A stretch of 64,000 nucleotides of DNA. Origin: Amoebophrya sp. A120. Its lineage: Eukaryota > Protista > Dinoflagellata. Under the pieces are notes generated by a model. It saw nothing but the letters and a program-made list of their open reading frames with translations. It made no database searches and was not told where the DNA came from. Each line of letters starts with the position of its first letter. The stretch's first letter is position 1. The position numbers and the translations under genes were made by a program. Shown in pieces: positions 1-64,000 of this stretch. The stretch spans positions 62,001 through 126,000 of the forward strand of contig CAJINV010000020.1 of the NCBI GenBank assembly GCA_905178155.1, given 5' to 3'.

Positions 1-517
1 GGTAGCATAGTCTGTTAGTGGCCTCACGTAGATCCACCACAGAAGTTCCATTTCCCCCTTCTCTTAGAAGTTGCACTCCCTTGTGGTAATTCAAATGATC
101 CCAACACAACTCTAACTCTAAGTAGGAGCGTTGGCCACAAACAGAAATAATCCGATTCAGGTTGTTTAGTATTGACACGTCATTAGAGGATGCGAAACCG
201 ATTTTTTTTCCCGGACTGTAGTTTTTCTAGTACCGAGGACAGTTTTACAGACTAAGCGGTTTTGGAGCTTTCTCACTTTATCATTATAGCCAATTCCAAT
301 GAATCGTTTCAAGACTGTGCTGCAAAAATATTTTCCGACAGCTGCAAGGACTTCGATTCAAGTACCTTCAGCTTCACATAGGATCTGGTGTTTGTTCTGA
401 ACAAAGCACAAGCTTTTCTTTTGCTACTTGGTTCGAAGCAGCACAGGCAAAAGGAAAACGAAGACAGCTTTCGACTGTGCCACCAGCGGCATTATGCTCT
501 GTCAACGTTTCCATCTG

Positions 518-775
518 TCAGTACGTTCTACTCTGCGTGTTCTTTACGGCGTCGACAGCAGAACTACTTCTGTGCCAGTTTGCAGCGGGTATGCACTTGT
601 GATTCTCGTTTTCTATTTCCGGATCGAGCAAAAGCAGTAAGAAGTACAGTACGGTAAGCAGCACCAACAGCCCCGCAAAGGCACACAAGAGGTTACTGAG
701 CCCGAGTACGTAGCACACTGCGAAAAAAACAAACGGAAGCAGGGAAGACCACTGGAAGATGGAAGAAGCCGCCAT
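518..775 (-). CDS. Hypothetical small membrane/secreted protein (possibly first exon only)
   Basis: ATG-initiated ORF with a long hydrophobic N-terminus, on the same strand as all other genes; no recognisable domain. Confidence 0.25.
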   Translation of the reverse strand: MAASSIFQWSSLLPFVFFAVCYVLGLSNLLCAFAGLLVLLTVLYFLLLLLDPEIENENHKCIPAANWHRSSSAVDAVKNTQSRTY

Positions 776-1518
776 CTTGAATCGAATTATTCTCCGGCAG
801 GTTAAAACTGGTTGGTACTAGGCGACGAAAATTATTTTTTCATCCATCGAAGATCATCATGGGCAAAGGTTCCATGATCGAGCTGTATCAATCCTCTTTG
901 CGTCCACCGTTTGATCTATATGTTGTGAACTGCTTGGTGCAAGAACGTCGTTGGAATTCCCAAAAAACACTCAAACTTTGCGCCTCACGAACCTTCAGTT
1001 GAGTAGAACTGCCGCAAGAATACCATTAGTTACGCGGCGCCTGTGGTCTCTTAATACACTGGACCTGCTGCTCGAGCTGAACTGCATTGGCATCCACTAC
1101 TGTAACTGTAAGCTTGATCTTCATCTTGCACGTTGTTGACAATCACAGGCAGAAACCAATGATCACACCATCAAACTTGTGCAATCAATGGAAGTAGAAG
1201 TTGTGAAGCTTTCCTTTGCAATTAGGACGTGGACGTCAAACTAGGTTTACAATTTGAGTTTACATCATTTGAAAGCTTTTTTCAATTAATTTGTTCGCGG
1301 GTCGTGTAATGATTAATTTTGAAATTGAATACAAAAGCGAAAGTGCGCCTTCCAAGCATTCTACAGGTAGAGGTATGCGCATGCCAATAAAGAAATTGAT
1401 TTTCGTAGCAGAAGCGCAATTTGTACACAAAGAGAAAAGATTTTTAATTTCGGAATATGTCAATCTCGTAGGTAGTGGCGTACGTGAGGCCTCCACCACT
1501 TCACTGCACTACTATCAC

Positions 1519-4277
1519 TTAGCTCAGTTTTCGCTTAGTATCTACCCGCATCCATGAGTGGAGCAGCGCTGATGTCTCCTGCTCCGCCTCCGGAAAATCG
1601 ATAGCAGCGTCTTCTCGCGGCTCAGGATAGTAGTTCATTTGTTGGAGCGAAGAAGAATCTACTCCGGGCGTAGATGTTGTTGCATTTGTGCCGTTTACTT
1701 CGACGTTATTTCCCGTGGTACTGCTAGTATGATCTTCCCTATCTTCCGCTCGCATCTGCTCTGCTGCAGCTCCTGTAGAAGTAGTTGCGGCCGCTCCAGT
1801 CAAACCAGCTTCACCGCTCGCACCCGGAGAAGTACTGTCGTCCTCGACATCGACTATTTCATCAGCTTGTGCTGCTTCCCGCGCCGCACGACCACGGCCG
1901 CTGTTCTGCTTTTCACTTTCGCTTGAGGAGGACTTCCCGAAGGCAGCCCCCGCGGACTCCGTCAAACTGCCCGGGAAACCGACAGATGCACGCGGATCCG
2001 ATCTAGTATTGAAGTTGATGCTGGTGTTCTTCTGAGCTGCAGTGCTGCTACTCGCCGGCTCATTTAATAACGCTACGTCTGCCTGTTCCTCTTCTTCGTC
2101 ATTCGCATCCACCGGGACCACCACGGTAGTTCCCTGGTAGAAGTTCGGGCCAGTTTGTCGATTACCGAAGAAGGACGCTCGGTTTTTCGAAATCCGCACC
2201 TCTGCCTCGATCGACTGCTGCGTCACGATTGCGCCCTGGGACTGCTGCAGCAACACGTGGTCGTGCAAGATATAAGCCGCGCAGAGCGCTGTGAGGTGGA
2301 TTCCCGTGGGCCACCAGGAAAACGCGAACGCCGGCACGTTGAAGAGAAATCCGGCGAGAAAAATGCCGAACAGAACCCCAAAAGGCACCATCAGAAACTG
2401 CACGAAAACCACGTGCCCCTCGCGGAAATAGCCCGGTTTGTACAGATGCGCCAGTTCCTTCTTCTCGAAGTCGTTGAGGCGCAAGGCAGACTGGGTGTGC
2501 AGCAGCTTCTCCCCGATCTGGGCGAACGACAGAGACCCGCTTTTCTTCGACTGCCGCAGGTCGTTTTCCTCGGCTCTCTCCAAATCTAGAAATTCCTGCG
2601 GCTGAATCCGCAGCACCTCCCGCATGAAGATCCCGGGCAGGCTTTGGTCGATATTGAAAGGAAAGATCCCCCCTCCCCATACCGAAAAGGTGCGTCACAT
2701 AAAATTTGCGATGCTGATTTGTGGTCACAAATCGTGTCTGTCTTGCAAGAAGGCAACTCCGCAGGCTCCGCCGCATTATGGAGGCGGTTTGTGATGCAGT
2801 TTGGCCTACAGCGCAGACGTTTCTCATGCCAAGCGCCTAGGCCAAAACCTCTCTAATCAGGCTTGATGTAGGCCTGCCGTCACCTTCAGCAAGACAAATC
2901 TGATTTGTGTACGCAAATCCAGCATCACAGATTTCCGCTTTGATATGGGGAGGGGGGATTTTTCTTTTCGATAGCCGATCCCGGTCAGCGCCACCGTGTT
3001 GATGCACATGCAGCCCCGTATCAACTGTAAAAATGTCTGGGTCTGGAAGATTGGAACTTGTGATGCTAACTTTGGACTCTAGAAAAATCTGTATTGCATG
3101 ACCAGCAAGAGGAGTCTAGTTTGTGCTACGCGGGGAGGGCGTTTGTCATGCGGAGTAGGCATCAGGAAGCCCTCTCAAAATCTGTGATGCGCGGTCGTGC
3201 ATTACAGACGTCCTGGGTCATGCAAAACATGCATGACAAATCTCAGAATCTTCCAGACCCAGACATCTTTACATTTGATACCCCGCCCCGTGAAGTGATT
3301 TTGGATGCCGTTCGTGATTCCGGTGAACACAACCCCCCAGGGGAAAATTGACGAGTCGTCCAGAAACGAGGAGAAATAGTGGGAGGTAGACAGGGATTCC
3401 AGCAGAACAGAAAGAATCGCGAACAGCATCCCGGCGTAGAACCGGTACGTGGTGACGTATTCGCTGACCGCCGCGCCCGCCACACAACTCAGCACGGCGG
3501 CGAGGGAATTGCGGGCGGGAATGTGCCGCGCGTCCGAGGAATATGCATTGCAAATATAATGTCTGGGTCTGGAAACTTCTGATGCAAGGAAGGGAATAGT
3601 GAAAACATTGTAATGCGCTGCCCAGCATGACGAGTTTTGCCGTGGTTCTGAGTTGCGTACTCCGCATGAGAAACTGCGTTTTTGCATGACAGACAAGAGG
3701 AGCTCTTCCTGGCCCCGCAATACAGACTGCAGAGTCATACCAAACTAGCATGACAAATCCCGCAATCTTCCAGACGCAGACTACATATTTGCATTTGATA
3801 AGGAAATGCGGTTCGCCATTTCCAAATCTCGGTCCTCCATGATCTCGTGCCAGTTGCCCGGGCGAAAGTCGTCACTGATGCTGACGCCCAGCTTGACCAG
3901 GTTGCCCGTAATCGTGCCGGAAAAAATCCCGTACCGCCACAGGTACACCACATTGCAAAACGCGGCCGCGCTGGCGAATAGAAAGGTCAGAAACCAAAGC
4001 TTCTGGGCGAGGTTGCGCGACCACCTGAGGTTTGGAAGAGAGCAGGAAGAGAACTTATTATGGATACAGTTTTTATTTGATCACTTTGCTTTTGGTTTTG
4101 ATTTTGTTACGCCTACTCAACAAACACGTCATGCATCGATACAATACACGAGCGAACGCGGGGACGACTCATTCAATATTTTTTCATTTTCAGTACTTAC
4201 CTGTTATTCGCGTTCGAAAACAGCAGATGCTGGAGCTTCCCGGGCTTCACAATCGGGTGATAGATGTCGTCTACCAT
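1519..4277 (-). CDS. DUF1275/YoaK-family membrane protein; 1 GT-AG intron (4025-4200) and 3 introners
   Basis: Spliced model MVDDIYHP...AAAFCNVVYLWRYGIFSGTITGNLVKLG...GITNGIQNHFTGRGCMCINTVALTG...; the F-S-x-x-TGN-LG and G-x-QN...T-x-x-x-TG motifs are typical of DUF1275; frame is continuous after removing the elements. Confidence 0.75.
2652..2973. mobile_element. Introner, family B (TATC..GAAAAATCCCCCCTCCCCATA TIR)
   Basis: ~30-bp TIR; flanks gtcga/gccga (1 mismatch); removal of element+5 nt gives TGI(D/G)QSLPGIFMR in frame. Confidence 0.9.
3019..3280. mobile_element. Introner, family A (TATCAAATGYAAAAATGTCTGGGTCTGGAAG TIR)
   Basis: TIR; perfect flanks ccccg/ccccg; removal gives FTGRGCMCIN. 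Confidence 0.93.
3542..3800. mobile_element. Introner, family A
   Basis: TIR; flanks aggaa/aggaa; removal gives EMANRISSDARH. Confidence 0.93.
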
Positions 4278-4942
4278 CTTTAAGTATTTTCTTGCGGAAA
4301 AGGAGCTTCAGCTTGACAGGATTTTGGAAATGACAATAAGAGGCGTAACTGATGGAAGTACTGCTCTACTTTGCAACCAAACCCAATTGACCATAACGCA
4401 GTGTGAATATGCAACACACAGACACACAAATCGGTCAAATACCCTACTTACATGAAGACGAAAACGAAATCGCTCGCCCCCGCGAAAGCCAAACGACTCC
4501 AGACACTAATTGATTTCGAGAGAAACTGCTTGTTCGATTTTTTAACGAAAAGCGAACTACGGCGCACCACCATAATCACTTGCAGTGGCAGCCACGAACG
4601 ATGGATGCACGACAGGAATTCACAATTATTTTCACAAAATCAAGAAGAGGATTCACGAGCGATCTGTAGTGCTTGGGACATATTTTCAACAGTCGGTCAA
4701 AGTCTATACCAACCCTGATTTCCGGCACTGATATGATCTAAAGAGGCACGAGGCGATCAAGCAGCGTAGTGGTTCATTGCTCTCCCACCTTAACCAGGAG
4801 GGAGAGTGCGACATGGCCTTCCAAAATGCAATGTGTTCATTCAGATTTGCAAGAAGATCACGACAGACCATGATGCTCGATCCTCGACATCAATTTGAAT
4901 TTTCGTTTTCCTTCTACACAACAACATTACATTCATACTGGA

Positions 4943-6224
4943 TCACAATTTCAAGCGAAAATAAGCCTCAGAATCGTAAGCCGGGATCCCGATTTCCGTG
5001 GAGGAGAGCCAGCAACAGCCCGTGAGCAACTTCGTATCGACCACGCTGCTGTGCACGAGTAGGACGCCGGCCTCCTCCGAGACCCGCCAAACGTTGCATA
5101 CGGTGTCCTCCGCGCACGAGACGAGCAGTTCTTGTTTCGGATTGAAGGCCAAACCGGTTATCCAGCGGGCGTGCGCGGCGATCTCGGCGAACCGCTCCCG
5201 CGCTGCGATCGTGTACACGATCAGCCGACCGCTGCCGAACCCGACCACCATAAAGGTGCCGCCCGTGGCGCAGATGTTAACAGGAACGTCTTCGAAAGAG
5301 TCCTGGTGGAGTTTGCTCATCTGGATCCGCTCCCCGGGCGTCGCCACTGTCCACCACAGAATACTACCGTCCTCGTGACCGACCACGAGCTCGGAAGAAA
5401 GTTGCTGCTGGCCTGTTAGTTTTGTTATAGGTAAAGCCGCATTACAAATCTAAGTGCCAACTAGTAAGTATTGAAATTTACACGACTAGGGTGAGACTTT
5501 TGCAATGCATACAGCTACAGCCGGTACCATTCTCCGCCGTCGCGACCATGCTCATCCTGCTCGCGTGGAGGAAGTTGACACATTCGAGACACGTTACCCC
5601 CGACGTGTGTGAGGGAATATTTTCCGACAAATTTGCGAAGTTGTTCGGGTGTCGGTAGTCCACCAGTTGGACCGTCCCCCGGTGGTCTCCGAACGCCAAC
5701 ACTTCGCGGTTCGCGGACGGTAGCAGCGCGCAGGCGGCGCGGTGGGAGGAGAGTTTCTCGACAAAAGCGTCCGAGTTGTTGCCTTGTTCGGTGGAAACCA
5801 AATGAAGCAGAAACGAACCGTCCTCGGAGTAAATCTGCGTGCCGCCCTGGAATCCCACGCAGAGCAGAAATTCGCCGGAGAGCAGGCGAACATAGCGAAG
5901 GTAGCTGATCGGGCCGGAAAGCTGGGGACCGCCGAAGGAACGCTGCTCCGCGGGGTGCAGGAAAATCACCTGGTAAGAGGGAAGATGTGTGCGATTATAT
6001 GATCTATCATCAAGTTCAAGGCGAGAACTACGACCTCCACCAAAACATAAACAAATCAAAAGATGATAACATGTCGATCTTGCAATGGTACACGCTAGTA
6101 TAATTCACACCTTATTTCTGGAGGCAAAAGCGGCCAAGTTGTCGCTTGCTGTCATGTTGTTGTCTAGCAGGGAGGGCGAGGTCCCGCATGGCTCCGAGGT
6201 TTGCGAAAACGCGGTTGCAGCCAT
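4943..6224 (-). CDS. WD40-repeat protein, WDR54-like; two canonical introns (5970-6110 and ~5413-5530)
   Basis: N-terminal SPSLLDNN, VVGHEDGSILWW, AAHARWITGLAF...LLVSCAEDTVCNVW; exact donor of the second intron not resolved. Confidence 0.7.
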
Positions 6225-6849
6225 GGCCGTCCCGTGAAGAGGAAGATTCCGTCACTTCTGCAACGGAACCACTCAGTGCCGGAGCTCGAGAAAAAAAAAT
6301 AGTCGCGAAAGCAGATAGACCATAAAAATCAGGCGAGTGCACGAAACAAAGACAAGCGCTTTCCCTGTGACCACCGCAGTGACCACGGACTCATTGTCAA
6401 CTTGCAGCCATCGTGAACAAGCAGAACAAGACTGGTGGAATAAAACAACGTAACTGTTAGTATGTACTAACATTTTAGTAGACGTTATTCGAGATCGAGT
6501 CAGTCTGGATTCAAAAAATTATAGATGTTAAAGTAGATCTGTGAAAAAAAAGAACAACGTTGTTGAAGATCCTGTTTCGAAATTTCTGACCGTAAGTCGA
6601 CCTCAGCGCCACCACCATTGGCGCCTCGTTCCTCACTTGGGAAACACCGTGGCTGCCGCACCTGCTCCTGAAAAGTCGAACATCACCCGCGAGCCGACGA
6701 CTGATACTGCGAAAAATTTTGCTAGGCAGCGGGAAGGCTACAACCCCAGGCTGTATACAATTTCAAGATGAATTCAAAACCGTAATATGCACGTTCTTTT
6801 CGACGTGGTTGCAACACGACGCATATTTTGTTTCATCACCCTTCTGCAA

Positions 6850-9800
6850 CTATTCCGGCGGCCTGACGTGTGCTAAATACGTCAGAAAGCCCGCGGACAA
6901 CTGCGTCCGATGCTGTCTTTGCTTTTCCAAGAACCCCCGGAGCATCAATTGCCAATGTGTGAAATTCGGGAAGACCACAGAAAGCACGCTTTCTGCTTCT
7001 TCCTCAGGCGAAGGGATAACGTCAATACTGGAGTCCAGTCGTGTGCCCAGAATATATGAAGGAGCGGAATTCATCATCCCAGAGACCACCTCCGCTGGGG
7101 ATTGATTTGGATTTCTCGACAATTTCTCCTGCAGGATGTCGGTCTTTACCGTGTGGCAGCGGTTGAACTTGAATCTCAGGACCCAGTCATTTTCTCGTCG
7201 CGGGAGCGGCTCTCGTCGGGGGACTCGTGATTTGCTCTTGCTTTGGTTGTTCCGTCTGCTGTCTTGTTGAAGTTTTAGAAGCTCTTCGTCTTTTTCTGTT
7301 TTCCCTTCAATATTTCTGGACGTTGCGCGGCTTCTTTCGGACGTCGTGTCTTCATTATCTGTCCCAATATCGACCGAAGTGTCGACAGTATGGAGTTTTG
7401 GCGTTGCGTCTTCGAAAGTAGAATCTTCTCGCTGCGACTGCTCGCCCTCGTCTCCTTCATCTGCAGTGGTCTTCACGACGTGTTCCTTACTAGTACCAGT
7501 GCGTAATTCATCCGAGCTTGCAGATGTCAAGCGGCCTGCAGTTGCAACAAGCCGCACGACCTCCTGCTCTGCTACTTCCAATTTTTTGATGTTTCCGTCT
7601 GCATCGAACAGCTCGTCCCCATCTTCGGGTGGATCAAGACCTAGTTCGGCCAAGCTTGATGCTGGCGTTGCATCTTCCAGGGAGTTGTGAGATTCTTGCT
7701 GCTCCCCAGTCGCTTGGCGTTCTCTGGAAGGATGCTGGTGCACAGTAAAAGAAACAGACGTCGACTCTTCTTGACTTTGGTCCTGCCTTTCTGCGTCGGC
7801 CGCAAGGAACGCGTCCAGTGCGTCGTCGTCAAGCTCCTCGATGTTGCGGAGAGTCGCGAGCCGGCTACTTACCTGTGAGTGCGAGGACGATTTTCAAGTG
7901 GTTTACTTTTCGGTACAAGAAGGAGAACTTGTTCGTACAGCACGTATTTATGCATATGCTAACATACTAGGCGACGTCCTTTATCACTATAAAAGAACAG
8001 CATCCAACTAACTAGTACTGGGTCCATCGCGTCAGCCTCCAAAAGGTTGCTCGGGTAGTTGGAACTTTCCTTTTGTTCTGCACCATTCTCCTTCGACGAT
8101 CCAGTCCTGACTTCGATCGCCCGACTCACGACCGGCGGGGTGATTCCGCCCGTGCTGCTGGCTCCGTCGCCCAGCAAACCTATATCAACTGCAAAAAAGT
8201 CTGGGTCTGGAAACTTGTGATGCAAGTCCGTGAACAATAAAGTGCTCTGTCATGCGCCGCCAAGCATGACAAGTTTTTTCGTAATTCTGTGCTGCGTATT
8301 TCGCATGAGAAACTGCGCTTTTGCATGACAGGCAAGAGGGCCTCTTGGTGGCCACGCAATACAGAGTGCAGAGTCATGCTAGACTAGCATGACAAATCTC
8401 GCAATCTTCCAGACCCAGACATTTTTGCATTTGATAACCTAGGTTTTGCAGCAGTATCTTACTAGTGTTGTCGTTGTAGTTTTTCGGGCGGGGCGGCGAC
8501 GGCGGCGGCGGCACGGTGGTGACCGCTAGGAGAGACCAGAACTCTGCCAGGGAGAAGCTCTTGCTGGGAAAGTAGTCAGACGGGAACTGGAGTTCCAGTT
8601 GCAAGATCGGCTCGACGAAGACGGGAACGTAGACGTCGTTTTTTACCAAGCACAGCACGAAGTTGTGGCCAACGTCGTCGAGAAACGCCGTCATTTGGAT
8701 TTTATCGTCTTTGATTTTTCCTCGGTCATGTTGTTCAGTTGTAGAGCCAGGCATTCTAGTACTAGGAGATGTAGACGTAGCTGCCCAGTTTGCGCTCACC
8801 TGGTTGGCTGGCCCGGATCGGGAGTGTGGAATGGAGAAATGATGGACGTATCAAATGCAAACATTTCTGGGCCTGGAAGAATGCAAGTTTGTCATGCTTG
8901 TCTCGCATGACTCCTACATTTGTCATGCACGTTACCCAAGCGCTCCATTTTTCTGTCATGCAGAAACGCAGTTTGTCATGCAGGATAGGCAACACCTAGA
9001 AGCCCAGAAACTTGTCATGCTGAGCCAGCACTTGTGGCCTCATCATGATACGCCACCAAGCATCACAAGTTTCCAGACCCAGACATTTTTGCAGTTGGTA
9101 GGACGTGGAAGAAGTCGATAGTGCTTGATGTGGTTCCACCCCCACTTGATGTTCGAGAACCTCCTGAATGCTGGAAGGGATAGCCTTCTTTGGGAATTTT
9201 CGTCGCTTGCAGGCTCTCGATAGAAGTACTGGTCGTGGAGATTGCAGCAGCTCCACCCGGAGCCGTCGAGCTACCGTCTACTACTTCGGTCAGAGAGGAA
9301 GTTGTCGGAGCGGAAAGAAGAAGATTATTCGACGAAACAAAATGACAGGAAGCAGAAGACGAATTAACAGCGCTGGGGGTTGCAATCCCTGATCCCACCA
9401 TTTTCCCCACCGGCGTCCCCGTTGGCGTATTGACTTTTTGCAGAGTTCCCGGACTCGGCACAAACTTGTTGCTGGGCGTCGCCACTCGGCTCGCGGGAGC
9501 GAAACCAGCATGCTGGGATGATGATGGTCGTGCTTGTTGAGAATTACTATGTGCACCACCTGTTCCACCACCACCTCCGAGCTGCTTTATTGTAAGCTCT
9601 TGCTGGCTTGTCCCAGTGGTCTGCTCCTCTTTGCTTGTTTTTATTTCCGGTTGTAAAAACACCCGTGGCAGCGTCGGGGGTAGAGAACGTGCGGTCGCAG
9701 CTGCTCCCTTGTTGATGCCCTTGATCAGATACCGGTCCACCCCCCGCTCGGGAACTACAGGCTTTATTTCGGTAGGAGCTTTATTCTGATCTTGTCGCAG

Positions 9801-12800
9801 CGCTTGTTCCCCCGTGTCGGCGCACGACCTTGTAGCTGCTCCAAAAGCGACGTTCTCGATCCACGAGGCTAGGGAATAAGAAGCTGCAGTTGTTTTTGGA
9901 CGACGCGGCTCATCTGCATCTTTACCAGGTATAATGTTGTCCATGGTTTTTGCAGCAGTTTGCTCCTCTTTCGTTTCCAACCGAAGGTGATTCCGCAACC
10001 ACATACTTGTCCGGAAAAATACGTAGCTGGAAGTGACGTGCTGGTCGTGAAATGAAGATGTCGAAGATCCATCCAAGCTTCCCACACTGTGCAGCCCGGA
10101 CGTAGAAGATGTAATTGGCGGGTTGTACACTTGATGCAGACCCCTGGCACCCTGTTGTTGTCCGAGAGACTTCGCAGACTGCACTTGTTGCGCAGCCGTG
10201 GCGCAGCGCTGAAAGTACTTTTCTCGGATTTTGCGCAAAAAATCCTCAGTGGTCTGCGCGGAATGTTGCTGGTGCAGTAAGTTATCATCGTTGTAGCAAT
10301 TGTACTTCCTCACCGCGCGGTCAAACTCGCGCTCGATGTCACCGAAATGAGAATGCAGCAGCGACGCCAGCGTCAGGTAGGTGGGAACGATTTTTTCTTC
10401 ATCGAACCCGATGAACACGGCCCCCTCGTTTTGCATGAATTCGTGGAGGAGGTCCAGCACTTGAGTGGTTTGCGTGTAGCTGTGATGGAGAACCTGCTGG
10501 ATAACGGCGGAGAGATTCGGAGGTTCCTCTTGATCTACTTCAGTACTAGGAGCTGCTTCTTGTTCACAACTACCGTCTATTTGGTTTTCCTTTGTATTGT
10601 CGGTGTTCTTGCTGTGGGCGGTCGACGTCCCCGTTCCGGGGCATAACGCTCTCAACGTTTCTAAAATCAAGTCCACTGAGATTGGCCGGAGCAGACCCGG
10701 CACCGCTAGCCCCGGGACGCGGTGGCAAACAGCATCGATCAGGTGTTTGTTGTTCTGGTAGTACTGCACCTGAAGCAATCGTTTGTTTTTTTTGATGCTT
10801 GTTTTCAGAGTATTTGCACTGTTTGTTCCCTCGATGTTGCAGCCCTCCTCCTCCTCCGGGTCGTCGTCCGCTCCCGGCAACTGCCATTCATTTTCACCAC
10901 CCTTCTGCGCATAGTGTCCGGCGACGGTTTTCACCGACACACAAAGCTCCCGCAGTGGGGTGAGGAAAACCGTTGCGGCTTGGTGTCCCGCTTGCGCAAG
11001 CCGGTACACGAGTTGCTCGATGAGGAGGAGCCGCTGCTTCTTCTGAAAAATCCGCTGCGTGTACGCAAAAGTTTGCAGCATGCAGCAAGCGGACCCCAGG
11101 AGCAGGTCGTGGTCGAGGTCGGACTTCTCTAGGGAGCGTTGGAGTTGTAGAGGAGAGTCTACTCCAGTAGATGATGAGGAATACTTTAACTTTTCCACCT
11201 GCAATAAATGATCCTCCTGATTTGTTGCATTCGTGTAGTTGTTCCCTTCTCCGCCCGCACTGCTCGTCGTTCCTGTGGTTGTTCCCTTGATGTTCCGCCT
11301 CGTTCCGGCTGCTTCCTCAACCCCGGCGGCGACACTAGTGGAACCTCCAATTGTCCGTGAAGTCGTACTGGTAGCGGAGGAGGGTGGAATTCCCGCTCCA
11401 ACGAGCAGCTCCTGACTTCTCACCTGTTCTCCGGAGGACGGCACGGTGTTGTTTGTTCCCCCTCCTCCCCCCGCTCCGGAGGACCGGACCGACGACGCGG
11501 TGCTCGGGACTTTGGGCAAGCTGCTTTGCGTGCTGCTCTGCTCGGCCACGGAGGCGAGCACGCGCTCCTCTCCGCCGAGGACGACGCGGTGGAAGGCAGT
11601 CCGAATCCGGTCCACGTGCTTTCCCACTTCGGCCACGTAGGAGCTCGACGCCCGACAAGTGGAGGAAGAAGAGACGGGGGTTGCAGTTGAAGTTGTTGTG
11701 CTGGTGACCAAACCCGAGCTGGGTGCGGCAGAGGTGGTGTCTACGAGTACGGTTTGATCGTCGCTTTTAATATTTTTTCCGGGCTGTTGTGCTAGTGCTT
11801 GTTCAACTGCCGAAGTCTTTGAACCCTTATCAACGCCATTAATATCCTCCCCTTTCTCCAGCTGCACCCGGATCTCGCGCACCACCCGCCGAGGGGAGGT
11901 AGGAACGTTTGTGTAGTTCCAGCGCTGTCTCCTTTCCACGGTTTCTAGCGGGGAGGGGGTTGTGACGAAGAAGTCATCCCTGACGACCCCGGTTTTGTTT
12001 TCCACATCCACCGCTCGGACCTCGGTCGTCGACGGCCGCCGCGGCGGTGCCAGCAGCGAAGAGCCGATGGGCCCGACGATGGTCGTTGCTCCTGGGGGTG
12101 AGAAAATAATAGCCGGTTGATGTGGCTGGTTGTATAATGGCTGCGCTTGTCCGCTCGTCGTGGAGGTGGTCCCGTCGTCTTGTACTAGTGCACCAGAAAA
12201 ACCATCATTTCTACCAGTCGTTGTGGTAGTTGTCGTTACAAAGATGTCATCTAACGACCTTGGCAGAACAGACGTACTAGACCCCGTAGAAGTTCTTGTA
12301 CCTGGCGGCAGCTGAGACCGTAATGGCGAAAGAACCGCTTTGTTCGACGATGAGCCCGGCATCGACGACGTCCGGCTGGTGTTCGCAGCAAAAATCAGCT
12401 GGTGCGTTTGCGTCCGCGCAAGCGACTTGCGGACGAGCGTGGAAGCTGTCGTGTTGTAGTTGTCCTCGATGCGGGGGTTGGATACAGCGGTTTCCGTACG
12501 ACCCTCGTTCGCGGCCAGAGGTGGAAGGAAAAATAGATATTCCGCTATTTCACGCAGGAAGGTAATTGCCACTCCTTCGCTACTTCTACTAGCTGCAGGT
12601 CTTTCTTCATTTCCCGCTTCTTGACCACGCCTGTCAGCACCGATAGAAGACGAATTATCCGTGCACGCATGCTGTACCGACACGACCAAGTCAGCTAGTA
12701 GGAGCAAGCTGAGATTCAAGTTCTGACTAATCCCGAGGAACCCATCCGAGTTCAGCTTCTTGTGCGAAAACGTGTGCAACAGGCGCGCTTTATCATTGGC

Positions 12801-15800
12801 ATGATTCTTGTTCGCCTTCTGAATGTCAGGCGTGGTCCGATTCTGATGAAAAACCCCGTCGTTTTCCCGGGACAACGCAAATTGCTGCCAGATGCTCGTT
12901 GACGACGAACTCCCAGTGTAGGACCGCGTTTTCTTGTTCGATACACTTGCATTTGACGTTGATCCGCCGCCAATCATGGTGTCATTGCTCAGGACAACGA
13001 CAGCTGTGTTAGCGCCTGTGTTTTGCTTGTCACTTCTATCACCGTGTTCTTGTTTGCCAGGCGGCGACAACACCGCTCCTCGCGTCTTCGCCAGTTGTTC
13101 TGTGCCGGCTTTGTTTATTTCGGCGCCAGAGGAAGTGTGTCCCCCGCCGCCTACGGTCAAACTGGGGGACGACGGAGGCAGTAGGAGATTGGCTGCGGAT
13201 ATAACAGCGCCGTTTTCAAGAACTACATCTTCCTTTCTCTCTAGCACACTGCCGGTGTCAATGAACAGCAAGCTGCGGAGCAAAATCGTTCTCACGACGA
13301 ATGTCATGGCAATCTCGATGAAAATCTCGCCGAGGAGCTGCTGGGGCATGGTTTCCAGCATGTCGGTGATGAAGCTCAGCTGCTCGCTCCAACTTCTGTA
13401 CTGCTGCGAAATCTGCTGTTGTACTTGCTGCTGTATAGAAGTTGTGGAGGGGATCATGTTGCCCATGATGTTCATGCCCCCTCCTCCGGAAGTGGCACTG
13501 CTCGTTTTATTTAAACCGCTGATCCAAGTAGAAATCAGAAGCAAAAATATCTGGGTCTGGAGGAATGCAAGATTTGTCATGCATATTTCTCATGACCCAT
13601 GATGCCTGTGATGCATGACATAGCATCGCAGACTTTTAGAGGCCTTTGTGATACCTCTACCGCATGAGAAATGCCCTATCCGTGTAGCACAAATTGTACC
13701 CCTCTTGCTGGTCATGCAATACAAATTTTTTTAGAATCCACAGACAGCATCACAAGTTGTGACCTTCCAGACCCAGACATATTTGCATTTGATACTAGAG
13801 GCATTAGAACAACTTTGCCAGCACGCAAACAGCTGCTCGCGGAGAAGATATCCTGTGCAAAAGCATCGCACTCCTATAAATGCAAGTCTTGCATTACAAA
13901 TTTTTTTCTTGTAAATCCACATGACAAATTTTATTTCTCATGCTGAGGAAATTTGTAATGCATTTATACGAGTACGATGCTTTTGCAATGCATAGCAGAA
14001 CACACGTGTCGATGAACAGTGCACAGCAGTGGGCGCGAAACCAGGACGACATAGTCGGGCTTAGCAGGGGTTTGCTGGTGACAGTGACTGAGGCTGCGGT
14101 TGTACTTCCCATAAGCAGTTCCTCCGACGTTTTGACGTCCAGCTCTTGGAGCAAATTTAGCACGTACAAGCACGCGTGCTTTGCCTTGGTATTGATCTGC
14201 GCTGTCGGACAGTGGATCAAGGCGATGCTCTATCCCATGGAAAAACGTCCCCACCAAATTTGCATGCTCACAATGTTTCTCATGCAAAGCCCCATGGCAG
14301 GCATTTTCTAGTCGCGTTTCGGGATTTGTATTGCTCCAATCAGCATAATAGCCTATGTCTGTGATGCTGCTGAACAAGCTAAACAGGGCGACAACTACTA
14401 GGCCAAACTTGTCATGCGTAACAACCAAAGCTGGCTGATTTGTATAGCAGATTTCCCTTCTTGACTATGTGGTGGGGACGTTTTTCCTCAGGATATGCTC
14501 TGCGTGAAAACCGGAAGTTTCGCGATTACCTCCTGCTCGTTGAAAAACAGTTGGAAGCAGTCCATCTCATTCAACGCAAAAGCATCGCAATCCTAATTGC
14601 AACATTGCATGACAAATCTACCTTCTTAGCTGAATCAGCATTACAAGCTTGATAGGATTCTTTTTTCTGAGAAAAATTTGTGATGCAATTACTCCTAGTA
14701 CGATACTTTTGCAATGCATAAACCTCCTCCGTCAGCAGCTTCGCGAAGTTGCACAGCAAGGTCGCGATGCTGGCCACGATCTGTATTGGAATTGGTATTC
14801 TTGACCTTGCGACGCATTACAATTGCTTTATTTTATTTCTCTGCATGGTTTGACTGGCAATGGCTTCCAGCATAATTCGCTTTCAAAAATAGGTCTTCAA
14901 CCGACGATCTACGCAGGCGTGTGCTGTGAGGTGGTCTCTTTTTGCAACAACCGATCACAGCAGCTGCAAATAGAAGAAGAGGAGAAAATTGCAATCATCA
15001 ATGGTATAGTAGTTAGAATCAATACTTTTATACGTCGGCGTCCTGGCCGCAAAGTCGCAAGTCGACCATGCAGACCTGATTGAGAAAGAAGTTTGACTGC
15101 AAAAAGGTCATCAGCACGGACCCTGGTACCGCATGCGTCAGCAAGATCTGGGTTGTCTGGATGATCTGGTGCCACACAGGCTCCAGGGCGGAAAACGGGA
15201 GCTGCGGATAAATAGCACCAGTAGAACTACTGCTGTCTCTACTTCTTCCGGGATGATGATCTCTTGAGGTCGTTGTGCTGCTACTGAAGGGTGGCAGTGC
15301 AGCATTTCCTGCTATCCCTAGCATAGATCTGGAAGTACTTGTGTTTGTTCCAAATGTTGATCTTCCCAGCATCTGAGTCGTTGGGTTTGTTTCGTTTCCA
15401 CCGGCAAGCAGTGCCGTTCGGTCGTCGACTGCGGGAAGCAGACATAGATTCTTCAGACTTCGGAAGAACTGGTAGCGAACCGCAAGTTCGAAAACCGGCC
15501 CCGTCTCGATCACTGGACCGGTTAGCCCTGATTTTTTTTTGCATGAACATGAACAAAGCACTGGTCTTCGTACAAGAACAAAACTTTGTGGTCGTCCTCG
15601 TATCTATCGAGGAAGAAGATCATGTGCCTATGTAGTACTAGTCCATACATATTACAACTCCTGCAGCTGCAAGACTCCATAAGCATGTATAATTGTACCT
15701 TTCGCCTTCCAGCTCCTCTGTGCCTCTTGCTGCTCGTGGAGCAGTAGTTCCCCTACCTTTTGGATTGCGTGCACCAAATCCCGCGCGACTTATCGCGAGG

Positions 15801-16561
15801 AGAAATTATCCCCCCTCCCCAGCATATTGACAGGGTACGTTTTCGAAAATTTGTGTTGCTGATTTATGATCACAAATCTTCTCTGTGTTGCATGAAGGCA
15901 ACTCCACAACCCCCGCCGCATTCAGCAGGCGGTTTGTCATTCTGTTGGGGCTACAGCGTAGACGTCTGTCATGCTAAGCGCCTCGGCCAAAACCTGTCTA
16001 GTACTTATTCAGGCTTGCTATGGGCCTGCAGTCTTCGCCAGCAAGACAGATCTGATTTGTGTATGCAAATTCAGCATCAGAAACTTCGTTTTGATATGGG
16101 GAGGGAGGATTTTCATTCTGATACGACTGCCACGGTGTTCTCCTGCGAAATGCGCCAGATGCCGTCCTCGCTCTTATGGAAGTGTCAGAATCGAAATTGA
16201 CAAAATCGAAAAACTTGTGATGCATAAAATCGATTTCAGTTGGAGCCTCAGTTTCCGAGTGGCGCATGACAAATTTCGGGAGCACTCAAGTCCAGTCTGT
16301 CATGCTGTGTGGGCAAAGAAGACTGCTCCTGTCATGCTACTCTGGCAGCGCATTGCGTACCCCTAAAGAGGCTTGCAATCGGCCTCATTTGCCTGCTCCC
16401 CAATACAGGCCTCCAGTGCCTTACATTTTATGCATCACAAATTTTTCGATTTTGTCGATTTCGATGTTGACACATCCATAGCTCTGCCTCCCGGCGTACT
16501 GGATCCGCGCAAAAAGATCCTCAGCCGTAACCCGCTGCTCGCGGGGCGGGACGAAAATCAT
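6850..16561 (-). CDS. CLEC16A: CLEC16A/TT9-like FPL-domain protein, very long; 8 introners plus canonical introns
   Basis: Reconstructed IQKVGELLLHEQ...VFELAVRYQFF...QIIQTTQILL...FLQSNFFLNQ...ATLLCNFAKLLTEExDCFQLFFNEQ...LPVFTQSIALIHCP aligns by eye with the FPL domain; frame runs through the 4.4-kb exon 9101-13532 to the stop at 6850; start codon tentative. Confidence 0.72.
8183..8436. mobile_element. Introner, family A
   Basis: TIR; flanks accta/accta; removal gives LQNLGLLGDG; interior similar to 3542-3800. Confidence 0.93.
8849..9100. mobile_element. Introner, family A
   Basis: TIR; flanks ggacg/ggacg; removal gives DFFHVHHFSIP. Confidence 0.93.
13533..13794. mobile_element. Introner, family A (opposite orientation to 3019-3280)
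   Basis: TIR with eroded left end; flanks gtaga/ctaga; removal gives CSNAS(T/S)WISG. Confidence 0.88.
13849..13994. mobile_element. Short introner, family D (TATGCATTGCAAAAGCATCG TIR)
   Basis: ~35-45-bp imperfect TIR; flanks gaaga/gcaga; removal gives DTCVLLREQLF. Confidence 0.82.
14231..14495. mobile_element. Introner, family B2 (TATC..GAAAAACGTCCCCACC TIR)
   Basis: TIR; flanks tgctc/tgctc; removal gives VFTQSIALIH. Confidence 0.9.
14568..14720. mobile_element. Short introner, family D, degenerate
   Basis: Imperfect TIR (gcaaaagcatcg/cgatacttttgc); flanks catct/aacct; removal gives LLTEE(V/M)DCFQLFF. Confidence 0.72.
15791..16123. mobile_element. Introner, family B
   Basis: TIR; flanks cgact/cgact; removal gives NTVAVARDLV; colinear with 2652-2973. 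Confidence 0.92.
16175..16480. mobile_element. Introner, family C (TATGGAWGTGTCA..ATCGAAATYGACAAAATCGAAAAA TIR, ~55 bp)
   Basis: Long TIR; flanks gctct/gctct; removal gives YAGRQSEDGIW. Confidence 0.92.
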
Positions 16562-18574
16562 GACAGGCCTCGTCCTCGCGCGGAAATAAAATGCGCCGTT
16601 AATGCACAGGTCGCCCTCAGAAGTGGTGGAGCCTGTTGTCCCTCAGAATTATGAAACGTCCATTTTTATTGGTGTCAACGACGTCTTCCCGGCTAGTACT
16701 TAGTTTTTATTTTGATCATCAAAATTATGCTTCGTACTTGATCTCGTTTTGATCACCTCAAACCTGGAACGGATATTACGGATCTTCTTCTGGCGCTGAG
16801 GACCTTGATTGGATCCTGAAGTCGGTTTCCTTTCTATTTCACACATTTGCAAGCCTTAGCGGAACGAAAGGAGCAACAAAGACTAGGCGATGAACCGAAA
16901 TAAAAGCAAGAGCTGTCGACTGAGCAAGAAAAAAAACGAAAACCACGATCCGGAAGAAAGAACAAAAGCATCGATCCACCCAAATATACAGCTTAATAAG
17001 AACAAAAACAGCTATAAAAACCGTAGAAAGGCAGAGCTAACCCGCATAGCAGCCTCCAGGACATATGGTCTCGTTTGCCAACATGTCGTTGCTTTGATTT
17101 TGTTTTTTTGCTTTTCAACATCTGAATGAAGCTCCTAGTCAATATTTAGTCTTCTAATATCTCTTGATGTGGGCGACTGCTCTGTACTATTTCCGCTCTT
17201 TCCGGCACAGGAAAATTTGTGTCGTTTCATCGCTGACTTCGTCGACTACTGAAACTGTGATACCGAAAGGAAAGAAAGGCTGTGACGAGATTCGTGATGA
17301 AGACAGTAGCAGTGATGATTACATCAACAATAATCTTCGTTCTCCTTCGTGCTAGCCGGTAAAATCTATTCTTTGAGTTGAAGTTTGCTTTTAAGACCTT
17401 CTACGGTGGTAAAGCTGCAGCGCGATGCCTAGAAATCATCATCTCCGTCTCCTCTTGGAGGCCAATATACCAATCCGATTAAGTAATCCAAGTGGATATA
17501 GATACGTTTCTTCATTTCGAAAGGTTTCTTTGGGAAAATGTTTCATCAACTACGCCATCAAATTGCCCCCAGAGAAAATGAGAACTGAACTAAGACGTTA
17601 GTTCATGTGCAAGAGTTTACCAACAAAACCGAAGGCTTCGGTTTTGCGGGCGGTGTTGAAAAGTAAGTAAATCAGGAACTCCCCAGGAGCCAACCCTTTT
17701 GCGGGACCGGCGTCAAAAATTTAAATAAGAAAGAAATTCGCAATTTGTCATGCATATTTTTAATTCGCAAAATTTAAATTTAATCAACGTAGTCTTTAAT
17801 TTCTAACGTAGCGACATACACAAGAAAGCTACTGCTTAATGTAGTTTTTTTGTTCTCAATCTTTTTTTGATACTAGCCTTTATCTTCATCCTTCAGTCTC
17901 AAGCTATCTGTATTCCTTAAGTGTCAAGCTAATCGATCTAGTGCCTAGATTTCTTCAGTTTTGTTTTGTTATTGCAAAAGAGGCTTTGAGTTTTATCACA
18001 TTGACCGCACCAACATCCGACACCGACTCCGTTCGCATTTTCATGCTTTCTGCACGGTGCGGATATCGACAAAGTCAATGATTTCTAGCCCTGGAGGCGG
18101 AAAACCAACCATCTATCTCCCGAGCGCGTCCTGTTTCTGCACAAATTGTAGCGCCCTCTATTTCACCCTTGGCATGGGGGATCAGACATACAAATCATTA
18201 TCATTTTTTTTTTTTCGAAGCTTCATATACAAAAAAGAGCTAATGCACGAAAAAAGGTAGGAGTGCGCAATCATGCTAGATCGAAATTCCATAGAGAGTA
18301 AACTAACATCAACCTCCCAACTACATGCCCTCGTCCGATGACACGTCCATTGCCAGCGCTGCCAAGTTGAATTCCCGTTGGCTTCTACGCATCATGGAAG
18401 ATCCCGTGCTGCTAGGTGTACTCTGGTCGTGCCCCGGCAACGTTAGCAGCAAATCTGAAAACGAAAAGTGATTTGTCGTTACTTTATGTTTAGAAATTTT
18501 TCATTGCAGGCAAAGATACGTGATCCGCCAGATTCTAAGGGAAGTAAAACCAAAATAAATGAAACGGAAACAGA

Positions 18575-19450
18575 TCAGTTCAAACTATCGAGCACCAATA
18601 GAAAAATATCATTCTTACGCGAGGACATCGACTCCCCGAAGACAAAGGGCGAAGTGAGCGGCATCATATAATCGGTCCCAGATTCGTCGTTTTCGCCGGG
18701 CGACGGGGACAGAGTCCGCGACTTTTTCAGGTGTGTGCTGCCCGGCTCATCGGGCTCCACAGTCGTGGAAGTCGAAGTTCCTTTGATGAAAAGATTTATT
18801 TTAATATCACAACTCTGTCAGATGATTGATGATATGAAGAGACATAACATATTACGTTAAGTATAGTAGATACGTAACGCATTTTTACACGACTCGGCTT
18901 CCACGCATTGTACTGGGGACGAGAGTGAGTATAGCGAGAAACAGTTACTCCATAGAAAAACCTCGAAAATACCGAAATCCGTATCCTTTGCAGCCCTCTG
19001 GTGCCTCTTCCTCTTCGATGAGCGGCGTCCCGCTTTTCCTTTTTCCGACGACTCAAACCCCGCGAGATAAAACTCACGATCATCTGCCCCGACACCAGTG
19101 GTACTTCTATCCGAGTAGCTGGAGGAGGGTTTTCGCACGACGTCCTTTGTCAGCACGCTGTTGCTCGGAGTATTCTCGTTTTCCCCCGCGCTGCTAGTAC
19201 TTTCATCGTCCATGAAATGCAGCCACGGTTCGTGCGTAGGCAATGTCAGTCGCGGGGTCCACTCGCGGTCTTGGTCCGGGTCTACTAACCCTGCACGAAA
19301 AAACCCACCTATCGGCAGAGTCAGGTGGGCAACGTTTTTCGCTTTCCCGCTGCGCTTCAGCTTCAGAACAGCCAGGGAAAACAAGTTGACCCTGCCAGCG
19401 GCGGTCAGCAGCAAGAGAGAGAACGACCTTCGGGAAGCAAGAGCCACCAT
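18575..19450 (-). CDS. Hypothetical protein with possible signal peptide (exon structure unresolved)
   Basis: ATG ORF 18857-19450 with hydrophobic N-terminus, plus coding-like segment 18575-18760. Confidence 0.3.
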
Positions 19451-20554
19451 GGAGAGGTCGTGTTTGGTGTGCGATAGAATAAATATTAACCTCGTTATGT
19501 TGGTGTAGAAAGTAGTTGTATAGCAGACCGTCGAAAATTATGAAAAGAGCAGAAGTGCCAGTAATTCAATTGTTCAAATGGGAAAAAATTTAAATCTTAA
19601 CCACGCACGATAATTCTGCTTGACAACGCAAGAACTCCTAATCTATATTTTTTCCACGAAATAATATTTATACCCTTCTCGCCCTCCAACAATCAATTTG
19701 TCGAAAATAATGATTAGTGACCACGCGGACGAATACTTACACAGACGTAGACATCAATGCGAAACGGAAAACGAAAAAAAAAATGAACTACGAAGATGCG
19801 CACCTGGAAAGACGACCTCAAGAAACTTTGATCTTACCAGAAAGCAAACTGCAATCGCAAATCCATACACATCTGCATGATCGACGCAGGTTCTGGCAAA
19901 AACGGTCAACAATGAAACGAAAAAAAAAAAGGTAGAAGAAGGAAACAAAACAGATCAAGATACAAGAACCTGCCCCGGATAAACTACGGAGCAAGAAGGC
20001 GATCGCAATGAGTGCTCTTCTAGACGAAAATAAAGCCGAGGTTGCTGAACACCCGCTTTGAGGAAGAAAAGTGCGCGAGCATATATCATGCTTTCAAAAT
20101 CAAATGCACCAAGCAACAAAAGATTCAATCCTCTGACTGATACGCACCACATCTGCATCTGCTTCATCGATCTTGTCTCACCTCTCATAAAATCTCGAAA
20201 CCCAAAGGAAATCAACTAGCGAGTCATCTCACCATTCCTTTTTTTAGTATGGGCTGAGTAATAAGTAAGTACTACCTGGCGCTCTGTTTGACGAGGCTTT
20301 CGTTCTTACCTCAACATCATGGCGCAAGTATTGCTCAGGCGGCAGACAAAGAATAAGAAACGATGTCGATGTTTACGTATCTATATTTATAATTCTTTTC
20401 CTTTATTCCCAGATGATTGGTGCCGAACAAGATGAAAATGGTATACAAAAGAGATACTTATCCCGGTAAGTTTTTAGTATGAAGATGTGGAAGTGATTTC
20501 CTATCCATGTGGAATAGAATTCGCGACAGTACTACTGTGGTCCTGCCATTTATG

Positions 20555-23500
20555 CTACGACCTACTAGCAACGGCACTAGCGCTGCGATCCGAGTCTTCA
20601 GTTGCTGTTGTCGCGGCACTAGCAACAGCCGCGCGGGTGCTCTCGTTTTTACCGCACGTGGCCAGAAAGGGATTTGTGAACAGGTCGACTGAACAGAGTT
20701 GAAAAGATGAGGAGCTTGAGCTATCTCTTCTTCTACCAAAAAACCCCGCAGAAGTTGTACACAAATCCCCGGCGCTCTCGTCCTGCTCTATCCCTTCTAT
20801 TATCACGTTACCCGTAGTCGTTGTAGCACCGCTGGTGCCCAACTGCTGTGAAGCCGTAGTTAATGCGTTCGTGCTGTTGGTAGTCGACGCGGAGGTGGCC
20901 AGGCTGGACGTGCTGCCCTTCAAGTGTGCGGAGGTAGAGAAGGAATTGTTGTCACTCAACGTGCGGTCAATGTCGGTGAAATTGTTTCGCGGGGAGCTCC
21001 CGTTTTCCAGGCCGCCAGTCGTGGAGGAAGAGGTTTGCCGCACGACTTTGATGTCAAAAATAGAGTCCGCCGGGCTGCCCGGCGGGACTACAACTTGTTC
21101 TGGGGATAGTACCGATTCGCCCTCTGCTCGAACAACTACAGGAAGATCGACGCCTCCACTGCTCGGCGGCGCGGCGAAATCGACTTTGTAATACTCCTTC
21201 GCGCTCCCGCTCGCACGATTAGCGGTCGGCGAAGAAACGAACCAATCGACATGTTGATCTGTTTCCGTTTGTAGTTGCGATTTAACATTTTCCTTCTCGT
21301 TCTGCTTGCTGCTAGACCGAGACCGAGAGAACAGTTTGTTGAACGATTTTGGGTTCAAGGATTTCGGACTCGGCACGATGGAGGTGCCGCCCTGCAAGAT
21401 CGTCGGTATCTGGATTTTGGCCTCCAGGGAATGAAACGGATCAGTCAGCAGGGTGGAAGCTGGCCATGTTGTAGTATTCCCGGAAGTTGTACTAGTTATC
21501 GACGCTCCTGCTGCTGCTGCTGTGTTCGTGGCTATCGTTCCAGGAACGCCGCCGCCGCTGCTTTGTCCGTACACGTCGTTATCAAAATGAAAAATCCCCC
21601 CTCCCCATATCGAAAACGAAAAAATTTGTGTTGCTGTATTTGAGTACACAAGTCACATTTGTCTTGCAGTAAAGGACTGCACGCAGATCGTAAGCCTAAG
21701 GGGGGGCCTCTTGGTGTAGGGGCCTAGCATGGCAGACGTCTGCCCTATAGGCCTTGCAGCATTACAGATCGCCTGCATGTCGTGGCGGAGTCTCTGCGTT
21801 TGCCCTCTGGCAAGAGAGACAGGAGTGAAGTGAAGTGAAGTATTTGTGGTCACAAATCTGCATCACAAATTTTTAGAAACATACCTGTTCTGTATGGGGG
21901 GGGATTTTTCCTTTTGATAGTCGTCTTGTAAAAGTTGCAAGTTCTCCCACAGCCGCTGGCTGTTTTGCTTCCCGGCCACGGATTGAAGGAACTCCTGGTC
22001 GTTCCACGCGTGATCCGGGTGCCAGTCGTTCAAAACCCGGTCCAACGGCACGTCGCCGCCCATCCAGTCCGGCAGCTGCGCGGGTTCGATGTAGGGGTAG
22101 ATGTCCTGCAGTTTCGCTTTCAGAACCACTTTTTCCGCGACTTTGGGATCCAAAAACCGCTTCACGATTTTTTCGAAAAACGTCTCGAACCCCCAGGGGG
22201 CGCCGACCACGAGGATCTTGGCGCAGGACTCGGGGTAGTTGTGGCTGTTGACGCGCGCAAGCAGCTGGATCATCTTCCGCGTCACAGAAGACCACATGAT
22301 GGACCGAACCGCTCCGCCACGCAAATCGAGCAACACGGTGTTCTGGTAAATCAACAACTCCCTTCGCTCCTGGAGGAGGCCCGCGGCGGGCGTCTTTAAT
22401 ATCGTCGTGGCAGAACTGTTTCCGTTTGCCACCCCTGTGGCTGCTGCTGCTGCTGCAGCTGCGTCCCCGCCTTGTTGGGAGGTATTAGTAGTGCTAGGGG
22501 GATAGTGCTGTGGTTTGTTTTTGTCTTTGCTTCGGGTTTTAGTCCGGGTGGTGACCACGACACTATCTGAATTAGCGTTGTTTATCAGGTCCGCAACGCC
22601 ACTGGCTCCGATTTCGTCCCGCACCTTCTGTGCCTCCATTACGTTCAACCGGGACACCGCTAGATACTTGTACCGCCGGGTGTGTTCCTGCTGGACGTAA
22701 AGCATCAGCTCGATCCGATCAATGTCGAAAATCTTCTCCACTTCCTTGGAGACAATCCCCCCTAACCGCTCCACGTACACCGGCCGGCCGTCGCGGTCGC
22801 GGCCACACCACCCGAACGCGTAGCAATTCTTCATGCTGCTTTCCTGCGAGTCCGAGATCAACCGCTGTTCCTGGGTGCAATTCAGTGCTTGGTCGAGCAC
22901 CTGCTTCGGATCGATAGCTGGTGTTTTCATCTTCACAGGAGGCGGCTCTACTCCTGTGTTGAAAGTAGTAGCAGCACCACCACTCTGACTCTGCGCCGAC
23001 GTACTACTAGTACCCCCGACATTCGAAGTAGAAGCGGCACCATGCTCCAGCACCCTTTGCCTCCAGGCCACGTGATCCCGGAGCATTTCCAGCGCGAGCT
23101 CCAGGTTGCCCTTTCGCGCTCGTATGAACCGGTACAGATCATGCTTCGTCAGATGTTGCAACACGTTTTGGTTCTCCGCGCCTATTCGCTCCTCCAGCTC
23201 CTTCGCGAAAGCCGCCACATCGTCGGGGAAGGTGGCGGCGGCCTTGCAAATGCTCAGATTGTAGTCGTCCTGGATGGACGGCAAGGGCGGACGGGTGGAA
23301 GACGAAGATAACCCTTGTTGACCGCCCGATTGATGCTGCTGGTGTTGAGCTGCTACGCCAGGGCCTCCTGGTCCTGCGGCGCCAGTTGGATTCACCAGAG
23401 AGGAAGTAGGCGCAACTACAGCTTGTTGTACCGCATTTTTTGCATCGCCGGTTGCGTTCGTATGATCGGCGCCCGTCGTGCTGGCTCCCCCGTGGTCTAC

Positions 23501-23569
23501 TACCTGAGTCGTTGCAGCACCACTGTTCGAAGATGAGGCTGTTGACGCTTTCCCAAAAATGGAAAACAT
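20555..23569 (-). CDS. SEC14/CRAL-TRIO lipid-binding protein; 1 introner
   Basis: LYRFIRARKGNLELALEML...WR, GRDRDGRPVYVERLG, NYPESCAKILVVGAPWGF...VKRFLDPKVAEKV, QLPDWMGG. Confidence 0.92.
21580..21919. mobile_element. Introner, family B
   Basis: TIR; flanks gtcgt/gtcgt; removal gives LLQDDVYGQS. Confidence 0.93.
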
Positions 23570-24217
23570 GGCGGGATCCGATATTGTGGTCCACCTGGAC
23601 CACCACTACTTGTAGTAGAAGAGCTGTGTCAAAGTAGATGCTCGTCACCGATAGCCTCGCTGTATACCAGCGGCTACTCTTGTTTTGTTTTTTCAAGGTT
23701 GATTTATTTGCATTTTTTGCTTTTGTCTGTGCTAAACATTACGTGGTCTTTCTACTTTCTTAGCATGCCACAGGTGAAGATATTACATCATGTTGACCTG
23801 CTCCCGGACCATTGCCCCAGCTGAGGCAAGAGGGTCGTCGCGTGGTCACATCAATAAATATGGCAACTACCGACATGTCGCTTTAAGTAGAGGTCGTATA
23901 CAACAGTGGAACTGGAAGAGAGATATTGATATCTTCTGCTACGTATGTTGGTCAAACTACCAGTGATACTACGTAAAAATTTGTCGCAAATTGTATACTT
24001 GGGGAAGTTTTTGGGGAAAACAATGGGGTCACGCCTTGACCTGCCGTTGCAAGAAAATGATGGAAAGAAATTTTGGACGATAGGATTGACCGCCACTTCT
24101 TCTCGCCCGATAAGCATACTTATTAGAGGCGCCTGTTCTGCGGACGCGGACCGAATCACTTTGCATTGCTACAACTCACGACAATAATCAGATTTCTTCT
24201 TCTTATTCGCACAGAAA

Positions 24218-24765
24218 TCTTCTACAGAGTAAATAAGAACTCCGGAAATTTTAGAGGTTGTGCAAAAACTGGACCCCCTTTCGACGTGTCGAAAGGGGGG
24301 TCAGCGGCCTGCTGGCGACCTACCTCCCCCCTCCCCCCCCCCCTTTCGACAAGCGTCCCCATTTTCTAAAAGATGGGCTGTGTAGGGTGCGCTACGCACG
24401 CCGGCTGAAGGCGCTCCCCGGCCTTTCCTGCTTGGATCGCGGCCTACTTGCAAAAAATTTCGCGGGGCGCGCTGCGAGCGCCCGGTGCTGGTACATTGCC
24501 CCCTTCTTTCGCGAACTAGTAAAAAACCTTAGGCCCCACGCGGCGCCCGAGGTGCAGCTACGTTGCGCGCGTGTGTTGCTTTACATTGCTTGCAAAAATT
24601 TTGCGGGGCGCGCTGCGCGCGCCCGGTGCCGGTATATTGCCCACTCCCTTCGCGAGCTAGTCTTTGTAAAAAAAATTTTAGGAGCCACGCGCGTGTGCTT
24701 TACATTGCTTGCAAAAAAAAACTCGCGGGGCGCGCTGCGCGCGCCCGCTGTGGTTAAATTGCTAG
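24218..24765 (+). mobile_element. Putative non-autonomous Helitron-like element with reiterated 3' ends
   Basis: Starts A|TCTTCTACAGAG; three copies of the gggcgcgc-tgc-gcgcgccc hairpin, each followed by CTAG (24516, 24657, 24762). Confidence 0.45.
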
Positions 24766-25166
24766 GAAAACCGCCGCGGCTTCGCTTTTATTCATTTGCC
24801 AAGGGCTCGCGGCGAACGAAGCGAAAACGAACACAGGCGGGCTACCACTATGATGAAAGCAGTCTAATAAAATCCACCATATTGGGCACCCACTAGGCCG
24901 GACTTCTGAACTTCTGCGAACGAAGTCCGCCTGTGGTCGTCGTTGCCACACAGCGAAAAAAGTCGCTTCGCCGGATGCGGCCCTGCGATCTACTATCAGA
25001 ATCGCGGAGCCAAGTTGGGAGTCAATTCCAAAAAACATCTGCACCATTCTGGCCAGAATACATCTACACCGTTTCCAAAAAACATCTTCTACAGAGTAAA
25101 AAAGAACTCCGGAAATTTTAGTCCTCGAAGCCTCGAAGCAGCGAAGCCTCGAAGCAGCGAAGCCTC

Positions 25167-25440
25167 GGGCCCGCCATTTTGTCGTTGCGCCGGACCGGAG
25201 CGACAACATCAGGGGTCCCTGGACCCGCCAATTTGTCGCTGCGCCGGACCGGAGCGACAAATCCAGGAGTCCCCGGACCCGCCAATTTGTCGCTGCGCCG
25301 GACCGGAGCGACAAATCCAGGAGTCCCCGGACCCGCCAATTTGTCGTTGCGCCGGACCGGAGCGACAAAATCAGGGGTCCCCGGACCCGCGAATTTGTTA
25401 TTGCGCCGCACCGGAGCGGACCCGCGAATCAATTTGTCGT
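25167..25440. repeat. 54-bp minisatellite, ~5 units, each with an internal hairpin
   Basis: Unit ggacccgccaatttgtcgctgcgccggaccggagcgacaaatccaggagtcccc; stem atttgtcgct/agcgacaaat. Confidence 0.92.
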
Positions 25441-27941
25441 TGGCCGCCAAGTCGGTGCCGGACCATGGCCGGGCCCGCCGCCCGGCGCCAAATCGCGGCC
25501 CCGCCATGGTCCGCGCTTTCGATCGAGCCCCATGGCCATGTCGATCTTTAGAGCTGGCCAAAGCCGAATCGTTTAGGCGCTTAACGCCTAGAGCTCTAAA
25601 GATCGACATGCTAACGCCTCGCAGCTCTAAAGTTTCGATCCCCATGCTAAGCGCCGTTCCGGATCGTGGCCATGCCAGTCTGGCGCTTTCAAAATCGCAG
25701 GCGGATGGGCCTGCCTCTGCTGAAGCGCCGGAACCGATTTTCCACAGATAGACGCTGCGTCTGTGCTACTATTCATCTAGCGGAATACTATTAAGTCTGC
25801 AGGTTACTGGACACGGGAAGCGGGATAAGGCTAGTCTTCCACAGAGTAAATAAGAACTCCGGAAATTTTAGTCCTACCGAGTTGTGTGAAACTTCATCTC
25901 AACGAGTAGACCGATCAAAAAAAAGGTACTGTGCTCAGTCACGCAAAAAAAATTGCGGAAAAAACAACAACTATGTATTCGTTTTTCTTCAACCGATGTT
26001 GACCATAAACTTTGCACGCGCTGCGTGTAGTTGGTACCGACGGGAGTTGAAGTTTGCATCACGACTCAAACACGATGGCAAAATAAACAAAAAGGCGACT
26101 GCCAACAGAAATACGCAAGCGTCAACCTCAACTCTTAGACTCCTGATTCCTTTGCATTTCTTCAGATAGGGACGATTTCATATGAAGTGTACAGGCAGAT
26201 AGTCCGAGTGATTTTCCTTGGTTAATACAAAAAGCATGCGAAAAACGAAGTCGAAGTTGATACATTTGCATTTTAGCCATCTAAAAAAATTCTGGTGAAG
26301 ATCGAATCTGTATATGTGAGATGAAAAAAGCTTAGAAAAGCATAGCCCGAATTTTTGGTTCAGATAGAATTCCATCGGTTGCTGCGAGGCAGAACGGCTG
26401 TTGCTATGGAAGAAAAGAAACACCATCAGTCACGACTTATATACACATTTTCTTGCATAAAAATCCGTCATGCGTAAAACTGCTGCTTCATGCAGCGTGA
26501 TTTGAAAATATTTTGATTTTTGTAATAAAAGCCAAAAATTGGCAGCATGCGACCCGAAGAATTTCTATATGCAAACGTATGACTGTGATGGTGTTTATTT
26601 TTTCCGTTGCATACGCATAGTCGCGGCACACGTTCTAGTAGCACCTTGCTCCTCTTCTTCTTCCCGACTATTTATTTCGAGTTGATGATAAAAACATATA
26701 GTAGAAAAATGTGGTATAACGATAAACTTCTGAAAGCTAGTCAGCAAATACAACGCATTAACCTCTCTTTAGTTTGAGAGCACAATCAAAATCCCGCTGC
26801 TATGATAGACTTTTTCTACATAGCAACTTAAAAAACATAAGGCCGGTACTAAGCTTAGTACCGAGTTGTAGATTCGCAGAGACCAGGGAAAACATTGTTT
26901 CTTGGTCTCGTCGGTGTAAAAGATTTCATCACCACAACAAACAAAACTGAAAATTGCTAAGTAAAAACATCAAACGGGAAAAAGAAAAAGGATATCATTG
27001 ACTTTTAGTCTTCATCGAGAACCTACAACCTAGAGAAGCTATGAACAAGTGAACTTTAATAGCACCTGTGTGAAGATGTCGAACGGGACGAGCTAGAGCT
27101 ACTTACTACTCCACATAGGGGCTGTCGTTTCGTCCCCTTTTTGGAGACGCAACTTACTACACCTTGCTTGCCCTGGTGCTGTGCTACCAACCGCGAGAAC
27201 ATGAGATAGACAAAAATCTAATTCACGACCTGGGGACCTGGAACATCAACATACAGTTATATCAAACGGGCCCGAGGCCTAATTCCGGTTCGAAACAGCT
27301 TCAAACTCATTTCAAACATTTTCGAAATTGCACTTTTTAGACTAGCATGAGCGACCTGCTTGGACTTTCCGAAGCCCTCACCTCCCGCGGCATAGGATTC
27401 CGCTTGGGAACGCAGGAGAGCTCAGCCTTCAACCAGCAAACAATCCTGCCAGGCAATGCGGAATCCTACCTAGGCTAAATTGGAACGACACACCACCACG
27501 AATGCCCCTACTCAAAGAACCCGAATCACAGTGCCGGCGCCCCCCGCGGCCCTACGTAGGGAGTTCCCCAAAATAGAACCTGCCATCCCTCTTGCATGCC
27601 GGCAACAGGGGTCCCCGGGACTCTCGTCGCGAGGGCCTACATGACTCTTCTACCTTCGCAAAACATCCGAGGCCCCACCTCTTCTTGAACAAACCACATA
27701 CAGAGACACAACGCGACAGACGTGGCCGCGCCTTGCTGCCTCCTAGCAGACCCACTAGAGCCCAACGCGCGAGCGGCCCAAACCCAACGACCGCAACAAA
27801 CAAACTGGGGGCAGCCCGACAGGTCAAGCGCAAAACCCGGGCTACAGCAGGCTTTGATCTCGATTCAAGTCAGGGGGGCAGCATATGCCGGCGCGAAGCG
27901 CCGGCCCCAGCAGAAGCGGGCATGGCCTGACGAGGCGACTG

Positions 27942-28060
27942 CAATCCGGCGTTTGAAGTTGGTTCGAAATATCCAATCCGCCGTTTGAAGTTGGTCCGAA
28001 AAATCCAATCCGCCGTTTGAAGTTGGTCCGAAAAATCCAATCCGGCGTTTGAAGTTGGCC
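27942..28060. repeat. 32-bp tandem repeat, ~3.7 units
   Basis: caatccgScgtttgaagttggtccgaaaaatc. Confidence 0.92.
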
Positions 28061-28504
28061 GGACAAACCTCAATCCACGACCTCAACCAAATTCAGTCCA
28101 AAAAAGTCTGGGCCTGGATTCTAATATGGCAGATTTTTTTGGACTGTTTTCGGATTGACCTGGATTGCAGCCGGATTGTCTGTCGGACTGAATTGGGTTG
28201 CCTGCCTAGAAGGGCTGGTCGCCGGCTGCTAGAAAGAGCAACCGCCGCCACCTGCTCTCGCTCGGCGCTCCAATGACAGCCACCAAGCGCGCCGGCTCTT
28301 GCGCCTTTGCAGGGTCGGAGGGTCACAGGATTAGGCTTCTCCGACTGCGCTTTCCGCTTGCAGCAGCAGCAACAACATTAAGACCAAGCTCAGAAGCCAG
28401 GGAGGGCTGGCTTGGACGTTCGCAAGGTACTACTTGCCGCCCCTCCCTCGGAGATAGACAAAAATCTAATTCACGACCTGAGGACCTGGAACATCCACAT
28501 ACAG

Positions 28505-30085
28505 TGGTGCTTGGGTGCGAAAATGTCCTGGCCTGAGGAGGTGGTCAGGCGAGGGAGATGATAGATCTTGAAGCACAGGCGCCACGCTATGCGCTTACCG
28601 GGGCCGGCAGATCTTCGGCCCCGGTGAGAGCATGGCGCGGCACTTGCAAAGCGAGCTGCTCTTGCCTGAAAAAATGGCCAGGCGAACAAGGGAAGAACTT
28701 TGCTTGTCTGGCCTCCGTCAAAATAGATTCAAAATAGATTGAAAATAGATCCGGAATAGATTTGAAATAGATTTTTTTGGCGCCCGTCCAGGCGCAAAAA
28801 AGTGGCAAGGAAAATAGCCCAATCTGCATGGTATGGTCTTACCTGAGTAAAAGTTCCCGCCTTCGCTTTTGCGATTTTTTTCGCAAGCTTTTTGCGAAAT
28901 ATTTCGCAAATCTTTCGCAAAAAATCTTTCGCAAAAAATCTTTCGCAAATGGTTTGCGAAAGAATGTCTATTTCATCTGGCCGCTTCCGCTCTTCAGGCC
29001 AGGACATTTTCGCATCCCAAACACCACGCTGCTCTCTTACCTGGCCCCAAAACTTGGAAGGCCAGGGAACAGAGTGCCGTGGTGTTTGGGCCAACTTTGT
29101 TTGGGCCGACGGGGCCTTTTTTATTTCCAAGCGCCACGCTATGCTCTTACCTGGCGCCAAAACTTGGCAGGCCAGGTAAGAGAGTGCCGTGGTGTTTGGG
29201 CCAACTTTTTTTGGGCCGATGCGGTCTTTTTTCCTTCCATACGCCATGCTATGCTCTTACCTGGCCTCAAAGTCTGGAGGCCCAGGTAAGAGCACAGCAG
29301 GGCGATTGTGCTTAAAAAAGTGTCTCTTTCTCCTGGCCACCTCCTCAGGCCAGGGCATTTTCGCATCCCAAACACCACGCTGCTCTCTTACCTGGCCCAA
29401 AAATTTGCCAGGCCAGGTAAGAGAGTGCCGTGGTGTTTTGGCCAACTTTTTTTCGGCTGACGCGGCCTTTTTTCCTTCCAAGCGCCATGCTATGCTCTTA
29501 CCTGGCCTCAAAGTCGAGAGGCCCGGGTAAGAGCACAGCGTGCTGCTTGTACTTCAAGATCGCCCCCCCTTATCTGGCCACTTTCTCGGGCCAGAACATT
29601 TTCGCATCAGAAACACCACGCTCCCACATCATCGCTCTGGCCACTTTCTCGGGCCAGGAGAATTTCGCATCACAGGCGCACCGCTGTGACAGTGCCTGGC
29701 CTTAAAACCTGGCAGCCCTGGCAAAAGAATGCCGTGGCGCCTGTGCCAACTTTTGCGGGCCAGAGCAATCTTTTTCCCAGGCGCCAGGGTATGCTCTTAC
29801 TTGGTCCGAGAGTCTAGGCCCAACTAAAAGCATAGCGCGGCGCTTGCGCTGCAAGATTACCCCCTTCACCTGGCCACTTTCTCGGGCTAGGGCAGGCACC
29901 TTGTGGCCACTTCTCATCGGCCCGGGAAATTTTGGGCAGAATTGTTCTCATTTTTCGCCCAGCTCGCGACTTCGGTGACTGTTTTTATTCTCCGTTCGAT
30001 CGCGTGCTGCAGAACTGCAGACGCTTTTTCGGAAAACAGAAACCATCTATCTCAAATCTATTTGGAATCTATTCCGAATCTATAT
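28505..30085. repeat. Complex satellite-like array (~110-120-bp subunits, ~356-bp higher-order unit) with an inverted partial copy
   Basis: Recurrent ctatgctcttacctggcc...ccaggtaagag and cattttcgcatcccaaacaccacg; 28505-28560 is the reverse complement of the unit; aaatagatt repeats at 28721-28770 mirror aatctatt repeats at 30045-30083. Confidence 0.85.
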
Positions 30086-31471
30086 GGCTGTCGAAGTCTC
30101 CCATTGCCAACAAAAATCTAATTCACGACCTGGGGACCTGGAACATCCACATACAGATACAAGAACGGGTCCATAGAAGTAAAGATGATGAAGCAGAAGG
30201 AGAAGAATACAAACGCATCCCGCCAACAAGTAGAAGATGAAACCACAGCCACACGACTACACTGGAAGATCATGAATAAATCGAAGATAAAAAGGGACTC
30301 CTGTGAGCTAAGAAATCACCGAGATTTTTATCCGATCCCCTTCAGGAGCATATCGAGAAACGCGCGCACAGAGATCGTAGTGGAGTCGTGCTGCGAGGTA
30401 TAGTTCATCTAGCTCCAGAGTCGTGGTTGCCTGGTTCTTGTACTTCTAACAACTCCGCCCAAGCTTTACGACCTGTAGGGGTTTGTGAGCTTCTTCTTGG
30501 TTTCGTCTCTACCACGTGTGTCGTGAAAGTCCCGGCCCAACAGCGGATCCTCGCGTGGTCCCAGATTATCACCGCCACGTCGCACACTGTTTTTGAATTT
30601 TTTTCAATTCATCCTATTTCTCGCAAAAGATTTTTAGCGACCATACAACAGGAAGGGATTTCATCCTTGGGAGAGTGAAGACGAGCTGGTGCTGTCGCCC
30701 TACTCCTTGGTTTTATCTGTCGACCATGCAGCAGCTGTTTGACAACCGTTTTTTATGCAGTAGGGGCCATATGAATGGTGCGATGAAAACTGCCACGTAT
30801 TTCTAATCGTGCGCCTGGCACAAGAAACCCCTCCAGCGTGTTCCTTCACCCGTGCGGCGCCGGGAAGGGCAAGTTGCTCGCTGCTCGTAATCGAAAAGCG
30901 AGTTACTCCGTCTCATAATCGAAGGAACGAAAAGCAAAGAAAAAAAAGCCACAACATGATAAAAGCCGACCTTAACCTACGACAAAGCGCTAACTCTAAA
31001 GATAAAAGCCGAAAGAAGTAAACAACAGCGAACTCGTGTGTAATTTGTTGCACGTGCGTTGCATCATTTGCATGCATCTTTAGACGTATCAATGCTGTTC
31101 TTCTCAGTCGCTGATGACAAAAATCCTTACACTCTGTATTGACTATTGAAGCTTACCCAGCGACTACTGCTCCTGGTCCTGTTTTTCGCGGTGGCTTCTT
31201 CACACAGTTAAATGCCCAGCTACGTAGGTAAATTCGATTTGTTTGAAGAAAGATAGCACTTTTTATGCGGCCCGCTAATCGTGTCGCGGCTAAGTAAGCA
31301 GCTTCGGTTAAACACCGTCAGCACTGAACGCATTGTAGCTCCACGACTTGCCTTGTTTGATATGCAAAGCTATTTTAATCTCCTCGTCGGTGTGGAAATA
31401 CTTGTCCCATATCATGGTAAGCGAAAATCTACTGCCTCTCTGTTTCTTCCGTATAAAAGTATCTAAGTCTA

Positions 31472-34400
31472 TCAGCTTCGCCCTCTTCTAGCATTGTTGT
31501 AGTAGAGCCAATTGTTGAACTGGATGCCACTGGGATACAGTGCCATACTAGGGGTCGTCGTGAAAAAAGGGTTGTAGTTATAATTATTCCCATCTGTCGT
31601 AAAAGTCTCCGCATTGTAATGCTGGTAAGGAAGATCATGTTCGCGATTCCCATTTTGGTCTTGCGTGCTGCTGATCATGATGTTCTGATTGCTGTAAACC
31701 GCCCCTGTCTGCTCGCCGCAGCTGGGACTAAAGAACGCCTGTGAAGGAGGAGCAGATCGCGAATCTTCAATATTGACGCCTACAAAGGATCCGCCACAAC
31801 TCCCGGAAGGACAAGAACTCGGGTCGAAAAAAAAATTTTGGGTGCTTGTAGTATAACTTGGCGCGTGGAAGAGCATATTCCACGCTGGTGGAGGCATGGC
31901 CATGGGCAGCTGCGCCATCATGCTGGTGGAGCTCCCCGTCATGTTGACATTGTCGTGAGGACCCAAGCTGTCATACATCGTACTGTTAGCACCATCCCCG
32001 GTCCTCGTTGTTTTCGCGCAGCCCGAGGAGCCCGCCATTGTCTCTGGATGAAACGTGTTAGTAGAGCAGCCAGAAGGAGCTCGTCTACCGGCCGTACTAC
32101 TAGAAGGATGCATGAATGAAAACTGGTCCTCTGCTGGTCGCTGCTGGAAAGGACTATCTCGTCCTTGTCGCCGCTGCTCTTCTACTACTTCGGCACCACC
32201 ACCTCCAGGCGGAGAAATGGAATGCCCACTGCTCGCTTTTTCGCGGCCGCCGTCCGTGGTGGGTGTAGTTGTGGTGGTTTTCCGTTCTGGTAAGAAAGAT
32301 TTACTATTTTGATTTTCCCCGTGAAGACGAGGACCAAGCTCCTGTGGATAGGAAGGTCCGGCCACTCCTAGTGGAAGTAGACAAAGAGCATCTGCTGGCT
32401 GCTCACCTGCGTGCTTAATTCGTTCCGAGTCCTTGGTGGTAGATGATTTTTTATTTGCACTTGCTATGATCTCGTTCTTTTGCTGTTTCCACAGTTTCCA
32501 CCTGCAGCTCTTCGTCATACCACAGTTGTGCGTAGTTGAAGTAGAACAAGTATTCTCGTGAAGATCATCTCCAGCTCCATCCTGCCGCAGCAGGCCGAGG
32601 ATGCTGATACCTTTATTCGGCGCAGTCGCGGCCCCGGGCGGCGTTTTTACCACGTCCTTTGGAACGATTTCAACATCTCGAGAAGGCGCGGCTTGCTGTT
32701 CATGTTCTTCTTGATGTCCTCCACCAAGCAGGAGCGCAGTAGAGCTGACACGGCGCCGCTTATAGACGTTTTCAAGCGCTTTCGCCGCAATCTCTCGGTT
32801 GCGATGCATGAAGGACGAGATGGATTTTTTACGGTTATTATTTGTTCTTCTCGTCGAGCATTTATCAACATTCAGGGCTTCTCCTGCGTTCTTCGCGTTT
32901 ATTTTGCAGCTGGAATCCAACATATTTGCGCTGTTCAGCACCTCCGGTTGTTCGGAAGTCAGCAGACTACTAGAGTTCTTCATCTTGTCGCACCACGATC
33001 TCGTATTACTTCCGGGAGATTCCTTAATATCTTTTTCTTTACTTTCTGTGAGCGCGATCAGACCGTCAAGCCCTGCTGCAGGTAGGTGATCATTTTTGAA
33101 TATCGAACTACTGCAGGAGCTCCTAGGGGGAGAGGACGGGGGACGAGACCTAGTCGTCGTCGTCGCAGGCGTGAAGGCTTTCATCATCGCGTCGTTTTGG
33201 GTAGAAAGTGACCGGTGTTTATCGCCATCAAGTGCTGAAGCGGTGCTGCAACACGGGGGACCGACATGATTGACATTCACGCCAGTACTACTGGCAGAAG
33301 TCGTAATTGTACCGCTAGCCTGCAAGTTCATCTCTACTGCCGCATCTACATTATTGTGCACAGATGACAACAAGGGCGAAGGAGCTACTAGGATAGTATC
33401 TTTAACACCATCCTGGTGTTGCTCGTCCTGAAGATCATGATACGGATCATCATCATGCCCCGTCCTGACGCAAGAAATAAATGTAGTAGAACGATACTCC
33501 TGATTGCTTCTTCCCAGCTGCTGCGCGGCGAAACTGAGCTGGTGCTTCGCCGACAAGGTGGTTGCAGACTCTACGCGGCCCCGGCCACCGCCGTGCGGAC
33601 CACCTATCGGCTGCTGCGGTGGCATGGAATTGCTGGCCGCGTGCTGCTGCGCCATGAGCTGCGGAATCTGCGACGTGTATCAAAGTGAAAAATGCCCCCA
33701 CCCCCGAACTTGGCAGCATTTGTATTGCAAACCTTTGCAAGTGAAACACTCGCCCTCTTGCATCTGTCAGCATCACAGGTTTCCAATCGTGAATAGCGAA
33801 AATTTGTATTGCAAAAGACCCCAGCAAGAGCGGCGCCTGTCATGCAAGCGATGCGATCCACGCCGAAACTCTGCATCAGAAAGATTCATACTCCTTTCAT
33901 GCATGACAAAAAGTTTTCATTTGGAAACTGCGCATCACAAATATTTGCAATTTCAGGGGTGAGGGGCACTTTTCCCTGTAATAACATGTGGCTCTGGTTC
34001 TGCCCCTGCGGCCCCCCGCTGTTGGGAGGTCCACCGCCGGGCGGCCCGTGGTTATTGTTCCCGGAACTACCCGGTGGCCCGTTGCTGCCGCGGTTGTGCG
34101 CGAGCTGCATGAGAAAGGTCGTGCCGCCCGGGGTGTCGAACGTGTTGGCCGAACTGCTGGAGGACAAGTGTGGCGCCTTCTGCTCCTTATTCAGTGGGGG
34201 CGGGAGCAAGCCCTGCAACAGGTCCTGCTTGTTCGGTCTCTGCAGCACCATGGGGCGGCGCTGACCGCCGCTCGCAGCGCTGCTCGGCCCGGACGGTCCC
34301 TGCCCACTCACGCCGCTCTCGGGGGGTGGCCACGGTGGTGGCGCGCCCGGCTGGTCGGACCCCGTGTTGTTCGGCGGCTTTAGTTGGCTTCCGTCAAGCA

Positions 34401-37400
34401 AGCTGCCCGTGGTGTTGTCGACCCCCGGTGGCCCCGGCCCTGGGGGACCGCCGGCTGCCTTCGACTCCTTGCTGCGCTTCTTGCGTTTCTCGCCGTTTTC
34501 CATCGAATGCAAATATATCTGGGTCTGGAAGACTCTGAGATTTGTCATGCAGTTTTTCCAAGCTCCACCAAGTCTGGAATGCAGGGCCTAGCATCACAGG
34601 ATCTGCAGCCCCTTTGTGCTGCCTGTTCTGCATGAGAAATACCCTCTCGGCATGATCAGAAGTGAGCACCTTCTGCAAGTCACGCAACATAGATTTTTGT
34701 ATGATCCGCAACATGCACCACAAGTTCGCATCCTTCCAGACCCGGACATTTTTGCATTTGATATTTTGCCGCAGAAATTGTTCCATCAAATCAACGCGCT
34801 GGTGTGGCATCTCGTGCTCCCGCGGCGGCCCGGGGGGACCAGGCGGCTGTTGTGGAATTTCACATTACTCTTCGCTAAAAATCCAAAGTGATCAAAAATT
34901 ATATTCAAAGCCAACTACCCGTATGACCCTATCGGAAAAGATTGGACGTCCGATTCATTCTCCAGAGACCAGAATTGCTTTATTCCAAAACAATTCTCCT
35001 TACCTCGTCCTGTTTCGGCGGCGGCCCGGGTCCACCTACGAGGTCGCTGTGCGGCCCTAGCCTGCCCGTTCGCTGCAGGGTCGACAGCGGGGGTGGCGCG
35101 GTAGTGGTGCGAATTTCCGCGCGGCCGGTGTGCCACGGCTGCTGGTCCCGCATCATGGGCTGGAACAAGGGTGGGGGCTGCACGCGCGTCTGCGGCAGGT
35201 TGTTACTTCTCCCGCCCGGCGGACCCCCGCCGGGGTTGTTGTTCTGCGGATTGCCCAAGCTCCCTGGTTGCCCAGGCACCAGTTGTGGTCCACCGCCCGG
35301 AGGCTGTTGCGACGACCCCAGCGGTGGCCCCGAGGGCGCGGAATTGACCTGGGCGCCGTGGGCCCCGTTCGGGTTGTTCGGGTTCCCGATGTGGGGGTGC
35401 GAGCTGTGGTTGGTAGGCGGGGGCATGGGTGCGGTCATCGGTGGGTGGGTCAGCGTGGGCTCCAGCAGGTTCGACCGGGGCACGAAGCTCGCGGCGTGCG
35501 CGTTCAGCTTCTTGGCGGCCAGCGCCTTGGCACGGCATCAACGTGAAAAAATCCCCCACCCAATACAAAAGAGCAAATTTCTGTTGCTGGATTTCCGTAC
35601 ACAGATCAGCGTTGTATTGCAGCCGGCGCTTGCAGGCATTTCTCAAGTCTGATTACGTATGTAAAAGGCTAGCAGTTAGGCATGGCAGACGTTTCTGCAA
35701 CTGCAGTAGGCAAAAGCGCATCACAGATTGGCTGTGGAATGCGCAAAATGGTTCCCATTTGCCGCATATGCAAGACAGAGCTGCTTTGTGGTCATAAATC
35801 AGCAGCACGAATTTGCATTTTTAGTATGGGGACGGGGGGTTTTTCCTCACAATACGCGGTTCTCGCTCACCATGCGTATCTGCTCGTGCCGCATCTCCCG
35901 TATCCTCGTCGTGTCCTCGGTTGCGAACAAAACGGAAACCACCAGCGCGATGTGGTCCGACGGGCGGGTGGACGACGGCAAGGCCGCCTCCTCCAGGAGC
36001 GCCTCCTCCTCGTCAACCTTGCTGATCGCGATATCAAGTGTAAAAATGTCTGGGTCTGGAAGAATCCCAACTTGTGATGCACATTGCACAACGCAGAAAA
36101 ATCTCTCATGCATGGGTAGCAAAAGCTGCCCCCTTTCTCTCACCAAAGTGGGGGATTTGTCATGCGGATGCGACATTGCGGAAGCTTCTCGAAACCTGTA
36201 ATGCTAGAGCTTCCATGCCAGACCTTCTGTGTCATGCAAAAACAGCATGACTCTTCCAGACCCAGACATTTTTACATTTGGTACGCGAGCACGGCGAGCA
36301 ACTCCGCGGAAAACCACACGTAATCGAGCGTCCCCTTGAAATTCTCCGTGTAGTTGGTATACAAGGGTTCCTTCTTGTCCACGGCTTCATACCTGAAATC
36401 AAGTAGTAGATTTGCAGGGTAAGGAGACAGGTATACAACGTATAATCTGCCATACATCAGGGTTGAAACTGAAAGCGAAATGCAAACATCAAAAACAAAA
36501 GCAGTCCAAGACGAGAAAACGCATGCAATGTTAAAGTTTTCATCTTTTGTGAATGCTCAACAAAAATTCACTCCCCAGTAGTTGTACTACCCGGAAAGCA
36601 GCTTCATGGAGTGGTTTAGCCCGCGTGACCTGGCCAGCGTTTCCACGAGCTTGTGCTTGTCGCTAGCTTTGATGTCCGGGTGCTCGAGGTCCGGCACCTG
36701 TCCCCGGCTCCACATTTCGTACACCGCGGACTCTGGCGTGCTGTTAAAATCGCCGCACACGAGGTGGGGGACGCCCTGGTACTTGCGCAGGTACTCGAGC
36801 AGAATGCAGGACTGCAGCATTTTCACATCCGTCGATTCCGCGGCCGCCACGATGTGCGTGTTGCAAACCACGAGCTGGTGACCACCTGAAAGGAATAGGA
36901 CGTATTTACGTATTGGGAAATAAAGCTGTTCGCATTCTTGCGAGCAAATGAACTTCGACATAAACCAGCATCGAAAGACAAAGACCGTACGTCATTGCAT
37001 AAGTAACAACCAACCGTTGGGGCCCCGAAATTGCTCTTTGGTCGCCCGTATTCTTTTGTCCTCGAGCGTGACGAAGAGTGCAATGTTTCCCTTCGAGAGC
37101 CGCTGCATGCTTCCCTCGTAGCTTCGGAATTGCACGGGGTTGTGCGCAAACCAAGCGTTTGTTTCCTCGTCGAAGTCGCAAATCTCGTGCCCGCAGCACT
37201 CAAACCTGGATTTCTTCCAGAAGGTCGCGCACCCTTCCACGCAGTACCGTCCACGCACGAAGATCGGCTCACGTTTTTTGGCTTGGTAAACCCCAGCATA
37301 CCCGTCTGCCGCCATCTCATCGCGGAGCCACGTCTCGAAGATGTCTGTTTTTATATCGAAGATGATAAATTCAATTTTTTCATCCTCGTCCTGATGGACG

Positions 37401-40400
37401 TCTGCAACAAGCTGCTCACGAGCACGTTGACAGAGATTAGAGAGGGGAGCAGACAGAATTCCGAAATTGTTAGGTTGTACACTTGTTCTATTAATTCAGC
37501 ACCAGAAAATTGTTCCATCGACCTGTAGACGTAAAGTTACCTTGCTCGACCTCTTGCAGGGTTACAATGTCTGCGGCGATGGAGCGAATCTCCTGCAGGA
37601 TTATATCCCACGAAGAAACTGCTTCACTGTGGTGATTTTGCAAGATCTGCATCACAAGTTTGTATACACATGACACAGAAAATTTGCCATGCGCGCTTCC
37701 CAAGGGAAACGCTTGATGAAAATCCAATGTCTTGCAGGTGTAGCAAGGCAAACACTTTGGTGTTTCGTTTTCTGCATTACAAGTTCACAGTGAAACAGTT
37801 TTTTCTTGCCATAAATCAGGTGCTTTCGGTAATCCCAAGCGAGCACCCAGGGTTCCGCGTAGGGGTATTGAGCTTCGTTGCAATACTGATCGGCAAGGAT
37901 GTTCCAATTCATCAACTGTGAATTTTTTTTTGATGAACTAGTAAAATGGTACAACTTTCTTACAACTTCAACTAAGTACAAACTGGCGTCCGCCCGCTAA
38001 AAGCATCTGCATACTCATTCGACGTTCTTGCTGGATGAAAAGTAGGGAAAATGATCAACATGCATAATTACGACGGCGATACGATGAAAACTCATACCTT
38101 GAACTGTTGATGAAGCCAGGCCCCGTCCATCGAATAAGCTGTCATCATCGACCGGGTCCTGGCTTCATGGGGTTTGTCCAGCACCGTGCCCGTGATGATG
38201 CTTTTGCTCTCCCCTGGTTGCTCCTCCCCTTCCGGCCGCCAGGGGACAACCTAAAATAAACATGGTATTACATTTTTCCGCTTGTAGTTAAGTTAAGAAC
38301 AACAACAATCTCAACCTCATGGAGTTTTGCCGTGCGGTTTCTTGTCCTTCACTTCTTTACCTCGAAGGCATTAAACCATACTTCGTGCAACAGAAAAAGC
38401 ATCATGTACGTCCAAACGCAGAGGGTGGCCGACGTCGCGTAGCGTTGGGATGTATTTCTTCTCTGTGCCAACAACCTCCCAAGTGCCTTTGCTGTACACC
38501 ACGTGAGCCCAGAAGTCAGCTGTTTTTGATAGTATGAACAAAAGTAAAAACTTTTTTTCATCATGTTCTTTTATACGTGGACGAAGAAAACTTACAGAAC
38601 TACACACAACCGAGACCAACAACAACAAAAGTAAATCTAATTATACAAGGTTCCGCGCACTCCGCCAGTCCCAAGGCACGAATGTCCGAGGTGGCCAGGG
38701 CGGAGCGGCACGACCACCCCTTGATGAGACATTCCTTGGAGCAGTAGGTCTGGTAGTTCTTCTCGATGGCCTGGAACCGGCCCATCTTGTGCGGGTGAAA
38801 TATCGTGAGAAAAAAGTGTTACAGTTACACACTCTCGTGCAAGACAAGCAAGACAGACAAGCCCTGTCATGCAGGAAACGCGTGCCAGCCTCATTTCTTC
38901 TCTTATAGTCTGCGCATTACAAGTTTTCTTCATCTTCGCCATGCAGAGCAAATTTGTGATGCTAAAATTCCAACACATGTGTAACTGTATCACTTTTTTC
39001 CTTGGATATGAAAGTAGCAGCTTTTGATCCTCGGTCCCCGGCTCCAGATGTACGAAACCAGCCCCTCGCGTTCCTTTCCCGTTTTGTCCTCGAAGGGAAT
39101 GGTCTTTGCCTCCCCGGGCCGCGATATGTCCTGGAGCGCGACGTAGAGCGGAATCTCGTGGGCCACCACCGGCCGGTGCCCTTTTGTCAGCTGCACCCGT
39201 GTCGCCCGCACCGGCGCGCGGTCGCCCGGCGGCGGCTTCTCCTTCGCCCGCGCCATGGGGTCTACTAGAGACGCTGTACTAGAGGAAGACACAGCTCCGG
39301 TTGTAGTCGTCCCTTGCAGATGTATCATATGAAAAAACGTCCCCACCCCGTAGTCAAGTTGGGAACTTAGCAACACAAATCCAGAGGTTTTGGGATCCAC
39401 GCATGACAAGTTGCAGTCCGTAGTCTAGTGCATGTTAGCAAGGACAACCGAATCACAAACCCATCTGCTTCTGCTGTTTACAGCATTACAAATTCCAGAA
39501 GGCGATTGGAAATACCTCTCATGGAGATGCGCATTGCAAATCTTACTGTAATCGCAAATCTGCATAACAACTATGGGGTAGGGATGTTTTTACTCAGGAT
39601 AAGATGCTGATAGGAGCCCGCGGACGGGGATGCGCCCCCGACGTATCAAGAGGAAAGATTCCCCCTCCCCATATCGAGACGAAGTTTCTGATGCTGGATT
39701 TCCGTACACAAATCAGATTTGTCTTGCAGTAGAGGACTGCGGGCATATGTCAAGCCTCGGCCGAGAGGTTTTGACGTAGGCGCCTAGCATGACAAACGTG
39801 TATGCTCTAAGCCCAACAGCATCACAAACCGCCTGCAAAATGCAGGGGGCTCTCTGGACTTGCCTTCTTGCAAGACAGACAAGATTTGAGGTCACAAATG
39901 TGCATCACAAATTTTCAGACGGATGCGTTTTCAATATGGGGAGGGGGGATTTTTCTTTACGATACGACGTCCTGGAGAAGTTGTGCGGTCGAAGTACTGC
40001 AGGATATCGTGGACGGGGCCTCGCTGATGTTGCTGCTGTACTTGTTAAAGTTGTTGGACGCTTGGCTGCCGCCCCCATGCGTCGAACCTCCTTGCTGATT
40101 TTGCGATATGCCGCGCTCGAGCAGCATGGACGAGGACGTTTTGATGTTGAACTTGAGGCTTTGCAAAATGTCCACCGGCGGCGACTGCGCCCCGTTACTA
40201 TTGATGTTGCCGTTTGTTGTTGTTGCACTAGTTCCGTTTCCGGGCAGGAGATGTGTGTTATTTCCTGAAATTGTGGTACTTGCTGATGTTGTGGAAGTTC
40301 CTGGACCTGGACCGGCACCGGGTATGTTGATCGGGTTATTTGCATTATTTCCCCCGTTGCCCGGAGGTCCTCCTCTTGTTCCACCGGCGGAGAGGTTGAT

Positions 40401-40746
40401 GTGATTATCGACGAGAGCGCCCTTTTTAAGATTCGTGCCTCCGTTCGATGACGCGGTGCCTTGACCTCTCGTCGAAGCCGAGGCACTGGTGCTCGATGAA
40501 CAGCTGCTGTCTATCACAGGAAAAAGTGTTAACGTTATACGGTTTTGTTTCATTCATAGATTGCAAAAATGCATGACAAATTTTGCCTAGCATGCATGCT
40601 AAGCATCACAAATTCAAATTTTGGCACGGTTTATTGGGATGCATTTCTGTATCACAAATTCCGTTAACGTTAACACTTTTTCCTGTGATACTCTCCTCGC
40701 TGGTATCATGACTGCTAGCCGAGGAGGTGTGGGGGTAGTTATTCAT
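31472..40746 (-). CDS. CCR4: CCR4-type deadenylase (EEP domain; no LRR seen, Cys/His N-terminal domain) with PAM2 motif and long low-complexity tail; 9 introners plus canonical introns
   Basis: WNILADQY...YPY...LAWDYRKHLILQEI...ADIVTLQEV, EGCATFWK, CNTH, CGDFNSTP, YTNYTENFKGTLDYVWFS, PSDHIAL; frame continuous after element removal. N- and C-terminal extents depend on these joins. Confidence 0.9.
33678..33983. mobile_element. Introner, family B-like
   Basis: Imperfect TIR; flanks acgtg/acatg; removal gives QSH(T/M)SQIPQLMAQQ. Confidence 0.82.
34501..34763. mobile_element. Introner, family A
   Basis: TIR; flanks ttttc/ttttg; removal gives FLR(Q/E)NGEKRKK. Confidence 0.9.
35536..35854. mobile_element. 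Introner, family B
   Basis: TIR; flanks cacgg/cgcgg; removal gives SENRAKALAAKK. Confidence 0.87.
36032..36283. mobile_element. Introner, family A
   Basis: TIR; flanks cgcga/cgcga; removal gives LLAVLAISKVD within the CCR4 catalytic domain. Confidence 0.94.
37604..37813. mobile_element. Introner, family E-like (GAARAAACTGYTTCACTGTG)
   Basis: TIR; flanks gatta/aatca; removal gives the conserved YRKHLILQEI. Confidence 0.85.
38801..39008. mobile_element. Introner, family E (TATC..GAAAAAAGTGTTA TIR)
   Basis: TIR; flanks tgaaa/tgaaa; removal gives SCYFHPHKMG. Confidence 0.92.
39323..39601. mobile_element. Introner, family B2
   Basis: TIR; flanks agatg/agatg; removal gives SYQHLQGT. Confidence 0.9.
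39644..39964. mobile_element. Introner, family B (opposite orientation to 2652-2973)
   Basis: TIR; flanks cgacg/cgacg; removal gives LQDVGGASP. Confidence 0.93.
40512..40690. mobile_element. Introner, family E
   Basis: Perfect 25-bp TIR tatcacaggaaaaagtgttaacgtt; flanks ctgtc/ctctc; removal gives TSE(E/D)SSCSS. Confidence 0.9.
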
Positions 40747-42646
40747 CGCCTGATCCTCACTCAGTTGCCGCGTCCCGTGCCGCGGCAAGAAACGACCCGA
40801 TGTCTTCTTGGAGTTCGTGTTTGACTTTGAAGAAGTTGTTCTAGAAGTTTTGTTGATACGGGTTTAGTTGGTGACGAAGAAAGATCTTGCACAACTTGTT
40901 CATCATTCGACGTGAACAGCACGGCGACGATATTCCACTCAGGAATCTATCGTATCTTCATCTTTTTCGCCGATTTTCCCTATAGAAATAGCGACCTGAC
41001 TACACGGTGCTGGCTCACGAGACGTAGCTGCGGTCGACGGAGCTGGTCCAAGGTTGCGGAAAGCACCAGCGCCCTGCAGGATGAGGACGAAGCAAGAAGC
41101 TTTCTAGTGGCGGTGCTCCACGACGACCGTGCAGCCCTGCCCCTGCTGCTCTACTTGTTCTCGCTACTGGTTACGGCTAGGAGTACAGTACATCACCAAC
41201 CTCGCTGCTCCTGCTGCTGCCCCCGAGGCTGTATGTCGCACTCAAAACTTGGCAAGCCACGGCAGACGCAGCCTCGGCCAGCAAACTGCAGCGCGCGGAA
41301 GACGATGATCCTCCGGCTCCGCAAATCTGCCCGACAACTCGTATCGGAAATACCACTTCTCCCCGGCTGGAAGAGGCGGTGTGGGGAGTTGAAGATATCA
41401 AAAAAAATGTAAAAAAGTTTTTTTGTGGTTTTTTGGTTTTTTGTCTTTGCTCAACAAGTTGTGTACAGGGTTTGTTCTTATTGTTTCGTTTGAATCGAGG
41501 GACGACGCCAATGTCAAGACAATTGCAGCTCCTGCGTAGTTGGTCCTGGCCAGCTAGCAGCGGCACACAGAAAGAGGTGCCCAAACTCCTGCACCGATGA
41601 ATTCTTCGTGGTGCCGGAAAAGAATCGCCGACCAATGAAGAAGGGTCGTGGAGGTCTTAGAAGATTCCAGCCCGAAGAGTCGGCACAAGAGGAGCAGATG
41701 ACATCGTGTCAATGATCAAAATAAATCTGCTTCAATCTTCTACAGTTCTTATTTCTCTGGAGTCTACTTCTTGAAGATGTTCCGGACATTCATTTTTGCC
41801 AATCTACTATCCCTAAGACAAATATTTTTACCTCCCGCGACGAGACTTTCTGAAGCCGTGTTTTTCGCAGTCAGAGCGTCGCGGCTTGAAGAGACAAGTA
41901 AGAAGCTGTATCTGCTCTTAGCAGTCCTGATGTACTTTCACTTCAATTCCGTTCTCAAGTTTTTGTACCTTAGCGTGATTTTGAAAGATGAAGAGTAAAA
42001 GCTGTAAATGCGTCAGCTAGACAGTTGTTGTTCTCGTGCCTTGGTATTCGAGCATTCAAATTAGAACTCGCCACGTTTGATGGTTGTACTACGTTGCTGA
42101 CGCTGCTGGTTTTTGAGGAAAGCTTTCACTCCGCATTCTTTTGCTCGTTGCGCTGGCAGCTACTGCAACCAGAAAGTACTTAATGTTGAAAAGTCGACTT
42201 CGCATCTTTCTTCATACAAACAGCGTTTTCTTCTCCAACTGAAGCTGCATCACGCATGGTGTAAGTATTTTTAGAGGTTAGTCTCCATGACCATGGCCTG
42301 GCGCGACTTAGGCAAATACTGTCTTTCTCAGGTTTGAACCGGTGCCGTCTAAGTCTAGTACTTTGACTCGTTGATAGCATTGCACACTGAGTGTTGGATC
42401 ATTTCCAGGCGCTAGTATAAAGGCCGCACCGGTTGCAGCATCGGTATTGCCATCTAGCAGGCACTTCAGTACTCTTCGCAGAGACAAGTATTTTTGACGA
42501 TGCTGTTCCCGCCCTGGCTCTTGCACTTCTACTTCTTGATGCACATAGTTTAGAAGATAGAAGAACAAGAATCATCTTTATCACCCGGGACAATTGCAAC
42601 TATCGTGACGCATGGAACACTCGAGGATCATCAGCAGCAAAGCAGG

Positions 42647-45448
42647 TCAAAGCAAAGCATTAGATGCCATGCCGTCTAGCCGCAACAACATCGAGGCTAC
42701 AGTAGTATTACACGCTGGCGATCTAGTGCAAGAATCCGCCACGTGCTGCAAAAATGCTGTAATTTCTTCAACCAAGAAGGCAGAGGTTTGTTGCTCCTCT
42801 ACTTCGGGAGAAGTTCCAACTTGATGTTCCTTTTTGATACTGGAAAATGTTGAGTCATCCTCGTTCTTGACATCTTCATGCTGTCCAACGAATTCCTTAA
42901 CATTCTGCGCTTGTTCTTCTTGGGAACCACTTTTTTTAGCTGTTTTTAAAGTTCTTGTCCACCGTTCCAGCGTCGCGAGGATCAGCCCTCTCGCACACAA
43001 CAGACCCTCGCTGTCCCCGGGCATCTGTTGAATCAGGTCCTGGTGGTGCGCCGCGCCAGGGACTGGAAGGATCTTGACTACGTCATTGTGCTCGTTTTTC
43101 TGGTAGAAACAAGACGAGGAGGTCGAAGTGTTCGATGTTGCATTCTTGGTGGAACTTATTTCGTCGCCGCGCTCGCGAAGGTTTTTGTGCGTGTAGACGT
43201 GCCGCATCAGACTGGCACTTCTTTCGGAATGTTCGTCAGAATTTGCTGCTGTATCAAATTCGAAACTTCCGACCCGCCAGGGGTCAAATTCGCCGTCAAC
43301 AATGATCGCCTTTGTCAGTGGCAGGTTCCTCCCGATGTCGCGGGACCCGTAGTGCACCGGCAGAAAATCCGGACGCGTGTAGACATTGTACACCTCTTTG
43401 CAGGTTTTTTTCAACTGCTCCAGTGCGGCGAAGGTTTCTGGCGGGTAAAAACCCAGAAAGTCGGAGGTTAGCGGCTGCATCGGGAGCTCGGAGCACGCCT
43501 GCACGTTCCACGGCTCCATTTCCAGAACTTTATCAACGTCCTTTACTATATCAGCCGAAGCGGAAGTTGTAGATGCAGAATTTAATTTGCTGTCGTGAAT
43601 AAAATCTGTTCTCCCGAGCAGTTCCCTGGTCGTATTCTTGCAGAAATCCGTCCCGACGTACACGTCCACAGCGGCGGCCAGCTGCGACAAGAGTGTTTCT
43701 TTGTCAGCGGTTTCAGCTTCAGCTGCCTTGGTGTAGTTCTTTTTCGCAGGATCACGTTCTTGATCAGAAGGAAGTACATCGAGATCCTTCGCCTTCCCCG
43801 AAGCAGTAGATGACGTAGAAGTATTAAACGAACGACCACCTACCAGCGCTTCACACGCCACCTTCACGGGATCCGCCGGCAGTGGTTTCGTGAGGAAAAA
43901 GGGAAACGGGTAGTTCTCCATAGCGAGGGTGGACAGCGCGCCCTTGACGTAGTAGTACAATTGCGCGGTATTTGGGCTCTTTTCGCAGGTACGAAAAATC
44001 TTCGCAAGATCCAGCGTTTCTGTGGACAAGTGCTCGGATGTTGGCGGTAGTATTGTTTTTCCTCTTGCACCACTACCGCTGGTCAGCATGATTTCTGGCG
44101 GAAAGACTAGATATGATTCAGGCTTTGCCTTTATTGCCTCTTGTTCTTTCTTCCTCGTCGCGACGACCAGCTTGCCGAGCACGTCCACACTTTTCAGCAG
44201 TGCGGACTGGTACGCAGCACCGCCGGCAAGCAGAAACGTGTGCACCACGGCTTTCCAGAATGACAGGGACTTGGAGATAATTTTCACATCGGTGCTCTCG
44301 TGCTGGGAGTGGTGGTCAACAACAGCACCATCTTCCCCGGCACGACCCCCTGCGTCCTCCTCGCTGCCTTCGCTGTGGTCCGTCTCTGTCGCACCATCCC
44401 CGGTTTTCTTAGGAATTATTACACCACTTAACGACGTTTTCGCGTCCTTATTTTGTACAACGCGCACCGCTCCGGCGCCAGTATAAGAATCCTCGCCCGG
44501 GACGAGATCTTCACCAGGACGAGAGGTCTTGCTGCTGACCAGACCTGTTTTCGAAACCCTCGTAGTTCCTACTCCTGCATCAGATGACCCGCTCAACGCT
44601 GCCGCATACGGACGAGGAGTTGTTCCGGAGAGGCTGTCGCTCCCCGTTCCCCCTGCTAACGCTTTGGAGGCACCACGACCAGTGGTCCGCCCACTAAGAC
44701 CAGGGTAGAAGTCCACCGGCGCGCTGGACAGGACCGCCCCGCTCGTCAGGTGCGGATACTTGACGCGAAACCAGCCGGCAAGCATGCCCCCATAGCTGCC
44801 GCCAAACACAAATACGGGACTGCCAACCGCGTTTCTCTTCTTTTGGAAGAACACGAGAAATCGCGCGTAGTCCGCCAAAGCTTGCTCGATCGTCAGTAAT
44901 TTGGTGGCATTCGTGTTTGTTTTTATTTTTGTTCGGTCGATTGTATAATTATAGAGGTAGTTCTTCTTGTCAGCTTCTTCTTGGTCTCCTGCTCCTTGTC
45001 CGAAAACTGCAGAGTTGTTGTCCAGAGTAGACTGCCCGTACCCACGGTGTTCGACGAAAAGAATTAAGGCCTTCAATTTTGGTCCGATACTGGAGAACAG
45101 CACGGAGGTGTCCTTGTAAAACCGGTCGATAGGGCCCTCATTCCCCAGGTAAAAAAGAATGGGGCCTTCATCCAAAGCCCAAAACCCGTCGTAGACGAGG
45201 TATCGTTGGTTAAAAGTCGTATCTGTATCGAAGGTAAAGTGGTCCTGCAACTGCGGAAAAAATCCCACTTCGGTCGGTTTTGGAACTTCGGTCGATGAGG
45301 TTTTGGCCTCCCCGGAGGACAAGCTAGTACTCGGGAGCGCCGCCCCTGCTGGTAGCGAGCAGACACACAACCGCGGTAATAAGCCGATGAAACACACAGA
45401 AGATGAATAAGGCACAAGTAACAACGGTCCACGCGTGGATGGCCTCAT
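42647..45448 (-). CDS. Serine peptidase family S28 (lysosomal Pro-X carboxypeptidase/DPP2-like), intronless
   Basis: QLQDHF...FNQRYLV, GPILFYLGNEG, EHRGYGQS, EQALADYA, GGSYGGMLAGWFRVKYPH, DPW, AAHHQDL; N-terminal signal-like segment. Confidence 0.93.
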   Translation of the reverse strand: MRPSTRGPLLLVPYSSSVCFIGLLPRLCVCSLPAGAALPSTSLSSGEAKTSSTEVPKPTEVGFFPQLQDHFTFDTDTTFNQRYLVYDGFWALDEGPILFYLGNEGPIDRFYKDTSVLFSSIGPKLKALILFVEHRGYGQSTLDNNSAVFGQGAGDQEEADKKNYLYNYTIDRTKIKTNTNATKLLTIEQALADYARFLVFFQKKRNAVGSPVFVFGGSYGGMLAGWFRVKYPHLTSGAVLSSAPVDFYPGLSGRTTGRGASKALAGGTGSDSLSGTTPRPYAAALSGSSDAGVGTTRVSKTGLVSSKTSRPGEDLVPGEDSYTGAGAVRVVQNKDAKTSLSGVIIPKKTGDGATETDHSEGSEEDAGGRAGEDGAVVDHHSQHESTDVKIISKSLSFWKAVVHTFLLAGGAAYQSALLKSVDVLGKLVVATRKKEQEAIKAKPESYLVFPPEIMLTSGSGARGKTILPPTSEHLSTETLDLAKIFRTCEKSPNTAQLYYYVKGALSTLAMENYPFPFFLTKPLPADPVKVACEALVGGRSFNTSTSSTASGKAKDLDVLPSDQERDPAKKNYTKAAEAETADKETLLSQLAAAVDVYVGTDFCKNTTRELLGRTDFIHDSKLNSASTTSASADIVKDVDKVLEMEPWNVQACSELPMQPLTSDFLGFYPPETFAALEQLKKTCKEVYNVYTRPDFLPVHYGSRDIGRNLPLTKAIIVDGEFDPWRVGSFEFDTAANSDEHSERSASLMRHVYTHKNLRERGDEISSTKNATSNTSTSSSCFYQKNEHNDVVKILPVPGAAHHQDLIQQMPGDSEGLLCARGLILATLERWTRTLKTAKKSGSQEEQAQNVKEFVGQHEDVKNEDDSTFSSIKKEHQVGTSPEVEEQQTSAFLVEEITAFLQHVADSCTRSPACNTTVASMLLRLDGMASNALL

Positions 45449-46899
45449 TTTCTTTTTCGTCGTGCGCTTTTGCTTTGATAACTTAATATCACAGAGGGCA
45501 TATGAAATTTAGGAAACAGAAAACACCCCGCCTTGGCCTTATCATTCAGGATGAAATAATACTCTGCTTATTCTTGAAAAAGCGCGACACTACGGCTTCT
45601 TCTAGTCTTAGTGAGGACACTACTAGAAACATAATCGCCTGTAGTTGTAGTCCCTGTAGCAGCCTGTCTGTCAGGCTCGTCACCTATTTCGACGTGAGTA
45701 GAGCATTCTTCTGAACACTGATCTGTCGCGTTGTAAGTTCTTTTCGGACAAAATTGAACAAACTTTGTTGGAGCTATCTCAACTACGTCACGTCGCACCA
45801 TAATATCCCGTTCATGCTGTGATTCAGTTCATTCATCGTCATGCAGCTGTGTGTTTCCCTTAATAAGAGGCACATTGATTTACTTTTGATTTGATTCTAC
45901 TTTTACTTATATGCCATGTAGTCCCCAAAAACTTGCTTCGTCTGCGATCCTAAATAACAGGGAACCTCACGCCGTTTCAACGAAACGGCACGAACCGCGA
46001 TATTGAAACCGTATCATTCACCGTCTGAGTATTGGTTTAGGGAAAATGTCAAAGTGGCGTCAGCAAGAGAAACACATTTTGCGATGAAGTGCATAAGGAG
46101 GATCCTTGCTCGCACCTGCTAAACTATACAGAATAAATCTTGCGACACTACTATGATACATAAAGCTTTACATGCTTCTATCCGGTGCTATAATTTTTCA
46201 GTTTAACTTTAAGCTACACACATTCACATTCTTCAAAACGCTGCATTTATTTTCCACCCGATAGATTCAAGTACATTTACAACCCTAACCAAAACTCGAA
46301 GTTACAACATAGTTTTTTCCCCGAATTTTCACGCCGCAGCCGAAGAGGGCGAAAACCATCTTCAACTAGTACACCAACTTGCGTTAATAAAGAAATTGCT
46401 TTCATCTATTATTGCGTCGTTCGATTTTTTGTGTCTTTCTCTTTTCCCGCAAGAAATCTCTGCTGGAGAACGAGAACGCAAGCCAGAAGGAAAAACATAT
46501 AACTTACCACCAAAAGGCTTTGAAAATGAAAGAATTCATACCGCACACACACGTGCAGTCGGTCTTCACGGCATTAATCATACATTCCCACACTACCTAG
46601 CAAAGACCAACAATTATCTAAAAATTCGAATTGCAGCAATCGTGGTACACTATCAACAAAATCTATCATCCACTACGCTCCTCTATGCTCGAAAAATCAT
46701 GCATTCGATGAAAAAGTTCTCCTTGTCTGGAGGCTTGCTTCTACGGAAGGTTGTTCTTTAGATTTCTATTCGTCATCGCTCGTCATGTCATGATGGTAGC
46801 CGCAATGCAGAATTTTTACTGACATCACGCACATATCAACAAATTTATTGCCTTTTTCCCCTGACAATATGCGAATACGAATAGGTGTAGATATATTGC

Positions 46900-49800
46900 T
46901 TATTTTCCTGATAAAGTACTCATTCTGTACTTGTAGTCTAAGCGGAAATCGAAATTCGAATCGAAAAAATCATATTTGCTCATAATCCGTCCTGTTCGCC
47001 GACATATCCTATCGGGATCCAGGTCTTCAGACTGTAGGCGACGGCATATGGATTGCAAATATCCCTGGGTGTGGAAGAATGCAAGTTTGTCATGCTTGTC
47101 TGGCATGACTCGAGAGTCTGTGTTGCATAGGCACGAAAAGGGGCTCTTACCTGTCACGCTGCAAGAACGCAGTTTGCCATGCGGAATACGAAACACATGG
47201 CAGCCAAAAAATGTGTCAACATGCATAGCTGCGTATTGCAGTGCGTCTATCATTTCTTTTATAGCATTACAAGTTTATTCCAGATCCAGACATATTTGCA
47301 TTTGATACGGCGTTCACCCGATTTACTATTTCGTGCGTTCCTGCTCGTTTTTCGTTTTCCTCGCTTAGTTGAGGTAGAGGAAGACGTACGATCCACGTAA
47401 GGCAGTCGTGTTGAGGAGGAGTAAGAGTAGTTCTTGGCGAGACGACCTGTAGGTGATCGTCGTCGTCGAGGTAGCACGATTTGCTTCGAATACCACTTTA
47501 GTAAAAATGCATGATTAAGATTTTTATTTTCTACGAATGATCCCGAAAGAATGTGGTAAAGGAATGAATATCTATAGGGAAAACAAACCGCAACAGGGTG
47601 AGAACTCGTCAGCTCTACTGTACGAGAAACAACACAGCAGCGAGCTGCCTGGCTCCTGCCGAATTATACTTTCTTACCCAAAGATAATTTGCACATCTCG
47701 TGGACTGGCGCGTGGCTGGTTCCTGCTCTCCCTCGTCTCGCGTCGTTCCTTCGCTTGATCTCCGGCACCGAGGTAGTACCAGGAGCGGCTATCAAAAGTA
47801 AAAATGTCTGGGTCTGGAAACTTCTGATGCGGGGTGGCGTCTCATGATGAGCCTACAAATGCTGTCTCAGCATGACAAGTTTCTGAGCTCCTAGGTGTTG
47901 CCTATTCTGCGCCACGAACTGCGCTTCTGCATCGCAGAAAAACGGAGCTCTTGGGTAACGTGCATGACATTGGCGGTCTACCGGCAGGACGTCCGGCAGG
48001 ACGTAGACGGACGGGTAACGTGCATGACAGATTTTATGCACTATCCGCAGATGGGTCATCCTGTGGGATGAGCAATTCCTTCTGCGGAGAAGTTAAGGCG
48101 CCCGAATCATGGAGCGCCAACCCCTCTCCTGCCAGAAGAAAGCAGAAGCAAGGGTCTCTGTCCGTTTATAGGCACGAGACCGCATGAACCATCCGCAGAC
48201 CAGTGCAAAACGATACATCCCCCGAGGGGGTGAACCAGGCTGGGAGGGTGGGGAAAACTAACAACAGGCCCGAGGGCCATCTTCACACACATACAACTTT
48301 CTCAGGTTCTGGCTACCGTACAACATGCTAGGGCGGGGCCGATACATAAAATACCGCCCGCCCAGCCTCAGCCTTGGCTCACAGGCTCGCAAGACTGCTG
48401 CTGCCCGGGCATACATTTAAGAGTCATGCCAGACAAGCATGACAAACGTGAATTCTTCCAGACCCAGACACTTTTACAGTTGATAGCGTCGTTCTTTCGC
48501 ATCTCCGGCACCGAGGTACCAGCGGCTATGCATTGCACATATGTCTGGGTCTGGAAGATTCCGAGATTTGTCATGTTGGAAGGCTAAGGGCAGGGCGTCC
48601 CATTCGTTTATAAACTTAAAACGGTAGCCACCTACCCAGCAAACTCTGAGTGGAACAAGCACGGGCAAAGCGATTTGTCATGCAGTTTTTCAAGCTCCGC
48701 CAGGTCTGGAATGCAGGGCCTAGCATCACAGGTTCTGCAGCCCATTGGTGATGCCTATTCATTCTGCATGAGAAATGCCCCCTCAACATGGCCAGAAGTG
48801 GGGACCTTTTGCAAGTCATGCGAACCTGTACAAACGGGCACCCCTGACGGTACGGGCCCTCTTATACACAAAATGTACATGAGTAAACACGAAAAGTGTA
48901 CAAAAAAAGACCGAAATTGTAGAAAAGAGAAGACGGACGGTCCTGTGCAACCGGGCACCTCCGAACACGGATTTGTATAGAAAATAGCGAAAAAAGAGAT
49001 GAAGTCAGAGCTGGAAGATGTGAGTGGATAGCGCGCGCGCGCGCGACTTGATGTGAGTGGGAACACGGGCGCTGCAGAGCAGGGCGGGGAAGTGAGGGCA
49101 AAATAGCTTGAAAGAGGGGCAAATGTATTCATCTAGGCGAGCGACGTGCTTGGCTATGGCGGCGCCGTGCTCACGAAGGCCTGTAGATCTATTGATGACG
49201 GGCCCGGTGGCTGCGCGCGGCGTGTACATAGTCATCATGCAGAGTTGGGCCCTGTGCAAAACGGACCGACCTGTTAATCACGGGGCCTCCGGAGATTACC
49301 GCCGGGCCTGTGTATTTGGTAACCCTGTACGGTGCGAACGGGTACCTTTGGCGGCACATACATTTGTATAAAAAATGCAAATTTCGTTTGTTTTCCAATA
49401 GCATAATTTGTTTGCAGGTGCCTGTTTGTACTGGGGGCCCCGTACAGTACGGGGGCTCCGTTTCCACTGATACACATGCAACACAGATTTTTGTATGATC
49501 CGCAACACGCATCACAAGTTCGGATTCTTCCAGACCCAGACATTTTTACATTTGGTAGCGTCGTTCTTTCGCATCTCCGGCACCGAGGTACCAACGGCGG
49601 TCGTCGTGGAACGACCAGTCTTCACGGTACTCCTACGCAGTAGTCGCAGCTTCTCGTCCTCGTCTGTATGCATTGGAAAGAACCACTTTGTGTCCGGGAC
49701 TGGATGAAAGTGAAACTCGTGTTGATGCTGCGTCGCGAGGAAAACACATTCGTAGAACGCCACAATTGACGGGCCACGGCTCAACAGCATCACAAAATTT

Positions 49801-50341
49801 TTAGCTTCTAGGATTTTTGTCTGAATTCTGCACGAGCATGACAAAGTGCGTTCTTGAATAACAGAAAAATAAGGTTTTTGGATCAACTACACGTGCATGG
49901 CAAACCTGCGATTCATTTTCATGCTAGCCGAGGAAGACAAATAACCCTGAATTCTTAATATTCTTCCATAACCCAGCCATCTTTCCATTTGATAGGCTTC
50001 CTCCCCCGCTGACGACGCTGAAAAGTCATTGCCCCAGAGCTGCGCACCGGTGCCGGTAAACCTTTTTTTACGTTCAAGATGAAATAAGCGTGCTCTATTT
50101 GTCGTGCTAATTTTTTAGACCCGTCAAGTCGTGTTATTGAATGCGTTACCAAAAAGGTAACTCTTCGATGGATATACTTTCTGTAAAGCTTCCGTTTCAG
50201 CTTCGCCTCGGTCCATTCTGACATGCGCTCCATCTTCTCCGGTCCACTTGAGCAGTAGCTTATCGGTGCATATCGACTGCAAAAGTATCGTAAAGTGTTG
50301 GTGTAGTGGGTCGAAGTATACTTGAAAATCATGATGCACAA
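46900..50341 (-). CDS. Hypothetical multi-exon protein with a 12-aa tandem repeat; 5' extent unresolved
   Basis: In-frame joins across introners at 47047, 47790 and 48527 (GTSVPEMRKNDA repeats; GERRRLQSED); no domain recognised. Confidence 0.5.
47047..47307. mobile_element. Introner, family A
   Basis: TIR; flanks cggca/cggcg; removal gives SGERRRLQSED. Confidence 0.88.
47790..48485. mobile_element. Introner, family A, enlarged (696 bp) by an internal insertion
   Basis: TIRs intact; flanks gcggc/gcgtc; ends are homologous to 8849-9100 in reverse orientation; foreign sequence ~48030-48415. Confidence 0.85.
48527..49557. mobile_element. Introner, family A, enlarged (1031 bp) by two nested insertions
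   Basis: TIRs intact; flanks gcggc/gcgtc; backbone colinear with 34501-34763. Confidence 0.87.
48826..49474. mobile_element. Nested element with subterminal IRs and 3' hairpin (Helentron/HINE- or MITE-like)
   Basis: gtacaaacgggcacc (48828) / ggtgcctgtttgtac (49417-49431), followed by hairpin ccccgtac-a-gtacgggg; absent from the sister introner at 34501. Confidence 0.55.
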
Positions 50342-51479
50342 TTAAGTACTCGCTCCTACTTGACAGATTTCTTAAATTCTTTTTAAACCTCAAGAAGTTG
50401 TTTGAAAACTTCCAAATTCTGTATGTAGCGACTTATACCACGCACCAGTTCTACGATATAACTTTGTTTTGTGCTGCATAAGGATAACGCACAATTGATT
50501 GTTTCATCTTCCAGCAAGTGCGGCACCCGTTGTTTGAGCTCGTCCCGACCGGTGGCGTTGTTTGACACATAGTTCGCCAGGTGGTGCAGACTCAGCTCTA
50601 CTGTTCCACCACGAGCGCGGCGGTCTCCTGCGTTCGGTATGGAACTCTCAAACCACGTTACACTCTCAACTGTTACAATGCAAGAATGGCAAAAGTGAAA
50701 GGAGGAAGATTGCCATTGCGTCTTTTGCATTACAGATTTGAGACGGTGGATTCTAGTCCTATTTAGCGCGTCGAGAAGTTGCCATGCGAAGAAGGCTTGA
50801 TCGTGTGCTGTGAAGAGTCAGAGTGATTGCATGACAAATCATGTAAACAGTTGAGAATGCAACGTTTGAGAGTCCCATATTCGGGGCGGCTGAAATATCA
50901 CCAGGCCGACGTTGATCTTCTTCCACGCCCGGGAAAACCTCCATAAAGGCATTATTACCTGTAAGTAAAGGGTAAAAGAATATATCACTGCCTATGGAAT
51001 GGCGAACGACACAACCAAAATCCGCCTGGTTCTTCTAAGACCACGAGCTCCAGGGACAGGTCGGAAAGAAGCATCCAGCTCCTAACTGAGAATAAAAAGC
51101 ACCAGCGCAGACCCTCTCCTAGTTATACCCGGCGCGGCCCCAACGCCAAAAAGAACTCTCCACCTAGAAGTCCCGGTGCCGAAATAAACGCCCGTCGTCA
51201 GGCCAAGCTGCCAAAAAGTGAACAAGAACTCTGAAAGCAGTCAGCAACTCTTGGCAGAGAAAGGCTGCAGCTAGTACTGTTGAGCTGCTCTGGGGAAGGT
51301 ACGCTGCAAATTTCCCCCGGCTGGGGGAAGGCCTCACAGGCATTTCCCACCTCACTGGCTATTTGCTACCGCAAACTTGTTTCCCCCGCTGGGGCAGGCC
51401 CTCACGTGATCCTGCGTGCCATGTTCACGTTCACTCGCCGTCGCCACACAGGCTGCAGCATGGAGCTGCATTAACTCGG

Positions 51480-53820
51480 TTATTGTTGTTGTATAAATAT
51501 AGTACGTGTTGAAGTTGATGTTGACTCCTGCGCCAGATGAAAATGATGAAAAATAATTTCATGTGGATTATTATACTCACCGTAGCCTCCAAAAGTCAGC
51601 GTGCAGTCCGGCGAAGATGAATCAGTATCATCTCCGAGGCTGCTCGTCCTCTCGACCAGCATGAGCGGCGTCGTGGGTACTGGTTCTTGCAGCTGTTGTT
51701 CTTGGTCATTATTACTACTATTCATCTCGTCCAGGCGGCTGCGACCAAAAGTTGGTGTGGAAAGAGAGGACTTGTCTTCATCTTCCTCCATGATCTTCGT
51801 CGATGATTCGAATTCCTGATCTTGAGATTTATTTTCTTCGATTACGGGCTTCATGACTGCTGTTGTTTTGCATTCCTCCTGGAACAAAACAAGAGGCTCG
51901 GTCGAAGGCGAGACGTGCTGGCCGACTACGACGTCGCCAGGCATGCATCCTGAGCAAAAACGTCCGCAACATCCTAGAGTGCTTCGATCATGCAAAGCTG
52001 CAAGCTGCCCATAGCGTTTCGCATGCGCAGAGGCAGACCGCCACGATCAGCGCACGCTAATGCTATCTGAGAGTTTGTCATGCAACAATCAGCATGCAAT
52101 AAAAAGGGAAAAAATACCTATCTAAATCCTAAAACCCTAAGTCGTGGAACGCAATTGCCCGGCCGGGGCGGGCGAAGAAAAGTCGACGATGAAGCCAAAA
52201 TAACTAGCATGAGATGATCGATTAATGTGACGCGGCGGAACTACTTGCTAAACGCGACTACGTATATTACGAGCCCAATAAACTTGTCATGCGTATCAGC
52301 CAAAATTTGCCGATTTGTGTACTAGCAAAATCACCATCTTGACTCTGGGGAGGTAGGGACGTTTTTACCCGGGATAGCGTGTTGACGTCTTCTTCGCTCA
52401 ACAAGCTGCTGATGCTGAGGCTGAGGCTGCCGTAGCTGTTGTCTCTGTTCATTGGTTTATTGCTCCTGCTCGGAGTTGTCATCTGCTTATCTTCATCGGG
52501 CATGATCAAGACTGGGGTGAACGGCGAGACGAAGAGGGGGTCAGTGACCAGAGGCATCACTGCGCTTTTCTGGTGGTGGTCAGAAGTTCTTGTACTGGTT
52601 GTATTATTACGACTCTCCTCTCCTTTGAGCAGGACGCAGCTGCAATATGAGAGTCCACAACTCCGCCCCCTCGATCCCCCTATTACTATTTGTAATCAAT
52701 GCATGAACAGCAGTAGACGTGGGAGCATCGGCAAGAGAAAAACGCACTTTTTGCATGACAAATTCACACAGGATTGTACTTCTGTTTGCCCTGCCGGCAC
52801 CTGTCATACAAACACTGCTAGGAGAGTAGCGAAGGGTTTGCCTTTGCGTTTGGCTTTTTGCATCACAAATGTATGAGAAGGAGGGGGGGTTGTGCTTGTG
52901 CACCACTCTCATACGTGGTAAGCTGGAGATTCTAGGTCTTGTAGCTGAAACGAAGACAGTGGAGTTCTTGAAAGTGGTACTTCGAGTTCTGGAACTTGTT
53001 CTACCTTCTGCACACCTCCAGGAGCCACGCCTTGCGAAGTAGTTGATGGTGATGTTGCTACTTCCGGTTCCACCGCCATGCTGCTGTTACTGCTGATATT
53101 GCTGATCCTGTCGTCTTGCAATTCCTCCTCGTCTTCGCTTGTTGTACTATAGCAGTGGTTGTCACTAACAACTTCTGTTGTTGTCTCATTCACGACGCCG
53201 GAGGACAAGCAACGGCGAAATATCCACTTGTGGGCACGACGGATGAAACAAGTTCTCGTGCGGTCGCGCACCTCCTATACACTGCAAAATTATCGTACCC
53301 GTAGTTCCCGTAGTACTTAATAAAAATTGAGATAGATCAATTATGCGTGACATCAAGCACCAGTCATCTGTGTCTGGTAAATGCGCATGACGAATTCGAT
53401 TTTTGCATTTGCGAAAAAATGTAAGTAAAAATGTAATTCATGCTAGCACGATACTCTTGCACTGCATACCTTCTCGGATGCGTATCAAATGTAAAAATGT
53501 CTGGGTCTGGGAGATTGCGAGATTTGTCATGCGTTGTTCGGATCACGCAAATGGCGTCTGATGCAGGCAAAAGCATCACAGGTTTTGAGCACGCCTCATG
53601 ATGCCTGTCGCGCATGAGAAACTTCCTACTTGCGTGCCAAGAAATGGACAGCTTTTGGCGCTCATGCAACACAAATTTTTGTGTGTTCCAAAGTTTGCAT
53701 CACACGTTCCAACCCTTCCAGACCCAGACATTTTTACAGTTGATAATGCGAGAGTATGTGCGAAACTCTTCGCCGCTTCAATCATCGCCGCTTCGCCACC
53801 CATTTTGCTCCTGATGTCAG
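51480..53820 (-). CDS. Hypothetical low-complexity protein fragments (multi-exon, 5' end missing or unresolved)
   Basis: Coding-like segments 51480-51990, 52300-52645, 52914-53271 and 53746-53820 joined across introners. Confidence 0.35.
52646..52913. mobile_element. Degenerate introner (TATGAGAGT TIR), flanking repeats lost
   Basis: tatgagagt..cacaa / ttgtg..actctcata; internal gcatSacaa motifs; removal of element+5 nt joins ORFs 52909-53271 and 52267-52560 in frame. Confidence 0.6.
53483..53745. mobile_element. Introner, family A
   Basis: TIR; flanks atgcg/atgcg. Confidence 0.92.
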
Positions 53821-53875
53821 TATGCATTGCAAATACCCATCTGGGTCTGGAAGCGTGCGAGTTTGTAAAAATGCT
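53821..53875. mobile_element. Orphan family A terminus
   Basis: tatgcattgcaaatacccatctgggtctggaag with no matching cagacccaga end seen downstream in the window. Confidence 0.65.
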
Positions 53876-56420
53876 AGATTCAGCACCTCTCGTACTAGAC
53901 CAACTCAGATCAAGATCTTCACACACAAAAATCTATGTGGTGCACGACAGCTGCACGACATTTTATTTGATGCCAAAAGAAAATATACTACGTACCCTCG
54001 ACGCGGCCCCGGAACCCTCCTGGGTTTATTTTTAAGCGGTTGGGGGCGAACAACAGGCCCGGCCGGACGAAAGTCGTCGCACACAAAAATCACCTCCACC
54101 AAAGCGCAGGTCGAACCAAACAAGAGATGGTGCCCAGGTCGATCTAGAAGTTCGAGCACGTGGTCGCGCGCAAAGCCCAAGTATCGATCCGGGGGGGGGA
54201 GGGTCAACACTTGAAATCTTAATTTTTGTATTTCGTTTTCCATAGATAACAATAAATCCCAATTTTACAACCGATAATCTCGCCCCACGTTTTCATTTAT
54301 AATGAATAAGTCACTTACTATACCCAACTTACGGGGTAAGTATGCTTCAACTTGTGGAACGGCAAACGAAACCCACCTATGACGTGAATTCTTGTAGTTG
54401 AGTCGAGACTTGTATCATGATAGATATATTTCAATTTCATCTTTTACTGGCGTCAAATAGTAGTGCTAGTGTGTATCAATTTGAAATTGATACACACTAC
54501 TTAGTAAGTATACAGCCGAACAAGCTTCGCACAACATTCGTATGTTGATACAGGGATCTACTCAGCCACCCTTCTCACCTCCACCAGGGTGGGGCAGCAT
54601 GGACCCGCTCCTCGCTCCTAAAAAAAACAAAACCCCTCACTTGATGACAGGAGTTACCATCAGTATTGCCATGCTGCCGCTCTCCTGAACACGCAACACG
54701 GCGACAGTACCGGAGAGCACTTAATATCGTCGCTCTTGCTACACATACAGTTTCCGTGGCTCCATAGAACCACTTTAACAGGAAATTTTTCTGCGCGTCA
54801 ATATCTCTCTCTCGTCTCAACACTGCGGTCACAAAAACCAAATGAGTTCTGTTTAGTTCTAAAGGGCACGGAGAGTTTCATCAACGTCTCAGGAAGCAAA
54901 AGCACGCGAGTAGCCAGTGACGAGACCAGCTACGTCGGGGTTCGTAGTTGGTTCTAGAAGTTAAGTGGAGTCACGCTCTACTAAAAAAACCCTTTGAAAC
55001 CTCAGTCGTGTCGGTCCCAGATCTTCTTGTCTCTTGTACTCCGCCTACCAGAGCTACTTGCCATAGTCAAACTCAAACATCACAATCACTCTTCCATGTT
55101 GATAAATCAGTCGTCTTCGCGAAAGTCACTTAATTCTTGGAATTCTCATCTTAATCAAGAGCGCGAATGCAGAATGGAGCAACCGAAATACATTCCAGCA
55201 TAATAATCCAGTTCTCCGGCATCCAGGTTCTCCAGGTGACAACTTTCCAATCCGGGGCGAAATACTTCAAAGCGTGAAGAAGAAGATGTTGATGCCCGCG
55301 TGGTGGTCCCTCTGGTGTTTATCTACTTCCCAAACTACACATCCGGAGCGGTCCCTCAGCAGCCCCCGAGTCCTCCTTCGCAATTCGCAAGAAGAAGTGT
55401 CGTCGCGAGGACCCCGATTCATTCACCACGACGCCGTTCGTCCCAGGTTCGACCGTGGTGAACCGTCGTAGTTAGTACCACGGCGGACTTAAGTATGAAA
55501 GGCATCACTGAAGAGTACTACAACCAGTGCGCCGTCCCGAGGGCGAGGACCCATGGCTGGCGTAGTTGTACTTCTATCTAAAAGCAGCCCTTCTCAACAT
55601 CCGTCGCCTCGCTCGTGGTCTGCTCTGTCCGTTCCTCCCGCCAAGTTGCCGCACGTGCTCGACCAGATTCTCGCGGCGAAATCGCAGGTCAGCTTGTCGA
55701 GTCGTACAAGTACTGGTCAATCAACGTCCACATGGTCCGTGCAGGAAGCGCTAAAAAGTAGTTGACTGTTGCTCCCCCGCCCTCGCCATCGCTCTGTGCC
55801 ATACTGCCACGCTGCACAAAACGCTGCCACGTCGCTCTTTGCCACGCTCCAGGCGGGTTCGCAAAGTTGCTCGTTGGCTGTTGTTCCTCAGGTTCATCTC
55901 AAGGTCACTGCTTCAACTAGGCTACGTTGTTCTTGCTTATAGAAGCCTAAGCATAAGCGGTGTTGTAGCAGTCCTCGCGGGCGGGGCGCGGGCGGCGCCC
56001 TGACGTTATCGCAGACGTTGCTCAACGTAATACTTCGATGCCGGCGGCTGCGCTTGAGCTTGTTGCGTTCTCTGGGGCGGTCATCTTCGTGGTGTTTCAC
56101 GATGGATTTGCTCGTTGTCCTCGTGGCGGTGGCCTTTTGTAGTTGTTGTATCTCCTCATAATTCTACTGGTGAGTCGGCCAGGCTATCATCTTGTCCGTT
56201 CCTAATCGACTCCTGGCTTCTTGTTGCGGACCATAGACCGCGGTTGCTGTCGAAAAATCGAGGCCCGCGCAAGGTTGTAGAAGAAACGCCAGCCGTTGTA
56301 GAAGATGAAAGGCACCTCTTGCATGATCGGCGCGAAGAACCACAAGTCTACTGCTTGGTTCCCGCGAACTACAAGTCGAAGCTTTAAACTTCTTCACGTT
56401 CTCGCCGTCATTCCCATGCT

Positions 56421-57249
56421 TCAGGATAAGATGCTGATAGGAGCCCGCGGACGGGGATGCGCCCCCGACGTATCAAGAGGAAAAATTCCCCCTCCCCATA
56501 TCGAAACGAAGTTTCTGATGCTGGATTTCCGTACACAAATCAGATTTGTCTTGCAGTAGAGGACTGCGGGCATATGTCAAGCCTCGGCCGAGAGGTTTTG
56601 ACGTAGGCGCCTAGCATGGCAAACGTGTATGCCTTAAGCCCAACAGCATCACAAACCGCCTGCAAAATGCAGGGGGCTCTCTGGACTTGCCTTCTTGCAA
56701 GACAGACAAGATTTGAGGTCACAAATGTGCATCACAAATTTTCAGACGGATGCGTTTTCAATATGGGGAGGGGGGATTTTTCTTTACGATACGACGTCCT
56801 GGAGCAGTTGTGCGGTCGAAGTACTGCAGGATATCGTGGACGGGGCCTCGCTGATGTTGCTGCTGTACTTGTTAAAGTTGTTGGACGCTTGGCTGCCGCC
56901 CCCATGCGTCGAACCTCCTTGCTGATTTTGCGATATGCCGCGCTCGAGCAGCATGGAGGAGGACGTTTTGATGTTGAACTTGAGGCTTTGCAAAATGTCC
57001 ACCGGCGGCGACTGCGCCTCGTTACTATTAATGTTGCCGTTTGTTGTTGTTGCACTAGTTCCGTTTCCGGGCAGGAGATTTGTGTTATTTCCTGAAATTG
57101 TGGTACTTGCTGATGTTGTGGATGTTCCTGGACCACCTGGACCGGCACCGGGTATGTTGATCGGGTTATTTGCATTATTTCCCCCGCCGCCCGGAGGTCC
57201 TCCTCTTGTCCCCACGGAGAGGTTGATGTGACTATCGAGAGCACCTTTT
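56421..57249 (-). repeat. Duplicated copy of 39594-~40426 (CCR4 5' region), flanked by a 30-bp direct repeat
   Basis: Near-identical sequence including an unspliced introner; DR ttcacgttctcgccgtcaKtcccatgcttc at 56393-56422 and 57248-57277. Confidence 0.93.
56471..56791. mobile_element. Introner, family B (passive copy of 39644-39964)
   Basis: Same length (321 bp), same cgacg flanks and same exon context. Confidence 0.93.
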
Positions 57250-60200
57250 CACGTTCTCGCCGTCAGTCCCATGCTTCCGCCGCTGCCCTGCGTGGCGCTG
57301 AGGTCGGTTCGCCCGGCGGTGACCGCCTTGACGGCCGTCAGCGTGGTCTGGGCCTCTACCAGCGCGGACGCCTGCTGCTTCTCCTTCTGCACCCGCTTGC
57401 GGTCCTGGTACATCAGGTAGACCGCAATGCAGACGACAATGGAGTAGGGCAGGACTCCCAGGCAGATCCCGCCCACCGCGCAGGCGTACACCCACCCGTC
57501 CGCTAGACCGTCGCTGTCCGCGTAGAAAATCACGAAGAACCGGTTCTGCAGCCGGTTGCCCTGCAACCGCTTCACGATAACGGTGTCCAGGAAGAGGTGG
57601 TCCTTGATGCCCTGCAGCTGCTGCGCGGAGGTGACGGCGGAGAAGGACGCCATCTCCCAGATTTTCTGGAACTCGATCACCCCCGTGTTTTTCAGCGAGA
57701 GGTCTACCAGGATGGTGCCGTCGTCGGCGACGAGGAAGCCTTGGTAGTCCCCGGGCAGGAAGTGCGGGTCAACCAAAGAGTCTTTCAGCTTCTCGATCTC
57801 CAGCGTGAGTTTGCCGTGCAGAAAAACGCGGTCCTGCTCCGTCAAACCCTCCACCTCCTGTCGGTGCATCTGGCTCGCGTCCAGCTTGAACAACAGCGAG
57901 ATGGTTTGGATAGTGTCTACCTGCTGCGAATCGATGTTCACCTGCGTGTCGCCGGGACTGCTGCGCTCCGGCAGTTTGAGCTCCCACTCGGTGTAAATAC
58001 CCCTATCAAATTGGTCACTCAGGAACGGCGCCGTGGTAGTGGAAGTTGTCGTGGAAAAGAAGTCGTGCAAAGTTGTCGTGACGCCACCCTGCTGCTGCCC
58101 AGATAAACCTCGCTCGACCAGATTGTGCGCGTTCCGGTAGGCGAAGTGGTTCGCTTGGTAGGGCAGACACACAACGCCCGGCGCGGACACGCTCGGGGTC
58201 ACCAACTGCTGGTTTTGGAGTCGTTGCGCCGTCTGCGTGTACCAGAGCGCCGGGTGATTCGTGCTGTTTGTCAGATTGGAACTGCTCTTTGCCAGCTGTT
58301 CTAGCGACCCGCATTTCTGCGGACAGCTTTTGCACTCCAGATCTTTCACCTGCGCCCGCAGCGCCTGGTATTGCTGTCGGTACTCGTAGTTCCGCAACTC
58401 TAACGGGAGCGCGATGCCCGTCGTACTACTTCCGTTCTTGGCCTGCTCCAGGATGTACTCCTCCCCGAGCACGGCGACCACGGAAAGCAGGTCCGGGTAG
58501 TGCCCCGGCGGGCAGAAGTAGGAGCTTCTTTCCGGGCCCGCGGGCCCGGCCCCCGTGTTCGGGCTGATCCGCTGAGCGTCCTCTTCTTCGCTGCCCGCCG
58601 GCGGCGCCGTGGTCTCCGGCGTCTGGTCGTCGCGGAGAGGCAAAATCCCGGCATACATCTCAAAGGGCATCTTGTTCAGCTTATGGAAGTGTGAGAATCG
58701 AAATCGACAAAGTGAAAGTTCAAATACTTTCTCATGCATAAATTCTAAAGCATGAAGCGCCTCTCTTGCAGGGATGGCAAGCGAGGCCAACTGTCAGCCT
58801 GTTTATTGGCGTCTATGCGATAGAGCTGCTAAGTAAAGCAGCATGACAAAAGACGCGCTCTTTCCCTAAACAGTATGACAAACTGGATTTAGGTGGTGCC
58901 AAAGTTTGTCATGCGCCGCTTGGAAATTGGGCTTCCAACTGGTATCGATTCTATGCATCACAAGTTTTCAACTTTATCGATTTCGATCCTGACGCTCCCA
59001 TGATACAGCTCCAGTGCGCTGTTGTTTACCATATCCTCGTGGTGGATGTTATTCGCGCTCATCGGCGGCACCATCGACGAATCCCGGTTCGCGAGCGTGT
59101 GGTCATTCAGCACGCGGCGGTCAGCGCGTTGGTGTTGCTCTTTATCCTCCACCGTTCTCGTGCCTCCATCACCGTGACTTGCGGCGATTTGTTCACTAGA
59201 AGATGTAGAAATCGTGTGGTCTCTACTCTGATCTGATGCACCGGTAGAACTCTCCCCCGAAGTCGTGGTCCGGCGACGTGCGCGCGCCCTTTGTTCGCCC
59301 GGCGTCGCCCCCTCGAGTGCAGCTTCTAGTCCCATCATCTGCAAACCGGGCAGCATGATTGGGGCATCGAACGCACGCACCGCGGTCAACGGGTCGGCTG
59401 ACAGGCGAAACACGTTGTGCTTCTCCAGCCTATCAAAGTGAAAAAAGCCTCCACCCCATATCGGAAACGGAAGATGCGCGAATTTGTGATGCTGTATTTG
59501 AGTACACAAATCGACTTGTATTGCTAGAGGACCAAGAGACTAAGCTGCGGCCTACATTGCAGGTAATCTGTCATGCTGTTTCCCACTTCCAGTTGCCTCC
59601 TGTCATCCTGGAGCTGCAAGGCTTTCCCAGCACGCTAGACAGCACTACAGTCCGCATCTTTTGCCTTCTAGCATCACAAAGCTGATTTGTGACCCCAAAT
59701 CTGCATCACAGATTTCCGTTTTGATATGGGGAGGGGGCATTTTTCATTGTAATACAGCCGCTCCTTTGTCAAGTCCACCTGCATCAGTCGCTGGTGCCAA
59801 TCCGCGTTTGCGATGGAGAGGTTCCGATTGCAGGCAAAGGGCTCCGCAATACACGAGGGGTACAGGTCGCTCTCAAACTGCAGCATGTCGTAGGTGCCGA
59901 TCCGGCGGAACCGCATGCCGCCCCGGGTCAAGCTCAGGTCCTGCGTCTTGTTCGGGACGAAGTAGGCCATCTGCAGCATGCTGAGCTCCGGAACCCCGGA
60001 GAGTCCGGCCAACACGACGATCTGCAGCGAGAAGAAGTCGAACGGGTTCCGCAACGCGCCCAGGGAGATCCCGTGAGCCAGGGACTCCACCGGAACCATC
60101 AGTTTTCCCTGCACGTACCCGTCGAAAGCGGCCTCGATGCGCGCGGCGCCGCCGTGCCTGTGGGGAAAATAATGGTCGTGGGGGGTGAGAGGTGAAGACC

Positions 60201-61055
60201 AAAGCGAATATCAACCTTACCTTGCATTTGTCCAGAAGGAAAATGACTATGACATGACTCGCGATATAACTAGTACGAACGAATAGGAACGAGGGCCGGC
60301 CCTCTCCACCTTCATGGGATGCTAAAATGCGAAATGGAACAAGTAAGCACATAATTCTGTATATAGTACAGGAAGTAGATGTCCCGCAGGTCTGGTAACG
60401 TGGAGTTGAAGTATTGTTGGCCACTGTACATGAGCCAGGCGGTCGCGATGCAGAACCAGAAGAAGAAGCACATGTACATCTTCGAGAAGATTTTGTAGGC
60501 CGCGGTGTTCTGCATTTGCTGGGTGTGCAGCGCGTTTTTCAAATGCGGCGGCTCCACTGGCTTGACTTTCATGGTTTGCTGCGCCAGCGACTCCTGCGGC
60601 TTCCCCGACTTGGTCGGCGAGAAAACCTGCATTGCGGTGGCGGTAGCGTGCGTCACCGCCATGACCGACTGCCCAATCGCGGTGTCCGGCTTCGTGACTT
60701 TCAGGGCGACCTCGCGCTTCTTGATTTGCTGCTTTTCCCAGTCGTCGGCAAAATCCGCCATGATTTCGTGCACCCTTGTGGCCTCCGGCCCGCGCCGCAT
60801 CACCTCCTCCGGGATGTCGTGCTTCTTTTTCTTCTTCTCCGGACTCGACTGAGCCCCCGCACCATCGTGGTCCGCCTTCTCCGGCGACACCACATCCAGG
60901 CTGTTCTTTCCCCCGCTTTTTTTCCCGCTCTGCGTGTTGCCATCCTTTGTCCGACTCCGGGTCGGGGTCTGGGACGACTGCTGCGCTGCAGCTTTGTCTG
61001 CGGTTGGCGACTCGTCAATCGCCTTGCTGCTGGCGCCCCCGGGTGAAACTACCAT
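57249..61055 (-). CDS. Hypothetical membrane protein (TM near each end, large intervening region); 2 introners and at least 1 canonical intron (~60158-60380)
   Basis: MYMCFFFWFCIATAWLMY and WVYACAVGGICLGVLPYSIVVCIAVYLMY hydrophobic segments; GC3-rich codons; in-frame joins KERLEKHNVF and ALELNKMPFEM. Confidence 0.75.
58682..59005. mobile_element. Introner, family C
   Basis: TIR like 16175-16480; flanks cagct/cagct; in-frame removal. Confidence 0.9.
59431..59754. mobile_element. Introner, family B
   Basis: TIR; flanks cagcc/cagcc; in-frame removal. Confidence 0.93.
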
Positions 61056-61664
61056 CTTGCAGCTGCTCCGGGCGGGATGCTGCAAGGTGGCAGACGCGGA
61101 TGTTGATCCAAATGCAAGCTAAAGAATGCAGCAATTACGAATTCCGGTTGATGTTCTAGGAACTATCTACTTGTGGCTACGAAATCTTAAACAAAGAAAC
61201 TACAACTTCAAAATGAGATCGCGATCGCGCAATACAGGCATAGAAATGATATCATGAAGCTGGTTTTGAGATTGAAGCGAGGCAAACCACGTGGGTGTCC
61301 AATCCATGAAGGTCGGAATATTACGATTGGTTATACGACACTCAGTCTGCTCTCCGCAAGAGAATGTTATTAAGTTGCATTCGTTCGCGAAATCCCAGCC
61401 TAAACTTGTCGTCCCGCTCTCGCCAGTAGCAGTATCAGTTTCAGTAGTACCGAAGGTTAATGATTTTCTCTCTCAATGTCGCTCCGTTCGACGAGTAAGT
61501 ACTCTTTGTCTAAGGTGGGGATAAAAATATCCTCCTGGCTTTCTAACGATGAACACAACCGGGAAACAGCTCGACAGAGGAGAGGGCACGCCCTGCCAAA
61601 TTAATTTTACATCAATGGAAAAATCGTGCTGTTGTCAAAAACGAATTATCGGCTACGACGTTTC

Positions 61665-63731
61665 TTACGCCCCGCACTGCTCTACTTTCGTTGCGTTTGT
61701 TCTCGACGATGTTTCAACGACAGATAGTAGAACCGGCTCGACTAATGATGTTGTTTGTGCCGCTTCTACTAAAAACTTCCTTCTTTCCATGTTCAGCTCG
61801 GACAAGTACTCATACAGAACTTCCTTCATGTAGGCGATGGTGTGCGCTTTTTCCGGATGTTCGCTCTTGTCGTATCTTACTTCTGAAAGAAACGGACAAG
61901 ATGTCGAACTTGTTACACCGCTGGCGGCCGCAGTTTCTGCATTCGTTTTGATCTCTTCGAGTAGACATTCCGTGGCGTGCTCGTGCGTCATATCGACCAG
62001 ATCATGCACGGACTTGGCGCCCTGCAGCTTTTGCATGCACTGCCTCTGTGGGAGTTGAAAAACACAATTGGTCTCTTTCACCAGAATTTCCTGCAAATTC
62101 CACTTGATTTCCTGCAACGAAGCGCCGCAGTCGATGCCTTTCTGCAGGTAAAGACGAAAGCAGTCCTCGCGTGTGGGCTTGCGGTACGGGCGTCCGTGTG
62201 GAGCGGGAGTGGTTTTCATTTTTTCCTTCACATTTTCCGTGCAACTTTTGGGGGCCGGAACTGACACTGATGTCACGCGGCCAAACGCTCCTGCTTCATC
62301 TAACCTCCTTCGCTTCGGCTCCGTCCCTTCTATCTCGTTCTCATCACCATCAATGCCCGTTGGCACCACCCGCAGGCTACTGGCGCTGTCTACCGTTTTA
62401 TCCACATTGGCTACAGGGTGCATAGCAGGTTGTTTGTTGACATCTCCTACCGGAGTCGACAGTTGGCCACCGGTCCCCGCCACGGCACCCGGAGCTGCAG
62501 AATGTGTTGACGAGGAGTCTGCGACAGTAGACTCTCCAATCCAAAGTGAATGCTTCACCTCCCAGAACAGGCCAGGATTCCACTGCGCGCCCCGAGCAAC
62601 CATGACCGGAATCCCCGGAAACATTTTTTGGAACAAATTGACCTGCTCTACGGTAAAGAAATCGCCGTTCGCAATCAGAGGAAGACAAGAACTTTGAGGG
62701 CCTTCTTCTTGTTCCACCTCTAGTTCCTTACCCGGACCTCCAAGATCGGCCTTCAGCAGCGCCAGCAACTTCCCGAACAAGGGCCACCGCGCGGGCTGCT
62801 TCGGCCGATCCGGGACGAAGCGCATGTGAATCGCCACGGCGTCTGCGCCGGCTGCCAAGCACTTTTGCACGAGTCGTTTTGTTTTCGTCAGATCCGGGTC
62901 CAGCCGGATCTTGCAGGTAACGGACTTCTCCCGCGGCAGATGCGCCCGCAAGTGGCCCACAATCTCCGCCGCGAGGTCCGGCTTTTCGAGCAGCGCCGCG
63001 CCCATGCCGCCCTTCACGCTGAAGCTTTTCGGGCAGCCCATGTTGACGTCAATCCCCGCTACGTCGTTGATGACTACTTGCGCGGCTTGCAGCGCGAGGT
63101 GTTTGTCGCACGTGCCGAGCTGAAAAATGGTCCTGTTCTCCGCAATTTCGGCCCACGTCGTGCGGAAAATGCTCTTCTTGTCGCCCGAATTGCTGTTGTT
63201 GGGCTTCTGCGAGCAGGAGGGGACCAGAGCACCAGCACCTCGGGTTTTGATATTATTTTTCTGCAACCTTTCTGGACTGTTTGAGTTTGAATTCTGCAGA
63301 CCTTGATGTCCACCGCCTTCTACTTCTTCCACGACCTCCTGCTGCGTTAATGCTGCAGCTTCTGCGTCATTTATTTCTGTTGTGCTTTCTGCACAAAAAT
63401 TCTCTGCTCCGACGAAGTATTCCACCAGCCCGGGGTAATGCGGGTTCTCGAAGCGTTGGGCGTAGAGGACGCGCTTGTCGATAATCTCCTCATTGTACAA
63501 AATGTCGCAGCCGAAGTCCCGGCAGACCTGCCGCAGCGGCAGGGTGCTGGCGCGGACCATGGGGGCCAGGATGGTCTGGCAGTTTTGGTACACCGGATGT
63601 TTGATGAAGTTCTGAAACACCATTTTGCGGTTGCACTGGGGCTCAGTAGTACTAGTCACTGACGATGGAGAGGAGGGGGAGGAGGGGAACTTCTGCGCAC
63701 AACTTGAACAACTTTGCGGGGCTTGCTCCAT
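61665..63731 (-). CDS. DUS2: tRNA-dihydrouridine synthase, DUS2-like, intronless
   Basis: ILAPMVRASTLPLR, IFQLGT, DVAGIDVNMGCPKSFSVKGGMGAALL, VTCKIRL, LIANGD, VMVARGAQWNPGLF. Confidence 0.9.
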   Translation of the reverse strand: MEQAPQSCSSCAQKFPSSPSSPSSVTSTTEPQCNRKMVFQNFIKHPVYQNCQTILAPMVRASTLPLRQVCRDFGCDILYNEEIIDKRVLYAQRFENPHYPGLVEYFVGAENFCAESTTEINDAEAAALTQQEVVEEVEGGGHQGLQNSNSNSPERLQKNNIKTRGAGALVPSCSQKPNNSNSGDKKSIFRTTWAEIAENRTIFQLGTCDKHLALQAAQVVINDVAGIDVNMGCPKSFSVKGGMGAALLEKPDLAAEIVGHLRAHLPREKSVTCKIRLDPDLTKTKRLVQKCLAAGADAVAIHMRFVPDRPKQPARWPLFGKLLALLKADLGGPGKELEVEQEEGPQSSCLPLIANGDFFTVEQVNLFQKMFPGIPVMVARGAQWNPGLFWEVKHSLWIGESTVADSSSTHSAAPGAVAGTGGQLSTPVGDVNKQPAMHPVANVDKTVDSASSLRVVPTGIDGDENEIEGTEPKRRRLDEAGAFGRVTSVSVPAPKSCTENVKEKMKTTPAPHGRPYRKPTREDCFRLYLQKGIDCGASLQEIKWNLQEILVKETNCVFQLPQRQCMQKLQGAKSVHDLVDMTHEHATECLLEEIKTNAETAAASGVTSSTSCPFLSEVRYDKSEHPEKAHTIAYMKEVLYEYLSELNMERRKFLVEAAQTTSLVEPVLLSVVETSSRTNATKVEQCGA

Positions 63732-64000
63732 GGTATAGTCTATAGTTCGTTGTAGTTGTGCCTTCGGGCGGCGGCAAGTCAAATGGTCATCATGATGCTC
63801 CTGAATTCATGCCTGCTACGTGTTTGTGTGCTGTTCAACACTTCGTTATCGCTTCTGGATGAAATAAACGAAAAGAAGATAAATAAACCTCAACCGAAAT
63901 ACTTAGTCGCGTAAGCCCCTGGCACTGGACATTTGATTGATTTCGCATTTTTCGCTGGAAACGTTCGTATAGTACTGCTGTAATAAAAGCAGTGAACGTG

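What the first reader, a model, noticed from the sequence alone, without database searches (positions are those of the whole stretch)
2652..59754. Genome-wide non-canonical intron system: ~30 TIR elements obeying a strict 'element + 5 nt' removal rule
Seen: 29 complete elements (146-340 bp, two enlarged) from at least 6 TIR families, mostly TAT...(A/G)TA, flanked by 5-bp direct repeats (16 perfect, 10 with one mismatch, 2 with two, 1 lost). Deleting the element plus one repeat restores the ORF, including conserved CCR4, FPL and DUF1275 motifs. In the junctions examined, no in-register GT-AG pair explains the removal. Known: inverted/direct-repeat introners have been reported in Amoebophrya genomes, but to my knowledge their excision machinery is unresolved. 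Inference: a precise, structure-guided removal pathway coexists with ordinary GT-AG splicing in the same genes.
Basis: partly seen in the sequence, partly recalled or inferred. Interest (0 to 1): 0.9.

Follow-up and report, generated by a model that had tools for sequence, protein, structure and literature searches.

The report
Fixed cut rule in Amoebophrya introners
These are the already published transposon-like introns of the marine parasite Amoebophrya A120; RNA contigs and transcript-based proteins show them removed with five extra bases, most likely one before and four after the element, likely by a spliceosome that no longer needs the usual GT-AG ends.

Summary
Observation confirmed; the system is published. 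Two window genes match NCBI 'Amoebophrya sp. A120' proteins at 100%. Farhat et al. 2021 described these TAT-ended introners with 5-bp direct repeats, but left the border position unknown. I count 34 complete elements. Element+5 removal holds for 12 of 13 junctions in two transcript-based proteins. It also fits RNA contigs and the flanking frames of 115 of 121 elements from another assembly. The exception uses an inner TAT 24 nt downstream. What I add: 13 junctions with unequal repeats allow one common register, intron = N-TAT...ATA-NNNN. It also holds where the repeat is lost, so it is a geometry of the machinery and not a repeat effect. The transcript-5' T is invariant (288 of 288) while its 3' mirror varies (10 of 288). 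Neither G+1 nor a final AG is enriched. This polarity likely points to a relaxed spliceosome that keeps the U+2 contact rather than a separate pathway; no lariat or catalyst was tested. Four literature searches did not show the register. The scan noted similar introns in other genomes before.

The parts
2652..2973 (-). Element 1 (322 nt), repeats gtcga/gccga; DUF1275 gene
   Evidence: P0001 needs element+5 and register 4 or 5
3019..3280 (-). Element 2 (262), perfect 5-nt repeat
   Evidence: +5 in P0001
3542..3800 (-). Element 3 (259), perfect repeat
   Evidence: +5 in P0001
4025..4200 (-). Canonical GT-AG intron in the same DUF1275 gene
   Evidence: fits P0001
5413..5512 (-). Predicted GT-AG intron in a WD40 gene whose donor is G followed by an element-type TAT end (decayed half element)
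   Evidence: frame restored in silico only
8183..8436 (-). Element 4 (254), perfect repeat
8849..9100 (-). Element 5 (252), perfect repeat, 5' end TAC
13533..13794 (-). Element 6 (262), one mismatch, 3' end ATT
   Evidence: orthologue P0005 aligns across
13849..13994 (-). Element 7 (146), one mismatch
   Evidence: gap-free alignment to P0005 across the junction
14231..14495 (-). Element 8 (265), perfect repeat
   Evidence: gap-free alignment to P0005
14568..14720 (-). Element 9 (153), two mismatches, 3' end ATG
   Evidence: P0005 aligns with a one-residue gap at the junction
15791..16123 (-). Element 10 (333), perfect repeat
16175..16480 (-). Element 11 (306), perfect repeat
21580..21919 (-). 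Element 12 (340), perfect repeat; CRAL-TRIO gene
33678..33983 (-). Element 13 (306), one mismatch; CCR4-like gene
   Evidence: RNA contig piece starts at 33984, register >=3
34501..34763 (-). Element 14 (263), one mismatch, 3' end ATG
   Evidence: RNA contig arithmetic gives skip 34496-34763 = element+5
34847..35003 (-). Canonical GT-AG intron spliced in the same RNA contig
35536..35854 (-). Element 15 (319), one mismatch, 3' end ATG
   Evidence: RNA piece ends at 35530, register 4 or 5
36032..36283 (-). Element 16 (252), perfect repeat, 5' end TAC
37604..37813 (-). Element 17 (210), two mismatches
38801..39008 (-). Element 18 (208), perfect repeat
39323..39601 (-). Element 19 (279), perfect repeat
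39644..39964 (-). Element 20 (321), perfect repeat
   Evidence: RNA piece starts at 39965
40512..40690 (-). Element 21 (179), one mismatch
47047..47307 (-). Element 22 (261), one mismatch
   Evidence: +5 in P0002; RNA piece ends at 47040
47790..48485 (-). Element 23 (696, enlarged), one mismatch
   Evidence: +5 in P0002, register >=2
48527..49557 (-). Element 24 (1031, enlarged), same repeats as no. 23 in a tandem exon unit
   Evidence: +5 in P0002, register >=2
49667..49994 (-). Element 25 (328), two mismatches; two donors: outer TAT and an inner TAT at 49970
   Evidence: P0002 uses 49663-49971 or 49662-49970; RNA contig length fits the outer donor
50271..50480 (-). Element 34 (210), repeat fully lost (gtgca/aggat), missed by repeat-based scans
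   Evidence: P0002 removes 215 nt, register 2, 3 or 4
50638..50879 (-). Element 26 (242), perfect repeat
   Evidence: +5 in P0002
50959..51580 (-). Canonical GT-AG intron in the P0002 gene (others at 47447-47677, 50062-50177, 53811-53995)
51946..52376 (-). Element 27 (431, enlarged), one mismatch, 3' end ATG
   Evidence: RNA contig and P0002: +5, register >=3
52646..52913 (-). Element 28 (268), repeat lost (tgcaa/cgtgg)
   Evidence: RNA contig and P0002: +5, register 3 or 4
53276..53468 (-). Element 29 (193), one mismatch; GT-AG in register 4
53483..53745 (-). Element 30 (263), perfect repeat
   Evidence: +5 in P0002
53821..53866 (-). Half element (3' end only) inside GT-AG intron 53811-53995
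56471..56791 (-). Element 31 (321), duplicate of no. 20 with its flanks
58682..59005 (-). Element 32 (324), perfect repeat
59431..59754 (-). Element 33 (324), perfect repeat

Best explanation
These are the Amoebophrya A120 introners: short inverted-repeat elements, likely non-autonomous DNA transposons, that are removed from mRNA with five extra bases, most likely as N-TAT...ATA-NNNN and likely by the ordinary spliceosome in a relaxed form. Shown: the anatomy, 5-bp target duplication, absence from RNA contigs and transcript-based proteins, presence in DNA contigs, and the length rule. Inferred from 13 junctions: the cut falls 4 nt into the upstream repeat and 4 nt after the element, so the element's first T is intron +2 and its last conserved A is -7. 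Inferred mechanism: the 5' end works as a donor without its G (N-UAU, like the local GTA/GTAT donors). The spliceosome would keep the U+2:U6 contact and would have dropped the G+1:G-1 and AG requirements together. The 3' cut would be set by distance from the ATA end, with the terminal hairpin bringing the ends together and the -7 A a candidate branch point (untested). Both ends carry the same TAT-N5-G-N-AAA motif in mirror image and 1+4 equals the 5-bp duplication, so an insertion in either orientation at any site would be spliced out without a trace.
For: Length rule: 12 of 13 element junctions in P0001 and P0002 fit only element+5 (deletions +2..+8 and -4..+14 tried); the A120 models were built from BLAT-aligned transcripts (PMC7789003 section 25). 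RNA contigs of X1: skip 268=263+5 at no. 14, and 709=(431+5)+(268+5) at nos. 27-28, while X5 contigs run through these elements. Frames on both sides, called independently, fit +5 mod 3 in 115 of 121 elements of JACKZZ01 loci, including 20 of 20 with imperfect repeats. Register: >=4 at nos. 1, 15 and the inner donor of 25; <=4 at nos. 28 and 34; eight more (13, 14, 21, 22, 23, 24, 27, 29) are compatible; only 4 fits all. Polarity: TIR position 1 deviates 0 of 288 at the transcript 5' end and 10 of 288 at the 3' end; position 3 deviates 13 against 3 (Fisher p=1e-4). The opposite directions argue against a simple strand mutation bias. No G+1 or AG enrichment (GT 95, AG 25, both 8 of 288). Farhat's Table S4 lists nine top A120 motifs, all N-T, and nine A25 motifs, all TT. 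In the yeast P complex G+1 pairs with G-1 and U+2 with U6 A51 (10.1101/212811 passages). Nearly all spliceosomal proteins and U2/U4/U5/U6 are present in A120, U1 snRNA undetected. TIR ends pair in most folds (mean pair probability 0.65-0.73 at positions 1-3 over 30 elements).
Against: No lariat, branch point or catalyst was observed. The register rests on 5 deciding junctions, read from contig-piece coordinates and from one annotation; RNA run X1 is flagged 'RNA?' and may not be independent of that annotation. RNA was laid only on 33,500-53,499, as contigs, so junction frequencies, retention and minor registers are unknown. No. 25 breaks the outer rule in the annotation. The proposed branch context is weak (-9 is T in only 15 of 32). 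Invariant T+2 could also serve a non-spliceosomal nuclease. The codon-likelihood test did not separate register 4 from 5. The strand caller was validated on the genes it was trained on. Table S4 motifs fit register 1 as well as 4 if strands were mixed. About 5 of 30 elements fold without paired ends.
Confidence: 0.6

Rival explanations
1. A separate non-spliceosomal, hairpin-guided cut-and-ligate pathway, as proposed for euglenid nonconventional introns, removes the elements at the same fixed register.
For: Ends pair in most folds. No GT or AG bias at all. Euglena introns also have paired motifs with unequal spacers (N3 and N5-6) and unknown machinery (PMC12501133 abstract). U1 snRNA undetected in A120.
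Against: The invariant position is the one a spliceosome reads (+2 U). The mismatch at +4/-7 breaks pairing in 13 of 288 and TIR positions 4, 5, 7 are mismatched in 35-50%, so a perfect stem is not what is kept. The weaker-pairing inner TAT of no. 25 serves as donor. A half element serves as a predicted GT donor in the same register (5512).
Confidence: 0.22
2. The length is fixed at element+5 but the cut position varies among elements or molecules, as Farhat et al. drew it.
For: PMC7789003 Fig. 3 and S23 legends call the sites variable, 1-5 nt from the inverted repeat. Only 5 junctions decide my register; each alone allows 2-3 positions.
Against: All 13 informative junctions share register 4 and none requires another; perfect repeats make any aligner's placement ambiguous, which explains the reported spread.
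Confidence: 0.1
3. The deletions are reverse-transcriptase template switches across a hairpin flanked by direct repeats (recalled artefact class), or the elements are excised from DNA.
For: Hairpin plus direct repeats is the anatomy that favours such skips (recalled). All RNA evidence here is cDNA-derived.
Against: Removal is exact where no repeat is left (nos. 28, 34). Elements carry stops in most frames. Flanking frames fit +5 in 115 of 121. An orthologue aligns across the junctions. DNA-like run X5 holds elements contiguous with exons.
Confidence: 0.04
4. Nearby ordinary GT-AG sites explain the removal.
For: In-register GT-AG exists for 3 of 33 elements and some in-frame GT-AG pair within about 15 nt for 16 of 33.
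Against: Transcript-based proteins and RNA contigs use element+5 at non-GT-AG ends, including nos. 23, 28 and 30 which have such nearby pairs. At no. 25 an adjacent GT..AG option one base away gives a residue that P0002 does not have.
Confidence: 0.03

Closest known systems
Amoebophrya A120 introner elements / non-canonical introns (Farhat et al. 2021, PMC7789003; read: abstract, sections 10-12, 16, 25, 32, 35, supplement text parts 2-3)
   Same: Same organism by 100% protein identity. IR motif starting TAT, seven looser bases, then an A run. 5-bp direct repeats (Fig. S19 legend), about 240 nt, mixed with GT-AG introns in the same genes, RNA-supported, no transposase inside.
   Different: That paper reports variable splice sites, border position unknown and no clear signature. 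Here one register (1 before, 4 after), an invariant +2 T, transcript polarity and independence from the repeat are inferred. I could not see the figures, which may hold more.
Amoebophrya A25 introners (same paper)
   Same: TIR/DR non-canonical introns; top motifs all begin TT and the IR begins TTA, which also gives +2 T, +3 A if the intron starts at the IR.
   Different: Different families, about 120 nt; register not tested here.
Euglena nonconventional introns (PMC12501133 abstract and introduction; PMC11282704 passages)
   Same: Non-GT-AG ends, paired terminal motifs, unequal spacers to the two cuts, coexistence with spliceosomal introns.
   Different: Signature N3CDG...CHGN5-6|R with purine preference at the exon start; A120 has TAT...ATA, spacers 1 and 4, and no exon-start bias.
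Fritillaria borealis non-canonical introns (PMC13326754 abstract; PMC11282704 passages)
   Same: MITE-derived, TIR+TSD, and removed by a spliceosome adapted to non-canonical ends: the precedent for my best explanation.
   Different: Ends are mostly AG-AC/AG-AT; adaptation through U2AF paralogues and snRNA m6A, U1 present. In A120 +1, -2 and -1 are all free.
Micromonas/Aureococcus and other TSD-co-opting introners (PMC9860276 passages; PMC12130899 passages)
   Same: Non-autonomous TIR transposons whose removal restores the original mRNA by taking element plus one TSD length.
   Different: They carry or recruit GT/GC and AG from the element or TSD and so need particular target sites; A120 targets show no such bias.

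Membership tests
Amoebophrya A120 introner elements | Located in the A120 genome | tested here: met
   Two window genes are 100% identical to NCBI 'Amoebophrya sp. A120' proteins
Amoebophrya A120 introner elements | Terminal inverted repeats starting TAT, seven looser nt, then at least three A | tested here: met
   TAT at 1-3, G at 9, AAA at 11-13 in 288 elements
Amoebophrya A120 introner elements | 3-5 nt direct repeats at the borders | tested here: met
   5 nt only; lost in nos. 28 and 34
Amoebophrya A120 introner elements | Repeated families, spliced out with non-GT-AG ends | tested here: met
   Families; RNA contigs and proteins
MITE / non-autonomous TIR DNA transposon | TIRs, fixed-length TSD, short, non-coding, multi-copy | tested here: met
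   two ORFs inside the 1031-nt element had no Pfam hit
MITE / non-autonomous TIR DNA transposon | A cognate autonomous transposase | not testable with these tools
   No whole genome held; Farhat found no transposase in A120, Gozashti 2025 assigns A120 introners to diverse TIR transposons
U2-type spliceosomal intron (consensus definition) | GT/GC donor and AG acceptor | tested here: not met
   8 of 288 GT-AG at register 4, at background level
U2-type spliceosomal intron (consensus definition) | U at +2, purine at +3 | tested here: met
   T 288 of 288, A 287 of 288 under register 4
U2-type spliceosomal intron (consensus definition) | Lariat with 2'-5' branch adenosine; dependence on U2/U5/U6 | not testable with these tools
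   No raw reads of this strain covered the exons (X9 15 reads on repeats, X10 0)
Euglenid nonconventional intron | N3CDG ... CHGN5-6|R signature | tested here: not met
   Ends are N-TAT ... ATA-N4; first exon base unbiased

The most novel reading that the evidence does not exclude
Amoebophrya runs a spliceosome that has abandoned both terminal signals at once (G+1 and the AG acceptor, which pair with each other in the active site), keeps only U+2/A+3, and measures the 3' cut 4 nt past a hairpin end, branching at the -7 A. One unpublished rule, N-TA at the donor, would cover both A120 and A25. It would make any TAT-ended 5-bp-TSD transposon a perfect intron in either orientation at any site.
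Probability: 0.4. Interest if true: 0.8.

Novelty: already known. Interest (0 to 1): 0.5.

Why it matters
The elements themselves are published from this genome, so their discovery is not new. The open question since 2021 is how they are cut out, and the borders were reported as variable and unknown. A single register with a polar, +2 U-centred donor turns this into direct tests (allele counts at mismatched repeats, lariat mapping at -7, spliceosome inhibition). It also gives a rule for annotating tens of thousands of A120 introns. If the spliceosomal reading holds, it is a natural spliceosome that ligates exons without the G+1:G-1 and AG contacts thought to be universal, and it explains how transposons invade exons at no cost.

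Tried and rejected
No whole genome was held, so U6/U5/U1 and transposases could not be examined. No RNA holder was on record as RNA; X1-X4 are guesses. X1 is treated as RNA because its contigs also lack GT-AG introns. Raw-read runs X9 and X10 did not cover exons (15 and 0 reads). The joints table was swamped by repeat copies from X5, so junctions were read from the pieces table. No RNA was laid on 2,300-16,700. Enumerating canonical introns to explain the 735-nt gap of X1 record 5 was uninformative (34,511 and 50-67 solutions). It was resolved only with P0002, post hoc among four options and needing loss of one 36-nt tandem unit (assembly collapse or exon skipping, not distinguished). Codon-likelihood test of register on 59 mismatched elements: 4 and 5 tie (-583.1, -582.9), 0-1 are worse. 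TSD base composition: no position clearly biased. The full-length A120 protein of the 6.8-16.6 kb gene was not found, so nos. 6 and 9 stay untested for register. Viral contigs held no match to the element motif. Rfam: three sub-threshold miRNA-like hits only, no snRNA; the CTTACCTGG repeats at 28.5-29.8 kb are not U1 by that test. No look-alike earlier finding by place. No transposon superfamily assigned.

Full report
Observation. The window holds 34 complete inverted-repeat elements and two halves, 16% of its bases. A strict scan gave 24 hits against 0 and 0 in simulated sequence. A profile scan blind to the terminal three bases gave 22 hits, all true, against 1, 1 and 0. Among the first 33 the flanking repeat is 5 nt and no other length (mean match 0.87 against 0.17-0.39): 17 perfect, 12 with one mismatch, 3 with two, 1 lost. 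Three are enlarged (431, 696, 1031 nt). BLAST groups them into 5 multi-member families and 6 singletons; nos. 20 and 31 are one insertion duplicated with its flanks. All host frames are on the minus strand.

Identity. Two window genes match proteins named 'Amoebophrya sp. A120' by NCBI at 100% (P0001, 574 aa; P0002, 746 aa). Farhat et al. 2021 (PMC7789003; I read the abstract, sections 10-12, 16, 25, 32, 35 and supplement text parts 2-3, not the figures) report that over 60% of A120 introns are non-canonical and RNA-supported. Their inverted repeats start TAT, run seven looser bases and end in an A stretch, with 3-5 nt direct repeats and a 5-bp example in Fig. S19. That is this system. They state that splice sites are variable relative to the hairpin, that the border position is unknown, that U1 snRNA was not detected and that the mechanism is open. 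Later papers seen as passages (PMC12130899, PMC9860276, PMC11282704, PMC11453091, PMC12005148) add no register in those passages. Four full-text searches listed no paper whose title or abstract start addresses it; the library lacks most subscription journals.

Length rule. The A120 models were built from BLAT-aligned transcripts. In P0001 all 3 elements fit only element+5 among +2 to +8. In P0002, 8 of 9 listed elements fit only +5 among -4 to +14, and the newly found no. 34 does too (215 = 210+5). No. 25 is the exception: the model starts the intron at an inner T-TAT 24 nt downstream and ends it at the usual place. In the one RNA lay (33,500-53,499), contigs of run X1 give a skip of 268 = 263+5 at no. 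14 together with a GT-AG intron, and 709 = 436+273 at nos. 27-28. They give 184 = 179+5 at no. 21 if a 30-nt contig overlap is assumed. Piece ends fall at the expected borders of nos. 13, 15, 20, 22 and 29. Contigs of X5 run from exons into elements, one of them through nos. 27-29. The whole of X1 record 5 (2,956 nt) equals the model length if no. 25 uses its outer TAT and one 36-nt tandem unit is missing; this was the one exact fit among four options tried. So both donors of no. 25 are likely used. An orthologue (P0005) aligns across nos. 6-11 after +5 removal, gap-free at 7 and 8, with a one-residue gap at 9. A motif scan brought 142 loci, all from public assembly JACKZZ01. Of the elements there whose two flanking frames could be called independently, 115 of 121 fit +5 modulo 3, including 20 of 20 with imperfect repeats.

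Register. Where the two repeat copies differ, the mRNA shows which copy each base came from. Let k be the number of bases kept from the upstream copy. k is 4 or 5 at no. 1, no. 15 and the inner donor of no. 25. It is 3 or 4 at no. 28 and 2, 3 or 4 at no. 34. It is at least 3 at nos. 13, 21, 27, at least 2 at 23, 24, 29, and at least 1 at 14, 22. Only k=4 fits all 13. The intron is therefore inferred to be N-TAT...ATA-NNNN. Because nos. 28 and 34 and the inner donor have no repeat, the five bases are a property of the cutting, not of the duplication. The RNA readings use the tool's stated leftmost convention, which I checked on two GT-AG introns and on no. 20.

Polarity. I oriented elements by coding score: 282 were detected in the loci, 258 passed a strand margin and a symmetric TAT filter, and 257 had full flanks; 31 window elements were added (nos. 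24 and 31 dropped as duplicates, no. 34 not included). The first T is intact in 288 of 288 transcript-5' ends; its mirror at the 3' end differs in 10 (7 keep a G-U pair). The third base differs in 13 5' ends and 3 3' ends. Window and loci agree in direction (0 vs 5 in each for position 1); pooled Fisher p = 1e-4. The directions are opposite at the two positions, so simple strand mutation bias is unlikely. Repeat composition is near background: GT at +1/+2 in 95, AG at the end in 25, both in 8 of 288. Farhat's Table S4 lists nine top A120 motifs, all with T second and eight with A second-last, which is what N-T donors give when both strands are pooled; all nine A25 motifs start TT. The strand caller scored 33 of 33 in the window but was trained on the same genes.

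Mechanism. In the yeast P complex, G+1 pairs with G-1, A-2 with the branch adenosine, and U+2 with U6 A51 (10.1101/212811, passages). The free positions here (+1, -2, -1) are those contacts; the invariant one (+2) is the U6 contact. Local GT-AG donors mostly read GTA, and one predicted GT-AG intron has G directly before an element-type TAT end (5413-5512). I therefore favour a relaxed spliceosome (0.6), with the 3' cut measured from the ATA end, the hairpin (ends paired in most of 30 folds) joining the ends, and the conserved -7 A a candidate branch point. A tunicate precedent exists (PMC13326754, abstract). Against this: no lariat or catalyst was seen, the branch context is weak, and a hairpin-guided nuclease-ligase as mooted for Euglena (PMC12501133, abstract) could also be polar (0.22). 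Variable register (0.10), cDNA artefact or DNA excision (0.04) and nearby GT-AG sites (0.03) fit worse.

Verdict. The system is the published A120 introner class, so it is already known. The fixed 1+4 register and the +2 U polarity were not seen in the papers I could read and make the open question of its splicing directly testable. Interest 0.5.

Noticed in passing
window 47758-49591: A 36-nt coding unit is tandemly repeated with different enlarged elements (nos. 23, 24) at the same site and with the same mismatched repeats; the X1 contig is one unit short (exon skipping or assembly collapse).
   Followed up: partly
window 39594-40415 and 56421-57241: 825-nt duplication at 97% identity that carries element 20/31 and only the last few bases of element 19.
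   Followed up: partly
window 5413-5512 and 53811-53995: Two GT-AG introns contain only one element end each, suggesting introners decaying into canonical introns.
   Followed up: partly
window 24200-30200: About 6 kb without confirmed genes, full of tandem and inverted repeats (54-, 32-, 110-nt units; three 63-nt copies at 27210, 28458, 30110; hairpins containing CAGGTAAG/CTTACCTG). No Rfam family reached threshold.
   Followed up: partly
window 48580-49460, 47970-48415, 52090-52270: Inserts that enlarge elements 24, 23 and 27; two ORFs in no. 24 had no Pfam hit; possibly nested elements.
   Followed up: partly
window 53469-53482: A 14-nt stretch between elements 29 and 30 gives a 9-nt micro-exon contribution in P0002.
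   Followed up: no
window 1522-63806: All recognised genes are on the minus strand: DUF1275, WD40, a large unnamed protein with orthologue P0005, CRAL-TRIO, CCR4-like, peptidase S28 (no element), Dus.
   Followed up: partly
loci L001-L142: All 142 motif matches come from one public assembly (JACKZZ01) with the same families at up to 95.5% identity and no exon match to the window.
   Followed up: partly

Follow-up and report, generated by a model that had tools for sequence, protein, structure and literature searches.

Introner elements of Amoebophrya sp. A120 appear to persist in DNA and to go missing from RNA in either orientation, and we put the probability that they are removed at the RNA level, with the removal set by their symmetric ends, at roughly nine in ten. 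The stretch analysed (the window; 64,000 nt) was assigned to A120 through an annotated protein of this strain matched at 100%, and its elements are the introner elements already described for this organism (Farhat 2021, PMC7789003). In the part of that paper used here the elements likewise have TAT, seven variable bases and As at their ends, direct repeats of 3–5 nt (5 nt in the window), non-canonical boundaries and no counterpart in RNA; however, the splice position relative to the hairpin is given as variable or unknown and element orientation is not discussed, whereas the present data have no orientation bias and every informative case is compatible with a single polar cut. The same part reports that more than 60% of Amoebophrya introns lack GT-AG ends, that U1 is not detectable and that the removal of these introns is an open question.

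The elements form repeated families with non-canonical ends that are missing from RNA, as do the introner elements described for A120, and they also have the properties of MITEs, i.e. a terminal inverted repeat (TIR; TAT...ATA, that is TAT, N7 and a run of A), a target duplication (TSD) of fixed length, short length, many copies and both orientations. The 5-nt border repeat is perfect in 15 of 29 window elements and in 150 of the 174 elements of a second assembly (one of the latter, L029, proved to be falsely called inside another and was left out of the G.U/A.C comparison below). They probably entered the genome as small DNA transposons, each insertion duplicating 5 bases of the target. No cognate transposase was found in A120 according to the part of Farhat 2021 (PMC7789003) used here, and TIR introners with transposase-like homology have been reported (Gozashti 2025). 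Candidate L039 and three matches in a viral collection were rejected as chance similarities without element ends. The window elements are as follows (element strand given as "."):

A1, 2652..2973 (.): family A, orientation a; repeat copies mismatch at sense position 4
A2, 15791..16123 (.): family A, orientation a; perfect 5-nt repeat; orthologue alignment crosses the junction
A3, 39644..39964 (.): family A, orientation b; RNA contig pieces start at 39965
A4, 21580..21919 (.): family A, orientation b; jumped by raw X10 RNA reads
A5, 56471..56791 (.): copy of A3 within an 835-bp segmental duplicate
A6, 35536..35854 (.): family A, orientation b; repeat mismatch at sense position 4; RNA joint 35530-35855, element+5
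A7, 59431..59754 (.): family A-related, orientation b (weak call)
B1, 3019..3280 (.): family B, alpha; junction in protein P0002
B2, 13533..13794 (.): family B, beta; repeat mismatch at sense position 5
B3, 8849..9100 (.): family B, beta; 4870 and 623 nt open on either side once removed
B4, 47790..48485 (.): family B, alpha; nested insert 47970-48414
B5, 3542..3800 (.): family B, alpha; junction in protein P0002
B6, 8183..8436 (.): family B, alpha; interior alignment and open-frame score
B7, 34501..34763 (.): family B, beta; RNA joint 34495-34764; shares a transcript with B8
B8, 36032..36283 (.): family B, alpha; RNA joint 36026-36284; shares a transcript with B7; fold z -7.7
B9, 53483..53745 (.): family B, beta; RNA loose end at 53273 passes through D3 and B9
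B10, 47047..47307 (.): family B, beta; RNA joint 47040-47307
B11, 48527..49557 (.): family B, beta; nested inserts; joint 47783-49557 skips B11 together with B4; outer ends pair at 28 of 30 positions
C1, 16175..16480 (.): family C, inverted relative to C2; orthologue alignment
C2, 58682..59005 (.): family C
F1, 14231..14495 (.): family F, inverted relative to F2; orthologue alignment
F2, 39323..39601 (.): family F; interior alignment
F3, 51946..52376 (.): family F, orientation as F1
G1, 33678..33983 (.): repeat mismatch at sense position 3; RNA joint 33672-33984
H1, 37604..37813 (.): repeat mismatches at sense positions 2 and 5; RNA joint 37599-37815
I1, 38801..39008 (.): element; interior alignment and open-frame score
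I2, 40512..40690 (.): repeat mismatch at sense position 3; X2 contig pieces stop at 40506 and restart at 40691
D1, 13849..13994 (.): short element; orthologue alignment
D2, 14568..14720 (.): short, degraded element; open-frame score and orthologue alignment
D3, 53276..53468 (.): short element 14 nt from B9; repeat mismatch at sense position 2

A preliminary description of this DNA had held that copies of one family face both ways within genes that all lie on the minus strand, and the analysis bore this out. Alignment of the interiors (45 nt trimmed per end; 200 shuffles gave a maximum score of 25) yielded inverted versus same-orientation scores of 237 versus 31 for A1 and A3, 202 versus 23 for A2 and A3, 167 versus 23 for B1 and B2, and 185 versus 24 for B3 and B4, i.e. 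every named pair is inverted above the shuffle maximum, in agreement with BLAST. Families C (C1 and C2; 132 versus 21) and F (F1 and F2; 47 versus 15) behave likewise, and the orientation count in the second assembly was 65:70, without bias. The minus-strand position of the host genes is evident from seven CT..AC introns in RNA contigs, a poly-T loose end at 20099 and the annotated protein P0002, and, among the frames submitted, Pfam matches fell solely on minus-strand frames. Processing of both orientations was seen within a single RNA contig, from which B7 and B8 are each missing as element+5 nt and ordinary GT-AG introns are missing too; these two family B copies face opposite ways both directly, by BLAST, and via B1 in the interior alignment.

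Because the interiors face either way without bias and the elements have no common GT-AG register, the signal for removal must sit in the symmetric ends; orientation independence confines it there, as had been proposed. The further step, from orientation to the type of enzyme, was not supported. Polar signals had been thought unable to work both ways, but a TIR presents the same 5' and 3' ends on either strand, and since inverted ends read alike either way, two-way function by itself does not exclude the spliceosome. Two-way introners with spliceosomal sites have been published for Polarella glacialis and Aureococcus (bioRxiv 2020.10.14.339549), where one family likewise forms introns either way round and, in the class with a 5-nt TSD, the donor consists of the last TSD base and the first element base; these, however, use GH...AG sites and have an orientation bias, whereas the elements described here require no sites of that kind and are unbiased. 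The GT/GC...AG ends of U2 spliceosomal introns were not found as a common feature of the elements: GT-AG was possible in 4 of 30 window elements, each in a different register, and gave 12 register hits among the 174 elements of the second assembly, whereas all nine ordinary introns seen in RNA were GT-AG. With the cuts in the 174 elements set 1 nt ahead of the stem and 4 nt beyond it (1+4), the donors are GT (64), AT (47), CT (35), TT (26) and GC (2), and all 16 acceptor pairs occur (AG in 14/174). Elements and ordinary introns would, on these sequences, follow two separate codes.

The evidence for loss from RNA comes from contigs of X1 and X2 and from raw reads. Runs X1–X4 are RNA by guess and not by record, and X1 and X2 are treated as RNA since their contigs lack GT-AG introns. 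The sequence of A1 itself is missing from X1 contigs at 2856 and 2882. At positions 21767 and 21779 within A4 there were 0 raw reads of X10, a run that may derive from another isolate and covers one gene in the first stretch, compared with about 235 on each flank; in X9, 133 reads all lay on one element and came from another locus, and for the second stretch X10 and X11 yielded 0 reads, so that they bear on no element there. Removal in frame, as claimed for the named elements, was confirmed for the element plus one 5-nt repeat: across three elements the resulting protein agrees with P0002 at 544 of 544 residues compared, and the AT5.2 orthologue is collinear across A2, C1, B2, D1, F1 and D2 after removal. 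All elements break the frame or hold in-frame stops, and in 29 of 30 two or more frames contain stops. On a rough open-frame score, element+5 was better than +3 and +4 in 15 of 30 cases; the remainder were mostly ties or differences of a few bases, and three were worse (15791, 47790 and 48527). B4, a 251-nt copy carrying a 445-nt nested insert, is skipped by RNA contigs only jointly with B11, apparently along with the 36-nt unit between the two. Among the joints listed there was none for A2, B2 and B3, where RNA coverage is low, or for A1, B1, B5 and A3.

Mismatches between the two repeat copies permit one common cut, the 1+4 register, which is polar to the transcript. Its basis is nine informative cases, comprising eight RNA cases, read from contig consensus rather than from reads, and one predicted gene model (the A1 junction). 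In the RNA cases 1+4 is the sole register common to all, and the annotated A1 junction keeps the residue of the upstream copy, as predicted beforehand. Repeat positions 1–4 came from the upstream copy in 9/9 cases (A1 and A6, which have opposite orientations, both retain it at position 4), and H1 is the only informative case bounding the cut from above; the chance of some common register is p ~0.04–0.07. A fixed 1+4 cut thus read from few cases is likely, and we have not found it in print. At the B2 junction this register predicts Thr, not Ser; protein searches for that residue gave nothing, and only a fragment and relatives came out of a profile search. Neither the mutation spectrum (10 v 8 at positions 1–4 and, at position 5, 0 v 3, with Fisher p 0.21) nor a stop-codon test of 17 mismatched cases discriminated between registers. 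A cut that probably lies at a single, asymmetric place next to a predicted hairpin is a lead on the removal mechanism: it would amount to an exact substrate model (branch site at A -7, circle junction, reporter content) and would allow exact placement of gene models.

The preliminary description had also pointed to excision from DNA, by analogy with the IESs of ciliates. These short transposon-derived inserts in coding sequence leave one repeat copy behind when they are eliminated from the DNA of a distinct somatic nucleus. Programmed excision of this kind in some life stage would suit the direct repeats and the transposon-like ends, but, unlike IESs, the window elements are present in DNA contigs and missing from RNA: contigs of the DNA-like run X5 keep them, bridging seven element ends by at least 31 nt at a depth of 26–32, which is that of single-copy DNA. 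This evidence against element-free DNA is indirect, the DNA joints listed being 15 of 852, from one DNA-like run; the cut is, in addition, polar to the transcript, and for a DNA reaction with two-fold symmetry the probability of fitting the mismatches is 0.008–0.016. We know of no germline/soma nuclear split in the Amoebophrya lineage, so excision from DNA would be inherited. IES-like excision is unlikely, and of all the readings considered we give it the least weight, next to none. Scarcely more probable is that the joints are reverse-transcriptase template switches across the hairpin and that real mRNA keeps the elements. A hairpin with a short direct repeat is the signature of such artefacts; both are present, and all RNA evidence is cDNA. 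Nevertheless, the elements break the frame or hold stops, yet the proteins are collinear with the orthologue, no reads lie inside A4, and a transcriptase that stalled there would bring along the downstream copy of the repeat, whereas positions 1–4 come from the upstream copy in all nine cases.

As to how the RNA is processed, we propose that a stem-guided reaction, separate from the spliceosome, would make its cuts 1 base ahead of the paired TAT...ATA ends and 4 bases beyond them and then join the exons, guided by the predicted RNA stem. Transposon insertion followed by such removal has, as a whole, just under an even chance, and we rate the separate enzyme, taken as a part, in the same way. 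The endonuclease/ligase-type reaction suggested earlier is a live option because of the lack of a boundary dinucleotide and the Euglena-like geometry, not because of orientation; the data revealed neither an enzyme nor circles nor any end chemistry for the elements. An altered major spliceosome without U1 is a serious competitor, with a considerable chance that stays somewhat short of half. Here the inverted end would provide, in either orientation, both a 5' N-T-A-T resembling a donor and, as the branch, the adenosine 7 nt before the 3' cut, with the 3' cut measured from the branch and not read from AG. In A120, 83 of 89 spliceosomal proteins and U2, U4, U5 and U6 were found, while U1 was not; T at +2 and A at +3 under 1+4 match the local donors (GTA in 7 of 9), the ends of family B have the sequence TTGAT, and all 29 of 29 window elements carry A at -7, which is, however, part of the inverted repeat. 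Precedents are the two-way spliceosomal introners of Polarella and, in the parts of the sources used here (bioRxiv 2025.08.15.670264; PMC11282704), Fritillaria borealis, in which non-autonomous DNA transposons have likewise become non-GT-AG introns genome-wide and the U2 spliceosome removes these TIR-derived introns. In Fritillaria, however, AG-AC and AG-AT ends are preferred, U1 is conserved and the U2 spliceosome is reported to be necessary, whereas the window elements have no end preference and U1 was not found in A120. Against an altered spliceosome also stand the lack of preference at +1, -1 or -2, the correct placement of a branch-like YTRAY in 58/174 elements only, exceptions at +2, +3 and -7 that lie in open frames (known as frames alone), and a predicted stem in which donor and branch region would be paired with each other. 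It also counts against it that the terminal TAT, whose polar conservation is striking in the window, did not show this in the 174 elements (deviations 5' versus 3' of 2 v 6, 3 v 2 and 4 v 2), and G enrichment at repeat position 2 was rejected as a hidden acceptor.

The predicted terminal stems are strong (fold z -7.7 and -5.0) and are predicted on both strands. On the transcript strand, G.U pairs do not outnumber A.C mismatches (168 versus 205 in the second assembly, 47 versus 45 in the window), and selection on an RNA stem is thus not evident. This lack of a G.U excess counts against the stem-guided explanation, as does a register resting on nine cases with one upper bound. In the part of Farhat 2021 (PMC7789003) used here, an inverted repeat of 8–20 nt is given for no more than some 30% of the non-canonical introns in A120 and 11% of those in A25, shares that were also counted against it.

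The closest parallel to a stem-guided reaction is found in euglenids, a lineage unrelated to Amoebophrya, whose nonconventional introns (PMC12501133; PMC11282704) share with the elements a proposed MITE-like origin, paired ends (predicted in the elements), slidable direct repeats, no GT-AG, a longer unpaired 3' stretch and coexistence with ordinary introns. Their N3-stem-N5-6 layout (PMC12501133) is lopsided like 1+4; in contrast, they carry a CDG/CH'G signature with offsets of 3 and 5–6 and an exon purine, versus TAT/ATA with offsets of 1 and 4. The N3-CDG...CH'G-N5-6 signature does not occur in the window elements, which would work alike but are not members. Release as circles rather than lariats is a reported euglenid feature (review PMC11282704); the window elements are known from sequence and contigs.

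More tentatively still, Amoebophrya may possess a second, non-spliceosomal system of nuclear pre-mRNA splicing, convergent with that of euglenids, which would ignore boundary sequence and measure its cuts from the terminal stem. If so, insertions of these transposons would be harmless in either orientation, and adjacent compatible elements could pair their outer ends, with loss of the intervening exon.

The minus-strand reading frame at 1522-2646 was identical (100% over 375 residues) to one protein of Amoebophrya sp. A120, and the elements of the window match the description of the introner elements already published for this very strain (Farhat et al. 2021, PMC7789003). In its accessible parts, that paper describes inverted repeats composed of TAT, seven variable bases and an A run, direct repeats of 3-5 nt, and more than 60% non-canonical introns, backed by RNA-seq; it reports that U1 was not found, and a figure legend terms the splice position variable or unknown. 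In the literature on Amoebophrya within reach, which mostly excludes subscription papers, neither orientation independence nor a fixed cut was found described. The corresponding terms returned nothing on Amoebophrya in the accessible parts of PMC7789003, PMC11282704, PMC12501133, PMC12130899, PMC9860276, PMC8219788, bioRxiv 2020.10.14.339549 and bioRxiv 2025.08.15.670264, a negative on which figures S19-S25 of Farhat et al. (considered by their legends alone) and the Gozashti 2025 datasets may bear.

Thirty elements of 146-1031 nt were curated in the window (29 without the duplicate at 56471), all with ends of the TAT...ATA type and flanked by a 5-nt direct repeat, which was perfect in 15 of 29 and carried one or two mismatches in the other 14. 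A strand-symmetric automatic finder recovered 24 of the 30 and no extra ones; when the first 30 kb of the window was shuffled three times, it found none. Terminal stems were predicted on both strands of the elements, and the folds of two of them, compared with shuffles, gave z values of -7.7 and -5.0. Two 9-nt internal motifs fell within listed elements, on both strands, in 50 of 56 occurrences. The segments 49734-49995, 50620-50880, 52640-52890 and 53820-53860, which carry these shared motifs, are probable degraded or partial elements and stand outside the counts.

The preliminary description had held that related elements lie in opposite orientations within minus-strand genes and are removed in frame; this observation is real, was correctly made and belongs to a known system. 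Interior alignment of four pairs (2652-2973 and 15791-16123 each with 39644-39964, 3019-3280 with 13533-13794, and 8849-9100 with 47790-48485) gave inverted/same values of 237/31, 202/23, 167/23 and 185/24, where shuffles reached at most 25; two additional families were likewise inverted. RNA contigs, loose ends, Pfam frames and the annotated protein all place the host genes on the minus strand. Removal of each element plus one copy of its direct repeat (element+5) reproduced the annotated protein at all 544 residues compared, which span three elements, and was collinear with an AT5.2 orthologue across six more. In a crude frame score, +5 was strictly best for 15 of 30 elements, tied or nearly so for most others and worse for 3. 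Insertion in either direction is expected of any element with terminal inverted repeats.

RNA contigs from runs X1 and X2, which were treated as RNA, were placed on 33600-53599; they represent one sample, with no listed differences from the window. Among the 15 of 29 joints listed, six skipped single elements, each as element+5, seven were CT..AC introns (minus-strand GT-AG), one was a joint skip of 47790-49557 and one a nested insert. Pieces and loose ends also support skipping of 40512-40690, 53276-53468 and 53483-53745, and elements as long as 1031 nt were still removed. The oppositely oriented 34501-34763 and 36032-36283 were both missing from one contig in each of X1 and X2, which proves directly that a single transcript loses elements of either orientation. 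In family A, an RNA joint was present for 35536-35854 (orientation b). Raw RNA reads of X10 jumped 21580-21919 (also b): two positions inside it had 0 reads, against about 235 on either flank. A few sites distinguish X10 from the window, however, and the DNA of X10 may lack this element. Removal of 2652-2973 (orientation a) is based on the annotated protein and on the absence of its own sequence from X1 contigs.

The elements are present in DNA at full depth; with 15 of 852 joints listed, rare element-free alleles may still occur. Depth in the DNA-like run X5, one sample from which the assembly itself may derive, was flat, near 30, over unique sequence, and the contigs listed bridged 7 element ends by at least 31 nt at a depth of 26-32.

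At mismatches between the repeat copies, the base in the RNA reveals which copy was kept. In transcript sense, the upstream copy supplied it in two cases at position 1, three at position 2, two at position 3 and one at position 4, and the downstream copy did so in the single case at position 5. The sole common register keeps four upstream bases, the intron being N, TAT...ATA, NNNN, with its upper bound set by one element alone. The register of 2652-2973, predicted beforehand, agrees with the annotated protein; this element and 35536-35854 face opposite ways yet agree in the kept copy, so cut polarity is set by the transcript and not by the element. Were the cuts independent, a register common to all would arise by chance with a probability of 0.073 for the eight RNA cases and 0.043 with a ninth; a mirror-symmetric process fitted at 0.016 and 0.008, respectively; without the joint skip counted among the eight, which may be an assembly collapse, the values were 0.069 (common register) and 0.016 (mirror-symmetric). 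The fixed polar cut is a lead, not a result, which makes the real open question, the mechanism of removal, more testable.

We tentatively prefer, at a probability of roughly 0.46, a separate stem-guided reaction that would remove the elements apart from the spliceosome. It is favoured by the contrast between elements that lack any boundary sequence and the strictly GT-AG introns that accompany them in the transcripts (9/9), and by likeness to the N3-stem-N5-6 layout of Euglena nonconventional introns given in the accessible part of PMC12501133. Against it, the predicted stems had no excess of G.U over A.C, and no enzyme for such a reaction was seen. Removal by the spliceosome is a serious contender at somewhat short of even odds: T at +2 and A at +3 resemble local donors and an A lies at -7, whereas there is no preference at +1, -1 or -2, the branch-point consensus YTRAY occurs in just 58 of 174 elements, and polar conservation of terminal bases was not replicated in the larger sample. 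As far as the accessible text goes, A120 has nearly complete machinery (PMC7789003), and Fritillaria provides a precedent for spliceosomal removal of non-canonical introns derived from terminal inverted repeats (PMC11282704, bioRxiv 2025.08.15.670264).

The earlier argument that polar signals exclude the spliceosome does not hold, because introners of Polarella and Aureococcus act in both directions with spliceosomal sites (bioRxiv 2020.10.14.339549, accessible part). The inverted ends offer the same two sequences in either direction; orientation therefore does not decide between enzymes, and the step from two-way action to mechanism does not support the conclusion drawn from it. DNA-level excision, also proposed there, fits poorly with elements at full depth in DNA (X5, one sample) and a cut polar to the transcript, and is extremely improbable; template switching during cDNA synthesis also fits poorly and is very improbable.

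A scan of a metagenome collection gave at least 151 loci (about 570 estimated), nearly all on contigs JACKZZ01, carrying the window's element families at up to 95% identity; these loci and the window had no unique sequence in common. The 79 loci with flanks used held 227 elements (199 unique), and a codon model, for which the window had served as training sequence, called the strand of 174 of them. Of 135 family-assigned elements, 65 were oriented as the reference and 70 were inverted (23:24 in the largest group), and frames were open across 58/65 and 60/70, respectively, which suggests that these elements, too, are probably removed from RNA. The JACKZZ01 contigs, with the same families as A120, are a potential resource for insertion polymorphism via orthologous loci.

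Further features of the window
8183-9100: two adjoining family-B elements whose outer ends pair 28/30 around a 412-nt exon; as the outer flanks form no direct repeat, the pair would be a natural test of the need for one
24200-30160: gene-poor stretch holding tandem arrays (unit lengths 54, 32, 110 and 241 nt), three repeats of 40-55 nt at scattered sites and, at 28500-29900, large inverted repeats; neither strand of the 24000-28000 tile had a coding signal
33600-41800, minus strand: single long transcript with seven GT-AG introns as well as at least 9 elements; it has a weak PAM2 match and a putative CCR4-like nuclease domain
47740-49600: two family-B elements in opposite orientations, both located at one and the same position within a tandemly repeated 36-nt coding unit, their mismatched flanks identical; outer ends pair 28/30, above each element's own (27, 23); both are missing from RNA contigs together with the intervening unit, by either true co-excision or assembly collapse
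47970-48414, 48576-49474 and 52070-52280: nested inserts within elements, the first missing from a contig of another copy
53469-53482: micro-exon between two elements only 14 nt apart (9 net), kept by an RNA contig that drops both
56421-57249: 835-bp copy of 39594-40425, 96.6% identical, element included, flanked by near-identical 30-bp direct repeats (56393-56422 and 57248-57277); it was duplicated at the DNA level and is no retrocopy

Follow-up and report, generated by a model that had tools for sequence, protein, structure and literature searches.

The window, by which we mean the whole 64,000-nucleotide stretch of Amoebophrya sp. A120 DNA analyzed here, carries 33 short elements bounded by terminal inverted repeats (TIRs) (Table 1). 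Amoebophrya is a parasitic marine dinoflagellate relative, and the best protein relative of the window is in Amoebophrya sp. A25, at 47% identity. Together with elements from 669 kb of related loci, the window elements make up a set of 519 copies in 13 TIR classes. TAT termini and 5-bp target site duplications (TSDs) are common to all families; among the 72 class A elements identified from their TIRs only, 61 were flanked by an exact 5-bp TSD and none by a 6-bp duplication. A run of A near positions 10 to 15 occurs in most classes (it is weak in C, H, and I), and extended homology connects D1/D2/D3, J/K, and B/H. The initial annotation had called the TIR families unrelated, which these common features show to be not wholly so. 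In the DNA-like run X5, summed depth reached 6,000 to 158,000 over bins containing elements, compared with about 30 elsewhere, indicating high copy number.

Table 1. Elements of the window, with one related intron; motif sites and pairs are given by position and strand.
Feature	Coordinates	Motif sites or pairs	Remarks
Introner class B	2652..2973	pairs 2710/2742 (-), 2793/2825 (-), 2893/2926 (+)	
Introner class A	3019..3280	pairs 3062/3093 (-), 3203/3235 (+)	exact 5-bp TSD
Introner class A	3542..3800	sites 3688/3721/3752 (+)	
Canonical GT-AG intron, likely decayed element	5412..5526 (-)	9-mer at 5439	class E TIR remnant ~15 nt inside donor; skipped in contigs
Introner class A	8183..8436	pairs 8219/8251 (-), 8327/8360/8391 (+)	
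Introner class A	8849..9100	sites 8893/8924/8957 (-)	
Introner class A	13533..13794	pairs 13578/13610 (-), 13720/13751 (+)	
Introner class E	13849..13994	4 sites; no pair at threshold	
Introner class F	14231..14495	pairs 14330/14363 (-), 14413/14444 (-)	
Introner class E, older	14569..14720	pair 14611/14642 (+)	left end approximate; added by hand
Introner class B	15791..16123	pairs 15855/15887 (-), 16045/16078 (+)	no strict 9-mer; added by hand
Introner class C	16175..16480	pair 16301/16333 (-)	
Introner class B	21580..21919	pairs 21630/21663 (-), 21731/21763 (+)	
Introner class G	33678..33983	pairs 33808/33841 (-), 33905/33936 (+)	spliced with one TSD (311 nt)
Introner class A	34501..34763	pairs 34546/34578 (-), 34688/34719 (+)	spliced (268 nt)
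Introner class B	35536..35854	only degenerate sites	spliced (324 nt); no strict 9-mer
Introner class A	36032..36283	pairs 36076/36107, 36200/36233 (-)	spliced (257 nt); orientation opposite to 34501
Introner class D1	37604..37813	pair 37747/37778 (+)	spliced (215 nt)
Introner class D2	38801..39008	7 sites; no pair at threshold	spliced (213 nt)
Introner class F	39323..39601	pairs 39374/39405, 39535/39566, all (+)	spliced (284 nt); sites antisense in RNA
Introner class B	39644..39964	three pairs	spliced (326 nt)
Introner class D2	40512..40690	pair 40575/40607 (+)	skipped (184 nt)
Introner class A	47047..47307	pair 47091/47122 (-)	
Class A element with internal insert	47790..48485		696 bp
Class A element with inserts	48527..49557	pairs 48679/48710 (-), 49482/49513 (+)	1,031 bp
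Decayed unclassified element	49667..49994	3 sites	ends approximate
Introner class I	50638..50879	3 sites	
Class F element	51946..52376	2 sites	431 bp
Decayed B/H-type element	52646..52913	3 sites	TSD now mismatched
Diverged class E element	53276..53468	1 site	no strict 9-mer
Introner class A	53483..53745	pair 53670/53701 (+)	
Introner class B	56471..56791	three pairs	segmental duplicate of 39644-39964
Introner class C	58682..59005	pairs 58733/58765 (-), 58845/58877 (+)	
Introner class B	59431..59754	pairs 59488/59520 (-), 59675/59707 (+)	

All nine elements between 33500 and 41000 are skipped in RNA-like contigs as the element plus 5 nt, that is, with one duplication, and the spliced product carries an open frame of 1,435 codons. 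These contigs come from runs X1 to X4 of one sample; their RNA status is presumed, and the same contigs skip 7 GT-AG introns. Removal occurs in RNA rather than in DNA, since the DNA-like X5 contigs, in the 15 of 1,105 joints listed, continue into the TIRs; programmed DNA excision is thus unsupported. The raw RNA run X9 matches only TIR pieces. A GT-AG reading is possible for just 11 of 244 elements, yet removal is exact, so GT-AG ends do not explain the splicing signal of the elements.

In the sections of PMC7789003 (Farhat et al. 2021) and PMC12130899 (Gozashti et al. 2025) drawn on here, A120 introners are described as having a TAT start followed by a less conserved stretch and an A-run, inverted repeats, short direct repeats (3 to 5 nt at the boundaries of A120-type introners), non-canonical splice ends, and many families. 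The window elements match this type in their TAT and A-run, TSD, non-canonical removal, high-copy families, and lengths of about 110 to 340 bp. The same sections attribute only terminal repeats to A120 introners; the internal motif, its pair spacing, and its phasing are added here.

The motif GCATBACAA, which the initial annotation had proposed to be shared across TIR families, occurs 67 times on the two strands of the window, compared with 2.02 expected and a maximum of 6 among 100 shuffles, and so lies well above background. Sixty-three of the copies fall within the 33 elements, giving a density of 6.19/kb inside elements and 0.074/kb outside. Six of the ten positions originally cited for the motif are exact and four are one base off (correctly 16215, 16432, 38954, and 40603). 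Its reported scarcity in exons was borne out in RNA-defined sequence by the proposed comparison of introners with exons and canonical introns: the 9 element introns (2,382 nt) contain 16 strict copies, the 9 canonical introns (1,404 nt) a single one, and the 17 exons (3,971 nt) none. Across the 519 elements, the 9-mer proved to be the stringent version of a more permissive site, GCAWNACAR. The motif also emerges as the top cross-family 8-mer, present in 12 of 13 TIR classes. Profile sites number 5.13 per element, compared with 0.22 in shuffles; at least one was detected in every window element, 30 of the 33 also carrying the strict form.

The 9-mer is present as claimed, but the true unit is a pair of sites. 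Spacing between same-strand sites has a sharp peak at 31 to 33 bp; head-to-tail pairs are present in 399 of 489 elements, and their excess lay above all 200 randomizations in 8 of 9 merged family groups. Across 34 distinct pair modules the core columns hold about 1.6 to 2.2 bits and the spacer columns at most 0.7 bits. Length variants are modestly fewer in spacers (1.09 versus 1.59 per stretch). A weak extra TTGC recurs 9 to 11 bp ahead of the second half-site. The positional profile agrees with the earlier remark that sites often lie just inside the TIRs, as the first site is mostly 36 to 48 bp from the element end and the TIR spans about 30 bp. Outward-pointing sites are centered 36 to 37, 44 to 48, 59, 66 to 69, 78 to 81, and 91 bp from the end and are phased at 10.5 bp (R = 0.43, p = 0.004, with the 9 groups shifted independently); because the family groups share ancestry, such p values overstate independence. 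Inward-pointing sites showed weak phasing (p = 0.04, computed before class A/F assignments were corrected). The number, place, and orientation of pairs vary by family: some pairs sit mid-element, those of class E point inward, and in class I the 31- to 33-bp pair is nearly absent (2 of 15 elements).

The motif shows no preference for either strand of the transcript. Elements with sites on a single strand divide 28 to 27 between the two transcript strands, and among the 325 oriented elements sense sites predominate in 126 and antisense sites in 148, the two being equal in 51, with a mild skew in class A (53:78). Elements of classes F and J carry sites on one strand only, yet occur in both orientations. 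On the basis of this symmetry, the motif is likely read as double-stranded DNA and not as a splicing signal. The earlier suggestion that it marks sequence for removal is unsupported at the RNA level, both by the strand split and by the exact splicing of 39323-39601, whose sites are all antisense.

The motif is under purifying selection. Variants shared among copies occur in core bases at 0.29 to 0.30 of the context-matched expectation (p < 1e-17), a stronger depletion than in the TIRs (0.65), which speaks against common ancestry with neutral decay. Private variants in the core are less depleted, at 0.58 of expectation, and the least diverged copies are nearest neutral (0.70 to 0.77). In the 72 elements with mismatched TSDs, private core variants are still depleted (0.64 and 0.47); selection may therefore act on the core after insertion, beyond amplification. 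TSD mismatch failed as a clock, the background private rates being 0.0339 and 0.0335. The only duplicated insertion found (39644-39964 and 56471-56791) differs at 1 of 36 core positions and 3 of 235 others. In predicted canonical introns without element-like sequence there are 60 sites compared with 15.8 expected, and 5 pairs compared with 0.05 expected. Canonical introns with the motif more often begin with GTAT (26/52 versus 16/89, p = 1e-4), as would be expected of decayed elements.

We consider it probable that this selected, strand-symmetric paired site is a putative double-stranded DNA docking site shared by the machinery that copies introners. One protein, which could be a DDE transposase of the integrase-like kind or else a cofactor on which the transposase depends, would bind two half-sites cooperatively, three turns apart on one helical face and adjoining the ends, and would help to build the end-pairing complex. 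Copies that lose their sites would cease multiplying, so that every successful family would keep its sites while inner TIRs and spacers diverge; splicing would be a separate step in which the motif is not read in RNA. Since inner TIRs that differ by family, as they do here, are normally a sign of separate transposases, a cofactor may be the better candidate. The common-factor site postulated by the initial annotation thus stands as regards its independence of TIR family, given its presence in nearly all classes, its selection, and its fixed spacing over near-unrelated spacers; its transposition version is favored over a splicing helper. The bacterial recombination enhancers bound by accessory proteins, namely the Fis enhancer of Hin/Gin and the internal activation sequence of Mu, likewise consist of two phased sites at fixed spacing, internal and apart from the cleaved ends, although those are single copy, unlike introners.

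Subterminal repeats of miniature inverted-repeat transposable elements are bound by transposases (PMC1636448; for Ac/Ds, PMC3260210), and the motif described here resembles them in lying just inside the TIRs and in being conserved among amplifying copies. According to the portions of these papers used here, Lemi1/Emigrant and Ac/Ds resemble introners in that their non-autonomous elements carry, internal to the TIRs, a short motif repeated in both orientations; their repeats are bound cooperatively and required for mobility, binding in introners being putative. Their motif is tied to one common TIR, whereas that of introners spans 13 TIR classes as a three-turn pair and also occurs mid-element. 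One A120 family, which has TA..TA termini and a 5-bp TSD, was classed as Ginger-like and credited with integrase-related homology, as excerpted from PMC12130899. IS3EU/GingerRoot and Ginger-like elements, as far as the excerpts of PMC10045372, PMC6839031, and PMC12730594 go, share with introners TA..TA termini, TIRs of at least 30 bp, and no target sequence preference, but IS3EU/GingerRoot elements have 6-bp TSDs, in contrast to the 5 bp of window-type introners. According to the part of PMC7789003 consulted, the genome study of Farhat et al. (2021) detected no transposase in A120 and failed to find U1 snRNA. No autonomous element was found in the window or in the 669 kb of related loci, where the long elements, each present once, contain inserts and exceed 151 codons in no frame. 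An 813-bp element (L013:1537-2349) gave no transposase or integrase-DDE Pfam match in six short frames and one unrelated sub-threshold match; it is close in length to published family 38. In viral collections the TIR pattern occurred at 3 loci and the pair pattern at 53; as these loci did not resemble the elements, we took them as chance.

It is rather unlikely that the pairs are occupied, once an element has inserted, by a DNA-binding or chromatin protein of the host that tags the stretch for cotranscriptional removal, the motif making elements tolerable as introns. ApiAP2 and HMG-box proteins are, we presume, candidates for such a binder. Strand symmetry and helical geometry would suit any binder of double-stranded DNA; the unexplained splicing signal leaves room for such a mark, as RNA-compatible G-U pairs are no commoner than A-C among TIR mismatches (257 of each, a comparison of low power in that most arm mismatches are inherited); and both the depletion of private core variants and the persistence of sites and pairs in predicted GT-AG introns without recognizable TIRs are consistent with it. 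Against it, depletion is stronger for amplified variants than for private ones, and the copies that have diverged least lie nearest to neutrality; phasing to the ends of elements is a signature of the transposition type, GTAT starts are enriched among the canonical introns that bear the motif, and the element at 35536-35854 is spliced with weak sites only. A dual role, in which one host protein reads the three-turn pair, licenses copying across TIR families, and also flags exact non-canonical splicing, seems to us doubtful. We think it very improbable that the motif serves as a splicing code at the RNA level, acting through an RNA-binding protein or through pairing of opposite copies. It does occur in introns and is absent from exons, and classes A, B, C, and E carry opposite copies able to pair in predicted folds, but the even strand split, the class F and J elements in both orientations, the splicing of 39323-39601, and the DNA-helix values of spacing and phasing all argue against it. 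The equally improbable idea that the motif is a functionless relic of a single ancestor of all families could draw on the common TAT ends, A-run, and TSD, the homologies between classes, the weak TTGC, and a cross-group spacer identity slightly over shuffles (0.350 versus 0.301; 477 pairs), but it is largely refuted by the depletion of shared core variants, by spacers that turned over while half-sites and length were retained, and by the differing arrangement of pairs between families; ancestry may be the source of the motif's origin, not of its retention.

The 31- to 33-bp pairs, near-unrelated spacers, 10.5-bp phasing, and core constraint are new here. A120 carries roughly 30,000 introners. 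A conserved site of constrained geometry that their families have in common suggests that a single machinery serves them, in place of some 1,900 separate families. The paired site offers a precise bait, with inherent spacing controls, for catching the binding protein, and the motif is a TIR-independent marker of decayed introners among ordinary introns. If a dual-role host protein did exist, intron identity would be partly a double-stranded DNA code, kept as elements age into GT-AG introns.

The 9-mer GCATBACAA occurs 67 times on the two strands of the window, compared with 2.02 times in dinucleotide shuffles, and 63 of these strict copies lie within 33 introners bounded by terminal inverted repeats (TIRs), at 6.19 per kb compared with 0.074 per kb outside. 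Ten positions had been cited in the initial annotation, six of them exactly and four shifted by one base. Elements were identified with a finder blind to the motif, using TAY..RTA ends, arm complementarity, and a 5-bp flanking repeat with at most two mismatches; this gave 26 candidates in the window, compared with 0 to 1 per shuffled window, from which two were removed and to which nine were added by hand. A scan of 17 of the 64 parts of one metagenome assembly with the class A TIR recovered at least 148 loci (668,904 non-redundant bases), whose elements were up to 95% identical to those of the window; no gene region common to window and loci was found. The full set comprised 519 elements in 13 TIR classes (17 unclassified; 3 over 1,100 bp left out) and is skewed toward class A. 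In the loci, 989 strict copies were inside elements (8.0 per kb) and 350 outside (0.64 per kb), 274 of the latter within element-like sequence. The internal 8-mer with the broadest distribution was GCATGACA: in 12 of the 13 classes, at least 30% of the members carried it. The refined profile, GCAWNACAR with T-rich flanks, defines the sites discussed below, which numbered 5.13 per element (n = 506) compared with 0.22 in 200 shuffles. In RNA-defined sequence, the 9 element introns contained 50 sites, the 9 canonical introns 2, and the 17 exons 1; coding-like sequence showed no excess (84 versus 71 to 89).

The elements themselves are already known in kind, as indicated by their ends, duplications, exact skipping, and copy depth. 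The available text of the A120 genome paper describes introner ends of TAT, a variable stretch, and an A-run (PMC7789003), the same layout as in the window. Of 72 class A elements identified solely by their TIRs, 61 were flanked by an exact 5-bp duplication and none by a 6-bp one. Contigs of runs X1 to X4, which are from one sample and guessed to be RNA, skip all nine elements in 33500-41000, each as the element plus 5 nt, together with seven GT-AG introns, leaving an open frame of 1,435 codons. In the DNA-like run X5, summed depth was 6,000 to 158,000 in element bins, compared with ~30 elsewhere. The best relative of the tRNA-dihydrouridine synthase in the window was in Amoebophrya sp. A25 (47% identity, 94% coverage). 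In run X9 (raw RNA, same species label), 135 reads matched the class A TIR at 3019-3069 and the exons were unmatched, and the family is therefore also present in another strain or locus. Across all classes, TIR arms match almost completely at positions 1 to 3 and 11 to 13 and poorly at 4 to 8, which, judged from sequence, is a two-domain end design.

Same-strand sites were far more often 31 to 33 bp apart, about three helical turns, than at any other distance. After classes with extended homology were merged into nine groups, such pairs were present in 399 of 489 elements (24 of 33 in the window), and eight groups exceeded all 200 randomizations; group I, with pairs in only 2 of 15 elements, did not. 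Element copies are not independent, and the 34 distinct pair sequences in eight groups are therefore the preferable unit; in these, core columns carried ~1.6 to 2.2 bits and spacer columns at most 0.7 bits, with spacer identity across groups of 0.350 compared with 0.301 when shuffled. The pairs are polar, with the strict 9-mer in the downstream half in 61% of cases compared with 15% for the upstream half. Outward-pointing sites were centered 36 to 37, 44 to 48, 59, 66 to 69, 78 to 81, and 91 bp from the element end, with a phase coherence of 0.43 at 10.5 bp (P = 0.004, groups shifted independently) and similar results from 10 to 11 bp. Class E sites point inward, and some pairs are located mid-element.

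We favor, with some reserve, the reading that the pairs are docking sites of a copying machinery common to the families, either an integrase-like DDE transposase or a cofactor, which would dock head-to-tail at the pairs on one helical face adjoining the element ends. Such a mode of action would resemble that of the subterminal repeats of MITEs (PMC1636448, PMC3260210), but the pair here spans different TIRs with fixed geometry. IS3EU/GingerRoot elements share the TA..TA ends but have a 6-bp rather than a 5-bp duplication (PMC10045372, PMC6839031, PMC12730594); one A120 family with a 5-bp duplication and TA/TA ends has been classed as Ginger-like (PMC12130899, 38 of 58 A120 rows). The genome paper, in its available text, reports no transposase in A120 (PMC7789003), and our search of the window and loci (668,904 bases) found none, which counts against the docking-site reading.

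An unlikely alternative is that a host DNA factor marks the introns once they have inserted. Sites also occurred outside recognized elements. Of the predicted GT-AG introns, 141 had no element-like sequence; these held 60 sites (27 and 33 by strand) compared with 15.8 expected, and 5 pairs compared with 0.05 expected. The predictions are noisy, and one of the five pairs, in L030, is located in a wrongly called intron whose end is TIR-like. GTAT starts were found in 26 of 52 site-bearing introns and 16 of 89 others, as expected if a G plus the TAT end of an element had turned into a donor, and on sequence grounds the site-bearing introns look like aged introners. The remaining noncoding sequence was about twofold enriched in sites (226 versus 98 to 127).

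Pair-keeping introns and other individual loci in the window and the metagenome loci (L numbers)
Sequence	Position	Feature	Reading
L006	~2212-2345	apparent GT-AG intron without TIRs, pair kept	candidate end stage of introner-to-intron conversion
L044	4569-4742	apparent GT-AG intron without TIRs, pair kept	candidate end stage, as for L006
L051	2335-2517	apparent GT-AG intron without TIRs, pair kept	candidate end stage, as for L006
L063	3774-3937	apparent GT-AG intron without TIRs, pair kept	candidate end stage, as for L006
L013	1537-2349	813-bp class A element, 5-bp TSD; six short frames, no transposase match in Pfam	length close to published A120 family 38 (808-810 bp)
L019	11405-12270	866-bp TIR element, TAC..GTA ends, long TIR, own internal repeats; strict 9-mer absent	exception or separate system
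window	24000-30150	clear gene, element, and motif all absent; two three-copy repeats (~24219/25087/25838 and 27145/28452/30110); several arrays, some tandem and some inverted	may be a structural locus or a mobile element of another kind
window	39594-40500, 56421-57330	duplicated part of a CCR4-like gene together with its class B element (321 bp, 5 differences)	
window	47748-49600	~42-bp exon piece in three copies around two different class A elements, both of which contain an insert	resembles a tandem duplication in which elements recombined with one another
window	53821-56400	unaccompanied left TIR of class A at 53821, then ~2.5 kb without partner TIR; no match found in the loci	

It is very improbable that the motif is an RNA code. 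Host strand was assigned by a codon model, which was right for all nine validated elements. Of 325 oriented elements, 126 had more sense sites, 148 more antisense sites, and 51 equal numbers, and elements with sites on a single strand divided 28 to 27; class A, taken by itself, was skewed (53 to 78). Class A elements of both orientations are spliced from one transcript, as is a class F element (39323-39601) whose sites are all antisense in the RNA. On the transcript strand, G-U pairs were not in excess among TIR mismatches (257 to 257, n = 298 elements), and 11 of 244 elements could be read as GT-AG. The strand symmetry, together with the three-turn spacing, points to a motif read by a protein on duplex DNA.

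Equally slight is the chance that the motif is a relic. In 26 subfamily alignments (375 elements), with expectations from context-matched interior columns, shared variants reached 0.29 to 0.30 of the expected number in core bases, 0.65 in TIRs, and 0.82 at degenerate motif positions, with a mild bias toward conservation as sites were picked on the consensus; neutral decay of an ancestral sequence, the outcome set against the claim in the initial annotation, does not fit. Private variants in core bases were at 0.58 of expectation, closer to neutral in the least diverged copies (0.70 to 0.77) and still depleted in elements with mismatched duplications (0.64 and 0.47); they probably come mostly from unsampled subfamilies.

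Our literature search, which included the text and supplement of Farhat (figures outside reach), turned up no account of the motif or its spacing, and 12 of the 14 Gozashti 2025 supplements (names and one TIR word only) gave none either; prior notice is possible. The motif is a real, selected, and geometry-constrained cis-element of a known introner system, and it makes the mobilizer of the introners directly catchable.
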